A stretch of 64,000 nucleotides of DNA from Methanomassiliicoccaceae archaeon (GCA_963728405.1 CAVSJV010000017.1:256001-320000), one strand, 5' to 3'; shown: positions 1 through 64,000, counted from the stretch's first letter. A program made the numbers and translations. Notes: a model not told the origin generated them from the sequence alone.

Positions 1-217
1 CGAACCTATGAGCCTGGAGGCCCTCCGCGCTCAGGTCCAGAAGAGAAAGCTGGACCGATACGAGCAGATCATCGTCATGGGCGGCCGGCGGTTCATCATC
101 CTGGTGGAGGATGCCTTCCAGGGAAGGAAAGTAAGAGCACCTTTGGCCGGGGTCGGCGGCATAGGGGAGATGATGAGGGATATGAACGTGGCAATGGGAA
201 GCGGGCATCGCTTGTGA
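1..217 (+). CDS. C-terminal part of a conserved hypothetical protein (possibly DUF6884-like), truncated by the window edge
   Basis: Open frame from the window start, host-like codon usage, ends ...APLAGVGGIGEMM... Confidence 0.5.
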   Translation, partial: EPMSLEALRAQVQKRKLDRYEQIIVMGGRRFIILVEDAFQGRKVRAPLAGVGGIGEMMRDMNVAMGSGHRL

Positions 218-262
218 TCGCCCCCAGCTAATCCTGCCGTCGATAGGGGCCCATCGTCTCCC

Positions 263-1015
263 TCATTTCTCAAGACCGAACCACTCCGCCTCGTCCTGCA
301 GATGATAGAACCGGGGATCGATCCTGACCGTGGCAAGAGCGGCTGCCCCGCCCAGCAGGAGGGAGAGCGGCTGTTGCACCAAGTATGCGATCCCCACCGA
401 CCCCGCGGCAAGGCAGGCCCCTGCCGCGTATCTTAAACGATGGGCGGTAATCGCCCTCCTGTAGTCCTCCCGGAACTCCATCTCAGCATCCGGAGGACCT
501 AGCACCGAAGCAAAGATGGCCGAAGAGAACAACGTGGCCTCGAACAACGCTGTGCGTGGGTCTTTCCTCGGCCGGACAGCATTCACGCATTCCCGGACGA
601 AGAACGGCGAGCATACCGCCCGATCGATGCCCTGTTGTACGGCCGAAACGGGCGGTGTCAGGTCCGCAAGCTCGTCCTCGTTGGCATCATGGGCCCAGCC
701 CATGAACCCGGTGTAGACGCACTTGTCCTGCACATAGTGCAGCGCCCGTCCCAGCGATTTCACCGCCCAATAGTCGTTCCCGAGCAGGTAGGCCTTGCGG
801 GACCGCCAGGCGTAGGCCATGATCGTGCCAGTGGGCGGCAGGTGGTGCGGCGCCCGACCGATGTAGGTCCGGCCTTTCTTGTTGACCTTAAAGGCCCGGT
901 CCGGCCGCTTGTCAGGTTCGACCGAACCGGCACACAGCGCTTTCTCCAACTCGTCCGATAGACCCATCTCCTGCGCTATGGCACGAGCGATCGCCGTATG
1001 ACTCTTCCACTTCAT
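263..1015 (-). CDS. Zinc-dependent phospholipase C / S1-P1-like domain protein with C-terminal membrane segment
   Basis: MKWKSH N-terminus, GSVEPD, HH, LGRALHYVQD, H..E metal ligands; GGG-rich SD before ATG. Confidence 0.7.
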   Translation of the reverse strand: MKWKSHTAIARAIAQEMGLSDELEKALCAGSVEPDKRPDRAFKVNKKGRTYIGRAPHHLPPTGTIMAYAWRSRKAYLLGNDYWAVKSLGRALHYVQDKCVYTGFMGWAHDANEDELADLTPPVSAVQQGIDRAVCSPFFVRECVNAVRPRKDPRTALFEATLFSSAIFASVLGPPDAEMEFREDYRRAITAHRLRYAAGACLAAGSVGIAYLVQQPLSLLLGGAAALATVRIDPRFYHLQDEAEWFGLEK

Positions 1016-1298
1016 CCCATCCCTTTACCGATACTATATGGCCTGATGTGTGAACCCCCCGTCCTCTTGGACGGAGCTTTTCTTGCTTCATCCATTATCA
1101 CCTTCAAGGAAGGGATTATACGCGGTCCACAAGCGTGAATTCCGGTCGTTCCGACCGTACTATCGATTGGACGGTCAATTCGATATAAACGTCTTGCTGA
1201 GGGGTCACCGAAAGTGACCATACACTAAGCCACCAGCCTCCGCATGGAGACTTCGAGCCAGCATACAATTAGGCCCAAGCGGACCTGGCCGAAAGTGC

Positions 1299-1811
1299 TT
1301 AGCGCTTTCCGCGTAGTTTTATGTCGAGGATGAAGAACAGGATGATGCCCAGGAGGACGATCATACCAGCACCTAAGATTATCTGCAGGCTCGAACCATC
1401 TGGAGAGGTGGTGAAGGCGTCTATCCGATAGCTGATCATGGTATCGTTCGATGTACCGCCGGGACCATCAGGAGACTCGACCACAATGTAATAGTTGCCA
1501 GGTCGCATCTCCACATCCACGGTCGTGTTCGTTATGTTGGAGACCCCAGCCTCAGGGATGGTGTTGAACACCGACCCGGCCAGATACCTGCTGTAATTAT
1601 CGGAGGGGATCACCAGCACGTTGACCCGGGAACCATCAAGGGACCCTATAGAGTAGCTAAGGGTGAACGGCCGTTCCATTTCCACCGACCAGGAATGGTG
1701 GCCGCCATGGGGAATGGTCGCCTCCCCGGTATCGGCGGAGGAGGCGGGGGTGAGGAGAATGACAGAGATGAGAAGAGCCGCTGCTACAACAGAGAGGAAC
1801 GTTCTGAGCAT
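1299..1811 (-). CDS. Exported membrane-anchored beta-sandwich hypothetical protein
   Basis: Signal peptide, PGNYYIVV motif, C-terminal TM followed by basic tail. Confidence 0.7.
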   Translation of the reverse strand: MLRTFLSVVAAALLISVILLTPASSADTGEATIPHGGHHSWSVEMERPFTLSYSIGSLDGSRVNVLVIPSDNYSRYLAGSVFNTIPEAGVSNITNTTVDVEMRPGNYYIVVESPDGPGGTSNDTMISYRIDAFTTSPDGSSLQIILGAGMIVLLGIILFFILDIKLRGKR

Positions 1812-1858
1812 CCAGTCACCCCAGATATCAATTTAGATGACATGGATAATAAGGATTG

Positions 1859-2321
1859 CTATGGTCGGCGAGGACGGCCGTAGAGGAACAGGGCCACGAT
1901 GCCCATTGACATAGCTAGGGACAGGGCCATGACAGTTCTTGGCGGTCATGTTGGCCACTACGATGAAGTCTTGGTGCACTTGATAATTGATGCGGGCCTC
2001 GTCCGGTCCCGGATTTGTCACCACCAATCGGTACTTTCCACCGCTAAGGTCCTCATTGGGCCGGTAGATGGTGGTACCGGTGGCAACGCTGATGGGCGGA
2101 CCACTCGTAGCCCCTCCCTGGTCATCCTCGATCAATTCAAAGTCCACTGGTACGCTGGAGCGCACGATGGCAGTAACATGTGCCCGGGTCACCAGCTCCA
2201 TAGAGTAGGACCACTCACTGCCTGGGGCGATGATCACCTGCCCTTCCTCAGAGTAAGGAAGAGGGACTGTGCTGAGCATAACGCCGACCAGCAGTGTGGC
2301 GACAAAGGCCTTCACGATCAC
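1859..2321 (-). CDS. Exported membrane-anchored hypothetical protein, similar layout to its neighbour; frameshift near 3' end
   Basis: Signal peptide, GKYRLVVTN; alternate frame gives TM + RPRRP* ending at 1859. Confidence 0.6.
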
Positions 2322-2376
2322 ATCTTGAACATCTGACCTCCTCAGTCATAACAGTACTGACAAACGATTATCATCC

Positions 2377-2901
2377 ATGGCCACCATATTATTGGACATG
2401 CCCATCCAGCGCTTGTTCAGCCGGCGGGACTCCAGAACTTTCAACAACATCACCAAGGAAGAGCTGATAACCCGGATCAGTGAGTTCTTGAGACAGTCCC
2501 AATTCCGCATCGATTTCGCCTCTCCAGTCCAGCTGCACGCCGAGCAGTATTACCAAAAGCTTGGCCTTAAGAGAGTCATGGACGTCTGGGTCGCTGATTC
2601 TGGAACGGGGGCAGTGGTGAGCATTGATTTCTCAGCCACCCTGGGCGACGCGGAAACGGCCGTCGGTCTGGTGGGAGCGGTATTGTTCCTCCCGCTGGCT
2701 GTTGCCGTGGGGGCGGTCAGCTACCTCGACTATGAATCGGACGCCAATGCATTGATCCAGTCCCTGTGGGGCTACCTTTCATCGAGCCAGCGAGTCTCGG
2801 TAGCAGCGACGGCGATGCTCAGACGATGCGGTAACTGTGGGCTCCTGCTCGATGCGGACGCAAGGTTCTGCAAGTGGTGCGGAACACAGGTTCCGTCATG
2901 A
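2377..2901 (+). CDS. Hypothetical protein with C-terminal zinc ribbon (start may be ATG 2398)
   Basis: CGNC...CKWCG double CxxC; internal hydrophobic segment. Confidence 0.75.
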   Translation: MATILLDMPIQRLFSRRDSRTFNNITKEELITRISEFLRQSQFRIDFASPVQLHAEQYYQKLGLKRVMDVWVADSGTGAVVSIDFSATLGDAETAVGLVGAVLFLPLAVAVGAVSYLDYESDANALIQSLWGYLSSSQRVSVAATAMLRRCGNCGLLLDADARFCKWCGTQVPS

Positions 2902-2938
2902 TGCTGGGTATAGATCTGTCTGACACTTGGCGGACAAG

Positions 2939-2948
2939 TTATATAAAC
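2939..2948 (+). promoter_or_regulatory. Probable TATA box of the 2970 gene
   Basis: TTATATAAAC about 25-30 nt upstream of ATG 2970. Confidence 0.5.
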
Positions 2949-2969
2949 TAGAACGGATATTCGAACACT

Positions 2970-3371
2970 ATGTCTCAGGATGGGAAGACTAACTATGGTA
3001 TTGGCGGACAGACCGCGGGGTTCCTGACCATCGCGATCGGCTTTGCTATCCTCGTTTCCAGCTATATGACCAAGAACTTCTGGTTGGTCGTACCCGTTGC
3101 CCTTATCGAGGTCGGGTTCTACGGACTGGCCATGGGTGCTTTCGGCGAGCTCCGTGGCGCCAAGGCGCCCAGCGGCGGCTATCGCTGGGGCAGTGACCCG
3201 GCGTACACGATGTTCTGGGGCAGCCTCCTCGTGCTGGTCGGTGCGCTCTGGCTCGTGAACGACACCTGGCCGAACAACATTCCTGCTCTGGCCGCCGCGT
3301 TCCTGATATGGTTCGGCATCGCCGTAATGATGCTCACCAGGAAGGGCGTTAGCAAGACCAAGGTCTGGTAG
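2970..3371 (+). CDS. Four-TM membrane hypothetical protein
   Basis: Four hydrophobic segments, 133 aa. Confidence 0.75.
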   Translation: MSQDGKTNYGIGGQTAGFLTIAIGFAILVSSYMTKNFWLVVPVALIEVGFYGLAMGAFGELRGAKAPSGGYRWGSDPAYTMFWGSLLVLVGALWLVNDTWPNNIPALAAAFLIWFGIAVMMLTRKGVSKTKVW

Positions 3372-3579
3372 ATCGGAAACATAATCATAGACGCGGGTGC
3401 GCTCTGTGCGTTCGACCCCCTGGGACTGTGCGCCCCAGACCCCCGCGTCCAATTCGTTCCAAAATAGTTTGACCATAGGTTTTTCATCATTTACGATGTC
3501 TGCGGCCATCCAGGCCCTTACAAACGATGGTTAATATTATTTAATCAGGTTACCCTGGACCCTCAAGGAGGAGCAGCCT

Positions 3580-4947
3580 ATCCACGCCAAGGAGAAAGTG
3601 GCCCTGATCTCGGTCGCCGCGGCCGTGCTTCTGGTCTCCACCAAGCTCATCGTCGGCTACACGACGAACAGCCTAGGCATATTATCGGAAGCGCTGCACT
3701 CCGGAATAGATCTGATCGCCGCGGCTATGACTCTGTTCGCAGTGCGGGCGGCGGCGAGACCGCCGGACGCCGACCATATGTACGGGCATGAGAAGGTCGA
3801 GTCCCTGTCCTCTCTGGGCGAGACGCTTCTTCTGTTCATCACCTGCGGATGGATCGTCTACGAGGCCGTGAACCGCCTTTTCTTTCACAGCGTTGCGGTC
3901 GAATTGGGAGTGATCGCCCTGCTGGTCATGGTCATGTCCTTTGTGGTCGATTTCACCCGGTCCCGGGCTCTGCACCGGGCCGCGGTCAAATACCGGAGCC
4001 AAGCCCTGGAGGCGGATGCCATACACTTCTCGACGGACCTCATTTCCTCAGGTGTGGTCATCATCGGCATCCTTCTGACCATGGTCGGGTTCAAGGACTT
4101 CGATTCCATCGCCGCGTTGGGGGTGGCCGTGATCACGGTCGTCATCGGCTATCGGCTGTGGAAGAGGTCGGTCCATACCCTGTTGGACGGTGCACCGAAA
4201 GGCATATCGGAACAGGTGTCCGAGGAGATAATGCAGGTGCCTGGCATACACAAGGTGGAGCGGGTGCGGGTCCGAGATTCGGGAGCGGTCACCTTCATCG
4301 AGGCGACCGTGTTCGTCGACAAGGCGCTGCCCGTGGAGCAGGGGCACCGCCTAACGGACCTGGTCGAGGAGCGGGTGAAGGCCTCCATCCCCCACTCGGA
4401 CATCATCGTACACGCTGAACCGATCTGCCTGGAGAACGCATCGTTAGAGGATAGGATACGGGCGGAAGCGGCGGCCATGCCGGAGATCAGGGACGTCCAC
4501 AACATCGTTTTCACTGAGGGGCCGAATGGACGGCTGGTGGAGTTCCACATCGAGATGGACGGCGAACTGACGGTCGAAGAGGCCCACGTCTCAGCGACCC
4601 GATTGGAGGATCGGGTCATGGCCCTGGACTCCTGCATCGATAAGGTCACCACCCATATCGAGCCAGCCGGCTGTCCAGCCTGTCAGGGCGAAGCATCGGA
4701 GTACGAACAGCTGATCATCCAGGACACTATCGAACATATCTCCGGGCTGTTCCCCGAGGTGCTTTCATGCAAGGACATCCACGTCCACCTGACCAATAGC
4801 GGCTACAAGGTGTGGCTGTGCTGCCAGTTCGACCCCAAACTGAGCGTCAACAAGGCGCATGAGGTCGCCACCCGGCTGGAGGGGCACATACGTTCCCGGC
4901 ACAATGAGGTGGAGAGCGTCATCATCCATTACGAGCCCGGCCACTAG
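3580..4947 (+). CDS. Cation diffusion facilitator (CDF) transporter with three C-terminal dimerisation domains; likely ATC start
   Basis: SEALHSGID, HMYGHEKVE, ADAIHFSTD; three repeats ending IVHAEP / TTHIEP / IIHYEP; AGGAGG-8nt-ATC CAC GCC AAG. Confidence 0.9.
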   Translation: MHAKEKVALISVAAAVLLVSTKLIVGYTTNSLGILSEALHSGIDLIAAAMTLFAVRAAARPPDADHMYGHEKVESLSSLGETLLLFITCGWIVYEAVNRLFFHSVAVELGVIALLVMVMSFVVDFTRSRALHRAAVKYRSQALEADAIHFSTDLISSGVVIIGILLTMVGFKDFDSIAALGVAVITVVIGYRLWKRSVHTLLDGAPKGISEQVSEEIMQVPGIHKVERVRVRDSGAVTFIEATVFVDKALPVEQGHRLTDLVEERVKASIPHSDIIVHAEPICLENASLEDRIRAEAAAMPEIRDVHNIVFTEGPNGRLVEFHIEMDGELTVEEAHVSATRLEDRVMALDSCIDKVTTHIEPAGCPACQGEASEYEQLIIQDTIEHISGLFPEVLSCKDIHVHLTNSGYKVWLCCQFDPKLSVNKAHEVATRLEGHIRSRHNEVESVIIHYEPGH

Positions 4948-5369
4948 TCGATGTCCAAGGCCAGGTTCTTCGTGAGCACCGAGCACTTCTGGCGATGGAC
5001 CATCCCGTCGCTGTCGACGAACAGCACCACCGTTCCCTGTTCATCCCGATCGACCTCTACCTCATAGCCACCGCCCTTGGCCTTGATCCTCTCCACCTTG
5101 CCATCTCCAAGAAAGCACAGGGCCTTCTCTACCGCGTCCTGCTGCCTCAGCGTCGGCTCGGGCGGCTCGTCCGATGGCTGCTCCTCGAAACAATGGCCGA
5201 CCTCACCGCGGGGATCGACGATGATATCGATGTCCCCTTTCAGGGTCCTGAACTGGAAGAAGTAGTTGTCCCTTAGCTCATACCGGAGCACGATCGGTTC
5301 ATTATCGCCGGTCATCTTGCCCACGCACTCCTTGGCAATCCTAAGAGCATCCTCGAACCCCACGACCAT
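4944..5369 (-). CDS. PepSY-like domain protein
   Basis: Two repeats of 'ALRIAKE / AVEKAL ... YEVEV ... VD..G.V'. Confidence 0.6.
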   Translation of the reverse strand: MVVGFEDALRIAKECVGKMTGDNEPIVLRYELRDNYFFQFRTLKGDIDIIVDPRGEVGHCFEEQPSDEPPEPTLRQQDAVEKALCFLGDGKVERIKAKGGGYEVEVDRDEQGTVVLFVDSDGMVHRQKCSVLTKNLALDID

Positions 5370-5427
5370 CGACGCCCACCGCAGGAGATGGTTGGGCAGA
5401 CATGTGTAATGAACCTTTCAACGGCCG

Positions 5428-6534
5428 TCAGGCCTGGTAAGGGTCGTTGTTCCTCAAGCAGACGGCCATTTTCTTGGCCACATCACGGACACACTCGCCC
5501 TCCTTGACCTGCCGGGCCATATGCTCCGCAATGCTACCTTGCTCGATGCGCCGCTTGATCAGGGGGAGATACCGTCTCTCCTCAGGGGTGGCCACCCTCA
5601 GCGCTTCCCAGTACAGACGCAGCAGCTCCGGGCGGCAGGACGAGGTGCCTCTCCGGATCGCTTCCTCGTTCATGTCCAGGAGTGAGTCGTGATCATCCTC
5701 CAGGTTCAGGGGCGCCCTCAGCAGTGCGAGGACGAATGCGGTCACCGCCATATCGGAATGAAGGCACTCCTGCTCGTCGCAGGCCTTGAGCTCGAGGCAT
5801 TCGCGGTGGTAGCGGACGATCACCCCGCGGGAGTCGATCCACTCGTGGCAGAGCTCCTCGCCGCCGATCTTACGCAAATCGCGGTAGATCGACTCGATGA
5901 TCTCGTCATGATGCTGGCGGCTGCCTAGCTTTTCCGGGATGACCTGATTGCAGATGAGCGGCACACGTTCCTGGTTCTGACGGTAGAAGACGAGACGATT
6001 GTCCATTGAGCTGGTGCTATTGCCTTCCACGAACGGCGATGAGGCTGTGACCGCCACGAGATATGGAATGAGGGCACGCATGCGGTTGAACATGCTGACC
6101 ATCTTATCCTCGCTCTCGTAGTGGACGTTGATCTGCAACGCCTGAATGTTCAGCCAGCCATGCTGCTTGAGGTCGAAGAGGTCGTTGTAGATGTCATAGA
6201 TCTCCTGGTCCTCGTGGTTCCAATAGGAGGTCTGGTCGAGCGTCAGAAGCGGATGCATTCCCAGGCCCAGCAATGTATACTTGTTGTTCGTGGCCTGGTG
6301 GAACCGCTGCATTCCGCCGTAGAGCACGGCCTCCATGCGGGCAATGCTAGTATGAGGGGTCGCAGGTACGAGCTCGATTACGTTCTTCTGCAGTTCCTTG
6401 CTCAGGTTGATGTCCCCGAAGCGGAACTCGTTGATGATCTCGCCGTTGATGTCCTCGATTATCCGGTCGACCACCGGTTGGGGAGCGAGTTCTGCGTTGT
6501 TGACGGAATATTCGTGCTCAGTTCCGACGGTCGT
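5428..6534 (-). CDS. Glutamate--cysteine ligase family 2 (GCS2) carboxylate-amine ligase; apparent ACG start
   Basis: TVGTEHEY, ELQKNVIEL, GMHP, QINVHY, SSPFVEG, DNRL, CLELKACDEQ; GAGGTG-7nt-ACG. Confidence 0.85.
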   Translation of the reverse strand, partial: TTVGTEHEYSVNNAELAPQPVVDRIIEDINGEIINEFRFGDINLSKELQKNVIELVPATPHTSIARMEAVLYGGMQRFHQATNNKYTLLGLGMHPLLTLDQTSYWNHEDQEIYDIYNDLFDLKQHGWLNIQALQINVHYESEDKMVSMFNRMRALIPYLVAVTASSPFVEGNSTSSMDNRLVFYRQNQERVPLICNQVIPEKLGSRQHHDEIIESIYRDLRKIGGEELCHEWIDSRGVIVRYHRECLELKACDEQECLHSDMAVTAFVLALLRAPLNLEDDHDSLLDMNEEAIRRGTSSCRPELLRLYWEALRVATPEERRYLPLIKRRIEQGSIAEHMARQVKEGECVRDVAKKMAVCLRNNDPYQA

Positions 6535-7026
6535 TGGATAACACCTCGGACAGAGGGAACTCAGCGACCTTCTCGGTCTCTGGCTCCTCCACCTTGCACA
6601 CACTGTCCAGTTCTTCCGGGGGAAGGGTCTGACCAGCTGCCGGATGTTCTGCACGGCCAGCTCGAACTGCTCATTGTAGACGGCCGGGTTCACTTTCAGG
6701 AAAGTGACCAGGTCACAGATGCGGTCCTTCTTGAGATAGATCTCCAGTTTGCCGTTCTTCACGTCGAAGGTGAACGGTCCGGCCATGCATGTTTCCGGCT
6801 TGACGTGCTGCACACGGCACCGGCCCTCGGAATAGCCGACGCAGAAGCCAGTGGACTTGCAGTCCAACATGCGGTGCTCGCGAAACACCACATTGTCGAG
6901 GGAGATCCCGTTCTCCACCAGTATGGAGATGCGCTCCTCGGTCAGTGGGGGCTTAGCGTAATAACAGCAGCGCCCACCGCACTTGTCGCAGATCTTGGTC
7001 AAAAGGTCAAAAGTAATCTGATTCAT
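6518..7026 (-). CDS. YkgJ-family (CxxCxxCC) cysteine-cluster protein; frameshift near 6630 fuses it in silico to GCS2
   Basis: CDKCGGRCC ... C ... C ... KPETC..GPF; alternate frame supplies an acidic C-terminus LPPEEL...NDRRN* ending at 6518. Confidence 0.8.
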
Positions 7027-7358
7027 TTTAGAACACCTGTCGGGCGCCCCCTTGTCCGGGGGACGGAAGAGCCCGCACTTGCGGTTGCCTGGCAAGAAAC
7101 GTCTGAACATGACGCATCGAGGCAGAATATAGCGGTCATTCGAACCCGGGTATTTAGGTTTATCTTTTAGCCACCTGGCCTAGGATCCTGACTCGATATC
7201 TGAACGATCAGCATATGCCTCTTCGATCGATTGGAAGAATGATCAAGGAGGCGAGCTTTCAGCTCTCAAGCCACCTCAAAATTGTCTTACCGTTCCGCCC
7301 CACGGTCTCTTCGACCAACTGGCAGTCAAACGATCCTCTATTAAGAACTATTACTTGT

Positions 7359-8094
7359 CTAGAATTTTTTTTCGGACGTATTGAGCATTTTGTCCACTAT
7401 CAGAAGTTGCTCGTTCTCCATGGGCATCCATTCCCCCTGCCCCAGCCGCTGCGAGGAGATGATGATGGAGCGACCTGGATATTTATCAGTCTCCTCCCTA
7501 ACGCAGTACATGAGGGAGTACTGATCAAGCTTGCAGTACGCCGAGCGGTAGGCGTACACCTTCTCGCCGTCGCTCATGACTAGGTTGAAGCTGGAAGTTT
7601 CCGAGCCCAGGTGGTCCTTGATGTAGTCGATGGCGTCGACTATGCCCAACACGACATTTCCCCTTCTCTTGTCGACGTGGTAGAGGATCCAATGGAACAG
7701 CTGCTCCGAATCGGTCTGCCCCATTATGCGTCCCCGGTACTCGCGGGGAAGCATGTCTATGATCTCGCGCTTTGCGTGCACCGTGCCGTTGTGGCCGAAG
7801 ATATAATGGCCGTAGGTGAAGGGGGTGGGTGTTCTCCGAAGTATACCCTCCCACGCTCTCCTTGCGCAGGTGGGCAATGATGATGTTCGAGTCCGCGCTC
7901 ATGCAGGCGGTGACGAAGCGGGGGTCCCCGTTCGCCGCAGTGGGCGCCTTCTCCACCTGCACCCCACCATTGATGTACCAGCCGATGCCCCGGCCATGGG
8001 GATTGTGCCGCGCCTGTGCCCGGAACGGGACCATCAGGTCCGGCAGCTCGGGCGATTTGGGTTGCTCGACGATAAGGGCGAACAAGCGGCACAT
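7359..8094 (-). CDS. Class II (Ntn) glutamine amidotransferase-like protein, YafJ/EgtC type; one frameshift near 7825
   Basis: M-C-R-L N-terminal Cys, NPHG.G, IAHLRK, NTHP(F), HNG, GQTDSE. Confidence 0.85.
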
Positions 8095-8204
8095 GAACTT
8101 AGAGAACATCTGTCGGAGCTATGTAGATCGTACCGTTGTTCGGCCCGTTCCGGCTAGGGTCGTTAGCGAAGGGCGATGGCAACTGCTCCCCGGACCCATC
8201 ACCT

Positions 8205-8405
8205 TTACACGCGGGACCGGCCTTTGATGAGCGAATATCTGGCGTCAACGCAAGCTGACGATCCCCTTATAACCCCGGCCGCCGCACATTTCTTGTTGAT
8301 CTCGCAGAAGAGGCATCTCTCCCAGACGCGGGGGGTCCCTCGCCATACGTTCGTTTTCTTGTCCTGCTCCGGCACTTGCTCCTTCGCTTCGTTGGAAGAT
8401 TCCAT
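8205..8405 (-). CDS. Small Cys-containing hypothetical protein
   Basis: 66 aa, CLFC...C...C, GGTCG upstream of ATG. Confidence 0.5.
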   Translation of the reverse strand: MESSNEAKEQVPEQDKKTNVWRGTPRVWERCLFCEINKKCAAAGVIRGSSACVDARYSLIKGRSRV

Positions 8406-8495
8406 GAACGACCATCCCGGATGGTCATGCAATTGACAATAGAAGTGCCCTTCTCTCTGATTCTCAGGCCACCGCACTAAGTGTCGAGGAGGTCA

Positions 8496-9200
8496 TCAGA
8501 CAATGCTTAACAGCACCTTCCACGCCTCCAGCTCCACGTCCATCCGTCCGCAGATCTTGATGTATTCAGAGACGTAACCGTGGCGGAACATGTCCTTGAA
8601 CTTCTCCACCGCCTCCTGCTCCCCCGGCTTCGGCACCCAGCTTTCCAGTAGCAGGGAGGTCATGGCCACGTCCGCAAGATAGTCGCCCCGCACCGCTCCG
8701 CCCCAGTTGAAAATGATCGGTCCGTCGATGGAGACCATGATGCCCTCCGGTACGTAGTCCATGTGGCATAGCCAGTCCCCGTCCGGCATGCGGGCAAGCT
8801 TCTCTAATAGCCGCTTCCTCTCCGGCTCGGTGATCTCCTTCTTGGCCAGTAGCCTCTCGGTGAGCATATCCTTCAGTCTCGGCAATTCGGAGATCTTGTG
8901 CATGTGCACCTCGTGGTGCTCATGAGCGAAATATTCCGTTAGCCGCCTTAGCCAGGGGGGATGCTCGATGATCCACTGAGTATATGTGGGCCCGATCACC
9001 TTGTCGAACACGATCCCGAACCGACCCCCTTCCTCCACAACGCCGTGGACGAACGGTGCCTCCAGACCGTATTGCCTCGCCAGCAGGGTCTTCTCCATCT
9101 CGACCTCAGCCGTCTTTCTGGACGTGCCGGCCGCGAACAGCTTTACCACCTTGTTCCCCTCGATCCCCTTCATCTCGTAGGCGTTAGCAGCCGGTGACAT
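8496..9200 (-). CDS. Aminoglycoside phosphotransferase / kinase-like protein with degenerate catalytic motifs
   Basis: KVVKLF, LCHMDYVPEG (HGDxxPxN-like), IIFNWG (IDW-like), GDYLADVA; GGAGG-6nt-ATG. Confidence 0.75.
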   Translation of the reverse strand: MSPAANAYEMKGIEGNKVVKLFAAGTSRKTAEVEMEKTLLARQYGLEAPFVHGVVEEGGRFGIVFDKVIGPTYTQWIIEHPPWLRRLTEYFAHEHHEVHMHKISELPRLKDMLTERLLAKKEITEPERKRLLEKLARMPDGDWLCHMDYVPEGIMVSIDGPIIFNWGGAVRGDYLADVAMTSLLLESWVPKPGEQEAVEKFKDMFRHGYVSEYIKICGRMDVELEAWKVLLSIV

Positions 9201-9346
9201 AGGCTTCCTCCAGACCGCTCCATACGGAGCCAAGTGTCGGAAAGCGGCGCACCACCATAATCTAAGTATCGACCGGATGTTGAGAATGAGGAGAAAGAAA
9301 GAGATAAAAGGGGTTTGGAAAGGATTCAACCGGCATAGGCATCTCC

Positions 9347-10757
9347 CTAGTTCGTCGACGTGGTGGTCGACATGCTCGGCTGCGTGGTCGGTGTGGTCAT
9401 CGGTGTGGTCGATGTTCCGGTCGACGACATCACCGCAGTCAGGTTCATGGAGGGCGGCACCAGCACCTTGTCAATGATGTGGATCACACCATTGGAGGCA
9501 ATTATGTTCTTCATGACCACCGTTACGTTCCCTACCATCACGGTCGTTCCATTGACCGTCACGTTCAGCTGCTCTCCCTCCACCGTGGTCACCGTACCGT
9601 TCTTCAGCTCAAAGGACGTGACCATTCCCGGTACCACATGGTAGGTCAGGAGCTTGGTCAGGTTCGCCTTGTCCGACGTGGTGAGCTTGCTGAGCAGCGC
9701 CTGGTCCAGAGCATTGAACGCCGCATCGGTCGGGGCGAACACTGTGTATGGACCCGTGCCGTTGAGCGTGTCGGTCAGGTTGGCCGCCGTGATCGCCGCG
9801 GCGAGCTTGGTGAGGTTGCCGTTCTCCATCGCCGTCTGCAGGATGGTCTTGGGCGGGATTAGCACCTTGTCGACCACCTGGATCACCCCGTTGGTGCCTA
9901 CGATGTTCTGGGTGATGATCTTGGCGTCATTGACCCAGGCTCCCGAAGCGTTAACCGTCAGCAACACATCGCTGCCCTCGGCGGTCTTAAGCAGGCTGGA
10001 GTTGGTGCCATTGCCGATCACCAGTCGATAAGGCAGCACATGATAAGTCAACAGCTTGGTCAGGTTGGCAGTATCATTGGCCGCTATCAGCTGATTGACG
10101 TAGGTCGAGTTGGCCAGTGCTGAGTTCGTTGGCGCGAACACCGTGAACGGACCCGTGCCGTTGAGCGTGTCAGTCAGGTTGGCCATCTGAACCGCTGCGG
10201 TGAGCGTGCTGAGATCGGTCGTGTTCATCATCGTCTGCACGATGGTCTCAGGGACCAGGACCTTATCGATGACGTATATCACGCCATTAGATGCTTCTAC
10301 GTCCTTGGTGATGATCTTGGCACCATTGACATACGAGCCGGTCTGGTTCGTGATGATGACCAGATCACTTCCCTCCAGCGTCTTGACGGTCACATTGTTG
10401 GTCAGCTGCGACGACAGGAGCTTCCCAGGCACAAACGTGGTATTTTAGCACCTTGGCCAGGCTCGCGTTGTCCATGGTCAGGTTGTTGAGCACGGTCTGG
10501 TTCATCGCCGCGAATGCGGTGTCGGTGGGAGCGAACACTGTGTATGGACCAGAGCCGTTCAACGTTTCAGTGAGGCCAGTAGTGTTCAGTGCCCCGGTGA
10601 GCTTGGTGAAATTACCATTGTCCTGCGCGGTCTGCACTACGCCCTTGCCCGAGGTGGCCTGTGAGTTCAAGTTCAGGCTAAGGCCTGACAACGCCACTGC
10701 TGCCAAAAGTGCGGCAGCAACGACCACCACCATAGCTGCTGTTATTTTCTTATCCAT
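9347..10757 (-). CDS. Secreted fasciclin (FAS1) protein with three FAS1 domains and Thr-rich tail; frameshift near 10435
   Basis: Three TVFAPT / LTYHV / NGVIHxIDKVL repeats; N-terminal signal anchor. Confidence 0.9.
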
Positions 10758-10890
10758 AATATCCCACGAACCCTCTATCGGAGGGCCGGGAGGACGTGTG
10801 AACGCCTTTTATTTAAGACAGGTCCGTCTGGATAGCGAACCCCCCATGGGGATGTCGAAGAAATATCAGATTAGATGGCGCTAATTCTTT

Positions 10891-11925
10891 TCAGAATCTG
10901 CGGCCCTGTCCAGCGTGCTCCATCCTCACCGAGGCCATAGCCTTCATGTTCGCCAACGGGGTCTCGGGGGCGAATCCGCAGCCAGGGGCGAGGATGTCGG
11001 TCCCCGCATCGATACAATCCCGGCATTCCTCTATCACGTATTCCGGCGAGCGGAACAGTAGAGTGGTGGTCGGCGAGATGTTACCGACCGCCGCGCAGCC
11101 CGGGCCAAGTACTTTCTTCACCTCCCTCATGTCCATGCTCTGGTCGACACTGATCCCATCCACACCGCTCATCCTCATCAGCGGGAGATTGAGCGAGGTG
11201 TTACCGCAGATGTGCATGATGCTCTTGGCCCCCGCCTCTCGCACCGCCCGGGCGATCCTCTGCTGGTATGGCAGTGCGAACTCCTGGAACTGTTCCGGTC
11301 CGACGATATCCCCAGTGGCGGTGGCGTCCACAAGGACGATGACATCCGCCCCGGCCTCCACGGCCGCTTTAACGTAATCGACATCCCACTGCACTGCCTT
11401 GTCCAGGACAGCCTTTAGAAAGTCGGGGTCGATGACCAAGTCCATCAAGGTGTCCGCTTCACCCCGCAGCTGGCCCGCCAGGGTGAACGCGGATATCACC
11501 CCGCACATCACCGGCGATTCCTTCCCGAGCACTTGACGCAATAGGGTTACCGCCTCGAGGACGACGGGGGCGCGCCCGTCCCGGTGAGGGTCTGGAACGT
11601 CCAGGAGGTCCAGGGAGTCCCTTGACGACACCGGCCTACCGGTGATGGCCGGCTGTCTCCGCTCCGATTCATGAGAGGTGACGGCGCCAAAGGCCGAAGC
11701 GTCCACCGCCGCATCGAACGGTACGCGGCAGCCCTCCAGGCCGGCTACAGTGTGGGCGGCGAGAGATAGACGGAACATAAGATCGGCCTTCTCGTTGGCC
11801 TGAGGCCAGAACGCCCCGGTCGCCTTCATGAGGTCCACCGTGCCGGTTTGGGTTGGCGATACCACCGGTACACGGTCCACCGACTGGTGCTCTAATACCG
11901 CCAAAAGCCGATCGCGCTCGTTCAT
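10891..11925 (-). CDS. mtaA: MtaA/CmuA-family methylcobamide:CoM methyltransferase
   Basis: VDRVPVVSPTQT, IMHICG zinc motif, GNISP, LAPGCG, TPLANMKA. Confidence 0.85.
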   Translation of the reverse strand: MNERDRLLAVLEHQSVDRVPVVSPTQTGTVDLMKATGAFWPQANEKADLMFRLSLAAHTVAGLEGCRVPFDAAVDASAFGAVTSHESERRQPAITGRPVSSRDSLDLLDVPDPHRDGRAPVVLEAVTLLRQVLGKESPVMCGVISAFTLAGQLRGEADTLMDLVIDPDFLKAVLDKAVQWDVDYVKAAVEAGADVIVLVDATATGDIVGPEQFQEFALPYQQRIARAVREAGAKSIMHICGNTSLNLPLMRMSGVDGISVDQSMDMREVKKVLGPGCAAVGNISPTTTLLFRSPEYVIEECRDCIDAGTDILAPGCGFAPETPLANMKAMASVRMEHAGQGRRF

Positions 11926-12144
11926 GCTCGCTCATATCCCCGCGGCCACATCAATGTTGTTGACCGTTGCAGTGCCTGTCCGTGGGAACGCATATCGCGA
12001 TACAGACGCAATGGCCGGATAATTGATGGCGACGACAGCGATATCGGCCAATCGCAAAGTTACGGCGATGGGGATGATCGGGACGGGCAGGAGACGTCAT
12101 CCTCACTTCACGGTCATCGCTGGTTCATGTACCCCCCCTTACAG

Positions 12145-12164
12145 CGTTGACCAAAAGGTCAACG
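12145..12164. promoter_or_regulatory. Perfect inverted repeat, candidate transcription-factor site between divergent mtaA and surface-protein genes
   Basis: CGTTGACC-AAAA-GGTCAACG. Confidence 0.45.
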
Positions 12165-12285
12165 ATGGCCAAATTTTCGCCCCTCTGGAATGACGATGAT
12201 AAGTGCGGCCAGCGGAGCGGTCTTCCGTATGACAGCCTTTGAGGTGAAAAACTTTATGAACGCCCCGTTCGAATAGATACCGCTC

Positions 12286-13953
12286 GTGGTGAACGGGATT
12301 AGGAGGATGATAGCAGTGGCTATGTGCCTAGCTCTGCTCCTCTCGACCATGGCGGTCTTCTCCGTCGCGCAGGGAGCGAGCACCGACCGGACGGTAATAT
12401 TTACCGAGGACTTCGAGCATGCCTGGCCCGGCACTCTGCCCAATGGCTGGGACCGCTGGGATCGAGACAACGGATCGGACATCGATTACTGGTGCCGCTC
12501 GATGTATGAGGTGGTCTCCCCCACCCACGCCGCGTGGTGTGCCCAGATTGGATACAACTCACTATTCCAGAATGCCATGAACAAGAACGTGACCCGACTG
12601 GAGGACCCTAACACCACCTATTTGCCAAAGGACTATGTCCTCCGGTACGACACCAACATGGACTCATTTATGCGCCGACCCCTGGTGGGCATCGACAGTT
12701 TCACCTCGGTCACCGTTACCTTCCGATACTGGGCATTGACCGGTAATTCGACCGATAACTTAGGCAATGATTACCTGTGGGTGTCAGTGACCAACTCAAC
12801 CGACGACATGCCCAGCAGCGGCGACCGGACCGAGGTGTGGAGGCAACCGGTCGCCAACTCGTCAGGCTGGAGAGCGGTGACCCTCTCGATACCGACCGAT
12901 TCTACCTGGATAAGCTTCAACTTCCGGTCCGGGGCGGACGTGCCGGAGGGCGGACCGTACATCGGGGCATTCGTCGATGACATCGTGGTTGAGGGCACCG
13001 ACGATCAGGCGCCGACATCGAGCGTGGGATCAATGCCCGCGGCGACCGATCAGAGGTCCTTCGACGTGCCCATCATCATATCCGAGCGGGGCAGCGGACT
13101 GAAGTACATCGAGCTGTGGTACCGGATCAACGGTTTCGGTGACTTCATCCTGTACACCGCCGCCGACACGGTCTCCGGTCGCTGGGCTTCCGGGCCGATC
13201 CCGTTCCTCGCCCCCATTGAGGGGCGCTATGAACTGTTCTCCCGGACCGCCGATTTATGGGGCAATATAGAGCCGTTAAAAACCTCCGCCGATGCGGTCA
13301 TCGTCGTTGACGACGTGGCTCCATCATCCGTCACCGCGATCAAGGGGATGTGGGGCGACTATAATTGGTACACCTCTCCGGTTAATATCAACCTCACCGG
13401 CTGGGACGATTCCAGCGGGGTCTCATACATCTCATATCGTCTGGATGGAGGATTGTGGAACGAGTATTTGGGCCCCCTGACCGTAAGCGTGGACGGCCGA
13501 CACGTCCTGGAGTACTACGCCACCGATCTGGCCGGCAACATCGAATCGACCCGTACGGCCACATTCCAGGTCGACCTGTCCGGGCCGATGGTGACGTTTG
13601 GAGTGGCCGAGGGCAGGGCATCCTCCTCTGGAAGTATGGTCCTGAAGTACGAAGCCTCCGATCCCGCCTCCGGGATCGGGCTGGCGGACTACAGCGTGGA
13701 CGATTCGGATTTCAGGTCGTTGTCGCAAGACGACCAGGAGATAACCCTTACCGGCCTGGCCGACGGGGCTCATCAGATCGTCCTGAGAGTGTGGGACAAT
13801 GCTGGCAACCCTACGACGATTGCGCTCAACATTTCGGTGGACCACTCGGCCGCTAATGCCGACCTGGCTTCTGCCGCTGCTCCCATCGCGATGACCGCCA
13901 TCACCTTGCTGGGGCTGGTTGCGGTCATCATACTGGCCCGTAGGCGTGGCTAG
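12286..13953 (+). CDS. Cell-surface protein with Ig-like domains and C-terminal TM anchor
   Basis: Signal peptide; repeats D..SG...Y, DGRHVLEYYATDLAGN, DGAHQIVLRVWDNAGN; TM + RRRG. Confidence 0.85.
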   Translation: MVNGIRRMIAVAMCLALLLSTMAVFSVAQGASTDRTVIFTEDFEHAWPGTLPNGWDRWDRDNGSDIDYWCRSMYEVVSPTHAAWCAQIGYNSLFQNAMNKNVTRLEDPNTTYLPKDYVLRYDTNMDSFMRRPLVGIDSFTSVTVTFRYWALTGNSTDNLGNDYLWVSVTNSTDDMPSSGDRTEVWRQPVANSSGWRAVTLSIPTDSTWISFNFRSGADVPEGGPYIGAFVDDIVVEGTDDQAPTSSVGSMPAATDQRSFDVPIIISERGSGLKYIELWYRINGFGDFILYTAADTVSGRWASGPIPFLAPIEGRYELFSRTADLWGNIEPLKTSADAVIVVDDVAPSSVTAIKGMWGDYNWYTSPVNINLTGWDDSSGVSYISYRLDGGLWNEYLGPLTVSVDGRHVLEYYATDLAGNIESTRTATFQVDLSGPMVTFGVAEGRASSSGSMVLKYEASDPASGIGLADYSVDDSDFRSLSQDDQEITLTGLADGAHQIVLRVWDNAGNPTTIALNISVDHSAANADLASAAAPIAMTAITLLGLVAVIILARRRG

Positions 13954-14557
13954 GATCTCTGGCTAACGAAGGGGTCATCCTTGGCCATGAACCGCCATGG
14001 CCACTCCCTGCCTGGGCCAGCATAGTCGATCCCAACGCGCTTGGCTGTAACGACCTCTCCGGGATCGACCCCGGTCGTAAAATATAGTTCCTCACCGCAC
14101 ACGTCGGCGCCGTTCAAGGAGCGAGTGATACCAAAAGCCTGGCAGAGCTTAGAGGGGCCGTTGCACAGTTGCCTTTCGGCCTTTTCGTCCAGGGCAGGGT
14201 ATCCCCTCCGAATGGCCATGAGGCCCTGCCCCTCGGTCGGCCGTATCGCTCTGAGGAATACACCCTGCGGCTCTCCGACCTGCCCACAGACGACAGTTGA
14301 AGCACAGGTGCATACCGTAGACCAAGTAGACGTATGCGTACCCGGGCGGGCCCCACATTACCTCGTTACGCCCGGTCCGCCGGCCGCCGTAGGCATGGGA
14401 GGCGGGGTCATTGAGACCGGTGTATGCTTCGGCCTCCACTACGATGCCAGCGACGGTACCCTCGTCCGTGACAGTGCACCAGCCTTCGTCCGATGATGTC
14501 CCGGGCGGCCTCCAGGGCCGGCCGGGCAAAGAACGCCCTCGGCAGCTTCCGTTCCAT
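13950..14557 (-). CDS. 3-methyladenine DNA glycosylase (MPG/AAG); two frameshifts
   Basis: [59 protein letters not shown] across three frames. Confidence 0.85.
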
Positions 14558-14763
14558 CCTCACCATCATCGCAAGAGAGGTTGTTGAACCTTACTCCCCA
14601 TGTCTGGACGTGCCTGGATAAAAGTGGCCAGCTGACCTCTGGCGGTCTGGAAAATTGGAACAGTGAACTTAATATCCTTGTTGCCCATGCTCAGAGAGCT
14701 TCGGTTCGGGGGAAATGAGACCTTCGGCGTTTCGGCGTCGAGCTCACAACGATCTAAGGGAAA

Positions 14764-15366
14764 ATGATGATCGACATACTCCAACTTATTCTGCTATTTG
14801 CCTTCCTGGGCGGGGCCATCAAGTTCATTGACCAGGCCTACGACGAGAAGGCGTTCTCGATAAAGGCCGCCAAAGTGGTGGCAGTTATGGCGGGTGTGGC
14901 CATGGGTTACCTAATGGCCCGAGACAGCCCCTTCTCCACTGCCTTCTTCGCGGCCATGCTCATCTCCCTGGTGCTGGCCAAGAAGATCGACAACTTCGCC
15001 TTCGCTACCGGCACCATACTGGCGATAGCATCATTGTTGGCATTCTATCCCAGCAGCGAGGTCTCCTGGCTCGTGCTGCCTGTCATCGTTTTCCTAGCCG
15101 CCGGGTTCATCGACGAGATCGCGGACGATATGGTCGACAAGCACAACATAGGGGGTTTCCTGCAGATGTTCCTGAACTACCGGCCGTTCAGCGATCTCGC
15201 GCTGGTGGGCATGGTGCTGCTGGGGACGTTCTCATGGATCTACCTCCTGCCGTACTTCGGCTTCACCTTCTCCTACATGTTCGTGGAGAGGTACTCGGAA
15301 CGGGAGTACTCGCTCTCCGGAGGGGTGGACTGGATAAAGCACCGGGTGCTGCGCCGGGCCAACTAG
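14764..15366 (+). CDS. Multi-TM membrane hypothetical protein
   Basis: 200 aa, about six hydrophobic segments, IKFIDQAYDE and KKIDN motifs. Confidence 0.75.
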   Translation: MMIDILQLILLFAFLGGAIKFIDQAYDEKAFSIKAAKVVAVMAGVAMGYLMARDSPFSTAFFAAMLISLVLAKKIDNFAFATGTILAIASLLAFYPSSEVSWLVLPVIVFLAAGFIDEIADDMVDKHNIGGFLQMFLNYRPFSDLALVGMVLLGTFSWIYLLPYFGFTFSYMFVERYSEREYSLSGGVDWIKHRVLRRAN

Positions 15367-15599
15367 TCCTTTCCGGCGATGAATTGACAGTAGCCGTACG
15401 AGATCGGCCCCTGCTTGGTGGTCTCACAGGGGAACTCGGAACACTGGAAGCACAGCGCCACTCCCTTATGGAAGGCGCAGCTGCAAACCAAGCAGAACTT
15501 GTTATCCCGGGCCTTGCACCCCATGATCCCGTTCGGGCACTTGCCTTCCGTCCGCCGGGGGCACACCTCACATGCCACTCCACAAACGCCTATCCTCAT
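15363..15599 (-). CDS. DUF3795-like Cys-rich small protein
   Basis: IGVCGVACEVCP...C..GC...C..CSC...CFQCSEFPCE; ATGA overlap with upstream gene. Confidence 0.75.
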   Translation of the reverse strand: MRIGVCGVACEVCPRRTEGKCPNGIMGCKARDNKFCLVCSCAFHKGVALCFQCSEFPCETTKQGPISYGYCQFIAGKD

Positions 15600-16267
15600 C
15601 TTTTTCCCCCCGTGAACGGCCGGTCGTACATCTTGTCCCAAGAGCCATTACGCTTGGCCCGTTGCTTCCAGCCGCGGTTGCCGAAGGTTATGTAGAGCCA
15701 TCGGGGAATGCTCCTCCTGGCGATGAGCTCTATCGCTTCTTTAGGCAGTTCTTTGCCTTCCGTCAGAGCCTCGGCGGCCAGTTCCAGGGACCGGCGAGCG
15801 TTCCTAACCATACCTCCCAGTTCGGCGAGCGGCCGTCCGTCAATGGCCGACCCTCCCCCCAGTGCGAGGCCCCCCCTCCATTCGAACCCGGCGTTCCGGG
15901 CGAACAGGCGACATATGTTCAGGGCGACCCGGTTCTGCTCGGCCTCGATGAATCCGCAGTTGGCGATCGCCACCAGGGGCGTGTGGTCAGTGTTACCTTG
16001 CCTCTGCTGGGCGATGAGCCCCATGGCTCTGACCATCGCAGCAGGGGTCGAATCGACATAGGTCGGAAAGGACAGTATCACCAGGTCCGCGGTATCCACC
16101 GCACTGACCAGGGACCCTATCCCTTCCAGGGACCGCAGAGACCTCTGGACCTGCAGGTCCTCGATGTCCCAGCCCTTCTTCCTCAGGAGGCCCAGAAGAT
16201 AAAGGCCAAGTGAGCCGGAGGTCGATCGCTCTCCTCGCGGACTGCCTATCAGCAGTACCGCCTTCAT
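15596..16267 (-). CDS. NAD(P)H-dependent flavodoxin-fold oxidoreductase
   Basis: MKAVLLIGSPR, ILSFPTYVDS.P, IANCGFIE; ATGA overlap. Confidence 0.85.
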   Translation of the reverse strand: MKAVLLIGSPRGERSTSGSLGLYLLGLLRKKGWDIEDLQVQRSLRSLEGIGSLVSAVDTADLVILSFPTYVDSTPAAMVRAMGLIAQQRQGNTDHTPLVAIANCGFIEAEQNRVALNICRLFARNAGFEWRGGLALGGGSAIDGRPLAELGGMVRNARRSLELAAEALTEGKELPKEAIELIARRSIPRWLYITFGNRGWKQRAKRNGSWDKMYDRPFTGGKR

Positions 16268-16833
16268 TCTTCCACCCCCGCCTTGGTGATCGCTTCCTTC
16301 ACCGCGATGGCCGATATCTCCGGCCGCTCGTTCGAGAACACTAGCGTTGAGGCCCATCCCACCGGCTGTATGTTGAGACTGTTCCTTTCCACCAGCTGAG
16401 CGAAGACCTTCTGGGCCTCCTCGTCCCGACCGGGAAGCAGTCCGATCGTCACCAGCCGCTGGACGGTATCATAGCGTCGGGCATGGTGGACCTCACCATG
16501 GACGGTGCGGAAGAATGGGAGCAGGGAACAGATCGATCGATCCAGGGCCTTCTTGAGATGGTACGAATACCCGCCGAAGGTCACCGGGGTCAGGAACACC
16601 ACCAGATCAGAAGTGGCGAATTCAGAGGCCACCTTCTCCGCGTCGTCCGCGATGACACACCGCCCCGGGGTCCTGGTCCAGCAGCCGAAACAGCCAGTAC
16701 AATCGGCGATATCCTTGTCCCGAAGCTTGATGACCTCGACCTGATGCCCCTTCGCCCTCAGGTATTCGGCCGCCGCTTCCCTGGCCACCCCCATCTCGTC
16801 CTGGACCGAACCGTCCAATAGCACCGCTTTTAT
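16264..16833 (-). CDS. Iron-sulfur flavoprotein / flavodoxin-family protein; apparent ATA start
   Basis: CTGCFGCW.RTPGRC, FLTPVTFGGYS..LKKALDR; GAGGGG-5nt-ATA AAA GCG GTG. Confidence 0.85.
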   Translation of the reverse strand: MKAVLLDGSVQDEMGVAREAAAEYLRAKGHQVEVIKLRDKDIADCTGCFGCWTRTPGRCVIADDAEKVASEFATSDLVVFLTPVTFGGYSYHLKKALDRSICSLLPFFRTVHGEVHHARRYDTVQRLVTIGLLPGRDEEAQKVFAQLVERNSLNIQPVGWASTLVFSNERPEISAIAVKEAITKAGVEE

Positions 16834-16959
16834 CGTATCCCCTCGGCCATCAATGAAATGTCTCCGGAATATTTATCGCTAGCCCAGAACCTTGTCCGCA
16901 TTGGCACGCCGTCGCTAAAAAGTCAAATTTTAAGAGCTTTGTGGCCATGATGGGTCTCG

Positions 16960-17274
16960 ATGTCCTACTCCAAGGCTAGGAAGCCGAGCTTCAACATGAA
17001 GAAGATCTACAACATGTGGCGCATGACCGCTCTGGGTCTGGACCTGGCCGGCCTGATCACGTTCTTCTTCGCCCTGGGATTGGAGGAGTTCACCATCCCG
17101 TTGATGGCCGCTTCCGTCCTCATGTTGTGGGCCGCGGTGGCGGTGTCCTACAAGTACGTGAAGATCGAGTTGGGAAAGCCCTTCGAGGCGGTGGCCCGGT
17201 TCTCTTACTTCATCAGCCTGGGCCTGGCCCTGGTGCTCAGCGTCCTCACGGCCATCACGGCCTTGAACGGCTGA
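16960..17274 (+). CDS. Small three-TM membrane protein
   Basis: Hydrophobic segments, host-like codon usage. Confidence 0.7.
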   Translation: MSYSKARKPSFNMKKIYNMWRMTALGLDLAGLITFFFALGLEEFTIPLMAASVLMLWAAVAVSYKYVKIELGKPFEAVARFSYFISLGLALVLSVLTAITALNG

Positions 17275-17292
17275 GTGTAACGCCTTCCGCTT

Positions 17293-17541
17293 TCACTTCT
17301 CCTGCAGCTTGCAGGATTCGCAGGAATCGGCCGTCCTAAGATAAAGGAGCACCACTACAAGGCCGACGAACACGCCGATCACTATCGCTGCTCCACCCAA
17401 CACGGTGGCGAAGCCTACCAGCGTTGGGATTATGAGTATCATGATGAAGGTGGCGAGGGCTAGCAGCCATGTCAGGAGGTAAATCGGATAGCGTCCGGGA
17501 ATTATCGCGCCGCAGACCCGGCATCTTCGGGACAAAGCCAT
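17293..17541 (-). CDS. Small two-TM protein with terminal CxxC pairs
   Basis: CRVC ... TM TM ... CESC. Confidence 0.6.
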   Translation of the reverse strand: MALSRRCRVCGAIIPGRYPIYLLTWLLALATFIMILIIPTLVGFATVLGGAAIVIGVFVGLVVVLLYLRTADSCESCKLQEK

Positions 17542-17664
17542 GAATGAACTATTAGAACCAGCCTTGCATAATCTTTTGCGGTCCGAGCAGTAGTTACATC
17601 GGCATATCGTTTGAGATAATATAATGTGGTCCCTATTAATAGTGACAGTGAGTCGCTTTCCGTA

Positions 17665-19153
17665 ATGGCCGCTCAGGTCAAGCTCAGCGAAGACGCTAAA
17701 AAGATCGTGCTCGGCACCCTACTAGCGATATCCATCGCCTTGATCTTCATCTTCCACTTCGTGCTCGACAGTGGCATCGTGTTCACCCAGTTCTTCTACC
17801 TGCCTATCGTAGTGGCAGCCATATGGTACTATTTCCGCGGTATGTCGGTCGCGTTCATCTTGGGCGGGGCACTGATCATAAGCGATCTCATCACTGGTGA
17901 CCACGAGATCCTGCTGGACGATTTGATGAGAGCGATCATCTTTGTCGGGGTGAGCGGTGTCGTGGCCACCCTTAGCGATCGCCTGCGTAACCTGAATCTG
18001 GAGCTGGAAAGAGCCAATGCCGGTCTTGAGAGCAAGGTCGCCGAGCGTACCGTCGAGTTGCAAGAGGAGAAGGAGCTCCTGGCCGTGACCCTGGCCAGCA
18101 TCAGCGATGGGGTGATCACCATCGATAACGCCGGTAGGGTACGGAGCATCAACCGGTACGCGGAAGTGCGATTGGGAGCGGACCGCTCTCGAGCACTGGG
18201 CAGGCCCCTTTCCGATATCGTCAAGATGATCGACGATACGGGAGAGAGGAGCATTATGCAGGGGGGAGCGGAAAAAGGCAGCCTAGTGGCCTTCAACGGC
18301 ACAACGATCACTACACCCTGGGGTGCGAGAATGGTGGTGGACGGGGGTCTTTCTCCCATCATCATGGACGGTAAGGTAGCGGGTGAAGTGATGGTGTTCC
18401 TGGGACGTCACCGAGCGGGAATTACTGAGGGAGCAGATCCAACGCGCTCAGCGCCTGCGTTCTGTCGAGCTCATGGCCGGGGGCATGGCCCATGATTTCA
18501 AGAACCTCTTCTCCATCGTTCATCTCAACATCGAACTGGCCAGACAAGAGACAGTCGGTCGGGGCGCAGAACGGTTGGGCGAGGCCATCAAGGCCTTGGT
18601 ACGAGCGGATGACCTTACCCAGACCCTTGGCGTCCTGGCACGGGCCGGGAACCCTAACAAGGAGCTGGTGGACGTGGCCTCGATGGTGATAGGTGCGGCA
18701 GAGGTCGCTTTGGGAGGCGAGGGGGGGCTCGATTTTCATATGGACCCCGACCTCTGGAAGGCAGAGCTGGACCGCACCCAGATGGGGCAGGTCATCAGCA
18801 ATCTGGTCCTTAATGCAAAACAGGCCATGTCCGGGTCAGGGGTCATCAAGGTGTCCGCTGCGAACATCCACACAGTGTCGGAGGACGGCCTGCCCATAAA
18901 AGAGGGCAAGTACGTACGCATCACCGTCACCGATACCGGAGAGGGGATCTCCCAGGACAAGCTCCGTCAGATCTTTGAGCCATACTATACCACCAAACCC
19001 CATGGTACCGGCCTAGGCCTGGTCATAGCTCAGTCGGTGGTGCTGGCCCACCAGGGGTACATCTCGGTGGAGTCAACGCTGGGAAAGGGCACAACGATGA
19101 GCGTCTACATACCAGCGTTACCCGATCAGAGGGCTAGCCATTCGACCAAATGA
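17665..19153 (+). CDS. Membrane PAS sensor histidine kinase; frameshift near 18400
   Basis: N-terminal TMs, PAS (LASISDGVITID), AGGMAHDFKN H-box, NLVLNAKQAM, DTGEGI, FEPYYTTK, GTGLGL. Confidence 0.9.
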
Positions 19154-19712
19154 GGGTGCCGAGGGCAGATCAGCGGGTCGTACAGCTAACGTTGCTTGTA
19201 GACCTGGAGAGCAGGAACGATCGACCAGAGAAATTAAGGGGCCTTTTTCCCAGGCGCTGCTCTTCGCCTGCGGAAAGGCCAGGTAGAGAAGGACATCATC
19301 AGCTGGGCATTATGCTCATGGCCTAGGCTGACGGGAGGCCATTGGAGAACGACATGAGCATCCGCTTCAACGACCCGTACATGAACGTTCTGCAATGGAA
19401 ATAAAGGGGTCCTCATAGGTCTTCCTCGATAGCACGGCCAGTGGCCCAAGGATGTGGGGCATTTGAAACTGGTTCCAGGCCAATGCTCGAGGGGGCGATC
19501 GCCCTCGAGTTCACTGCTCTTCTCCTACGCCCCCGTGGGCTATCTGAACCTGCCGACTGAAAAACGAAGGATCGCTGTTGAAGAGTAGCTGCGATCTCGA
19601 CCTGAACGTAACAGCCGTCATTTGATCAACCTTGGAAGCCTTAAGGTGGGAGATCTTCACGATTTAATAAAAGGTAAACGGAAAAGGTTTGGGAATTTTG
19701 CCAGCACAGCCA

Positions 19713-20240
19713 TCAGGTAGCGGCTACTGCTGGCGAGCCGGACCGTATCCCGCCGATCTGTTCCATCTCGCCGGCGCTCATTATCCTGTTGAGGTCCAGG
19801 AGCATGACCAAACGGTCCGGCAGCTTGCAGATGCCAGTGAGGAACCCGGCCTCTGTGCCAACGGTCAGGGTGGTCGGGGGAGGAGAGATGCTTGCCCGTG
19901 GCACCCTCATGACGTCCTCGACCGCATCGACGATTATCCCGATCTGAGTATCGCCTATCTCGGCAATGATTATCCGCGATGCGGCGGTGATGCTGCCATT
20001 ACCGTCGGAGCTGATGTTGAACCGTTTCTTTAGGTCGATGACCGTGGTGATCTGACCACGGAGGTTCAGGACCCCTTCGATGAACGCGGGCATCTTAGGT
20101 ATCTTGGTTATATCATGGACCTTGCCGATCTCGCGGACCTGGGAGACCCTGACACCGAAGGTCTCCTTGCCCAAGCGGAAGGAGACTATCTGTTCCTCGT
20201 CCCCGGTCAGCTCGACCTTTTCTCTCTTTCTTCTGGCCAT
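19713..20240 (-). CDS. cheW: Chemotaxis coupling protein CheW
   Basis: IVSFRLG.E.FG, GVLNLRGQITTVIDL, GIIVDAV; GAGGT SD. Confidence 0.93.
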   Translation of the reverse strand: MARRKREKVELTGDEEQIVSFRLGKETFGVRVSQVREIGKVHDITKIPKMPAFIEGVLNLRGQITTVIDLKKRFNISSDGNGSITAASRIIIAEIGDTQIGIIVDAVEDVMRVPRASISPPPTTLTVGTEAGFLTGICKLPDRLVMLLDLNRIMSAGEMEQIGGIRSGSPAVAAT

Positions 20241-20250
20241 CTGACCGACC

Positions 20251-22805
20251 TCACTCCGCCTGAGTCTGTATGCCGCGCTTGCTGAGCGCTTCCTTGACCT
20301 TCAACGGCACCTTGGGGGTATCGCCCTTGACCGCCGGCCTTTTCACCTGCGGCTTGGGGGCATGAACCTTGATGGGGGCGGCCGCCGGCGGGGCCAGTTC
20401 GACCTCGCCATCGTCTATCTTGAACTGGGCGGCGACCTTCTTCAGGTTGATGGCCATCTCCGAGAGCGACTGGGCCCGCGCCGTCATGTCCTCCATGCTG
20501 GCGGTGAGCTCTTCGGTCGATGAGGCCGATTCCTCCGATGCGGAGGCGGTCTCCTCGGCGATGGACGCGATGCCGTCGACCGACTTGGCCGCCCTCTGCT
20601 GGCCTTCCTTCTGCTTGTCCATGAGTGTAGAGATGGCCATGACCTCACTGGATGTGGCGGCGGCCATGACCGATATCTCCTGGAATGCTCTTCCGGTCTC
20701 GTCGACGATGACCATTCCTTCCGCGGCCGTCCTGGTGCCGCGCTGCATCGACTCGACCGCCTTGCTCGTCTCCTGCTGCACTTCCTTGATCATCTTGGCG
20801 ATGCGCTCGGCCGCTTCGCGGCTGTCCTCGGCGAGGTTCTTGACCTCCTCGGCGACGACGGCGAACCCTCTTCCTTGCTCTCCCGCTCTGGCCGCCTCGA
20901 TGGCGGCGTTCAGAGCGAGGAGATTGGTCTGGTCCGATATGCCGGTGATGACCCCGACGATCTCGCCGATCTCCTCCGACCGCTTGCCGAGGATCTCGAT
21001 GACCTTGGCCGACTCGTCGACGACCTTGGCGATCTCCTTCATCTTCTTGATGGTGTTCTCCACCGCGGCCTTGCCCGTATTGGCCGATTCGTTGGCCTTG
21101 CCGGCGGCTTGCGAGGCCATCCCGGACTTGTTGACAACCTCGATCACCGATGAGGATATCTCGGACATGACCCGGGCCGTCTCCTCTACCTGCGATGCCT
21201 GGCTCTGCGCGCCCTTACTGATCTGCTGGATGGCCGCCGACACCTGTTCGGTGGAGGCGTTCATCTCCTCGGCCGAGGAGGCGAGCTCCTGGGAGGTCGA
21301 GGATACCATATCGATCGACTCATTGACCTGCTTCAGCAGGCCGACCATGCTCTCCCCGATGGCGTCCAGGGACTGGGAGAACCTGGTGAAGTCACCCTGG
21401 GTATCGATGTTGACCCGGGCGGTCAGATCCCCGCTCGCGTAGGATTCGGCGATCCTCATGGCCTCGTTGATGGGCACTATGACCGCATCCAGGGTATCGT
21501 TGACTCCCTGGACGATCTTATGGTAATCACCCTGGTGCTTGGACGCGTCGGCACGAGTGGTAAGCTTACCTTCCACCGCGGCCTTGCTGAGCATATTCGT
21601 GTCAGCTACCAGACCATTAACAACGTCTATGCACTGATTGAGATTGTTCTTGATCGTGTTGAAATCGCCGTTGTAGTTGTCGGTGATCTTAGCGGGAATG
21701 TCTCCCTTAGAGATCTCATCGACATATCGGCGGAGAGTTCAGCGGACCGATGACTGCATCGAGACAGTCATTGACGCCGGTCACAATCTCGCCGTACACT
21801 CCCTTGTGCTTGCCACCATCAGCTCGGGTCGCCAGGCGACCCTCCACCGCGGCCTGGGATAACATGGCGGCATCCTGGGCCAGGGCCATGATCGACTCGG
21901 CAACCAGACTCATGTCCTTGTTGATGGAAAAGTAGGTGCTGTGCAGTTCCTTAGTGTATGCATCGGCATCCTGGACCGCCAGATCGACATCCAGGTTGCC
22001 CTCGGCCAGCCGGCGCAGGTTCTTTCTGACCTGTCCTACCCATACATCCGTATACGCCTTGCCCTTGGCGCTGGCCGAGACATCCTGGACAATTTCGATG
22101 TGTCCGATCTTTCTCTCCCTTGGCATCCTTGATGAACGCCGCATCTACCATGAAGTTCATCCCGGCCTGATCGAAGAAGGTCTTGGGCCTGTTGGCCCTG
22201 AGGCACTCCACGCCGCAGTCCTTGGTCTTGCAGATACCCGCGCCCCAGTTGGAGCAATGCTTGCCCAGCACATCCTTGCGCTTGACCTTGAGCATGTCCT
22301 CGACCGGCTTGTTGATGAACAACCAATTCATGTTGATGTCCGTGACCGACAATGGCCAGGGCAGAGTATCCAGGATCTGCTCATATAGGAACACCTGTTG
22401 CTCGAGCTTTTTGTTGTCGCCCGCGGGGACGAGGTAAAGTACGCCGCCGACAGGCTTTCCGCCCTCAGCGAAGACGGGCTCTCCGCTTACGGTGAAGGCT
22501 ATGCTGGAACCATGATCGTCGGTGAAGTTGATCGCCTCAGGCCTGGGCACACGGCCCACTTTGATGGCTTCCATTACCGGATCGCCTGGTTTCCCCAGCG
22601 CACCGCCCATGGCGTCCTTTAGACGCATTCCGGGTGCTTCCGCGGCAGATAGGCCAATGGCCTCGGTAGCGGGTCCATTGATCGTCACTACCTTCCAAGC
22701 GTTGTCTACTAGCAATGCAGGTATGGGCACATGGGTCACCAGGCCCTCGGCCGACTCTCTGCTCAATGGTTTATCCGGTCCTTCGGTCTGATTCTTTACA
22801 TCCAT
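20251..22805 (-). CDS. Soluble methyl-accepting chemotaxis protein (two PAS, repeated HAMP-like units, MA domain); frameshifts near 22110 and 21735
   Basis: [33 protein letters not shown]; repeated AAVEG.L.TRAD..KH.G.Y..IV.GVND.LDAVI; AGGTGA-7nt-ATG; no TM seen. Confidence 0.9.
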
Positions 22806-23322
22806 GAACAAATCACCTATACATTTTCCGATGCCCCATGCCTGAGACGAGGCTATTGAATTGAGCTGAGGACCCCATCCGGAGTATATATCAAGGGAAC
22901 AGGCGGCTATCACTTTTGGTTTTAAATTTTGAGATTATTATTAAACGATTAAATATCATTATCGATAATGGCCTACAGTTTACTATCCAGCCAGATGTAG
23001 AGACGAGGCTCGATATTTCGGAAACCGTTATATCGGAACGTCATGAAAAAGGATCAGGCTATCAGCGATGACGTCCAGAATCGAGAATGAGTTTGATAAC
23101 AGTTTACCAGCTGGCTGTTAACTAATGATATAATCGTCCAGGGAACGAAAGAGTAGAAGAGAAGAACCATGGGGCAGGGGTGGTCCTAGCGTCCATTATC
23201 AATGCCTTGTTATCGAGATGATCGACGGCACCTTCCCGTCTCGACGGCTTTATGCCCTCACTACACCTGATCAATGACCTATCGGAGTAAGATATATTCA
23301 TGGGGGGCTCGAACATTGTGCT

Positions 23323-24078
23323 GTGGAAAAGAACGAGATCACCGTCATACCATCAAGCGAGCGGGAAACCAGGGATCTGGGCTGGCTTCAGACCACTTGG
23401 CTCTTTTCCTTTGATGATTACTACGATCCTAAGAACCTGGAGTTCGGGGTGATTAGGGTGTTCAATGATGATGTCATCGCCCCGGGTAAAGGGTTCCCGG
23501 CCCATCGGCACAGCGAGATGGAGATCGTGACCTACGTGCTGGAGGGGCGATTGTCTCACCGGGACAGCGCGGGCAACCAGGGGTTCCTAGGCCCAGGGGA
23601 GGTACAGAAGCTGAGCGCCGGGACCGGGGTGCTGCATTCGGAGATGAACGATGGCAAAACACCCGTTCACCTCTATCAGATCTGGTTCCTTCCCAACCGG
23701 GGAGGCTTGAAACCTTCCTACCAACAGGGGAAATTTACCATCAAAGAACATCCCAACGTCCTCGTCCCGATGGTCTCGGGCGAGGCGAGGGAGGGGGTTC
23801 TCACCATGAGCTCCCCCGCCACGCTGTACGGCTCCCTCCTGGAAAAGGGGCACGCGCTTAGTGTCGGCAGACCCCGGCGCAAGTTATTCCTATATATTAC
23901 ATCGGGACGGGTGGGCGTGAACGGATCGGTGCTGGAACAAGGGGACCAGTTGCGCTGCACCACAACCACTGCCTTGAGTCTGGAAGCACATGAGGATGCG
24001 AATTTCGTTCTTATCGATATGCCGGAGGACATTTTGAATGGTTCGAGAGGATATCGGTGGATCATCGGAGTTTGTTGA
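23323..24078 (+). CDS. Pirin-family protein (3' end may be extended by a frameshift)
   Basis: FSFDDYYDP, GFPAHRHSEMEIVTY, SAGTGVLHSE, LYQIW. Confidence 0.9.
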   Translation: MEKNEITVIPSSERETRDLGWLQTTWLFSFDDYYDPKNLEFGVIRVFNDDVIAPGKGFPAHRHSEMEIVTYVLEGRLSHRDSAGNQGFLGPGEVQKLSAGTGVLHSEMNDGKTPVHLYQIWFLPNRGGLKPSYQQGKFTIKEHPNVLVPMVSGEAREGVLTMSSPATLYGSLLEKGHALSVGRPRRKLFLYITSGRVGVNGSVLEQGDQLRCTTTTALSLEAHEDANFVLIDMPEDILNGSRGYRWIIGVC

Positions 24079-24400
24079 AGGTCGGCTGAAGAACGTGACC
24101 GCGGGAGGAAGGCCCCTGGTGGTCGCGAGAGTGGAGGGAGAGCTCTACGCCATGGACGGGAAATGCTCTCATATGGGCTTCGATCTGGGCAAGGGAAGAT
24201 TGGATGGCCACATGGTAACCTGCAAGTTGCATGGAGCTCAGTTCGATATTAGGACCGGGGAGAGGGTGAAGAACCTGTCCGCCCACGACATGACCGTGTA
24301 CTCAGTAGTGGAAGAGGGTGGAAGAGCCTTCGTGGACCTGACCTGCCCATCGGTACCATCCTCTGGAGCGGTCCAGAGCGTTTTTAGCCGCCCTGGGTAG
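24038..24400 (+). CDS. Rieske [2Fe-2S] ferredoxin
   Basis: CSH...C..HG..FD..TG Rieske motif; GGAGG SD. Confidence 0.88.
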   Translation: MVREDIGGSSEFVEGRLKNVTAGGRPLVVARVEGELYAMDGKCSHMGFDLGKGRLDGHMVTCKLHGAQFDIRTGERVKNLSAHDMTVYSVVEEGGRAFVDLTCPSVPSSGAVQSVFSRPG

Positions 24401-24500
24401 GATCGCTGACATATCGTTGATATACTGGTCGCAGAATGGAAGAACCGGGAAAGGGAATCAATAAGAGACCTGCAGGAAATCAACCTGAGGAGGAGATACC

Positions 24501-25286
24501 ATTCCAGAGTTGCCCGAGGTGGAGACGTTCAGACGGTACATCGAGAGGACCTCGCTGGATAAGCCAATCAAGAAGGTCGAGGTCAACAACACCATCGTCC
24601 TCGGTAAGACCTCGAAAGAGGACCTCCGCAAAGCGGTGGAGGGCTCCTCCTTCCGGTCGGTGCATAGGATCGGCAAACACCTGCTCGTGGAACTGAGCGA
24701 GGGAGGCTGGCTTACCCTACATTTCGGGATGACGGGGGAACCGGTGTTCTTCGATGACGAGGCCCCCCGTTTCCCCAGGGTCATCATCCACTTCCAGGAC
24801 GGAGCGTTGGCCTTCGACGATCCTCGTATGCTGGGAAGGGTCGGCCTCTCTCCAACAGTGGAGGAGTTCGTTCGCCGGAAAGGTCTGGGGCCGGACGCGC
24901 TCTCTATCTCCAAGAAGGAGTTCCTGGCCAGGTTCGAGAAGGCCAGGGGAGCGATCAAGCCGGCGCTCATGAACCAGCATAAGCTCGCCGGGATCGGCAA
25001 TCTGTACGCCGATGAGGTGCTGTTCCAGAGCCGCCTGGATCCCCGGGCCGAGCTGAGCAGCATGAGCCGCCAGGACCTAGAGGTCATCTATCAGAACATG
25101 AAAAAGGTGCTCAAACTTTCAATAGCGAAGGGTACCGACTTCTCCAAGTTCCCCCCGACCTACCTCCTATCGCACCGACGCAAGGGGGCGATCTGTCCGG
25201 GCTGCGGAGGAACGACCGAGACCATTACCCTGGGGGGTAGGACCACTTATTTCTGTCCAGCATGTCAGACCAGAGGCGGAAGATGA
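24501..25286 (+). CDS. mutM: Fpg/Nei-family DNA glycosylase; apparent ATT start
   Basis: (M)PELPEVE, RIGKHL, HFGMTG, GPDAL, AGIGNLYADEVLF, C-terminal CPGC...CPACQ zinc finger. Confidence 0.92.
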   Translation: MPELPEVETFRRYIERTSLDKPIKKVEVNNTIVLGKTSKEDLRKAVEGSSFRSVHRIGKHLLVELSEGGWLTLHFGMTGEPVFFDDEAPRFPRVIIHFQDGALAFDDPRMLGRVGLSPTVEEFVRRKGLGPDALSISKKEFLARFEKARGAIKPALMNQHKLAGIGNLYADEVLFQSRLDPRAELSSMSRQDLEVIYQNMKKVLKLSIAKGTDFSKFPPTYLLSHRRKGAICPGCGGTTETITLGGRTTYFCPACQTRGGR

Positions 25287-25972
25287 GGGTCCGGGTCTTG
25301 GGGACCAGGGGCCATATCGAACCCACCTCCCCCGGTCATGACCTCCACTCGGGTGTGCTCATAGACAATATACTGTTCGACCTGGGGGAACGATCGTACC
25401 TGGACCTCCGGCCCTCGGCCGCATTCATCACCCACCTTCATGAGGACCACGCCTTCTTCATTAACGACGACGAGATCGATATCGAAATACCAGTGTACGC
25501 ACCGCAAGACTGGAAGGGGCGGGGCCTACGGATCATCAGGAGCACGATGGATGTCAATGGCATGACTGTCACCCCCATACCTACGGTGCACAGCGCCACC
25601 CTCCGTTCCTGCGCCTACCTAATCGAGAAGGACCTGGCCAGGGTGCTCTACACCGGTGACCTCATCTCCATCCAGGACCGCTACCGGGAACGGATCCCCG
25701 AACTGGACGTGGTCATAACCGATGGCAGCTTCATCAGGCGAGGCGGGCTGGTGCGCCGCGATCCGGTCACCGGGCGTCCGCATGGCCATACCGGCATCCC
25801 CGACCTGGTGGAGTTCTTCTCCCCCCTGGCCCGGAAGATCGTCTTCACCCACTTCGGGAGCTGGTTCTACAAGGACATACCGTCATCAGTGGAGAAGATC
25901 CGGTCCCTGGGCCAGTCCACACCGGTTGAAGTGGCCGTGGACGGCATGGAGCTGGAGGCCGAAGCCGACTGA
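25283..25972 (+). CDS. Metallo-beta-lactamase-fold hydrolase, coupled to fpg by an ATGA overlap
   Basis: VLGTRG, FDLG, ITHLHEDH, TVHS, YTGD, GH, FTHFG. Confidence 0.85.
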   Translation: MRVRVLGTRGHIEPTSPGHDLHSGVLIDNILFDLGERSYLDLRPSAAFITHLHEDHAFFINDDEIDIEIPVYAPQDWKGRGLRIIRSTMDVNGMTVTPIPTVHSATLRSCAYLIEKDLARVLYTGDLISIQDRYRERIPELDVVITDGSFIRRGGLVRRDPVTGRPHGHTGIPDLVEFFSPLARKIVFTHFGSWFYKDIPSSVEKIRSLGQSTPVEVAVDGMELEAEAD

Positions 25973-26094
25973 GGTTCGGTCCCTGGTCCCCCAGACCTAC
26001 TGGAGCGCCCGAAGGATGGGTTCGCGTGGCCCCCCCTCCGGCCAGGTCATCGGGCACGCCTACGACTTGGGCGGCCACTCGATATGGATCTGGC

Positions 26095-27000
26095 TCATTT
26101 TCTTGACCCTCTTCCTTCGACCCGGGAAAGGAACTCATCAAGCTCGGACATGAACAGCTCCCGCTCCTCGGCATGAGGCATGTGGGAGCTCTGCTCGAAC
26201 AGCCGCCACTCCGAGCCGGAGATGCCTTGGTGGATCGTTCTCATGATCTCCGGGGTGGCCTCGTCGTACCGGCCGGACATCAGGAGGGTCGGCTCCCTGA
26301 CCTCGCCGAGCCGGGAGAGGAGGGACCAATCCTTGAGCTTCCCGGTCACATAGAACTCCGACGCCCCCCACAGGACGCCGTAGACCTCGGGGTCGAGGGC
26401 GAGTTGGACCAAGGAACGCTCGAGGTATTCCGGCCAGGGTTCCAGCCGGCAGACGTGACGGCGGTAGTAGACAAGCATGGCGGTCTGGTACTCCGGCGAT
26501 CCTGTCGTCCCCGCTCTCTCATGTCGCTGAAGTGTATCTTGGACCTCGCCAGGAAGTTGCTCCCGCAGGCAGTTGGCCTCGCTGATCCACTGGTGAGTGT
26601 CCGCGAGGGGGTCGCATAGGACCAGGCTCTCGATGCCGCTCTCTCCGCTCAAGGCGTGCTCCATGGCCAGCATCCCACCCCATGATTGCCCCAGGATGTG
26701 CGCTCGGTCCAGGCCCAGCTCTTTCCTCACCATACTGAGCTCGTTCAAGAACAGCTCCACCGTCCACAGGTCCGGGTCGTGGATATGGTCTGACCGGCCG
26801 CAGCCCAGCTGATCGTAGAATATCACCTTACGGCCGGTCCGGGCCATATCCTCCAATGGCTCAAGGTAATCGTGCGACATCCCTGGCCCGCCATGCAACA
26901 CCAGCAATGGATACTGGCCCTTCTTCGTCTCCCCAACCTCTCGATACCAGGTGCGGTGGCCGTGGAACTGCACGAACCCTTCCTCGATCTTTGGGGCCAT
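26095..27000 (-). CDS. Proline iminopeptidase-family alpha/beta hydrolase
   Basis: LHGGPG.SHDY, YDQLGCGRS, GQSWGG, GRYDE, SSHMPH.EE. Confidence 0.9.
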   Translation of the reverse strand: MAPKIEEGFVQFHGHRTWYREVGETKKGQYPLLVLHGGPGMSHDYLEPLEDMARTGRKVIFYDQLGCGRSDHIHDPDLWTVELFLNELSMVRKELGLDRAHILGQSWGGMLAMEHALSGESGIESLVLCDPLADTHQWISEANCLREQLPGEVQDTLQRHERAGTTGSPEYQTAMLVYYRRHVCRLEPWPEYLERSLVQLALDPEVYGVLWGASEFYVTGKLKDWSLLSRLGEVREPTLLMSGRYDEATPEIMRTIHQGISGSEWRLFEQSSHMPHAEERELFMSELDEFLSRVEGRGSRK

Positions 27001-27056
27001 GAACAACACTGGGGAGCGAGATGAGGGTTATTGACCGTTTCGTACCGGTTCGCGGA

Positions 27057-28136
27057 TCAGATATCTTGGCGCAGCACGACGGAGGGGTCCTTGAGGCCCG
27101 AGCCGGTGACGATGAGGGCGATGCGCTCTTCGGGACGTCGGTCGATCTGCTCCAATGCGGCCATGGACGCAGCGGCGGCCGGTTCGGCGAATATGCCCTC
27201 GCGGCCCAGGGACCTTATGGCCTGGAACAGCTGATGGTCGGTCACGGTGACCCCGAAGCCGTTGGATCGTTCCATGGCCGCGATGGCCGAATGACCATTG
27301 AAGGGGGTCTTGACCAGTATGGCCGAGGCGATGGTCTTGGCATCCCGGGGAGGCGGCCTAAGTTCGGTGTGGTCCCGCCAGGCCTCCACTATAGGGGCGA
27401 CCTCCGAGGACTGCACCGCGATCATTTGAGGTACTTTTCGCACCACGCCCAGAGACCTCAGTTCCTCGAACCCCTTGTGGATGGAGGTCAGAATGCCCCC
27501 TGTGCCCGTGGGGACGATCACTTTGTCCGGCACTCCCATCTGCTCGTACAGCTCGAAGGCGATGGTCTTCAGTCCCTCGATGAAGTAGGGATTGAGGCCA
27601 GTAGAGGCCAGATAGGCGCCGTGTGCGGCCTCCTCCTTGGCCTTTTCCACCGCTTGGGCAAAGCCGCCCACCACAGGCACCAACTCCGCACCGTACGCGA
27701 CGATCTGTGCGATCTTCTCCTCGGGAATGCCGGCAGGTATGAACACCCGGGCGGTCATGTTGGCGTAGGCCGAGTAAGCGGCCACGCTGGCGCCCATATT
27801 TCCTGTTGAGGCAACGGTGGTGGTCTTGAACTCCCGGTTGTAGGCGTCGGATATCACCACCGTGGTGCCCCGGTCCTTGAATGAGCCGGTGGGGTTGTCG
27901 CCCTCCACCTTTAGAAATATCTCCTCCTTGGTATCCCTCCTCCGCACCAGGGGAGTATTGCCCTCGGACAAGCTGATGGACATCGTGACCGGCAGCATGG
28001 AGCGGTAGCGCCACAGGCCAGCCCCGTGGGGTTCCCAGCTCATCGGGTATTCGACCGCCAGGAGAACCGAGCCGCACCGTTCGCAGGTGTATCTGAATTC
28101 GGAGAAGTCGGCACCGCACTGGGTGCAGCGGAACAT
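27057..28136 (-). CDS. thrC: Threonine synthase
   Basis: N-terminal CxxC..CxxC, EGNTPL, NPTGSFKDRG, ASTGN, VPTGTGG, EPA.A, TGSGLKD. Confidence 0.9.
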   Translation of the reverse strand: MFRCTQCGADFSEFRYTCERCGSVLLAVEYPMSWEPHGAGLWRYRSMLPVTMSISLSEGNTPLVRRRDTKEEIFLKVEGDNPTGSFKDRGTTVVISDAYNREFKTTTVASTGNMGASVAAYSAYANMTARVFIPAGIPEEKIAQIVAYGAELVPVVGGFAQAVEKAKEEAAHGAYLASTGLNPYFIEGLKTIAFELYEQMGVPDKVIVPTGTGGILTSIHKGFEELRSLGVVRKVPQMIAVQSSEVAPIVEAWRDHTELRPPPRDAKTIASAILVKTPFNGHSAIAAMERSNGFGVTVTDHQLFQAIRSLGREGIFAEPAAAASMAALEQIDRRPEERIALIVTGSGLKDPSVVLRQDI

Positions 28137-28199
28137 AGGGGCCTTATGATCTAGTGGCCACAAAATGGTTTGGCGACATTTTATAGGGGTGGGCATGGG

Positions 28200-29167
28200 A
28201 TGAATGACCATGGCTCTGGTCCAGGGGGGCTGGAAGCCTTGGTGCTTTTCGCCCTCATCGTCGTTGGCTCCATCGTTCTGGCACAGGGAGCGTACATTCT
28301 CCTCCGCTACTATCTGGACAGCCGGACCAGACCGAGCAGTGTCAAGATCATCGCCCGCTTCACCCAATATGCCATAATCGCCGCCGGCCTGTATGTGGGC
28401 TTCGTGATAGTGCTGCGCCTGGACCTGCCCGCCATCGCTGCTTCCCTGGGCATCATCAGCCTGGTGGTGGCGTTCTCCCTCCAGCCGGTCCTCTCCAACG
28501 CCGTGGCCGGAGTCCTCATCGCCCTGGAAAGGCCGATCCGCATCGATGACTGGGTCGAGGTGGGGACATCCGGCCCATGCCTGGTGAGGGACATCAATAT
28601 GACCAATACCTATCTCCGCAGCGACCGGGGGGCCCACGTGGTCCTGCCGAACTCGGCCATATTGTCGTCCAAGGTGGTGAACTACAGCCGGACCTGCCTG
28701 GCCCAGATACCTATCGCCGTAGAGGTCCCCCTGGAGGTCGACTTCGGTCGGGTGGCGGCGGAGATCATCAAGGTCCTGGAGGCCAATCCGCGTGTGCTTC
28801 CCCTGATCTCCGCGCCGGATCGGTCGGTAAAGGACCTGCTAAGGTCATCTGAGACCAGAACCTGGAAGGAATGCGACCTGGATGGAGGAACGTACGAGCC
28901 AAAGCTGCTCATAACCAATGTGACGCCGACCTCGCTGTTCATCGAGATCAGGCCTGGATAGGGGACATCGAGCGGAAGGACATCATCCGGTCGGAGATCA
29001 TGAGCACCCTCTTAAGGGCGCTCAAATCCCTGGAAAAGAAGTTGCCGCCCCCGGGCGATCAGAAAGAGGACCTGATGCTGGAATCGTTGCAACGGGTGAC
29101 CGCCGAGCTGAAGTCCCTGAACGAGCGCATCGAGGAGAAGGAACGTTCCCCGATGCGACGGCGGTGA
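28200..29167 (+). CDS. mscS: Small-conductance mechanosensitive channel; frameshift near 28945
   Basis: Three TMs, AFSLQ.VLSNAVAG..I..ERPIRIDDWV, LPNS, NYSR; C-terminus continues in 28871 ORF frame. Confidence 0.85.
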
Positions 29168-29230
29168 CCTTCGGATTTGAGCAGTGGATGGTATTATGTG
29201 CCCTTCAGACGATGATATGGCCGGTACGAT

Positions 29231-29698
29231 ATGGACCCCGATCTGCTATTTGTCTCTGGAGGCATCGAACTGGTCGATGCATTGGAACCCATGTGGCGCC
29301 TGCTGACCTTACACGCCTCGGAGCGATCGAAGCATTTCGGCCGATACTTCGCGGACAAGGGCTTCCTGGAGAGGAAGGAGGAGCTGTCGAGAAAGGCGGC
29401 CAGAAGTCACCTATTGATCGAGGTGGCCCTGGACCCCAGAGCCCGGCAGGACCTTGGTTACTGCATCAGCAGCGTCGATGACGAGGGCATGGGGGAGATC
29501 GAATCGTTGTTCGTCGGCGAGGCGGCCCGTGGCCGAGGCGTGGGCGACAAGCTCGTGCGCCGGTCCATCGAGTGGATGGACAAGATGGGTGCCCGGTCGA
29601 TGGTGGTTTTCACCGTCTACGGCAATGAGGAGGTCCTGCCGTTCTACCAGCGTTATGGCTTTCAACCAAAGATGGTCATGCTGGAAAGAAAGAAGTGA
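29231..29698 (+). CDS. GNAT-family acetyltransferase
   Basis: EIESLFV...RGRGVG, N...FYQRYGF. Confidence 0.9.
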   Translation: MDPDLLFVSGGIELVDALEPMWRLLTLHASERSKHFGRYFADKGFLERKEELSRKAARSHLLIEVALDPRARQDLGYCISSVDDEGMGEIESLFVGEAARGRGVGDKLVRRSIEWMDKMGARSMVVFTVYGNEEVLPFYQRYGFQPKMVMLERKK

Positions 29699-29752
29699 CC
29701 GGAGCAGCAATCTTATTATTCCGTCAGCTGCCACGTCCGGGTCGGTAAGATC

Positions 29753-29932
29753 ATGAAGGTTCATTGTCCGCGAAAAGGATGCAACTATTATGCCACCGCC
29801 GAAGCCGCCGAGGACGCCATGGAGGACCTGCAGGACCACCTAAGCCAGGTCCACGGTACCGACGAAATGCCCGATAGCGTCAAAGAGAGCGTCGAGGGAG
29901 AGATCAAGACCCGATCCAAGTCCCGCTTGTGA
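29753..29932 (+). CDS. Small metal-binding protein (DUF1059-like), 59 aa, absent from the ORF track
   Basis: Hand translation MKVHCPRKGCNYYATA...LQDHLSQVHG...; C-x4-C and H-x4-H ligands. Confidence 0.7.
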   Translation: MKVHCPRKGCNYYATAEAAEDAMEDLQDHLSQVHGTDEMPDSVKESVEGEIKTRSKSRL

Positions 29933-29938
29933 GAACGG

Positions 29939-30634
29939 TCAGGGCAGATGCGCTCTGACCTTCAGGTCGGCGTAATCGTCGGGGGAAAGTGCCCTCCTGG
30001 AGATGTCATTTAACATCCGCACAACTTCCGGAGGGGGGTTGGCCATCGAACCGACCAACTCGACCCTCTCGCTCCGAGTCATTGCCGGCAACATCATGGC
30101 CACATCCAAGGCTAGTTGCTCGGGGCTCTCGGCCCCCAGGATCTTTCCCAACATGGCCCGTACCTCCGCATCGCTGCACAGCCTCCAGAGCTCCGGTTGG
30201 ACCCGTTCTTCCTCAGTATCGATGTGCATAAGATAGAAGGCGACGAACCGGTTCCACGCCAGGTACAGCTCCTGGGCCAGGGCCTTGCTCTCGGTAGCCG
30301 GTGGGGACCCCTGGACCAACAGGTCCGCCATGGCCATGATATCGTCCAGATGCCGGTTCATGACCCCATGCTCCTCCTCCAGCACCCGGGCGCCTCCCGG
30401 TACCCGCTGGGCCAGGGTCGGATGGATGAAAGATCCCTCCATTTGAGCATGATTTCGTAACTCTTCCCGGAACGCGGCGATGCGCGAGCGCAGTACTTCA
30501 AGACCTCCGGGTACATTGGGATCGGTCCGCCCCGCCAATTCTGAGATCTGGAACATGACCATCCTTTGACCCTTGTGGATATTGGTGTAGATGTGGAATC
30601 CCGGGGGCATGCTGGGAACATTGGTGCAGCTCAT
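29939..30634 (-). CDS. Hemerythrin/HHE cation-binding domain protein
   Basis: IHKG.R, HAQME..FIHP, EEEH, HIDTEEE.V.P. Confidence 0.8.
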   Translation of the reverse strand: MSCTNVPSMPPGFHIYTNIHKGQRMVMFQISELAGRTDPNVPGGLEVLRSRIAAFREELRNHAQMEGSFIHPTLAQRVPGGARVLEEEHGVMNRHLDDIMAMADLLVQGSPPATESKALAQELYLAWNRFVAFYLMHIDTEEERVQPELWRLCSDAEVRAMLGKILGAESPEQLALDVAMMLPAMTRSERVELVGSMANPPPEVVRMLNDISRRALSPDDYADLKVRAHLP

Positions 30635-30719
30635 CTATCAATCATCGGTGTCCCATAGGACCTGGGGCTTTCCTGACGATGCCATTAATACGACCTCGGA
30701 GGCGTTCCTAGTTTGGCAG

Positions 30720-31568
30720 ATGAAGCGGACTGAGGACTCCACGATCCTTATAACTGGCTCCACAGACGGCATAGGGAAGCGGACCGCCCGCGACCTGGCC
30801 GCCTTCGGCGCAAGGGTGTTACTGCACGGACGCGATCCGGAAAAGGGGCTGGCCGTTCTGAGCGAGATCGAGGGCGCCACCGGCAGCGGAAAACTGGAGT
30901 ACTACAACGCCAACTTCTCTGCGCTGGATGAGGTGAGGCGCTTGGCTTCCGCGGTGGCAGAGGATCACCCCCGCCTCGATGTGCTCATCAACAACGCAGG
31001 CATAGGCACCGGAAGGAGGGGAGAGGAGAAGAGGGAGGTCAGTGCCGATGGGTATGAGCTGCGTTTCGCCGTGAACTACCTGGCGCCCTTCCTCCTGACC
31101 CGGCTCATGATACCGACGTTGCGCCGGTCAGCACCCGCGAGGATAGTGAACGTTTCCTCGCTCGGACAGAGCCCCATCAACTTCGGTGACCTCATGATGA
31201 AGGAAAGGTATGATGCCTGGGACGCCTATGGACAGAGCAAGCTTGCCATTGCCATGCTCACCTTTGATCTGGCCGAGGAGCTCAAGGATGATGGGGTCAC
31301 CGTCAACGCGGTCCACCCCGGCTCACTCCTCGACACCAAGATGGTCAGGGAGGCGTATGGTCAGGCCAGGGGTGACGTCCAGACCGGCGCAGACTCGATC
31401 ATATTCCTAGCTACCTCTCCTGATCTGGAGGGCGTTACCGGCAGATTCTTCGACCGAAGGAGAGGGGCGATGGCGAACCGCATGGCCTACGACCGCGGCG
31501 CTAGGGAAAGGCTGTTCCGCTTGAGCTGCGAGCTTACCGGGCTTAGAAGGATGCCTCCATTCCCCTGA
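30720..31568 (+). CDS. Short-chain dehydrogenase/reductase
   Basis: TGSTDGIG, NNAG, YGQSK, VHPG. Confidence 0.92.
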   Translation: MKRTEDSTILITGSTDGIGKRTARDLAAFGARVLLHGRDPEKGLAVLSEIEGATGSGKLEYYNANFSALDEVRRLASAVAEDHPRLDVLINNAGIGTGRRGEEKREVSADGYELRFAVNYLAPFLLTRLMIPTLRRSAPARIVNVSSLGQSPINFGDLMMKERYDAWDAYGQSKLAIAMLTFDLAEELKDDGVTVNAVHPGSLLDTKMVREAYGQARGDVQTGADSIIFLATSPDLEGVTGRFFDRRRGAMANRMAYDRGARERLFRLSCELTGLRRMPPFP

Positions 31569-31599
31569 CGGACCGGGAACATTTTACCAAGACGAGAGA

Positions 31600-31614
31600 A
31601 TGGCGAGCCCGGGG
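31600..31614. repeat. att-like direct repeat of the tRNA-Arg(TCG) 3' end
   Basis: ATGGCGAGCCCGGGG identical at 31600-31614 and 37051-37065. Confidence 0.8.
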
Positions 31615-31739
31615 CCATCTCTATTTTCCATAGCCAGATGGTATAGGAAAAAGTGTCAATAACGCCAATCCGCCCTAATGGGCGCTTCCGGACAAACCTT
31701 TCTCCATTTAATATTGACGATATGACCGATGAACTGGTG

Positions 31740-31947
31740 TCATTCGTCGGGATTCCGCCACCATGTGGTCGAAAGGCAGGTCCGCGGACCTTCGAGCGCA
31801 CCAACCCGGCGGGTGGGTGGAACTCTCCGGGACCAGGCAGGTAGCATGATGTAGGTCGCCAAGGCGGCAGAGAACATCCATCGCCCAGGCTCGAGCCGGA
31901 CCGCCCTCCCCGGCGAGCGCCCTCTCCTGCTCACGATCAATATGCAT
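31740..31947 (-). pseudogene. N-terminal fragment resembling the aconitase X catalytic subunit
   Basis: MHIDREQERALAGEGGPARAWAMDVLCRLGD..ATCLVP resembles the AcnX N-terminus, then degenerates. Confidence 0.6.
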
Positions 31948-32019
31948 TCAAGCCCACCACATGGCCTAGACCAGTATAGGCGTCATGGGCATCCGATAAC
32001 AGATAATGGCGCCCCCTCG

Positions 32020-33375
32020 CTACTTGCTCTCCTCGGCCCCGGTCTTCTCACAGGGCGCATCCTTGCACCTTCCGAGCGCCATCCTGATCTCCCTGATGGC
32101 CGCCTTCCCTGGGGCGGTGTCCTCTAGATAGTACAGCCATACGCCGACGAAGAGGACGGCAAACCCCAGAGCTATGGTCCTGAGCGGCAGTACTAGGATC
32201 AAGACGAGACAGGAGATCGCCCCCAGTGTCGGGAACAATATGCCCAGGGGCGGTCTGAAGTACTTCTTACCTTCGGTCAGGCTCTTCCCCTTCCTTATGA
32301 GGGCCAGGGCGCTGAGGTTGACCAGGAACATCGTTGCCAGGATGACCGCATTGGTGGTCTCGACGATGAAATCGAGGCCCCCCAGCATGATGAACGCTGC
32401 TGTGATGGCCGACCCCAGGATGATGGAGTTGGCCGGTTGTCCGTTCCTCAGCTTGGCATAACGTCCGGGCAGTTGTTCCTCGCTGGCCATCTCCATGGTG
32501 ACCCTTGACGCCCCCACCAGGTTGGCATTGGCCGAGGAGACCGTGGAGATGGTGGCGGCGAAAGCGATGAGGGCCCCGCCAGCAGCGCCGAAGATCACGT
32601 TCGCGGCATCGAACACGCTCTGTCCACCATAGCTAGGTAGGTTTGCGGCCAGTAGTGCGACGATGGTGCCGACGTAGATCACGGTGACGATGCCTATCGA
32701 GATCAGAATGGCCTGGGGGACCTTCCTGCTGGACTCCTTGACCTCCCCGCCCATCATCGCCGCGACCTGGAAGCCGGTGTAGGCGAAGAACACCATGGTG
32801 GTCCCCTGGACCAGCCCGTTCGTCCCATTGGGCATGAAGGGAGTAAGATCTGAGGCCTGGATGGTCAAGAGGCCGAACACGACCAGAATCAACAATATCC
32901 CGACCTTGGTGGCGACCAGGGCGAACTCGACGATCCCCGCCTCGGCCAGCCCCCGGAGGTTCAGGGCAGCGATGAACAGGAGGGCCGCCAGAGCTAGTAT
33001 CCTGATGTCGACGTTTATCCCTAGCAATAGGTTCAGATATATGCCGAAGCCCAGGAGAACGAATGCCGTGGATATCATGCTGAACGCATACATCCCCCAT
33101 CCCGTCAGGAAGCCGGGGAACTTACCCAGCATCTTGCGTGCGTAGAGGTACCCGCCCCCATCTTCGGGGAATATGCTGGCAAGAGCGGCGTAAGATATCC
33201 CTGAAAAGGTGACCACCACGCCGCCTATCAGGTAGGAGGCGATGGCCGCCGGGCCTGCCGTGTTGATGACGAGCCCGCTAAGGACGAACACCCCCGCCCC
33301 GATCATCGTACCAATGGAGAAGGCTACGGTCATAGCCATCCCCAGTCCCTCGCTCCTCTTGGTGCCCTTTACCAT
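32020..33375 (-). CDS. APC-family amino acid permease
   Basis: GTMIGAGVF, GGGYLY, FFAYTGF...GGEVK; about 12 TMs. Confidence 0.9.
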   Translation of the reverse strand: MVKGTKRSEGLGMAMTVAFSIGTMIGAGVFVLSGLVINTAGPAAIASYLIGGVVVTFSGISYAALASIFPEDGGGYLYARKMLGKFPGFLTGWGMYAFSMISTAFVLLGFGIYLNLLLGINVDIRILALAALLFIAALNLRGLAEAGIVEFALVATKVGILLILVVFGLLTIQASDLTPFMPNGTNGLVQGTTMVFFAYTGFQVAAMMGGEVKESSRKVPQAILISIGIVTVIYVGTIVALLAANLPSYGGQSVFDAANVIFGAAGGALIAFAATISTVSSANANLVGASRVTMEMASEEQLPGRYAKLRNGQPANSIILGSAITAAFIMLGGLDFIVETTNAVILATMFLVNLSALALIRKGKSLTEGKKYFRPPLGILFPTLGAISCLVLILVLPLRTIALGFAVLFVGVWLYYLEDTAPGKAAIREIRMALGRCKDAPCEKTGAEESK

Positions 33376-33726
33376 AGTAAACAGCCTATCCGGAAGGTGG
33401 AACAGAACATTTCTATTCTGACCGTGAGAATGTAAAAGGAATGCATTTTACTTTAATAATGGCCCCAAACCTTCGAGGCTCAGACCCGATGTACGCTCCG
33501 AAGCATGCTCCATCAAGGGTCACGGATGCCCAATATCGTCGATCTGCTCATCCCAGCGATCGAGGTGAACACTGTTGGTCCGCCGAGCACTCTCGAATTT
33601 CGATTCAATAACGGGGTTTTCGTGCACGAGCGCTCGCTGGACAAACCCTTTCTCTTTTTTCCTGATTCAAGCCAGGAGGCCACGCCAAGGGTGCGATAGC
33701 ATGTGAAAGGAGGAATGGGGAGGAGT

Positions 33727-35876
33727 TTAGCCCGTGGCGTTTCCCGTGCCATTACTTGTCTGGGTTGAGTTGTTCTCAGGGACGCTAGGCATGGTTACCG
33801 GCGCCCCCGGCCTGACACTCGGAACAGTTCCGGTGGATCCATTGGCGGGGTTGTTAGTGGTGTTGGTGGGCGTCGCCGGCACGGTGCCGTTGGGTGGCGA
33901 GGAATTGTTCTGAGGGAGCGGGTTGGATCCCGGTTCGAAATTGACCACGGTGGTCGCGGACATGGGGCTCACCGAGCGGTTCTGCCCGTCCACTAGGCGA
34001 AAGCTCATCTCGAACTGCCCGGTCCGGTGGAAGTAGATATAACCGCTCATCTCAGGGTGCCAGGTATCGATGTTGGTGGGCGGTGATGTCTGGCTCATCG
34101 ACTGGTCCGGCTCTGAGGACCCCCAACCGATGATAGTGTGGTCGTCCACCTGCGTCCATACCGGCTCCGTCGAGGCGACCCGGTTAAACACTATCGACCC
34201 ATATATGAGCAAGAGGTCGTCCCCCGTTAGGGTCTGGGGGGAATATATCTGCACCACCCAGTGGTACAGTTCCCTCACCCCAATTAGTATCGTTAATGTG
34301 GTTGACACTCGACCAGTCCAGTTGCTTGCCCCGATCGGTCAGGGTGGTCGTCACAGCATACGTTACCGGGTCCGACGCATTGACCACGAGGTTGTTGGAA
34401 TCCACGTTAGATGACCAGTGGAGCACCGGGGCGTTGAAAAGGTAACCTTCGTCGCTCCCTCCGTTCTCCCCGCTGCCATTAGAGTTGACACGTGCCGTCT
34501 TTTGAATGGATGGTGAGGCCATCAAGTTTGGTGCCAAGTTCCTGCTCACTGTCCCATTGGTAGTATCCCCGATGTAGAATTTTATCGTGTAGTCCCCTGG
34601 CTTCAAGAAGTCAATCCCGGTGGGACCGAATGCCTTGAACATCTCCTTGGTCTCGTTCGCCGGGTCAGTAGCTATCGGCATCTTCTGATTGTTGAAGAGG
34701 TTGTACGGCTCCCTGCTGAGAACGACCCGAACGGTGTGGGAATCAACCTGGACCACCTTCGCCTGAATCCCAAACAAATCCGGTGATGGGAAATACAGTG
34801 GCCCCTTTGCCGAGACATTTACATCATTGGCATTGATGCCGTTGGGGTCGGAAATCTCCATCACGAAGTTCAGATGGACGGCACTATCGTTGAGACGCCA
34901 AGTATGGTCCTGCCCGTAGAGAGTGTTGTCCCTTATGTACTGCAATCCATAGTCGGTCAAATCCGCCGACAGCAGGAGGTAGTAGTCGGTCCCAGTCTTT
35001 AGCTGATCGTCGTCGTAGTGGACCATATCCGCAAAATTGGTTTCAGGAACCTTCTGGCCTGCATACCATCCATCAACGGCGATGTTGTCGTAGATGTACT
35101 GGGTTCCAGTACCTCCGTTCCCTCCGTTCACGCTAATGATTATGGTGATCGAGATGGACTGACACAATTGGGTTCCGGTGGCCGCGTCGTAGGCAGTGAT
35201 GGTGATAGTGAACGTCCCAGCCTTATCGATGGCTAGGTTGATCGGCAGCCACCACTCGCTGCTCTGCCTTGGCGTCCAGGTGTAGCCGAGCGAATGAATC
35301 CCATCGTGGCTCAGGTCGAGCAAGCATCCGCTCGTGACGCCGTCGTGATCGTCATAGGTCACGAAAGAAGGTACGGCATAGGAGGGCGTGCCCTGGTGCT
35401 CTAGCCAGACGAACGAGGTCACCATCGAAGCGTCCGCGCCGCTGATGGTGATGATATTGGTGACATTGCCGCGATATTGCGGTTTATTGTTCTTCTCGTG
35501 CAGGTTCAAGCAGAAGTAGGTGTTGGATGCGGAGGACTCGACCGGCTTGGTGGCCCAGTCCTGAGCAATGGTGTTGATGGCATCAGATGGTGGTGTTAGA
35601 CATGTCGTTAGGTCCGGGTGAAGGCGGGGTCTTGTTCCGATTCTCAGGTACCATCACCGAATTTGGATTAGGCGAAGGCTGGCTCTTGTTCAAGGAAGAG
35701 ATGATCAATGGTGGGTTCGTGGCGTTGTCCTTGATGACCGATGGCGGCACGGCCGGCACATTGTTCTTATCGGAATTGGATAGCAGCGCTGGCCCATTGA
35801 CTATGAGAAAAGACCCTATCAAGATTACTACCAAGGCGACAACAATCCCTGTTACCCAACCGGAACCGAGCCTCAT
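33727..35876 (-). CDS. Large exported hypothetical protein (about 715 aa when joined); frameshifts near 35590 and 34290
   Basis: N-terminal signal anchor, Pro/Asn linkers, beta-rich repeats; frames join across ORFs 35583, 34184 and 33727. Confidence 0.65.
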
Positions 35877-36196
35877 CTACGAATCCCCTGAGGCCGCGAT
35901 TAATAGTTCGAGGTTGCAGTATTTAAACTAAAGGCATTGAAATGCTGGCCGGATGGGATGCTGAACATTTCCGTCACCCAATCGCCGGTGAGTGCAGGAG
36001 TTATAGCTATCATCTTGAATTTCCCCACGTAATATCGTAGCATGGTTAGCTAGCATTATCGACTCCTGATGTTCCCATTTCCTAAAGATCTAACTGAGTT
36101 CAATCTCGACAGTCCACATGCGAGCATGAGACATTCATAACTCACTTTCGGCCACCTCCCCGATAGCTTGATACTTAAAATGGATCACTAACGCTC

Positions 36197-36733
36197 GTGC
36201 TCGACCGCATCGGCGTTAGGGCCATTGAGCTTCAGCACTTGGGCCTAGCTCCTATGGGCGCCCTCATCCTCACCAACCTGGAGGCCGGAGATTCGGTGGA
36301 GCAGGTCGCTAACAGGCTCAATGTCACAATAAAGAGGGTCTGGTTAGCGAGACGCCACGGCGAGAGCATTACGAGAAATCTTGACCTGCCAGGCGATAAC
36401 CTTATGAAAGTCGCCCCATACGCCAACGTTTCAACAAGGGACAAGGACCAGGCCCCCGAGGCCCAATTGCTCAAACTAAGAGACTTCGCCACCGGTCGCA
36501 ACGGCAACCGCCCGGGGCTGAAGAAGCTCCTAAAAGATGCCCGAGCGGGGGAGTTCCAGACGGCGGTAATCATCCGCATTGACCGGATAATGCGCAGTCC
36601 ATCCAACCTCTATGAATTATTCCAGGACTTTGAAACATGGAACGTCTGCATGGTGGCCACTGACCAGGAGATCGATACCAACACGACCACCGGACGGTTG
36701 ATGTTCGGCCTGCTTGGGCCCATTAGCTCATGA
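36197..36733 (+). pseudogene. HTH-like segment followed by a degenerate serine recombinase (resolvase family, from ATG 36404)
   Basis: YANVST (normally YARVS), RPGLKKLL, RIDRIMRS, IDT.T.TGRLMF..L; internal deletion and early stop. Confidence 0.8.
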
Positions 36734-37051
36734 GAACTGGACCCGTTAAGCGACCTAGGCCAGGTTTCAGGGAATATGAGATTGATCGGCTTCAACTAAT
36801 TCTCCTTGCGGTCGTACCGTACTCCTCAACGTTCGCTCCATGTCGGTGATGTCGATGTCGCCAGTTAAGCAGTAAACGGTCGGCCTGATGTAGTCGCCCA
36901 TCACACCACCACGCAATCGTACCTCCATCCGCCCATAGCGGCCTTGCACTCCACGGTGCCCTTCAGGAACGCGTGGAAAGATACCGCGATATTCATTCCT
37001 GCACGAGCACCCGTTATTGACAAAAAATATAAGCCGTCTGGATATGGATGA

Positions 37052-37129
37052 TGGCGAGCCCGGGGGGATTCGAACCCCCGTCATCGGCTTCGAAGGCCGA
37101 AAGGATAATCCAGGCTACCCCACGGGCCC
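37052..37129 (-). tRNA. tRNA-Arg(TCG), CCA encoded
   Basis: GGGCCCG acceptor, TCGGC-CT TCG AA-GCCGA anticodon arm, GGTTCGAATCC T arm. Confidence 0.95.
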
Positions 37130-37419
37130 AGGCACGGCACCTTTCTTGCTCGTACCGCACATGCCAACATATGCTCCGATATAAGATTATCTGCCTTGAT
37201 GATGCATCCCTCTTAAATCCCCATCTGACGAAGTGAGATTTCCCTACCAAGTACTGGGTCAAGGATCTGGCTAGAAGGCGTTCTCGGAGATGTTCGGCAT
37301 CAGGTAGAATAGGGACCTTGCCCTTAACCTCGCCGCCTAGGAGATTTCACCGGGCGATGGTCGGATTTCCGGCGATCATTCCATAGCCCTCCTGGCCGTC
37401 CGAAGTGGATCGTGCATAA

Positions 37420-38244
37420 ATGACCGATATCAACGTTATGAACAAGTGCGAGGCGGAAAAAGCGATCAAGTCAGCCCGCCTTCCCGGGGTCAAGCACAAG
37501 ATCGTCGTCATGAGCGGCAAGGGAGGAGTGGGCAAGTCCACCGTGGCAGTAAATCTGGCCATGGCCCTGGTCAAGCAGGGCCGAGCGGTGGGCATACTTG
37601 ATGCCGACCTACACGGGCCGAGCGTACCAAAACTATTGGGCTGTCCGGACGCCCAGCTCCAGATAGTTGGCCAGCATATCTTACCTGCCGAGGTGGCCCC
37701 GAGGCTCAAGGTTGTTTCTGTCGCATATCTCACTCAGGAGTCCGACGCCCCGGTGGTATGGCGTGGCCCGGTCAAGATGGGGGCGATCAGGCAGTTCATC
37801 GAGGATGTGGAATGGGGTGAGCTCGACTACCTGATCATTGACCTGCCTCCGGGGACCGGGGACGAGCCCCTGAGCGTGGCCCAGCTGGTCCCATCTCCTG
37901 ATGGGGCGGTCATCGTCACCACGCCACAGGACGTGGCCTTGATCAGTGTCAAGAAATCCATCCGGTTCGCCCAGATGCTCGATCTCAACATCATCGGGCT
38001 GGTCGACAACATGAACGGTTACATCTGCCCACGTTGCGGGGAGGCCGCGGATCTATTCGGCGGAGACCTGGCGGTCAAGGTCGCCCAGCAATACGGCATC
38101 CGCTACCTTGGGAAAGTGCCGCTGCACTCCGCGGTAGCCCATAGCGGAGAGGATGGCATCCCATTCGTGCTATCCAGCGGACCGGCCACCGAGGCGTTCG
38201 AACGGATAGTGGCTTCGATCCTCGAGCTAGTGGAGGGCGAATAG
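37420..38244 (+). CDS. mrp: Mrp/NBP35-family Fe-S cluster carrier ATPase
   Basis: SGKGGVGKST, DADLHGPS, WRGP, DLPPGTGDE, CPRCG. Confidence 0.93.
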   Translation: MTDINVMNKCEAEKAIKSARLPGVKHKIVVMSGKGGVGKSTVAVNLAMALVKQGRAVGILDADLHGPSVPKLLGCPDAQLQIVGQHILPAEVAPRLKVVSVAYLTQESDAPVVWRGPVKMGAIRQFIEDVEWGELDYLIIDLPPGTGDEPLSVAQLVPSPDGAVIVTTPQDVALISVKKSIRFAQMLDLNIIGLVDNMNGYICPRCGEAADLFGGDLAVKVAQQYGIRYLGKVPLHSAVAHSGEDGIPFVLSSGPATEAFERIVASILELVEGE

Positions 38245-38395
38245 TCAGGTCCGGCACCGCCCCGTTCGGTGGGCCGGGAAAACCACTTACACTATTTATT
38301 CTACATACTGAAATATTATTAATCCTTTCAATGCAATATTGTTCTGGTCTGTTGTTTCCGAGGGATGCGACACCAGGGAGACAGAGCACGAGGGG

Positions 38396-38704
38396 ATGGT
38401 GCTACTGGACAGAATATTGGAGAACAGCCCGACCTGGTCGCCCAAGGGAAGCCGGGTCGATCCCTACATGGGCGTTGATGAATGGACCAAAGCTTGGATA
38501 TGGCATCACATCCGGAGCTACGTCCTGGAGCGCGACGAGCACACCTGCCAGGTGTGCGGGGACAACACCGAAGAGGTCCAGATGCACCACATTGTATAGA
38601 GGAGCCACAATGGCTCGGACCATCCGAGGAACCTGATGATGGTCTGTGAACGCTGCCACCGGCAGATGCACGCCAGGGAACTGCCCTTGATGATGTACCA
38701 ATAG
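38396..38704 (+). CDS. HNH endonuclease with an in-frame TAG at 38597-38599 (read-through or pseudogene)
   Basis: VLERDEHTCQVCG...HHIV*RSHNGSDHPRNLMMVCERCHRQMH; GAGGGG before ATG. Confidence 0.8.
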
Positions 38705-38893
38705 GAAGATGGTAGGAAAAGGAAACGCTCCCTTATCGCGGAACAGGAGACCCTGTCCACGCCATCCTGGACGGACCGAGCTTCCGAGACCATCGTTCAA
38801 CAAGAGCATCCAGCGGTCTGGGGGCGGACGATCGACACAACCGCATCAGGACGAAGGTCTGGGGGAAGATTTAAACTCAACTTGACGAATCAC

Positions 38894-39946
38894 ATGACCA
38901 TGAAGAGGGTCACCATGGGCGATGGGGCCGGCGGAGAGCTCATGCATGAGCTGCTGTCCCACTATATCATCCCGTTCCTGCCGCAGTTCCCGGTCGAGGT
39001 ACCGCTGCGATCGTTCGACGATTCCGCAGTGGTCGGGGACGTGGTCTTCACCACCGACGGCCACACCGTGAAACCGCTGTTCTATCCCGGAGGGGACATC
39101 GGCTCCCTATCGGTCTGTGGCACCGTGAACGACATCGCGGTGATGGGCGCCACGCCCTTTGCCATGGCACTATCCATGATCCTCGAGGAAGGGTTGGAGA
39201 TCGACGTCCTGGAGAGAGTGATGAAGTCCATTGGCCAATATTCCGAGCTGGCCAACGTCCCTGTGGTCACCGGTGATACCAAGGTGGTGGAGTCGGGCGC
39301 GGTCGACAATATGGTGATCACGACCTCGGCCATCGGTAAGCGCAACGCCTACATGGACCACAACCTGGCCGTGGCCAGGGAATATCGTTCGGTCACATCC
39401 AAGTGGTTGACCGACGACAACATCCAGGACGGGGATGCCATCATCGTGTCGGGAACACTGGGGGACCATGGCATTGCCTTGCTCTCCTTCCGCGAAGGCT
39501 ATGGTTTCGAGACCGAGGTCAAGAGCGATACTGCCCCTCTCAACCGCATCATCGAGGAAGTGCTCAAGCTCGGCGGGGCGGTAAGCATGAAGGACCCCAC
39601 CCGAGGGGGGTTCGCCAACGCCATCAACGAGTGGTCCTCCAAGTCCGGAGTGGGCGTTGAGGTCGAGGAATCGGCCATCCCCATATCTGAGCCGGTCAGG
39701 AACGCCTGCGAGCTTCTAGGCCTCGACCCCCTCACCATCGGCAACGAGGGAAAGGTGGTCATCGGCTGCGTCCCGGAGATGGCCGAAGAGATCGTGAAGC
39801 TCCTGCGCCGCAATCCCCTCGGGAAGAACGCTGCCATCGTGGGCAAGGCCACGAGGAAGTACCAGCGGGTGGTGCTCCGGACCGAGGTCGGCGGACACCG
39901 CATACTGGAACCGCCGGTCGGCGATCCGGTCCCCCGCATCTGCTGA
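38894..39946 (+). CDS. hypE: Hydrogenase maturation protein HypE
   Basis: GAGG, TTDGHTVKPLF.PGGDIG.L..CGTVND, DPTRGG, NEG, C-terminal PRIC. Confidence 0.95.
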   Translation: MTMKRVTMGDGAGGELMHELLSHYIIPFLPQFPVEVPLRSFDDSAVVGDVVFTTDGHTVKPLFYPGGDIGSLSVCGTVNDIAVMGATPFAMALSMILEEGLEIDVLERVMKSIGQYSELANVPVVTGDTKVVESGAVDNMVITTSAIGKRNAYMDHNLAVAREYRSVTSKWLTDDNIQDGDAIIVSGTLGDHGIALLSFREGYGFETEVKSDTAPLNRIIEEVLKLGGAVSMKDPTRGGFANAINEWSSKSGVGVEVEESAIPISEPVRNACELLGLDPLTIGNEGKVVIGCVPEMAEEIVKLLRRNPLGKNAAIVGKATRKYQRVVLRTEVGGHRILEPPVGDPVPRIC

Positions 39947-40540
39947 TCACAGCACCGATTCGATCCAGAAGCAGATCAAGAACGCCGCCACACCGGCCAC
40001 GGCCATCCTCGCACCCTGGGTTAACGGATTGCGTTGGCCCGCCCGGCCCATGAACGCGCCGACCACGAACAATATGCTGATGGCCAGCCCCAGGCTGATG
40101 TAGGCGGCCAGGCGGATGTCCTGTTCCCCGACCACCAGGAAGGGAGTCAGCGTGATAGCCCCGGCGATGACCGGAGCGGTGAAGTTGACCACTGACACCA
40201 CGAAGATGGTGAGTTTCGAAGTGCGGTGTATGTGGGTGTCTTCCAGGGATGTCAGCATCGCCCGTTCCATCTCCCGCATCTTGATCGACTGTTCCATCGT
40301 CTCGGCCTCGAAGACGCTGATGCCGGTGGATATGCCCAAGGCGACGCTGCTGGTGGTGATCGTCACGATCACCAGGCGTAGATTGGGCTCGCTGGAGAAG
40401 GCCGATGCTATCAGGATGCCCAATATCACGAAGGTCGAGTCGAATATCGTGTTGACGAAGAAGCGGCGCAGGGTAGGCCCGGTCTCCGGCTCGTCCAGGA
40501 CCGCCCTTATTCTGACCACCAGACTGTCATCTCTTGCCAA
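39947..40540 (-). CDS. VIT1/CCC1-family membrane transporter
   Basis: RRFFVNTIFD, EAE..E...EME..ML..L, several TMs; TTG start after GGTGG. Confidence 0.75.
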   Translation of the reverse strand: MARDDSLVVRIRAVLDEPETGPTLRRFFVNTIFDSTFVILGILIASAFSSEPNLRLVIVTITTSSVALGISTGISVFEAETMEQSIKMREMERAMLTSLEDTHIHRTSKLTIFVVSVVNFTAPVIAGAITLTPFLVVGEQDIRLAAYISLGLAISILFVVGAFMGRAGQRNPLTQGARMAVAGVAAFLICFWIESVL

Positions 40541-40687
40541 GGTATATCCACCGGAATGTATGACGATTACACATATCACGCTTTCGGGGGGTCAGCACGT
40601 CAAGGAAGACCGGTACAAAACCTCGTTCTCACCATATCCTTCATCTGAGTAATTTTTAATACCACTGCCACATTCAGACACAGGCAC

Positions 40688-40760
40688 GGGCTCATGGTCT
40701 AGCGGTTATGATGCTTGCCTTACACGCAGGATATCGCCGGTTCGAATCCGGCTGAGCCCA
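40688..40760 (+). tRNA. tRNA-Val(TAC)
   Basis: GGGCTCA/TGAGCCC acceptor, CTTGC-CT TAC AC-GCAGG, GGTTCGAATCC; TTTTTAAT box upstream. Confidence 0.95.
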
Positions 40761-41230
40761 CTCTTCTCTTTATCCAGATCTAATTGGTGCGTACATAAGT
40801 TCCACAAGGCAACTTAGTACTGGCTAGCATTAGTATGAATTATATTGAAATCAGTATCTTACTGTCTGGACCTCAAGATGTTTGATCTCACCTTAGGTTG
40901 TAAGCGTCTGGTATCGGCATGATACCGGATGATCGACAAGGACCTCACAAACTGGGGTGGAGATAATGCTTTTTGTATCCAGTGGCCAGGCAGACTTGAC
41001 CGGATCCAGGGCGATCAGCGGTATGAGGTTTAAATTCAGCCCCTTGCACTTCTTCACGGGGTGCTATACAATTGGATAAATTTCGCACCACCTCCATGAG
41101 CGGAGGCTTGTCGTGCTAAGTGACGCCATAATATCAAGTGCATAGCTCATCCCCCCGCTCCTAATTTGGACCAGCATTAATAAAATGGAGTTAGGGTGGA
41201 ATTCTTAAGTAAATCCCAGGGGGAATTAGT

Positions 41231-42262
41231 CTGACACACCACTATTCCGGACCGAATTTCGGCTTTCCACGAGGAGACGCTCGTTTGGACCTCACTGACC
41301 TTTTTGCGTTCCCCAAGCCTGGCGACCCCAGTAAGTCGACCATTATCATGAACACGCATCCCTCATCTGCGCTCAATCCACCCGAACCGACAAACTCTGA
41401 ACCCTTCGCGCCGGAGGGACTCTATGAGCTGAGGGTGGATACGAACGGGGACATGATCGCGGACATCGCCTATCGAGTGCGCTTCTTACGAAGCGGAAAT
41501 GGTGCAATGACGGCGACGGTGCGTCGGGCGGAGGGGCCCGAGGCCGCCGGCAGAGGCGAGGAAGGGAAGGTCATCATCGAGGGAGCGCCGGCCTCGATGG
41601 GTCGCGAAGCGCAGGTGACAAGGTCTGGTGCGTATCGCTTGTTTACCGGCTGGCGCAGCGATCCGTTCTTTTTCGACGTGGAGGGTGTTTTGAACAAGAT
41701 GCAGTTCACGGGGACGGACTGGTTCGCCGATAAGGATATTTGCAGCATAGTCTTGGAGATTCCCGTAAGCGACCTCGGCGGTGGAGTGAGCGTGAACCTA
41801 TGGCATCGGTCCCTCGTGCAGGTTGATGGCAAATGGGTGCAGGCCGACCGAGGGGCACTGCCCTCTCAGACCCCCTTCCTGGCGGACGCCCAAAGAGAGG
41901 CGTACCTTGACGGAGAGCCAGCACAGGACGAGAGATTCGTGCCCATGTTCGCCCACGTTCTGGAGAAGACCGGCGGGTACACCCCGCAAGGAGCCGAGGC
42001 AGCGGCCAGGAGCCTGTTGCCTGACGTCTTGCCGTACGACCCCAGGAAGCCCGCGGCCTATCCTGGAAACGGACGCACCCCCACGGACGATTCGAAGGAC
42101 ATCTTTCTGACCGTGTTCAACGGCAGGCTGACACGGGATAAGTGTGGTCCGCACACTGATCTATTGAACGAGTTCCCCTACCTTGGTCCGCCACACAAAA
42201 TTCGATCTGAGGGCGCTGAGCCTGGCAAGAGCCGTTCAACCGTCAGTGTGTTGGGACGATGA
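41231..42262 (+). CDS. DUF4331-family protein; apparent CTG start
   Basis: (M)THHYSGP..GFP.GDARLDLTDLFAF, G.RSDPFFFD, PDVL.YD, NGR..TDD, FPYLGPPH. Confidence 0.75.
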   Translation: MTHHYSGPNFGFPRGDARLDLTDLFAFPKPGDPSKSTIIMNTHPSSALNPPEPTNSEPFAPEGLYELRVDTNGDMIADIAYRVRFLRSGNGAMTATVRRAEGPEAAGRGEEGKVIIEGAPASMGREAQVTRSGAYRLFTGWRSDPFFFDVEGVLNKMQFTGTDWFADKDICSIVLEIPVSDLGGGVSVNLWHRSLVQVDGKWVQADRGALPSQTPFLADAQREAYLDGEPAQDERFVPMFAHVLEKTGGYTPQGAEAAARSLLPDVLPYDPRKPAAYPGNGRTPTDDSKDIFLTVFNGRLTRDKCGPHTDLLNEFPYLGPPHKIRSEGAEPGKSRSTVSVLGR

Positions 42263-42276
42263 GGTCAGATGCGCTC

Positions 42277-42875
42277 TCAGAAGGACCCCGTCTCAACCCT
42301 TCCAGCGCTCTGGTAATTGGCGACGATGACCCCCTTCGGTGAGACTTTGCTGTCGATCAGCTTGAACGCCGCCGGAATCGTGCCTTCGGCGAACAGCCGT
42401 TTTCCCGGGCCGAGCGTTACCGGGAATATCTTGAGCCATAGTTCATCGACCAGATCGTGCTTCAGGAGGGTCTGAATCAGATTGCCACTACCATGGACCT
42501 GAATCTCGGGGCCGTCCTGCGCCTTGATGTCCATTATCGCCTTCACGACATCGCCATGCAATTGAACCGATTGCGCCCATTTGAATTGCATAGGATGCCG
42601 GGAGGCGACATACTTGGTCGCCTGGTTGATCTCCACGCCCTCATCTTTGTGATGGGGCCAATAGGAGGCGAAGAGTTCATACATGTCTTCCTGCCTAGAA
42701 GAAGGTCGAACGGCCCCCCCATCTGCTCGCTCATCACCTTGCCCATGAACTCATCAAAATAGGGGACCGTCCAGCCGCCGTGCTTGAAACCACCGGAGAT
42801 GTCTTCCCCTGGCCCGCCGGGCGCTTGCATAACGCCGTCGATCGTAACGAAGGAGAGAACGACGATTTTTCTCAT
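42277..42875 (-). CDS. Dihydrofolate reductase / RibD C-terminal family protein; frameshift near 42685
   Basis: FVTIDGVMQAPGG, LLLGRKT(Y), GSG.L, DLVDEL...FPV.LG.GKRLF. Confidence 0.88.
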
Positions 42876-43207
42876 GTTGTTTTTTAGGCGGCTCACGTCA
42901 TTAATGGTTTGTTAACACCTGGCATTATTGGCGATCCAAGACGACTTAGCGAAGGCTGAAAGTCGACGCTCAACAATGACCAAAGGGGATGAGGTTTCGG
43001 AGCTATTCCTTCTCGATATCCCCCCATATCGCGGTCGTTCGGATTGTTCTAGGAATAAGGATTCCATCACTATTCACCTTGGTGTGCCACCTGACCAGCG
43101 TCGTGATGGAGCTTCGACGCCGACCTGAGCACCTGTTATCACGATCGGCTTCCGATGGGGCGAGCAATACTATATCTGAAATTTTTTTGTCTTGAAAGGT
43201 GCGAACG

Positions 43208-43537
43208 ATGCCCCACATAAGGGCATTGGTAGTGGACGATGAGCCATTCCTGCTCGACCTGACCAAGCTCTTCCTGGAGGACGAGGAGGACATCTCGGTG
43301 GATGTCACCAGCTCCGGAGAGGAGACGTTTCGGCTGACCGAGAGCGGCGAATATGACGTCGTAGTCTCCGACTTCCAGATGCCGGACATGGACGGCCTTG
43401 AACTGTTAAGGAGCCTAAGAAAAAGGGACGGCGGGCTTCCCTTAATCCTGTTCAGCGGCCTGGGTGCCAGCCCCCGCCTGAGTTATCGCCGGAGCGGCGA
43501 CGGTCCTGTTCCTCATCAACACCCCTACCAGCAATAG
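43208..43537 (+). pseudogene. Response-regulator receiver domain, truncated or frameshifted at the C-terminus
   Basis: LVVDDE, VVSDFQMPDMDGLELL, ILFSG; conserved K(P) motif missing. Confidence 0.7.
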
Positions 43538-43673
43538 TTACGCCCGAGGGATCGGGCTGGATGCCCTGTCGAGCGAAGGGAATACGCTCGAAACTTGCCC
43601 TACCGCGAGGGCCCTCAGCCTACGACCATAGGAATAACACAACATTCAAAGATAGGGTCAAATATCAACTATC

Positions 43674-44549
43674 GTGAACAAGCTTAGATTTGCCTTCCTG
43701 GCAATCGCTGTTGGGGCCGTGGTGCTGGTCCTGAAGCTGTTGGCCTACCTCACCTCTGGCTCGGTAGCATTGCTATCGGATGCATTGGAATCCATCATCA
43801 ACATCGTAGCCTCGGTGATGATGATGTTCTCCATCTGGATAGCGGCAAAGCCAGCTGATCTAAATCATAATTACGGGCACAAGAAGGCCGAGAACATCTC
43901 GGCCCTGATCGAGGGCCTTCTGATCATTATCGCCGCTGTCCTCATCATAGAGGCGAGCGTTGGCAGACTGCTGGCGCCAGAGGGGCTGGGCAACGTCGAT
44001 CTGGCCCTCCTGATCTCCCTATCGGCCACCTCCTTGAATGGCATTCTTGCCATCGTGCTGTTGCGAGCTTCGGGGCGAACGGGTTCGATAGCCTTGGAAG
44101 GCGATGCGAAGCATCTGATGTCCGATGTGTTCTCTTCCGTAGGTGTGGTCATCGGTCTGTTCATCGCCAGCCTGACGGGCTGGTTCATCCTGGACCCTCT
44201 CATCGCTCTGGTGGTGGCGTCCCTCCTGATCAGGATGGGCTACAGTGTGCTGAGGAAGACGTCGGAAGACCTGATGGACCAGAGCTGCCAGGAAGAGGAG
44301 AGATTGGTCCGGGAAGTGTTGGCCCGGGTTGATGGTTATATCGAGTACCACGATCTAAAGACGAGGAAGGTCGGAAACCAGGTCTTCTCGGAGTTCCACC
44401 TCTGCGTAGATGGGAGCTGTTCCACCTCCTGCTCCCATGCCCTTGCCGAGAAGATCGAACTGGAGATTGGGAAGGTCGTCCCCGACATCACTGTGACCAT
44501 CCATGTGGAGACGCAAGCTCAGGCCGTAGGAAATAAAGTGAGCATCTGA
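43674..44549 (+). CDS. CDF-family transporter (FieF-like)
   Basis: LSDALES, HNYGHKKAE, DAKHLMSD, TIHVE. Confidence 0.9.
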   Translation: MNKLRFAFLAIAVGAVVLVLKLLAYLTSGSVALLSDALESIINIVASVMMMFSIWIAAKPADLNHNYGHKKAENISALIEGLLIIIAAVLIIEASVGRLLAPEGLGNVDLALLISLSATSLNGILAIVLLRASGRTGSIALEGDAKHLMSDVFSSVGVVIGLFIASLTGWFILDPLIALVVASLLIRMGYSVLRKTSEDLMDQSCQEEERLVREVLARVDGYIEYHDLKTRKVGNQVFSEFHLCVDGSCSTSCSHALAEKIELEIGKVVPDITVTIHVETQAQAVGNKVSI

Positions 44550-44621
44550 AGGCACCTAGTACGCGTGAGGATGGGCGAACAATTCAATAGGGTAACCGCT
44601 CAACTCATCGTCGGTCATTAA

Positions 44622-45948
44622 ATGAGGAGAACTACCTGGGTGCTGGCATCGGCCTTGCTGCTGGCAGGCGTGGTCATCGCTTCACTGCTCATCAATACCT
44701 CGCCCAGTACAGTCCGGGCCGCCCAGCGAGGGCCAGGTGGTGCTGGAGCTGGCGGCCGAGGGGCTCGTTCATCCGGTCGGGGTAGCGAGCCCTACCGGGC
44801 TGGAGGACCGGACGTTCATCGTGGACCAGGTCGGAGTGGTCAGGACGCTGCTGTCCAACGGTTCCCTGCTCCCTGAGCCTTTCCTGGATCTGCGTGACCA
44901 GGTGGTCAGCCTCGACATTGGCTACGACGAGCGGGGGCTGCTCAGCATAGCATTCCATCCGAACTACACTACCAACCACAAGTTGTACGCGTTCTACAGC
45001 GCTCCGCTCCGTCCGGAAGCGCCGGCCGATTACGATCACACCAACTACATCGTCGAGCTGACCGCCTCGGAGGATGGTGCGATCGGTCGACCCCGCTACG
45101 GCCCGCGTTATCCTGGCCATCGATAATCCGTACATGAACCATAACGGCGGGGCAGGTGCTCTTCGGGCTCGATGGCTTCCTCTACACTGCACGGTGGGAG
45201 ACGGGGGCGGAGGGAACGACGTGGGAAGAGGGCACAACGCCACCGTCGGCAATGCCCAGGACCTGAACTCCATCCACGGAAAGGTCCTCCGGCTTGGACA
45301 TCGATTGGGAATCGGACGGCCGACCCTATTCCATCCCCGCCGACAATCCATTCGCCCAGGGGGGCGGCCTTCCCGGAGATCTTCGCCTGGGGCTTCCGGA
45401 ACCCCGCCTACGCCGCCTTCGATCCCACCAACGGCAGCCTGTTCGTCGCCGACGCCGGCCAGAACCGCTACGAGGAGGTGGACCTGGTGGTGAAGGGCGG
45501 CAACTACGGCTGGAACATCAAGGAAGGAACGCATTGCTTCGATCCGAACAATTCGCTAGCTAACCCGACCTCATGCCCCAACAAGGGGGCTAACGGCGAG
45601 AGGTTGATCGACCCCATGGCCGAGTTCAAGAACTCCGCCCTGCCCGGAGGGGAAGGGGCCGTTGTCATCGGCGGAGCGCCATACCACGGCAACATCTCCG
45701 CACTGAACGGCGGCTACATCTTCGGGGCCTTCCGGGACGGGGGCAGTCCGCTGTTCGTCCTCCTGCCCTCGGAGGCCGGCAACTGGACCCGATACGCCCT
45801 GTCGGTCGAGGGCCGCTCCGACGGCCGGGTGCCCGGGTACCTCCTGTCGGTAGGCCTGGACGCCCGGGGCGAGCTCCTGGTCCTAGGTGCGGACAACGCC
45901 GGACCGAGCGGGAGCACCGGCCAGGTCTGGAGAGTTAAAGGCCGATAG
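44622..45948 (+). CDS. Secreted PQQ-dependent glucose/sorbosone dehydrogenase-family protein; several frameshifts
   Basis: ERGLLSIAFHP, NHNGG, GDGG, AQDL....GKVLR, GFRNP, GGNYGW..KEG..C. Confidence 0.85.
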
Positions 45949-45991
45949 GGACGGCCAAAGGAAGTTCGGGCCCCGCTAGGGGACGTCCTGG

Positions 45992-46627
45992 TCATCGGAC
46001 CCCTCCACGCTGTGGGACCCCTCCTTGCTCTTCCAACGGCCGTAGAGGATGTACACCAGGAAGGCCGCCCCGCCGACACCAGGATGACAACGTCCATCCG
46101 TTGAGGCTGTGGGCCAGCTCGATCCAGTACTTGCCGAGCAGGAAACCCGCCGACACCAGCACGGTGTTCCAGATGGTAGCGCCGATGAAGGTGAAGAGAG
46201 CGAAGCGCTTGATGTCCATCCGCGTTATCCCGGCCGGGAAGGAGATGATGGACCGTATGCCTGGAAGAGCGTGCCCTATGAGAATGCCGTAGTTGCCCCA
46301 CTTGGCGAACCAGGCGTCGGCGCGGCACAGGGCATCGGGACCGAGGCCGAAATAGCGGCCGAAACGGTCCAGGAACGGGCGCCCCAGGGTCCGGCCGAGC
46401 AGATAGGCGATGGTCGAACCGCACATGGCGCCCAGTGAACCGATGAGTATAACGAGGACGATGTTCAGCTCCCCGGTCGAGCACAGGTATCCGGCGAAGG
46501 GCATGATCAGCTCGCTCGGTATCGGAGTAAGGATGCCCTCAACGAACATGGCGACAAAGATGCCGAGGTAGCCGGCGGAGGAGATCAGGGCCAGTATCCA
46601 GTCGTTGATCAGCTCGATAACATTCAT
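45992..46627 (-). CDS. DedA-family membrane protein (frameshift near 3' end)
   Basis: PIPSELIMPFAG, PGIRS.IS.PAG, GATIWN. Confidence 0.9.
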   Translation of the reverse strand: MNVIELINDWILALISSAGYLGIFVAMFVEGILTPIPSELIMPFAGYLCSTGELNIVLVILIGSLGAMCGSTIAYLLGRTLGRPFLDRFGRYFGLGPDALCRADAWFAKWGNYGILIGHALPGIRSIISFPAGITRMDIKRFALFTFIGATIWNTVLVSAGFLLGKYWIELAHSLNGWTLSSWCRRGGLPGVHPLRPLEEQGGVPQRGGVR

Positions 46628-46753
46628 TCAATGTACCGCCGGGGCTGGTCAGATTAGACCGGCACCCGATAAAGAGCTTTCGGCCCCTGTTCGGGGACGC
46701 CCCCGCAGACGCAACCCTCTTGAACGGGAGAGTCATTACCGGGGACGTTTCAC

Positions 46754-47959
46754 ATGGTCGACTTCCGCCCCTTTTCCGGCATCCTTCCGCACCTGACCAA
46801 GAACGAGGACATCGCCGACCGCGTATCCCCGCCCTACGACATCATCTCTGCCGAGGAGCAGGCCAAGCTTCAATCGAAGCCGTACAACATCACCAGGATC
46901 ACCCTCGGAGGGGTGGACGGAAAGTACGACCAAGCGGCCAAGCTATTGGACTCCTGGATCGCATCCGGCAAGCTGGCCCAGGACAAGGAACCGTGCTACT
47001 ACCTATATCGCCAGAGCTTCCAGGATGACGGGAAGTGGCTGATCCGCAATGGCATCATCGGTGTGCTGAAGGCCGAGGGTTACGAGGCCGGGAACATCAT
47101 CCCGCACGAGGAAACCTTCCCCAAGGTCAAGGAGGACCGCTTGAACCTGCTCCGGTCCACGGCGACGCACTGCGAATCGATCTTCGGCCTCTACGACCGC
47201 TCGGAGATCGATCTGAACGAGATCACCAAGACCGCTACTAAGCTGTACGAGTGCAGCGATGTCTCCGGTACCAAGCACCAGCTCTACCGCATTGCCGACC
47301 GCGCTACGGTCGAAGGCATACAGAGCATGCTCGCGGCCAAGAAGGTCCTCATCGCCGACGGCCACCACCGGTACGAGACCTCTTACAAGTACTCCCAGGA
47401 GAACCTCCTGGACGAGAGGAGGTCATACGTTCTTTGCACCATGGTCTCCTCCCAGGACACCGGCATGTTCGTCCGGCCGACCCACCGCCTGATCAAGAAC
47501 CTGAGGTTCCAGGAGAAGGAGCTCCTGGATGCTCTAGGCAAGCATTTCTCGGTGCGAGAGGTCAAGGGCGCCACGGCCGCCCAGGAGGCCATGGACGCGG
47601 CGACCGCCCCTACCTTCGGACTTCTGCTGCCGAACGGCAAGACCCTCTTGGCCGAGTTCACCGCACCCCCCGGGGACATCCTGTGGTCGGTGGACACCTA
47701 TGTCTGTCAAGAAGTGATCCTGAAGGGCATCCTGTACTCGATGCCCAAGGGCAACGAGCTGGAGGTCGAGTACGATCACGACCTTTCGTCCGTCGAGAAG
47801 AAGGTCCAAGCGGGAGGAGCCGACCTCGCCATCCTGGTCCGCGCGCCCTCCCTGGACATGGTCTGGAAGGTTGCCCAGAACGGGCGCAAGATGCCTAAGA
47901 AGACCACCTACTTCTGGCCGAAGATCTGGTCCGGGTTCGTCCTCTACCGGATGAAATGA
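46754..47959 (+). CDS. DUF1015-family protein
   Basis: SPPYDII, IPHEETF, IADGHHRYET, MP.KTTYFWPK. Confidence 0.9.
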   Translation: MVDFRPFSGILPHLTKNEDIADRVSPPYDIISAEEQAKLQSKPYNITRITLGGVDGKYDQAAKLLDSWIASGKLAQDKEPCYYLYRQSFQDDGKWLIRNGIIGVLKAEGYEAGNIIPHEETFPKVKEDRLNLLRSTATHCESIFGLYDRSEIDLNEITKTATKLYECSDVSGTKHQLYRIADRATVEGIQSMLAAKKVLIADGHHRYETSYKYSQENLLDERRSYVLCTMVSSQDTGMFVRPTHRLIKNLRFQEKELLDALGKHFSVREVKGATAAQEAMDAATAPTFGLLLPNGKTLLAEFTAPPGDILWSVDTYVCQEVILKGILYSMPKGNELEVEYDHDLSSVEKKVQAGGADLAILVRAPSLDMVWKVAQNGRKMPKKTTYFWPKIWSGFVLYRMK

Positions 47960-48064
47960 CCATCAATATCTAGATGAATAATAATTAAATGAGCGCAATC
48001 TATTTGTAGCTCCGGCTCCAAGAAAGAACCGTAGACGGAAGGTCCACGGGGAAGGGAAGGATAG

Positions 48065-48178
48065 ATGACCGGATATCGCTCGGAGATGGCCCACCAGAAG
48101 AGGAAGGACATCTTGCTGGCATTGCTGGTCATCTTCCTTCTCGCATTGCTGTTGATCGTGATCCCCGGATCGGTCTGA
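48065..48178 (+). CDS. 37-aa single-TM small protein, absent from the ORF track
   Basis: MTGYRSEMAHQKRKDILLALLVIFLLALLLIVIPGSV*; purine-rich leader; T-tract downstream. Confidence 0.5.
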   Translation: MTGYRSEMAHQKRKDILLALLVIFLLALLLIVIPGSV

Positions 48179-48198
48179 GGTCTGCTAGTCCTCCACCA

Positions 48199-48216
48199 AT
48201 TTTTTTCTTTTTTGTT
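48199..48216 (+). terminator. Oligo-T tract, probable archaeal terminator
   Basis: T-rich run directly after the small ORF, between convergent genes. Confidence 0.4.
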
Positions 48217-49124
48217 CATCTCACTGTGCAGGTAGACTCCACCGCCCGCTGCATCTCGATGAACCGCTGGGGAGCGTTCTTGAACGCCTCAAGACATTGC
48301 TGGGAACAGAAGTGATATTCCTGACCGTCGTAGGCGAAGAAGAAGTCGGTCCTCTTGGTGTCCACTTCCACACCGCATACCGGATCGATCAGCGCCTTCC
48401 TGACCTTTGTCACCATGACCCGCGCCCCCATCTCATGGCAGTGCACGATCTCGTCGGCCCCGGCCCGCTGCAGCTTGGCCACGTTGCGGTTCTCCTCTAC
48501 CTCGGAGACTATTCTCAGCTTTTCGTTGAGCATCCGGGCGGTGATCACCACCATCAGGTTGATCGGGTCAGGCATGGTCGCCAGAAGTCCTTTCGCCCCC
48601 TTTATGTTGGCACGCTCGAGCACTTCCTCGTTCTCGGCGTTGCCCTCGATGACCGGGATGTGTGCTTCCACCAGCTCCTCTACTTTACGTCGATCCCTCT
48701 CGATTATAATGAAGCGCTCGCCCTTGGCGCTCAGCTGGTCCATGATCTGGTGACCGACCGTTCCCGAAACCGCAGATGATATAGTGGTCGTTCATTTTGG
48801 TTCTCCTCTCCGGCAGGCCCAGTTCGGCGCGTATCTCCTCTTCATGGCCAGGTCGAAGGTGGTCTGGAAAAAGGACAGCGCCGCTCCGATCCCGACCACC
48901 ATCACCACCGAGGCCACGATCCTGGACTCTGGAGTGGTGGGGACATAATCCCCGTACCCCACCGTGGTCATCGTCACCAGGGTGAAGTAGAGCGCGTCCC
49001 AGGGGTCCTGTATCGTAGGCTCCTCCAGGCTGAACCCGACGACCCCGAACGCGACGATGGCCAAAATGACGGCCAGGGCGATTAGTATCTGATCCTTTTT
49101 GCCTAACAAGGTTGATTGAGCCAA
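48216..49124 (-). CDS. Two-TM potassium channel + RCK (TrkA-N) + C-terminal YHS domain; frameshifts near 48835 and 48760
   Basis: TMTTVGYGD filter; HYIICGFG..G; DPVCG..V...Y.FCS..C...F...P. Confidence 0.85.
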
Positions 49125-49190
49125 TGAACAGGTCGGTATTTATCGATATGTTAATTCGATAAAATGAGGATGGAAGAAGTTTAGGGTTTC

Positions 49191-50884
49191 TTAGGCACCC
49201 TCTTCCTGGCCAACACATATGAACGAGAGGTAAAGAGTTTGAAGGGAGGGGTCAGATAGACGTTCGTCCAGATCCTCATACTCTTCATCCGTCTTCTTCC
49301 GCCCATTGTTGGCCCGCTTCTGCATCGCCTCCATGCCCTTCCACGAGCGGGCCGGCGGACCCTTCTCCTTCTTGCGGCGATGGTTGAAGTAGATCAGGAC
49401 GGCCACGATGGCCACCCCGGCGAGGGCAGCGATGATCCCATAGATGGCCAGGGGATTGCTCGGCGTGACGCTGATCGAACCCAGCCCGCCGGTCTGCCCC
49501 GGCTGCACGGTACCGGCACGGTCCTTCCGTCCCAGCCGGTTTTGGACAGTGTCAGCTCATGGGGGCCGGCGTGCGTGCTGAAAGAGAATGCGCCCGCATC
49601 GTTGGTGATGACCGCCACGCCCTTGTCCAGCGATACGCTGACCCCGGCCAGCGGGTTACCGTTGTTATCGGTGACCACGCCGGAGACGGTTCCCATATCA
49701 GTTGTGGTGAACGTCCAGCTCTTGGTCATCGGCGCACCGACGAGGTCCTTTCCGCTTACCGTGACCGTGTAGGTCGTACCATAGGCAAGATCGCTCAAGG
49801 GTGTGAAGGTCAGGGCGGTCCCGTCCCAGCTCACGGCCCCGCTCACGCCCAGGATGGTGATATCGGTGGCCTCGTGGTCCATGGGCTTGGTGAAGTTGAC
49901 CACGATGGTGGTGCCCACCGGCTCCTGGTCGCCCTCGGGAAGTACGCTCACTATCCCTGGCGCGACGGTGTCCACCAGGAAGGTGACCTCGTCAGCAGCG
50001 GTACTGCTGGCGATGTCCACCGCCACGATTCTGACAGTGTGGTAGCCATCGGTGTAATTGCGGGTGAACTGATTATCGGTCGGAACGGCAGTGATCATCT
50101 TGACCCCATCGACCCAGATCTGATAGCCCTGGATGTCCCCGCCGGCGTCCACGCCGTTCCACACCACCGTGACGTCCGCGTGGTTGAAACCCGCGTTATC
50201 GGCAGGATAGGTTATGTTAGCCGTTGGATAGGTTGTGTCGACGTCGAAGCTCACCGTGGCCGAGGTCGTTCTCCCGCCCCAGCCGTGGGCGATGACGGTG
50301 ATGTTGTGATGGCCGTCGCTCAGGTCGGAAAAGGTGTGGGATGATCTGTTGAATGCGATCGGGGTGATCAAAGGGTATGAGTCCAGGCTGGCCTCGAAGT
50401 AGGCGATGTTCGCGCTGTCGGTGGCCTGCCAGGTCACGGTGACATCAGAATAGTTGAGGTACGTATTGCTCCCCGGCGAGACGATGCTCAGGACCGGCGG
50501 AACAGTGTCGATGAAGAAGAACACGGAGTCCTCGGCGACCCCGCCTACGTCATTGAAGGCCCGGACCACCACATAATGAGGTCCATCGGCCAGGCCGGTC
50601 AAATTGAACTGCGTCTGGCCTGTCGTCCGTGGCTCGGTGAGCGAGTCTAGGTAGACCAGGAATGAGGTGATGTTATGCTCGGTGTCCGTGGCATCCCAGG
50701 AGATCATAGCGTACGAAGTCTGGAGGTAGATGTTCTGCTGGGGGGCAGTGATGTTAACGCTCAGTGAGCCGGTGACCACCCCGGAAGCATTGAACGAGGC
50801 CAGTGGTGTCACCGTGGCCGCTGCGCTGAACATGACAAGCAAAGCTAGAATTACAACTAATGAACGCCCCATCCCGAATCCCAT
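49191..50884 (-). CDS. Cell-surface protein with multiple Ig-like and carboxypeptidase-regulatory-like domains, C-terminal TM; frameshift near 49510
   Basis: Signal peptide, three DG.H.V.V.A..D repeats, VNFTKPMD, VSGVVTD..GNPLAG. Confidence 0.85.
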
Positions 50885-51043
50885 CCTCTGTACTGACAGT
50901 TGGGCCAGAATCAAAATATGAGGTATTAATAGTAATCCAAGGTCGCATGTCAGGCTGGAGGCCAGTGGTTTTCCTCTCGTTGGTAGAGAAAGAACGGTCC
51001 AGACCATGGGGCAGCTCCCGACCGCCTCGGCCCAAGGCCGTTC

Positions 51044-51464
51044 CTATTCGAGCTTTATCAGGGAGCCGGAGCGAGCCGTCTGTTGCCCTGGAGCAAGGAT
51101 CATCTTTTCCAACTTTTCTTTGAGGTCCTGGACAGTCCTGGGCGGTATAGTTCAGGTCTGCTGATTTCTTGATGCCGAGGTCCGTGATCGTGATCTCCTT
51201 GATCGCGGAGATTTCTGCATATTCCAGGGTCTTGCTGGCACATCTCAGGGGGCATCCATCTATGCAAACGATGGCCCTGCCGGAACGGAACGGTTTCAGG
51301 AAGCTTTCATTGTGGGCGCCCGCCGCGGCGATGCATGCGACCTTGACCTTGCCTTCCCTGACGAGCTCCCGCGCCGCGTCATTGCTCATCTGCCCGACAT
51401 TGGCCGCACCATGACATAGGAAGAGCCATGGCAGGTTTTTGTTCTGAGATCCGTCTTCGTCCAT
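51044..51464 (-). CDS. DGC-domain putative zinc-binding protein; frameshift near 51135
   Basis: C.GAANVGQ, AC, IDGCPLRCA.KTL. Confidence 0.8.
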
Positions 51465-51762
51465 ACTCTCACCCTACGACCAGGGTAATTTGACCATGGC
51501 ATTATATAATTAAGTATAAAGTCAAATATTTAACCAATATAAAAAGTTCTTCCGAGATCTGTTCAAAAAGCGTGGCATGCGTTTCTCATATCTGTGATCG
51601 AGGGCATCCTAGAGGGGCTTTGAATAAAGCCACGAGTTATCACAGATCTGAACAATCTAGGTACTGGGCCAGCGCAAGAAGCCTTAGGGCACCATTATGG
51701 GCTCATCGCCCTAGGTCAGCTCATGACCTTTCAGGTAACTAACGGACTAGAAGAGATGGTAG

Positions 51763-51837
51763 TGGAGCCACTGGAGGGAATTGAACCCTCGACCTACGCC
51801 TTACCAAGGCGTCGCTATACCACTAAGCCACAGTGGC
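51763..51837 (-). tRNA. tRNA-Thr(GGT), CCA encoded
   Basis: GCCACTG/CAGTGGC acceptor, ACGCC-TT GGT AA-GGCGT, GGTTCAATTCC. Confidence 0.95.
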
Positions 51838-51904
51838 GGATGGAGACCATCAATCCGCTTTTCGTTAATATAGGTTTCGTCTTGGCTGGCCATTCTAGGG
51901 TGGG

Positions 51905-52258
51905 TCAGCCGGCCATGGGGGTGGAGAGGATGCCCAGCGACTCGTAGCTATACACCACGATGTTCTCCCGACCCTCCTTGTTCACCCGGTCCATCATGGA
52001 AAAGAAGCCCTCGTTGGGGACGATGACCGCCACATACAGGCCCTCATCGGCGGCGTCGTTGTACTCCTCGACCGCCTCGCCGCGCACCCAGCTGAGGTCC
52101 GACTCCACGAACTCCGCGCCGATGGTGATCTCCTCGCTCTGGATGGTTATCACTCCCCGGTTGTCCGGGGCGATAAGCTCATAGTCGGTATCCAGCTCGG
52201 GGTCGTCCTCCTCCAGCTGCTCGATGCGCTGCAATATGACATCCTCGACGTCGATCAA
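51905..52258 (-). CDS. Acidic hypothetical protein
   Basis: 117 aa, GAGGTG-5nt-TTG, host-like codon usage. Confidence 0.7.
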   Translation of the reverse strand: MIDVEDVILQRIEQLEEDDPELDTDYELIAPDNRGVITIQSEEITIGAEFVESDLSWVRGEAVEEYNDAADEGLYVAVIVPNEGFFSMMDRVNKEGRENIVVYSYESLGILSTPMAG

Positions 52259-52342
52259 TATCCCACCTCAGCGACCTGGAGCTATAATTATTCTTCTCGC
52301 TTCCGCCAGTATGCATCGCCTCACTTGCTGGCTTATGAACAT

Positions 52343-52846
52343 TCAATAATGCTCGTTCCGCTTCTCTAGATATACGAACGATAGAGCATCGCTGACCCTC
52401 TCGGTCCGAATGGGGGCATAGCCGAGGTCCCGATAGAAGGGGCGGTTCCGCGGATGGTCCGCCCGGGTGAACAGCTCATATCTATGGGCCCGGGGATAGG
52501 ATCGTTCGATCGCCATCATCAGGGCCTTACCGATCCCCTTCCTCCAGTAAGCGGGGTGCACGACCAAACGGCTGATCATGCAGGTGTCCCCCTCGACCCG
52601 GGCCCGGACCGACCCGATGATCGTTCCGTTCTCGACCATTTTCAGGACGACCCCCGAGGCAAACTCCTTCTTGAGCTCGTCCAGGGTCTGGGCCATCGGC
52701 TTGATATTGTGGTCCCCGACATGCTCAGCCTCCTCCCGGAATGCCAACCTCTGGAGCCTTAGGATCTCAGGCAGGTCCGCTTCAGTGGCTCTAGAAATCA
52801 TCACAGGAAGATGCGGCTGAAACGATATGGCGTTTTGGTCTGACAT
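52343..52846 (-). CDS. GNAT-family acetyltransferase
   Basis: ISRLVVHP...RKGIG, N..FY..LGY. Confidence 0.9.
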   Translation of the reverse strand: MSDQNAISFQPHLPVMISRATEADLPEILRLQRLAFREEAEHVGDHNIKPMAQTLDELKKEFASGVVLKMVENGTIIGSVRARVEGDTCMISRLVVHPAYWRKGIGKALMMAIERSYPRAHRYELFTRADHPRNRPFYRDLGYAPIRTERVSDALSFVYLEKRNEHY

Positions 52847-53069
52847 ATCACATAGGATGTGTACACGAGGCCAGAGACCAAAGACGAGCGACAGTTAGCA
52901 AAGGGGAGCTTGCCCATTCAAGAAGTCCACCTGATCCGAGGGATAGGTTCACGGCCATGTCCCAGCGATCTAATGAACGCCAGAATTGAATCAAGTAACG
53001 TATATATATCTCAGGTCGCGAAAAGTTCATACCCAAATGATTTCAACCAGTTTTGACATGGTCTTGACG

Positions 53070-55018
53070 ATGAAGGAAGAGATGAGCGCGTTCGACATCC
53101 TGGCCATGACCGGGGAGATGCAGTCCCTGGTGGGCGGGTACCTGGACAAGGTGTTCCATTGGGATGTCAAGAACGTCCTCTTGCGGATCAATACCCAGAC
53201 CCAGGGAAAGAAAGAGCTGATGCTCCAGGACATGCGGTGGCTGTACGTCAGCGCCGGAGAAGCCGGAGATGCCGGACATGCCCTCCCAGTTCGCGGTGAA
53301 CCTTCGCAAGTACCTGACCAACTGCCGCATCACGGCCGTCCACCAGCAGGAGTTCGACCGCATCGTCATCCTAGATATGGAGAAGGGGCCGAACCGATAC
53401 AAGGTCATCATCGAGCTGTTCGGAGGCGGCAACCTAGTGTTGGTGTCAGAAGGCAAGATCCTCAATTCTGTTCACTCCCACAAATGGCGGCACCGGGAGG
53501 TCCGCCCCGGGCTCGAATACTTCTTCCCGCCGTCGCGGTTCAATCCCCGGGCGATGGACGAGGAATCGTTCCGGAAGGCCATGCTCTCCTCGACCTCCGA
53601 TATCGTAAGGACGATCGCCACCGCCATCAACGTCGGCGGGCAGTATGCCGAGGAAACGTGCATTAGGGCCGGCCTGGACAAGGACCGCAAGGCCAAGAGC
53701 CTAACGCCTGAAGAGGTGCACAAGCTGTACGAGACCCTGGACCTTTTGCTCAAGGAGGCCTTGAGCAACCTGCGGCCCCGCGAGATCCTGGAGAACGGGA
53801 AGCCCGCCGATGTGACGCCAGTGCCTCTGATGCAGTACGCCGGCCGCGAGGTTCGGGAGCACCCCACCTTCTCGGACGCCATCCACAGCTACATCTCCAA
53901 CCGCGAGCCGTCGGCCGGACCGGTCGAGGACCCCGAGGCCCAGCGGCTCCGCCGCCAGATGGACCAACAAAGTACGGCGGTAGAAGTACAGCTGGCCGAA
54001 GCCAAGGGCTATGCCGAGGAAGCCGAGGCCATCTATTCGGACTACATGGGGGTGGACGCGCTGCTCAAGCAACTCAAGCAGGTGACCGAGGGCCTAAACT
54101 GGGAGCGGGCCAGGGAGGCGCTTTCCGAGATTCCTGGCCTGGTCAAGCTCCTGCCGGAAGATCACAGCGTCGTCGCCACTATCGCCGGTAAGGAGGTCAC
54201 CCTCGATTACACCCTCGGCGTCGAGGGCAACGCCAATGCCCTCTACCAGAAAGGAAAGGAGTGCAAGGACAAGATGCAGGGCGCCCAGGAGGCGCTGAAA
54301 GAGACGGAACGCCGCCTGGCCCAGAAAGTGAAGGAGGGAGAGAGCCGAAAGAAAGAGGCCAAGAAGGCCGTGCGCAAGACCAAGGAGTTCTGGTTCGAGC
54401 GATACAAGTGGTTCATCACCTCGGGGAACCGGCTGGTCCTGGCGGGGAGGGACGCTCACAGCAACGATCAGCTGGTGAAGAAGCATCTCAAGACCACCGA
54501 ACGTTTCGCCCACGCCGATGTCCATGGGGCGCCCAGCGTGGTGATCGTCAACGGGGCCGAGGCCGACGAGCAGGAGATGATCGAGACCTGCACCTTCGCC
54601 TTAGCCCACTCGAAGGCGTGGATGGCCGGCGCCTCGGAGGGCACGGCCTACTGGGTCCTGCCGGACCAGGTGAGCAAAATGGCCCAGGCTGGGGAGTTCG
54701 TGCCCCGGGGAGGGTTCGTGATCAGGGGCAAGAGGAACTACATCTACCATCTACCGCTGGAGCTGGCGGTAGGGGAGATCGTCCACGAGGGAGAGAGAAA
54801 GGTCATGTGCGGCCCGCTGCCCGCGGTGCAGGCCCATTCGTCGAAGTACAGTGATCATCCAGCCGTCCCGGGGGGAGCGGGGCAAGACCGCTTCCCACCT
54901 CTCCAAGCTGTTCGAGGTGCCGGAGGAGGAGATCTCCCGCATCCTGCCGCCGGGGGACGCCGAGGTGGTAAGCACCGAGGGCATGGATGAAGAACCGGAG
55001 AGGTTGGATGAGACCTAG
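53070..55018 (+). CDS. rqcH: Ribosome quality-control factor Rqc2/RqcH (NFACT); frameshifts near 53255 and 54850
   Basis: MSAFDI, FDRIV, ELFGGGN, WFERYKWFITS, GRDA..ND.LVKK, HAD.HGAP, GGF.IRGKRNY. Confidence 0.9.
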
Positions 55019-55095
55019 ATAACGATCCGAGAAGGACCCGGTACAGAGTTCTGGAGAGAAAAGGGACGATCGCGGTGAGGGGGAAAGGCGAAAAG

Positions 55096-55169
55096 CGCCC
55101 GAGCCGGGATTCGAACCCGGGTCTAAAGATCCGCAATCTTTTAGGATATCCAAGCTACCCCACTCGGGC
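55096..55169 (-). tRNA. tRNA-Arg(GCG)
   Basis: GCCCGAG/CTCGGGC acceptor, AAAGA-TT GCG GA-TCTTT, GGTTCGAATCC; TTTAAA box about 25 nt upstream. Confidence 0.95.
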
Positions 55170-55412
55170 AATGTCCTGTAATATCTCCCCCTTTAAACAT
55201 TTTGCTAGGGAACTTCGCTTCCCCATATGACCCTGGCACCGGAATGGGCCTTCTGATTATCATTCTATATAACAGAATAGGAACGTCCTTAAATCCTACC
55301 AGCGTCGAAGCCAACGGGTGGGAAAATAGACAAGGATTTCCGCATCTGGGTAGAGCTTGCATCCAGGAAACGCAAGTGTCAACGTTGTAGCAGCGACATC
55401 CTCAAAGGGGTC

Positions 55413-55652
55413 ATGTTCGTCCGCATGGGGAACAAGGAGAAGGTCAAGACCTCCACCTGCATGTGTGCCCCCTGCTTTGAAAAGGTGATGAGCGATCTTT
55501 CCGAGGAGTTCCAGGGCATGAAGGAGCTGGTCCTGCCCACTTCGAAGGAGGCGGGATCGGAGAAGCCAGTACCGATGGACCCGGGCCCCCATTGCTTCGG
55601 TTGCGGGCTGGTGCCAGAGAAATGCCGGTGCGCCTGGGAAGCGTATCGCTAG
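55413..55652 (+). CDS. Small Cys-rich hypothetical protein
   Basis: CMCAPC ... CFGCG...CRC. Confidence 0.55.
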   Translation: MFVRMGNKEKVKTSTCMCAPCFEKVMSDLSEEFQGMKELVLPTSKEAGSEKPVPMDPGPHCFGCGLVPEKCRCAWEAYR

Positions 55653-56513
55653 TACGAGATCGTGGTCATGTCGATCTTCCCTTTTTGCCTGGCCACTTTG
55701 TCCGCGTAACGGAAGATAGCAAGGGATAGGCCCAGGAAGACCAGCGCGGACACGGTCAGGAACAGCAGGATGGTGGGGACGGAGAACGCCCCCAGCCCGC
55801 TGATGGCCTCGATGCCCCCGCCGGGGTACAGGGACCGACGGACCAGCTCAAGCCAATAGGTGATGGGTATGGACAGACCGAGGACCTGCCCCCAGATCGG
55901 CAGAACAGTGATGGGAAAGACCGTTCCGCAGAAGAGGTAGAACGCCCCGCCGATGCCCTCGTTGATGCCGGCGCTGTGCTTCGCGGTGAGGAAAGAGACC
56001 CCCGCCAGGGCGATGCCGATGGTGAGGATGCACCCCAGGCCGATGAGCCATGGCCAGAGCGAACAGGGGCCAATCGACCTGCCCGAGGTCCAGCGGCAGG
56101 CCCAGGGCGACCATCCCGAAGGCGATGGAGATGACCACCGATAAGCTGGTCAACACCAGCTTGCTCATGGCCCTCCCGATGATGTACACGTAGAACGACA
56201 TGGGGGCGATGTAGACCTGCTTGAGGGTCTGATAATGCTCCCGGTCCTCGTGGATGACGTAGGTGACGCCGAACAGCACCTGGGCCACGAACATGTAGAA
56301 CGCCGCCCCCAGATAGACGAACGAGAAGAGCGCGGGGTCGCTGGCCACGTCCTGCTTGACGATGACGAACATGAGGACCAGGATCAGGGTGGCAGCTATC
56401 GGTCGGGCGATCGAATAAATGAGAAAGAGCCACGGCCGGGTCCAATTCGATTCCATCTGCCAGCCCAGCCAAGCCGCGTTGCGGAAGGTGCGGAGATGAT
56501 CGCTCATTGCCAT
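55649..56513 (-). CDS. ABC-2 type permease; frameshift near 56045
   Basis: Multiple TMs, EDREHY.TLK..YIAP, CGTVFPI..LP in the alternate frame. Confidence 0.85.
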
Positions 56514-57316
56514 CGGAGGGTCAGCCTCCCTTCCCGGCGGCCGAGGTTCTCCATGTAGCGCAGGGAGTACCTGGCCAGCATCAGGAACATGACCGCCAGG
56601 ACGCAGAGGATCGCCAGTTCGGTGGCGACCGGCAGGAAGCCGTTGGAGATCGGGCCGAACAGTTCCTGGCGCATGGCGTCAAGGCCTAGAGTGATAGGTA
56701 TGATCGAGGCAACGGCACTGATCCAGATTCCCAGCGACCTCACCGGGAAGTAGAACCCCGAGACCAGGTAGATGGGTTCCTGCATCAGGTTCGAGACGTT
56801 CCAGGCATCGCGGCCGTACAGCATGAACAGGGAAGCGAACATCATCCCCATCCCGTAGATGGCCACCAAGGTCACCAGGAACACCGCCACCAGCAGGAAG
56901 GGATCGACCACCATCATATGGACATTGAAGATCAGGATCCCCAGCAGCAATGTGGACAGAGCCCTGAGACCGGCGGAGAGCATACCTCCCAGGGCCATCC
57001 CGGCCAGCAGGGCCATGCGTGACATGGGGGAGATCATGAACAGCTGCAGGTTGCCGGTCTCCTTCTCCCAATAGAACTGCGAGGCCATGCCCCACAGCAC
57101 GTTGAGCCAGAAGGCGGTCATGGCACCCCCCAGCACGACGAAACCCTCGAACGATGGGTCCGCTCCCAGCGAACGATAGTAGTAGATGTAGGCAGCGATG
57201 CCCATGAGCGGCAGGAAGATCTCGAAGAACGCCCAGGACGGTTCCCTGGCCGCCCCAATGACCCGAGGGTAGGCCCGGCCGACGGTAGCCCGGAGGTTCA
57301 GCTTCCAGTCGGTTAT
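56504..57316 (-). CDS. ABC-2 type permease; apparent ATA start overlapping the ATPase stop
   Basis: WEKETGNL, SGFYFPV; frame open for 37 codons upstream of ATG 57205. Confidence 0.85.
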   Translation of the reverse strand: MTDWKLNLRATVGRAYPRVIGAAREPSWAFFEIFLPLMGIAAYIYYYRSLGADPSFEGFVVLGGAMTAFWLNVLWGMASQFYWEKETGNLQLFMISPMSRMALLAGMALGGMLSAGLRALSTLLLGILIFNVHMMVVDPFLLVAVFLVTLVAIYGMGMMFASLFMLYGRDAWNVSNLMQEPIYLVSGFYFPVRSLGIWISAVASIIPITLGLDAMRQELFGPISNGFLPVATELAILCVLAVMFLMLARYSLRYMENLGRREGRLTLRWQ

Positions 57317-58269
57317 CCCAATCCTCTCCCCACCATCTTGATGAACACGTCCTCCAGGGTGACCTCGCTCTTGCTGAGGTAAAGGACCTTGGCCCCCTGG
57401 CCGACCACGGTGGATATCACATCGGAGATGGCGGACTCGTCCTCCATGACCAGGCGGACCTTCTGCCCGCCGTTCCAGTCCTCCGCGCTCATGCCCTGCA
57501 CCCCTCGGATCGACGAGAGGATGGAGGCGTCGAAGGGGGTGGTGTCCAGCAGGAAGGTCGAGGAATGGTTCATCTGCCGCTTGAGGTTGTAGGGGGAGTC
57601 ACAGGCCAGGATGGTCCCTCGATCGATGATGGCCACACGATCGCACAGCTCCTCAGCCTCCTTCATGTAATGGGTCGTCAGCAGCAGCGTGCGGCCCTCC
57701 TTGGCCCGGACCCAGGCCCGGATATAGTCCCGAATGACCCGGCTCGTATTGACGTCGAGCCCAAGCGTTGGCTCGTCTAGGAAGATGAGCTGGGGGTCGG
57801 TGACGAAGCCCCTGATGATGTTCATCCGCTGCCGCTGCCCGGTCGAGATGGTCCGCACCTTGGCATCGGCCTTGTCCTCGAGGCCGAACACCTTCAGCAT
57901 CCCGTCGATGCGCTCCTTGGCCACGTCGCCCGGAACGCCGTAGAACTGAGAGAACATCCAGAGGTTCTCCCGGACGGTCAGCAGCCCGTAACCGGACACT
58001 TCCCCTCCGGAAACCATGTTGATGCGCGGCCGGATCTTGTGCGCTTCCCTGGCCACGTCATGACCGAGCACCTTGGCCGAGCCGGAGCTGGGCAGAAGCA
58101 AGGTACAAAGGATCTTGATGAGGGTGGTCTTACCGGCGCCGTTCGGACCGAGCAGCCCGAAGAGCTCGCCCTCCTTGACCCTAAGGTCCAGATGCTCGAG
58201 GGCGACCGTGCTGCTCTTCTTCCCCGAGAAGACCCGGGAGAGGGACTCCACCTCCAAGGCGTAGGCCAT
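57313..58269 (-). CDS. ABC exporter ATP-binding protein (DrrA-like)
   Basis: GPNGAGKTT, STGQRQR, LDEPT.GLD, TTHY..EAE. Confidence 0.93.
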   Translation of the reverse strand: MAYALEVESLSRVFSGKKSSTVALEHLDLRVKEGELFGLLGPNGAGKTTLIKILCTLLLPSSGSAKVLGHDVAREAHKIRPRINMVSGGEVSGYGLLTVRENLWMFSQFYGVPGDVAKERIDGMLKVFGLEDKADAKVRTISTGQRQRMNIIRGFVTDPQLIFLDEPTLGLDVNTSRVIRDYIRAWVRAKEGRTLLLTTHYMKEAEELCDRVAIIDRGTILACDSPYNLKRQMNHSSTFLLDTTPFDASILSSIRGVQGMSAEDWNGGQKVRLVMEDESAISDVISTVVGQGAKVLYLSKSEVTLEDVFIKMVGRGLG

Positions 58270-58314
58270 ATGGCCGGCCAGAAGCTTGTTGCTAGAAAAA
58301 GGTATCGCGCCGTT

Positions 58315-58506
58315 CTACTGGTCCATGTTTTGCCAGTAGGTCGTGACGTATCCAGCGATGCGGTTTCGCATCATTCTGCTCTCAACGGTCGTCAACTTGG
58401 ATACCAGCACCTTGTTGTTCTCGAAGTCAGCGTTAAAGACTGTGGGATACTTCTGGCAGAGATCGATGGCGATCCTCTTGATGTAATTGGGGCGTATGTT
58501 TCCCAT
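58315..58506 (-). CDS. rps17e: 30S ribosomal protein S17e
   Basis: [25 protein letters not shown]; AGGTGA SD and TATATA box upstream. Confidence 0.95.
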
Positions 58507-58614
58507 GAATGTCACCTTAAGTATCTCGGGTTAAGCTGAAACTATATATAATCCTTTTTCCCGCGAACGGAACGCGATGTTACCCACAAAGCCAGCAGGT
58601 TCATTTTATCTCCT

Positions 58615-59505
58615 ATGGGCCCAAAGCTCCAACCTATGACCTGGACCAGGGAGCTGTTGCAGGAGCTGCGCCGCCCTCTACTGGCCATTGGCTGTGTGTT
58701 CTTCGCCTTCCTCCTGGCGGTGATGATACTATCCGCGGCCGTTGGCATATGGCCGCCCTTCATGGCAGTGGAATCGAAGAGCATGCAGCATAGTGGGGAC
58801 ACCAGCCAGGTAGGGGTCATCGATACCGGGGACGTGGTGGTGGCCCGCCATACTTCCGGACCGGACGATATCAGGACCTATGTCGGTTCGATCGTCGATG
58901 GCCATCGAAGCTATGGGGAGTATGGCGATGTCGTCATTTACAAGATGTCGAACGAGCAGACCCCCATCGTACACCGGGCCATATGCAATTTGATCTACAA
59001 TGGCAGCGGCGGCTTTGACATTCCCGAGCTATCCAACGTACCGACCCAACTCTGGGACGCTCCAGGAGCGGAGGGGAGGTGGTGGGGATTGGGCCAGAGC
59101 GTAGACCTGTTCCAGGTCGGGTATTCGAAGGTCACGGTGCACATCGACCTGACCTATCTGCTGGCCAGCATGGGGCCGTCCCCCCACGGTGGACTGATCA
59201 CGATGGGCGACAACAATTGGTTCGACCGGGGCGGGGAGAGGTTCGGATTGATCGACCAAGGCAGCTTGATGGATGGCCCGCTGCCCTGGGAATGGATCAT
59301 CGGCAAGGTCACCGGTGAGATACCATGGATGGGCTCGCTGAAGTTGTGGATGACCGGCACCGCCCCGGACTACCTTCCCCGGAACAGTGTTGTGAATCTG
59401 AGCGTGGTCATCGGCGCTACCATCGCTCTCCCGATGGCCTTTTGGACGCTGACCGCCTGGTCCGAGGGAGGTTCGGAGAAGAGGAAGCAAAAAAGGGATC
59501 GCTGA
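58615..59505 (+). CDS. S26-family (archaeal) signal peptidase I
   Basis: VES.SMQH, DTGD, GDVVIY, PIVHRA, TMGDNN, IIGK. Confidence 0.85.
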   Translation: MGPKLQPMTWTRELLQELRRPLLAIGCVFFAFLLAVMILSAAVGIWPPFMAVESKSMQHSGDTSQVGVIDTGDVVVARHTSGPDDIRTYVGSIVDGHRSYGEYGDVVIYKMSNEQTPIVHRAICNLIYNGSGGFDIPELSNVPTQLWDAPGAEGRWWGLGQSVDLFQVGYSKVTVHIDLTYLLASMGPSPHGGLITMGDNNWFDRGGERFGLIDQGSLMDGPLPWEWIIGKVTGEIPWMGSLKLWMTGTAPDYLPRNSVVNLSVVIGATIALPMAFWTLTAWSEGGSEKRKQKRDR

Positions 59506-59536
59506 TGGGCGGCGCGGATCTCTCCAGGCGTCCGCC

Positions 59537-61135
59537 TCAGGGCCGCCGGAGCTCGTTCCGAGGCTTTCCGCAGGACATCTTGCCCTCGGGACATCGACCG
59601 CGGGAGATGCAGGGCGGTCCGGCGTTCTTGAAAATGAACGGCGATGCCTCCTGGGCCTGGCGCAACATCTCGTCGGCCATCTCGCGAATCTCATGTTGAG
59701 CGCGGCGGCAGGTCCGGAGCTCGAAGAAGTGCCACAGCTCGCGGGCGTTCATCGTGACCGTGATATTGGTCGCACAGGCGTTGGGGAGGATGTAACGGGC
59801 GTCCTCGACGGGGACCTTCTTGGCCAAGGCCTCGTACTCAGCCCAGATGTGTTCCATCAGTGCCCGGTACCGCTTCTCCAGCTCCGGGTCGGCGGCGATG
59901 GTCGGCGGCACCACGTACTCGGCCTCCTCTAGCTTCACATAACGCTGCGACTGCTGAGAATTGTGAACCACGAATCCATTTGCGATGAAATTGTGATGCG
60001 GCCCTTTCATTTCAATATCGTACGTTTCCTCCTGGCCAACATATTCTATCGAACGTATAGTGGATAACCTCACGCATTTGATGACAAAACCCTTATGGAC
60101 AATCTTATGACATTTTATACAAAGCTCGATTAGATTTGATTCGTCGTGATTCCGTGGGTTATGATCGATATGGTGAATCTGTGTTTCGACTCCATCTGAT
60201 CCGCATAAACTACATGATTGTCTTTTTTCGAAGATCCTATGAGCTCGTTGATACGCACCACCGATGGAAACAGCATCACCTTTGAACATAGGGTTATCGG
60301 AGCCGTACCTTTTTGTCGAATGATATATCCCTTTCATTTTCCTTGAGACCCTAGATAGGGGCTCATAATCCACTTTGGTTCTTCCGAAGTTCGGAGGGCT
60401 CTTCCCAACACACCAGCTTCCCATCGGTTTCTGGATGCCGTGTTTTTTTACCCATGCACAAATAGTGTGTTTGGAAACGCCACATATGTAAGCAATTTTC
60501 TCTTGAGAGAGACTTTTATTGATGTACGCATCTGAGAGCCATTCCCGATCCTTATAGGGTTCGATGCCATTGGTATAAACTTTGTCTCCTACGCTCAACG
60601 AGCTTAGTTGTTCAAAGCCATTATTGGTTAGGAAACGATGTTCCATCGTCGATTTAATCTCGTAACCGTCATTTGTTATTACTCGAAATACATCTTTCAG
60701 ACCTGAATATATTACCTGATTAATGTTTTCTGATTGTATCATCTTCGATGCGTAGTCTATGCACCTAATCTTTACCATTTTCTGATATTGCTCATGCATA
60801 TCGTACAAGGACTTGATGGTCCTCTTTTTTACAGATCTGGAGGGGTTATCAGAAACGACTATAGTATCTCCTGTAACGCAATAAGATGCCACTCTATGTC
60901 TTACTAGTTGATGAGTCAGCACTCTCGACACGCCCTCGATCGAGAAGGTGTAGGACGCATGCTCGATGACCGAGTGATGCCCGCTAGCTAATGGATTACC
61001 TAACCATCTGGCACCCTTAGTCTCATCCCATTCTTCCATCAGCTCGCTAGCTGGCTTATCGGAATAGCATGAATGGGCCGCGGATGCACACAATCGTTCA
61101 GCATCCTTGGTGTAAGAAAGGAGAGTAACGCGCAC
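59537..61135 (-). CDS. thyX: FAD-dependent thymidylate synthase ThyX containing an intein
   Basis: GH.SVIEH, HQLVRHRVASY|SQQSQRYV, EDARY.LP, NAREL.HF..LR.C..AQ.EIR. Confidence 0.95.
   Translation of the reverse strand: MRVTLLSYTKDAERLCASAAHSCYSDKPASELMEEWDETKGARWLGNPLASGHHSVIEHASYTFSIEGVSRVLTHQLVRHRVASYCVTGDTIVVSDNPSRSVKKRTIKSLYDMHEQYQKMVKIRCIDYASKMIQSENINQVIYSGLKDVFRVITNDGYEIKSTMEHRFLTNNGFEQLSSLSVGDKVYTNGIEPYKDREWLSDAYINKSLSQEKIAYICGVSKHTICAWVKKHGIQKPMGSWCVGKSPPNFGRTKVDYEPLSRVSRKMKGIYHSTKRYGSDNPMFKGDAVSIGGAYQRAHRIFEKRQSCSLCGSDGVETQIHHIDHNPRNHDESNLIELCIKCHKIVHKGFVIKCVRLSTIRSIEYVGQEETYDIEMKGPHHNFIANGFVVHNSQQSQRYVKLEEAEYVVPPTIAADPELEKRYRALMEHIWAEYEALAKKVPVEDARYILPNACATNITVTMNARELWHFFELRTCRRAQHEIREMADEMLRQAQEASPFIFKNAGPPCISRGRCPEGKMSCGKPRNELRRP
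59960..60880 (-). mobile_element. 307-aa intein with HTH and HNH homing endonuclease
   Basis: C1-VTGDT, block B T.EHRFLT, block F TYDIEM, HNFIANGFVVHN + Ser(+1); CSLCG...HHIDHNPRN...NL..LC..CH; AT-rich. Confidence 0.93.
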
Positions 61136-61170
61136 GAGGACCAGTATGCCCCAGATAGCTAAAGATTATG

Positions 61171-61899
61171 CTATTGCATGGAGCGCTCAAAATGGAACCG
61201 GGCCTGGGCATTGCTGGGCAGCTGCCGAGCGGCCGAAGGCCCTCCCTGGCTCCGGATGTCCTTCAGGCGGTAGACCTTGACATCGTCGCGGTCCAGCAGC
61301 TGCAAGATGCCGTCCACATGCCCGTCCCCGATGACCACCAGCACGACCGGGAACCGAGAAGCTGCGATATCGATGCGCTTGGCCATCAGCTCGTTCCTCT
61401 CGTCCAGGAGGATGCGCTTCAGGGTGGGGAACTGCTCGCCCATTTGATCGAGATAGACACCTTCGTTCTCCTGGAAGTTGTCCAGCTCCTTCTCTATACG
61501 CTTCTTGCTGATGAACAGGGAGGTGACTGCCGATAAGGTGAGCTTAAGCTTCTCCATGGCCGGCATCTCGCTGTAGAGCCGCCGGAACATGAGGTTGGCG
61601 TCCGCGTCGATGAGCAGCACCTCCGCCCCTAGCCCCTGGGCGGCCTTCGTGGCGGCAAGCATCTCGCTACCGACCTCTCCGCCGTACTGGTGGGCGAGCC
61701 GCTTCTGCATTTTGGCCAGTAAGCGGTAGGTGAGCCTCGCGTTGGTGGGCCCCCCGGGATTGAGGAGCGCTTGATATCGAGCCTGGTCAAGCTCGACCCC
61801 CACCGCGTCGGGATGCTCCTGTTCGATGATCCGCCCGACCTGGTCGGCGATATCGAATACATGCCCGACGCCCAATATTATTATCATCACCAAATTCAT
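61171..61899 (-). CDS. TraB/PrgY-family protein
   Basis: GVGHV, VGVELD..R, G.EM.AA, LID, LLDERN..MA, VIG.GH..GI. Confidence 0.85.
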   Translation of the reverse strand: MNLVMIIILGVGHVFDIADQVGRIIEQEHPDAVGVELDQARYQALLNPGGPTNARLTYRLLAKMQKRLAHQYGGEVGSEMLAATKAAQGLGAEVLLIDADANLMFRRLYSEMPAMEKLKLTLSAVTSLFISKKRIEKELDNFQENEGVYLDQMGEQFPTLKRILLDERNELMAKRIDIAASRFPVVLVVIGDGHVDGILQLLDRDDVKVYRLKDIRSQGGPSAARQLPSNAQARFHFERSMQ

Positions 61900-61939
61900 G
61901 ACAAAAGGTCATTAATAAGCTTTTGATTCTGTTTCCATA

Positions 61940-62606
61940 ATGGATTCTAGCTATGGGCTGGTGGCTTTTGACATGGACGGGGTGCTGGTCGATTACACCA
62001 GTTCCTGGACCTGGGTGCATGAGCATTTCAAGGTCAACAACGAGGCCTCCCTGGTCGCCTATATCGAAGGAAGGATCGATGACCGAGAGTTCATGCGCCG
62101 GGACATCGAGCTGTGGCTGCGGACGAAGAACGACCTGTGCGTCCATGACGTGGAGAAGATACTGCGTCCGGTGCCGATCATCGCCGGCATCAAGGAGACG
62201 GTCAGCGAGCTCCACCGCAAGGGCATGAGGTGCGTCATCGTCAGCGGAGGCCTGGACATGACCGCCCGGAGGATCGCCGAGGAGAACGGTTTCGACGATC
62301 ACATAGCCAACAGTCTGGAGTGCGATGCCCGGGGCCGCTTGACCGGCGAGGGCGTGCTGAGGGTCGAGCTCACCAACAAACGCAAGGCCCTGCGGCAGTT
62401 CCAGGAGCAGTATGGTGTTACTGAAGAGAGGACCGTGGCCATAGGCAACAGCTTCGTGGACGTCTCGATGTTCTCCGGCTCCGGCCTGTCGATCGCCTTC
62501 AACCCCATCGACGACTTCGTGGAGAAGAATGCCGATGTGGTCCTCCGCTCAAGGGACCTTAGGGAACGTGCTCCCTCCGATAATGAGGAACGATCATTCC
62601 CGGTAA
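61940..62606 (+). CDS. HAD-IB phosphoserine phosphatase-like hydrolase; frameshift near 62560 extends the in-silico ORF
   Basis: FDMDGVL, IVSGG, K, AIGNS..DV.MF, IAFNP. Confidence 0.85.
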
Positions 62607-63253
62607 CCATGCTCTCCGATAAGGGGCACGAACACCACCGAGCCCAGGGGGGACTGCTTGAAATCGCCACCCTCTCGGACGATGACCATCAGCTCCTGAA
62701 AGGCCCTACCGCCCACCGGGATGAGGAGCATACCGCCGTCGACCAATTGCTCCTTGAGCGGTTCGGGGACGTAGGGCGCCGCGGCGGTGACAAGGATGCG
62801 ATCGTAGGGGGCATGCTCCGGCAGCCCATTGGTTCCGTCGGAGATGATCACCTCGACCACATCCCCGTACCCCAGGCGTTCCAGGACCAGCTGCGCTCTC
62901 CGCCCGAGCTCCTCGATCCTCTCAATCGTGTAGACCTTACCCCCCGGGCGGACCAAATCCCCCAGCAGGCTGGCGTGGTAACCCGAACCGGTGCCTATCT
63001 CCAGCACCCTCATTCCCGGCTGAAGGTCCAGGGCTTCCAGCATCATGCCCACCATGTGCGGCGCGGAGATCGTTTGCCCCTGGCCTATCGGCAGCGGGGT
63101 GTCCTGGTAGGCGGCGTCCCAGGCCTCCGCGGGTAGGAACTCGTGGCGCGGCACGCGCTCCATCGCCTCCAGCACCCGGGAGCTGCTCACGTAACCATAG
63201 CGCTTCAGGCGTTGGACCAGCTCGTGCCGTTCCTCCTCATACATGCCGCTCAA
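62594..63253 (-). CDS. pcm: Protein-L-isoaspartate O-methyltransferase
   Basis: GQTISAPHMV, VLEIGTGSGY, APYDRILVTAA, FVPLIG. Confidence 0.95.
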   Translation of the reverse strand: MSGMYEEERHELVQRLKRYGYVSSSRVLEAMERVPRHEFLPAEAWDAAYQDTPLPIGQGQTISAPHMVGMMLEALDLQPGMRVLEIGTGSGYHASLLGDLVRPGGKVYTIERIEELGRRAQLVLERLGYGDVVEVIISDGTNGLPEHAPYDRILVTAAAPYVPEPLKEQLVDGGMLLIPVGGRAFQELMVIVREGGDFKQSPLGSVVFVPLIGEHGYRE

Positions 63254-63849
63254 TATCTTGTAGTACGCACCGCCTTGGTATAAATCCTGACGATGTCCCG
63301 GGCCGCCACGCTCCCTCGGCGCACGCTGCCTTCCTTGGCCTTGATGCTGTGGATGACCACCTGCTCCTTCCCGACGGTCATAAGGTCCCCCACGAAGAAC
63401 TCCTCGTCGGGCATGGCATCGACCTGGGTCGGGATGGTCTTGGTGTGCTTATTGATGGAGACCTTCACGATGACCTTATCGAACTTCTTGGCCCAGATGG
63501 TCGATATCTCCTTGGTGTCGCACTTCTCCACCCGGCGCCCGTCGCACTCCAGGCCGGTGACCAGGAGATGGGTGTCTCCGAGATACAGCTCGTCGTTGAG
63601 ACCGATCATCTCGCCCGCTTCCAGCTCGATCTCCTCCTTCTTGGAGGTGCCCAGCTCGGAGACGATGATGGGCACCTTGAGCATCTCTGGCTCGCGGACC
63701 ACGGTGGAGTAGGTGTGCTGACATTCCTGGCACTTCACCGTCGCTTCCATGCTATCCTGCTTCTTACTGATCTTTCCCTTGAGGACCTCATGGACGGCAT
63801 GTTCCCCGCAATTGGGGCAGTCCAGGTAGAGCGCGTTAGGTACAGTCAT
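63250..63849 (-). CDS. Conserved archaeal zinc-finger protein (HVO_0476-like)
   Basis: CPNCG...HEVLKG...C..C; typical position upstream of pcm. Confidence 0.8.
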   Translation of the reverse strand: MTVPNALYLDCPNCGEHAVHEVLKGKISKKQDSMEATVKCQECQHTYSTVVREPEMLKVPIIVSELGTSKKEEIELEAGEMIGLNDELYLGDTHLLVTGLECDGRRVEKCDTKEISTIWAKKFDKVIVKVSINKHTKTIPTQVDAMPDEEFFVGDLMTVGKEQVVIHSIKAKEGSVRRGSVAARDIVRIYTKAVRTTRY

Positions 63850-63897
63850 CTCAATCCAACTGCAACCATGAACCTTATGAGGGAATAAAATTATCGC

Positions 63898-64000
63898 TCA
63901 AGCAAACCTATAAAAACGTTCGATCGCGAAGGGGGCGCCGTGACCGGGGACGATCACCTCGGCCTCGTCAACGATGCGGCGCATGCTACGCAGTGCGGTG
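63898..64000 (-). CDS. C-terminus of a metallo-beta-lactamase-fold protein, truncated by the window edge
   Basis: Hand translation ...SMRRIVDEAEVIVPGHGAPF...*. Confidence 0.65.
   Translation of the reverse strand, partial: TALRSMRRIVDEAEVIVPGHGAPFAIERFYRFA

Follow-up and report, generated by a model that had tools for sequence, protein, structure and literature searches.

Near-cognate start candidates in the window

The window analyzed here is a stretch of 64,000 nucleotides from a Methanomassiliicoccaceae archaeon (genome G000; GCA_963728405.1, CAVSJV010000017.1:256001-320000), with positions counted from its first letter. An earlier note on this DNA had singled out six genes in which a Shine-Dalgarno (SD) motif precedes a codon one base from ATG, and a check of the sequence located all six codons and motifs where it had placed them. 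On the plus strand these are a CDF transporter (start candidate ATC 3580-3582, SD GGAGGAG 3567-3573, spacer 6 nt, gene end 4947), an Fpg/Nei DNA glycosylase (ATT 24501-24503, SD GGAGGAG 24489-24495, spacer 5 nt, gene end 25286) and a DUF4331 protein (CTG 41231-41233, SD-like AGGGGGA 41218-41224, spacer 6 nt, gene end 42262). On the minus strand they are a GCS2-family ligase (ACG 6534-6532, SD GAGGTG 6547-6542, spacer 7 nt, gene end 5428), an FMN-reductase-like flavoprotein (ATA 16833-16831, SD GAGGGG 16844-16839, spacer 5 nt, gene end 16264) and an ABC-2 permease (ATA 57316-57314, SD-like GGGGAGAGG 57331-57323, spacer 6 nt, gene end 56504). The three minus-strand canonical starts given for comparison (9200, 22805 and 52258) likewise have the motifs and spacings ascribed to them. 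All six candidates thus have a ribosome-binding signal at a spacing of 5-7 nt; genome-wide, first-canonical ATG codons peak at the matching aligned SD spacing, and the 3' end of the 16S rRNA of G000 carries a matching CCUCC-type anti-SD.

The six codons coincide, as had been claimed, with the start columns of their families: each is one base from AUG where the orthologs start, and the Pfam family amino terminus lies at or adjoining each site (for example, Fpg profile positions 2-117 correspond to residues 2-114). In five of the six genes, the stretch from the last in-frame stop ahead of the site to the site itself contains no ATG, GTG or TTG; GCS2 is the exception because a 1-nt deletion in G000 joins the upstream gene in frame. 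The upstream stops are TAA or TGA, never TAG, and pyrrolysine read-through therefore cannot provide an upstream start. Downstream, the next canonical codon in G000 is near in the CDF gene (GTG at 3598, +6 codons, exactly on the Pfam domain edge), the flavoprotein gene (GTG at 16824, +3 codons) and the Fpg gene (TTG at 24510, +3 codons, where a start would still give an amino-terminal Pro-Glu), and some relatives lack these near codons. It is far in GCS2 (GTG at 6474, +20 codons), DUF4331 (TTG at 41285, +18 codons) and the permease (ATG at 57205, +37 codons, inside the first membrane helix). For these last three genes, and for a small Cys-rich open reading frame (ORF) discussed below, G000 has no in-frame canonical codon that would preserve the conserved amino terminus. 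NCBI translation table 11 lists TTG, CTG, ATT, ATC, ATA, ATG and GTG as starts; ACG, the codon at the start column of GCS2, of an ABC ATPase gene and a KaiC-like gene outside the window, and of the CDF gene in three relatives, is not among them.

Start columns in related genomes

We aligned the orthologous 5' regions and tabulated the codon at the start column, and found the near-cognates conserved or exchanged with ATG, GTG or TTG in independent relatives. In G003, the closest relative (an independent metagenome-assembled genome, built from short reads, of a different species with 82-92% protein identity), six of six genes have a near-cognate at the homologous position, and in wider relatives the start column toggles between ATG/GTG/TTG and near-cognates. 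Because the odd codons are kept in related genomes, they are real features, not sequencing mistakes. From the codon right after each site onward, third positions already show synonymous changes (within the genes, 58% of differences fall at codon position 3), which argues that translation starts at the near-cognate codon.

Among 13 close orthologs of the CDF transporter, the start column holds ATC in four, ACG in three, ATG in four and GCG in one, with one unclear; more distant family members have ATG or TTG there, and their position 7 is a non-start codon in four of five. Codons 4-6 (K-E-K/R) vary synonymously, AGR/CGN arginine codons included, and position 7 reads GTA or GTC in G001, G013 and G002, so that the downstream start is missing from those genomes. 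At the flavoprotein column, G000 and G003 share ATA with one of the G011 copies, and G031 has ATG; codon 3 differs synonymously between G000 and G003. The alignment of all 20 Fpg loci extends from the first residue, and the codon there is ATG in 18 (reading ATG-Pro-Glu-Leu-Pro), ATT in G000 and ATC in G003, the last preceded by an SD and having CTG at the codon where G000 offers its TTG alternative. The eight full-length DUF4331 orthologs have NTG codons only (CTG in five, from two genera, and TTG, GTG and ATG in one each), and the 13 codons that follow CTG show only synonymous or conservative substitutions.

The permease ATA shares bases with the TAA that ends the preceding ABC ATPase gene (ATAA, a 4-nt overlap), giving the only one of the six sites at which start and upstream stop overlap or abut by -4 or -1 nt. 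Across 20 loci its start column is ATA in eight, GTA in four, ATG in six (as ATGA overlaps), and GTG and ATC in one each. The Fpg, DUF4331, CDF and flavoprotein candidates do not overlap the stop of an upstream gene; the ABC ATPase gene outside the window comes close to such a junction, its start lying directly after an upstream TGA.

The GCS2 start column is ACG in nine of nine genomes and is followed directly by a conserved T-V-G-T-E-H-E motif, with the next canonical GTG (6474) falling after the motif; position 3 is itself GTG in four of the nine. In the relatives the preceding gene, which encodes a CxxCxxCC protein, stops in another frame five codons past the ACG, an overlap of 17 nt. A three-frame comparison against all eight relatives places a 1-nt deletion of G000 in this upstream gene (6616..6636, minus strand; the junction is visible at 6619-6631 against G003, G009 and G008), and the deletion fuses the two ORFs in frame into one of 560 amino acids (5428..7110). 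Upstream in-frame alternatives for GCS2 occur in G009 (GTG, 20 codons upstream) and G006 (ATG, 48 codons upstream). The ACG and its SD also lie inside the coding region of the upstream gene, and their conservation is therefore not independent evidence.

Near-cognates one base from AUG also occupy the start columns of three genes outside the window. The ABC ATPase gene has ACG in 6, GCG in 2, GTG in 1 and ATG in 7 of 16 loci, behind an SD of 9-11 nt, and its G000 copy (ACG) has no canonical codon ahead of the Walker A motif. The KaiC-like gene has ACG in 11 loci, ATG in two and TTG in two, and an M20 peptidase gene has CTG in two, GTG in one, TTG in two and ATG in eight. Within the window, the small Cys-rich ORF (55314..55652, plus strand) has an ACG at 55314 that aligns with the ATG of G003 and an ATA at 55326 that aligns with the ATG of G009; a start at its next canonical codon (ATG 55413) would lose the first CxxC. 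No clear SD precedes 55314, and no Pfam family matched this ORF. Two cases, the M20 CTG and this ACG at 55314, are less secure than the others because they are seen in G000 only, and G000 is indel-rich.

The near-cognate types encountered (ACG, CTG and ATH) form a codon set compatible with initiation, and AAG and AGG were never seen among the near-cognate start cases. Codons more than one base from AUG do occur at start columns, namely GCG in the CDF gene (G009) and the ABC ATPase gene (G003 and G010), and GTT or GTA in the flavoprotein and permease genes of G004, G005, G006 and G008.

Initiation machinery and genome-wide frequency

We inspected the initiation machinery for a divergent initiator tRNA or aIF1 as a mark of altered start selection, and found neither. 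The initiator tRNA has standard archaeal features, with A1:U72, a CAU anticodon and an anticodon stem that contains three G:C pairs. aIF1, found in all 91 of the class's 91 genomes (the unpublished G082 included), aligns with the solved Methanocaldococcus jannaschii aIF1 over residues 1-97 of 99 (E 5.5e-37), without gaps and at about 65% identity as read by eye from the alignment. aIF2-beta is present and looks ordinary, and Kae1 is present. The factors that the earlier note had suggested inspecting (initiator tRNA, aIF1 and aIF2, the last through its beta subunit) thus offer nothing unusual.

The window is unusually rich in near-cognate starts, with six to seven among about 72 ORFs (approximately 9%). 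Our genome-scale estimates are lower, at approximately 1-3% of genes, and near-cognate starts are thus a small minority. An automated census of genes without canonical alternatives gave 3 of 121 in G000 and 1 of 150 in G009, with 'other codon' noise of one in each, the figure for G009 (the cleaner genome) being the noise level of the method. Strict SD motifs (at least 5 nt) situated 6-9 nt upstream precede 2.7-3.4% of near-cognates and 1.7-5.0% of other codons genome-wide, indicating no enrichment; the coincidence of motif and codon is by itself not beyond chance, and it is the comparative evidence from relatives that lifts the six sites above it. A strict SD of at least 5 nt precedes 5 of the 11 near-cognate cases that we tallied ourselves, versus 368 of 2,715 first-canonical starts.

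Interpretation and alternative explanations

We consider it likely, on the basis of these sequence comparisons, that the six genes truly initiate at near-cognate codons (AUU/AUC/AUA, ACG and CUG), backed by an SD or by translational coupling. The ordinary initiator Met-tRNA (CAU anticodon) would most likely read them with one mismatch, giving Met as the probable first residue, with SD-anti-SD pairing 5-8 nt upstream positioning initiation; coupling to the preceding gene may assist the permease (ATAA), GCS2 (17-nt overlap) and the ABC ATPase (after TGA). One-mismatch pairing alone leaves the GCG and GTT/GTA start columns unexplained. The near-cognates would have arisen from ATG, GTG or TTG by single-base changes within the Methanomassiliicoccaceae and then persisted through speciation. 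They probably give low output, which would suit proteins of low abundance (a DNA glycosylase or transporters, for instance), and a strong SD or coupling may make up for the weak codon.

The assembly is error-prone, as the earlier note had warned: of the 568 ORFs of G009, 76 are broken into two frames in G000, versus 8 of 613 in the reverse comparison, and three frameshift junctions, confirmed by three relatives, lie in the window. None of these junctions touches any of the six sites, and it is extremely improbable that the true bases are ATG, GTG or TTG or that a dropped base masks the real start, given that six of six sites are near-cognate in the separate short-read assembly of G003, that four are common to at least three further genomes, and that the departures from ATG are substitutions, not indels. 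The caveat that single dropped bases might account for the Fpg, DUF4331 and permease cases falls on the same ground, with near-cognates there in G003 and other genomes. Synthesis of the GCS2 ligase as a carboxyl-terminal extension of the CxxCxxCC protein, by fusion or +1 frameshift, would fit the single continuous ORF of G000 and the lack of stops in the relatives' GCS2 frame over 10-32 codons or more ahead of the ACG; we judge it very unlikely, because it requires a 1-nt deletion unique to G000, an assembly with approximately 13% of genes frameshifted, and because eight of eight relatives have two frames, each with its stop. Start-codon loss is a textbook first step toward a pseudogene, and the number of shared cases is highest for G000 and G003; decay or silencing of these genes is nonetheless highly improbable in view of reading frames intact across 189-455 codons, 80-92% protein identity to relatives with mostly synonymous change, and retention of CTG in two genera and of ACG in 9 and 11 genomes. 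Translation might instead begin at the next canonical codon, making the proteins slightly shorter and the near-cognates the end of a 5' leader, a reading that the nearby codons of CDF, flavoprotein and Fpg in G000 would allow. It is distinctly unlikely: the intervening codons evolve like coding sequence, relatives lack the downstream codon (CTG in the G003 Fpg gene; GTA or GTC at CDF position 7 in three genomes), and such a start would cost GCS2, DUF4331 and the permease conserved motifs or half of a membrane helix.

Two further explanations bear on how such codons could be used. Under termination-reinitiation, a terminating ribosome would restart at the codon next to the stop and be less exacting about its identity, making SD and codon less important; the permease ATAA where relatives have ATGA, the ABC ATPase column right after an upstream TGA and the GCS2 overlap all agree with this, and coupling at short overlaps is documented for archaea in a report that also mentions ATT as a codon that may serve as start where genes overlap by 5 nt (PMC10666635). 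As a general account it is unlikely, being inapplicable to Fpg, DUF4331, CDF and the flavoprotein; the data in that report, as presented there, concern canonical starts, and reinitiation still requires the initiator tRNA. A lineage-wide relaxation, in which less stringent machinery lets the genus or family tolerate near-cognates routinely and use them to tune expression, would accommodate the near-cognate start columns of at least ten gene families in one genus, the inclusion of ACG (outside table 11), and GCG and GTT/GTA behind strong SDs. Two censuses gave approximately 2-6%, compared with the approximately 0.05% of annotated starts reported for 34 model bacterial genomes (bioRxiv 10.1101/063800), a baseline that is not a fair comparison because annotation there cannot call such starts. 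We find this relaxation rather doubtful, since the initiator tRNA is standard, aIF1 is gapless against M. jannaschii, aIF2-beta and Kae1 are present, and the census without canonical alternatives yields little above its noise. Of the earlier interpretation, then, the conserved and apparently real starts stand, and the routine, lineage-wide relaxation is doubtful, with approximately 1-3% of genes involved genome-wide in place of the window's 9%, G009 at noise level and the machinery ordinary.

Comparison with known systems

Eukaryotic ribosomes initiate at CUG, ACG, AUU and other near-cognates under the policing of eIF1. The codons found here match that set, with ACG, CUG and AUH present and AAG and AGG absent, but there is no scanning in this archaeon, where SD or coupling sets the position, and the near-cognates here are main gene starts, unlike those of eukaryotic upstream or alternative ORFs. 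A possibility that we raise tentatively is that the Methanomassiliicoccaceae have an SD-anchored, eukaryote-like regime in which ACG, CUG and AUH are regular starts for a few percent of genes, with GCG or GUU/GUA possible where the SD is very strong or the genes are coupled. If this is true, it would be the first prokaryotic lineage with near-cognate initiation as part of normal expression, not as a handful of exceptions, and standard gene callers would misplace or miss such amino termini. The archaeal homolog of eIF1, aIF1, is described for systems from Sulfolobus and Pyrococcus as discriminating against codons other than AUG (PMC6237735).

In Escherichia coli, infC and pcnB (both AUU) are given as the only confirmed non-canonical starts in a report that also puts initiation from AUA, AUC, AUU and CUG at 1-2% of AUG in a reporter (bioRxiv 10.1101/063800). 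The six window genes are like infC and pcnB in having a codon one base from AUG, an SD in front, conservation in relatives and, presumably, reading by the initiator tRNA with reduced output. They differ in being archaeal (with aIF1, aIF1A and aIF2), in the prominence of ACG and in number, with ten or more unrelated families of genes from a single genus compared with one or two genes; they show no sign of the autoregulatory logic of infC.

Ribosome profiling of Haloferax volcanii placed approximately 30% of putative alternative initiation sites at AUG near-cognates, which the authors of that report set aside as possible false positives (PMC7261190); such sites suggest that archaeal ribosomes can engage these codons. 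The H. volcanii sites are alternative or novel, whereas the candidates here look like the sole plausible starts for genes that are conserved, and their support is comparative, not from profiling. The toggling of one column among starts within a genus is also like the AUG/GUG/UUG start switching described for prokaryotes (PMC5622118). That study, using annotated starts, reports two switches to CUG and one to AUU from 61,358 ancestral AUG starts; here, unlike the switches it describes, ACG, AUH and CUG appear in many genes.

Probable near-cognate start codons in the window

We verified in the sequence of the source assembly (G000; 2.73 Mb in 18 contigs) all six of the near-cognate codons (one base from AUG) that an earlier note had placed at gene starts, each with a purine-rich motif 5-7 nt upstream. 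On the forward strand these are ATC at 3580 in the CDF gene (motif GGAGGAG, spacer 6 nt), ATT at 24501 in Fpg (GGAGGAG, 5 nt) and CTG at 41231 in the DUF4331 gene (AGGGGGA, 6 nt); on the reverse strand they are ACG at 6534 in GCS2 (GAGGTG, 7 nt), ATA at 16833 in the flavoprotein (GAGGGG, 5 nt) and ATA at 57316 in the ABC-2 permease (GGGGAGAGG, 6 nt). The end of the G000 16S rRNA provides the matching anti-Shine-Dalgarno (anti-SD) sequence, and the motifs and spacings of three canonical (ATG, GTG or TTG) comparator starts match their earlier description. The families assigned to the six genes were borne out by Pfam, whose N-terminal edges lie at or adjoining each site. The CDF transporter (3580-4947, + strand) is long, at 455 amino acids, and three stretches after its membrane domain match the zinc-transporter dimerisation domain.

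The coincidence of an SD motif with a near-cognate codon is not, by itself, beyond chance. Among 2,715 open reading frames (ORFs) of G000, we counted in-frame near-cognate codons upstream of the first canonical codon and 6-9 nt behind an SD of at least 5 nt, and found no excess of SD-backed near-cognates over other codons. The fractions (CTG 24/725, ATC 23/846 and ACG 21/624, with the remaining codons ranging from 0.017 to 0.050) are usable as an upper bound only, the signal being drowned by a background of in-frame GAG/GGA-rich coding sequence. The case for these starts must therefore rest on comparison with relatives.

Comparison with orthologues

On that comparison, the most plausible reading of the six sites is that they are genuine, inherited near-cognate start codons, aided by the SD or by translational coupling. 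Fpg was matched in 31 of 41 related genomes, and the alignment begins at residue 1 in the 20 loci extracted. The start column reads ATG-Pro-Glu-Leu-Pro in 18 of these 20 loci, ATT in G000 and ATC in its closest relative (G003, an independent short-read metagenome-assembled genome); the G003 protein (83% identity) has its ATC behind GGAGG, and a CTG where G000 has an alternative TTG. Five other Fpg loci (L003-L007, from G007, G010, G009, G002 and G001) have no SD; some 25-30 nt ahead of their ATG they carry an A/T-rich box resembling the promoter of a leaderless transcript, in contrast to the SD and near-cognate codon of G000 and G003; Fpg may have switched its mode of initiation between relatives.

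For DUF4331, the start column of eight full-length orthologues holds CTG in five (G000, G003, G007, G021 and G014, from two genera) and TTG, GTG and ATG in one each, with an SD before every one, and the 13 codons downstream vary only synonymously or conservatively. The permease column in 20 loci is ATA in eight, ATG in six, GTA in four, and GTG and ATC in one each; the ATG forms overlap the stop codon of the ATPase as ATGA, for which the G000 equivalent is ATAA. The codon after ATA is GTG in four genomes and a canonical codon stands at position 5 in five; the first canonical codon in G008 is a GTG at position 12, and G000 and G007 have none in their first 14 codons.

Among 13 close CDF orthologues the column is ATC in four, ACG in three, ATG in four, GCG in one and unclear in one. 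Residues 4-6 (Lys-Glu-Lys/Arg) are conserved through varied codons (AAA, AAG, AGG, AGA, CGG, CGC and CGT), the mark of a translated stretch. At position 7 most have GTG (GTA or GTC in G001, G013 and G002); column 1 holds ATG or TTG in five more distant members of the family, four of which carry no start codon at position 7. The flavoprotein column is ATA in G000, G003 and one copy in G011, ATG in G031, and GTT behind GGAGGG in G006, G004, G005 and G008 (L060-L063). In G004, G006 and G005 an ATG, GTG or TTG lies exactly four bases upstream of this column, out of frame by one.

The earlier call of an ACG start for GCS2 was upheld by a three-frame comparison with eight relatives. In G000 the reading frame is open to an ATG at 7110, and matches in relatives began about 30 residues before the ACG; we rejected a start there, as the upstream matching reflects out-of-frame DNA conservation. 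In all eight relatives a different frame carries the upstream CxxCxxCC gene, which ends at a TGA five codons past the ACG. A 1-nt deletion at approximately 6616-6636, present in G000 only, fuses that ORF to GCS2 and so yields a 560-amino-acid ORF (5428-7110, - strand; CxxCxxCC protein, PF03692, plus GCS2 ligase) found in G000 only. The GCS2 frame of G003, G002, G008, G007 and G015 has a stop 10-32 codons upstream, followed by no ATG, GTG or TTG; G001 has none within the 50 codons shown upstream, and canonical codons appear upstream in G009 (GTG at 20 codons) and G006 (ATG at 48 codons). The start column is ACG in nine of nine genomes, a count to be read with the caution that the ACG and its SD also encode part of the upstream protein. 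Position 3 (GTG in four genomes, GTC in three, GTA and ATC in one each) is consistent with an internal Val/Ile residue. The ACG leads straight into the conserved motif, and in G000 the first canonical codon after it comes 20 codons into the gene.

Similar columns were found in further genes. A small Cys-rich ORF in the window has an ACG at 55314 aligned to ATG in G003 and an ATA at 55326 aligned to ATG in G009 (a cleaner relative); starting at its next ATG, at 55413, would cost the first CxxC. For a TOBE-domain ABC ATPase, the column in 16 loci (ACG in six, GCG in two, GTG in one, ATG in seven) directly follows an upstream TGA and lies behind a 9-11-nt SD, and in G000 no canonical codon precedes the Walker A motif. 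A KaiC-like gene has ACG in 11 loci (ATG in two and TTG in two of other families), and an M20 peptidase has CTG in two, GTG in one, TTG in two and ATG in eight. GCG, two bases from AUG, also stands behind a strong SD at the CDF column of G009 (L074) and in the ABC ATPase of G010 and G003 (L210 and L212), the latter two with no canonical codon nearby downstream. Neither GCG, GTT and GTA at start columns nor the out-of-frame codons upstream of the flavoprotein are explained by reading the sites as near-cognate starts.

Assembly errors and other explanations

The caution that an error-prone assembly might have produced these codons is justified with respect to G000 as a whole, but not at the sites. 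In G000, 76 of 568 ORFs of G009 are divided between two frames, compared with 8 of 613 when the genomes are swapped; Kae1 is also split, as apparently is a gene that we take to be ribosomal protein P1, and this richness in frameshifts speaks for indel errors, not biology. Within the window, junctions lie at about 6619-6631, 53251 and 56044-56049 relative to three relatives, and number up to about 14 relative to G003 alone, but no frameshift junction was found at any start site. The near-cognates are substitutions from ATG and recur in other assemblies, so that errors do not explain them. (The frameshift at about 56044-56049, seen against G003, G009 and G008, breaks the operon's second ABC-2 permease gene, 55649-56513, - strand.)

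RNA editing of ACG to AUG fails to account for ATT, ATC, ATA and CTG; pyrrolysine read-through of an upstream TAG is ruled out, since the upstream stops are TAA or TGA. As to the initiation machinery, the initiator tRNA is standard, aIF2-beta is present, and residues 1-97 of the 99 in aIF1 align to the solved Methanocaldococcus jannaschii protein (E = 5.5e-37; about 65% identical by eye from the alignment, with no gaps). Nothing here points to altered fidelity, which sequence alone cannot exclude. Routine, lineage-wide relaxed initiation, as the earlier note proposed, may apply; our censuses of G000 and G009 lie within the lineage.

Literature baselines and implications

We found nothing in the literature on near-cognate, ACG or non-canonical starts in Methanomassiliicoccales or Methanomassiliicoccus, nor on ACG starts in archaea; AUG, GUG and UUG are the only starts named for Methanomassiliicoccales in passages of PMC4153887, whose Table S2 may hold more. 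Passages of PMC6237735 describe non-AUG complexes as disfavoured by aIF1. In Haloferax, about 30% of the alternative sites put forward as putative are near-cognates, which the authors set aside (PMC7261190, whose Figure S8 may bear on this), ATG, GTG and TTG account for 99.95% of annotated starts in model bacteria (bioRxiv 10.1101/063800, whose supplementary tables may also bear), and passages of PMC5622118 give 3 switches to CUG or AUU in 61,358.

Gene finders limited to ATG, GTG and TTG will shorten the proteins of the flagged genes, in G000 and likewise in each relative with the same codon. In Fpg, for example, residues beside the N-terminal catalytic proline go missing, GCS2 is left without its conserved N-terminal motif, and half a helix of the permease is lost. 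Conserved ACG, CUG and AUH (AUU, AUC or AUA) starts in one archaeal genus are orthologue-defined test targets, which could reveal the in vivo stringency of start-codon selection by archaeal aIF1 and aIF2, and whether strong SD pairing or translational coupling replaces codon-anticodon fit. If the rate proves lineage-specific, it would amount to a natural experiment on start-codon fidelity.

Genome-wide frequency

Near-cognate starts make up roughly 1-3% of genes, an estimate that rests on two censuses and a hand count, all of low sensitivity and with small numbers. At the 177 columns with one SD-backed canonical start in G009, G000 has 144 canonical codons, 7 CTG, 2 ATC, 1 ACG, 1 ATT and 22 others; inspection left only 3-4 of the 11 near-cognates with no canonical codon as an alternative. 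A stricter automated census with G009 as reference (121 columns) classed the G000 codon as canonical at 110, near-cognate at 6 and other at 5, with 3 near-cognates and 1 other lacking any alternative; reversed (150 columns), it gave 130, 5 and 15 in G009, with 1 near-cognate and 1 other lacking one. By hand we counted about 10-13 credible cases in 599 pairs, to which the window contributes four; with 6-7 of about 72 ORFs it is unusually rich, as expected for a stretch flagged for such starts.

A codon-position test returned nine robust cases in G000, of which four are frameshifts and a fifth probably is; none of seven window cases reached its robust score cut-off of 5, and Fpg alone among them entered the looser list, so that the method is specific but insensitive. 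A count of genes lacking any canonical codon before the point where the BLAST alignment begins came to 243 of 599 and is an artefact, because conserved 5' leaders and overlapping upstream genes lengthen alignments. The first column canonical in both genomes, and block-start flags (71 in G000 and 45 in G009, mostly conserved leaders, out-of-frame overlaps and frameshifts), were rejected as detectors for being too noisy. Outside the window, an ORF at strand index 374493-375105 (+) of the same contig, presumably ribosomal protein L1, is preceded by about 20 codons, upstream of a TTG shared with G009, that are almost identical in the two genomes and resemble a conserved regulatory leader more than coding sequence. 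In a sister family of the same order, parts of two complete genomes labelled as the same genus (G106:C1:1-400000 and G071:C1:1-800000; 400 and 800 kb) yielded only 9 best-hit pairs with at least 45% identity, which suggests little synteny or deep divergence.
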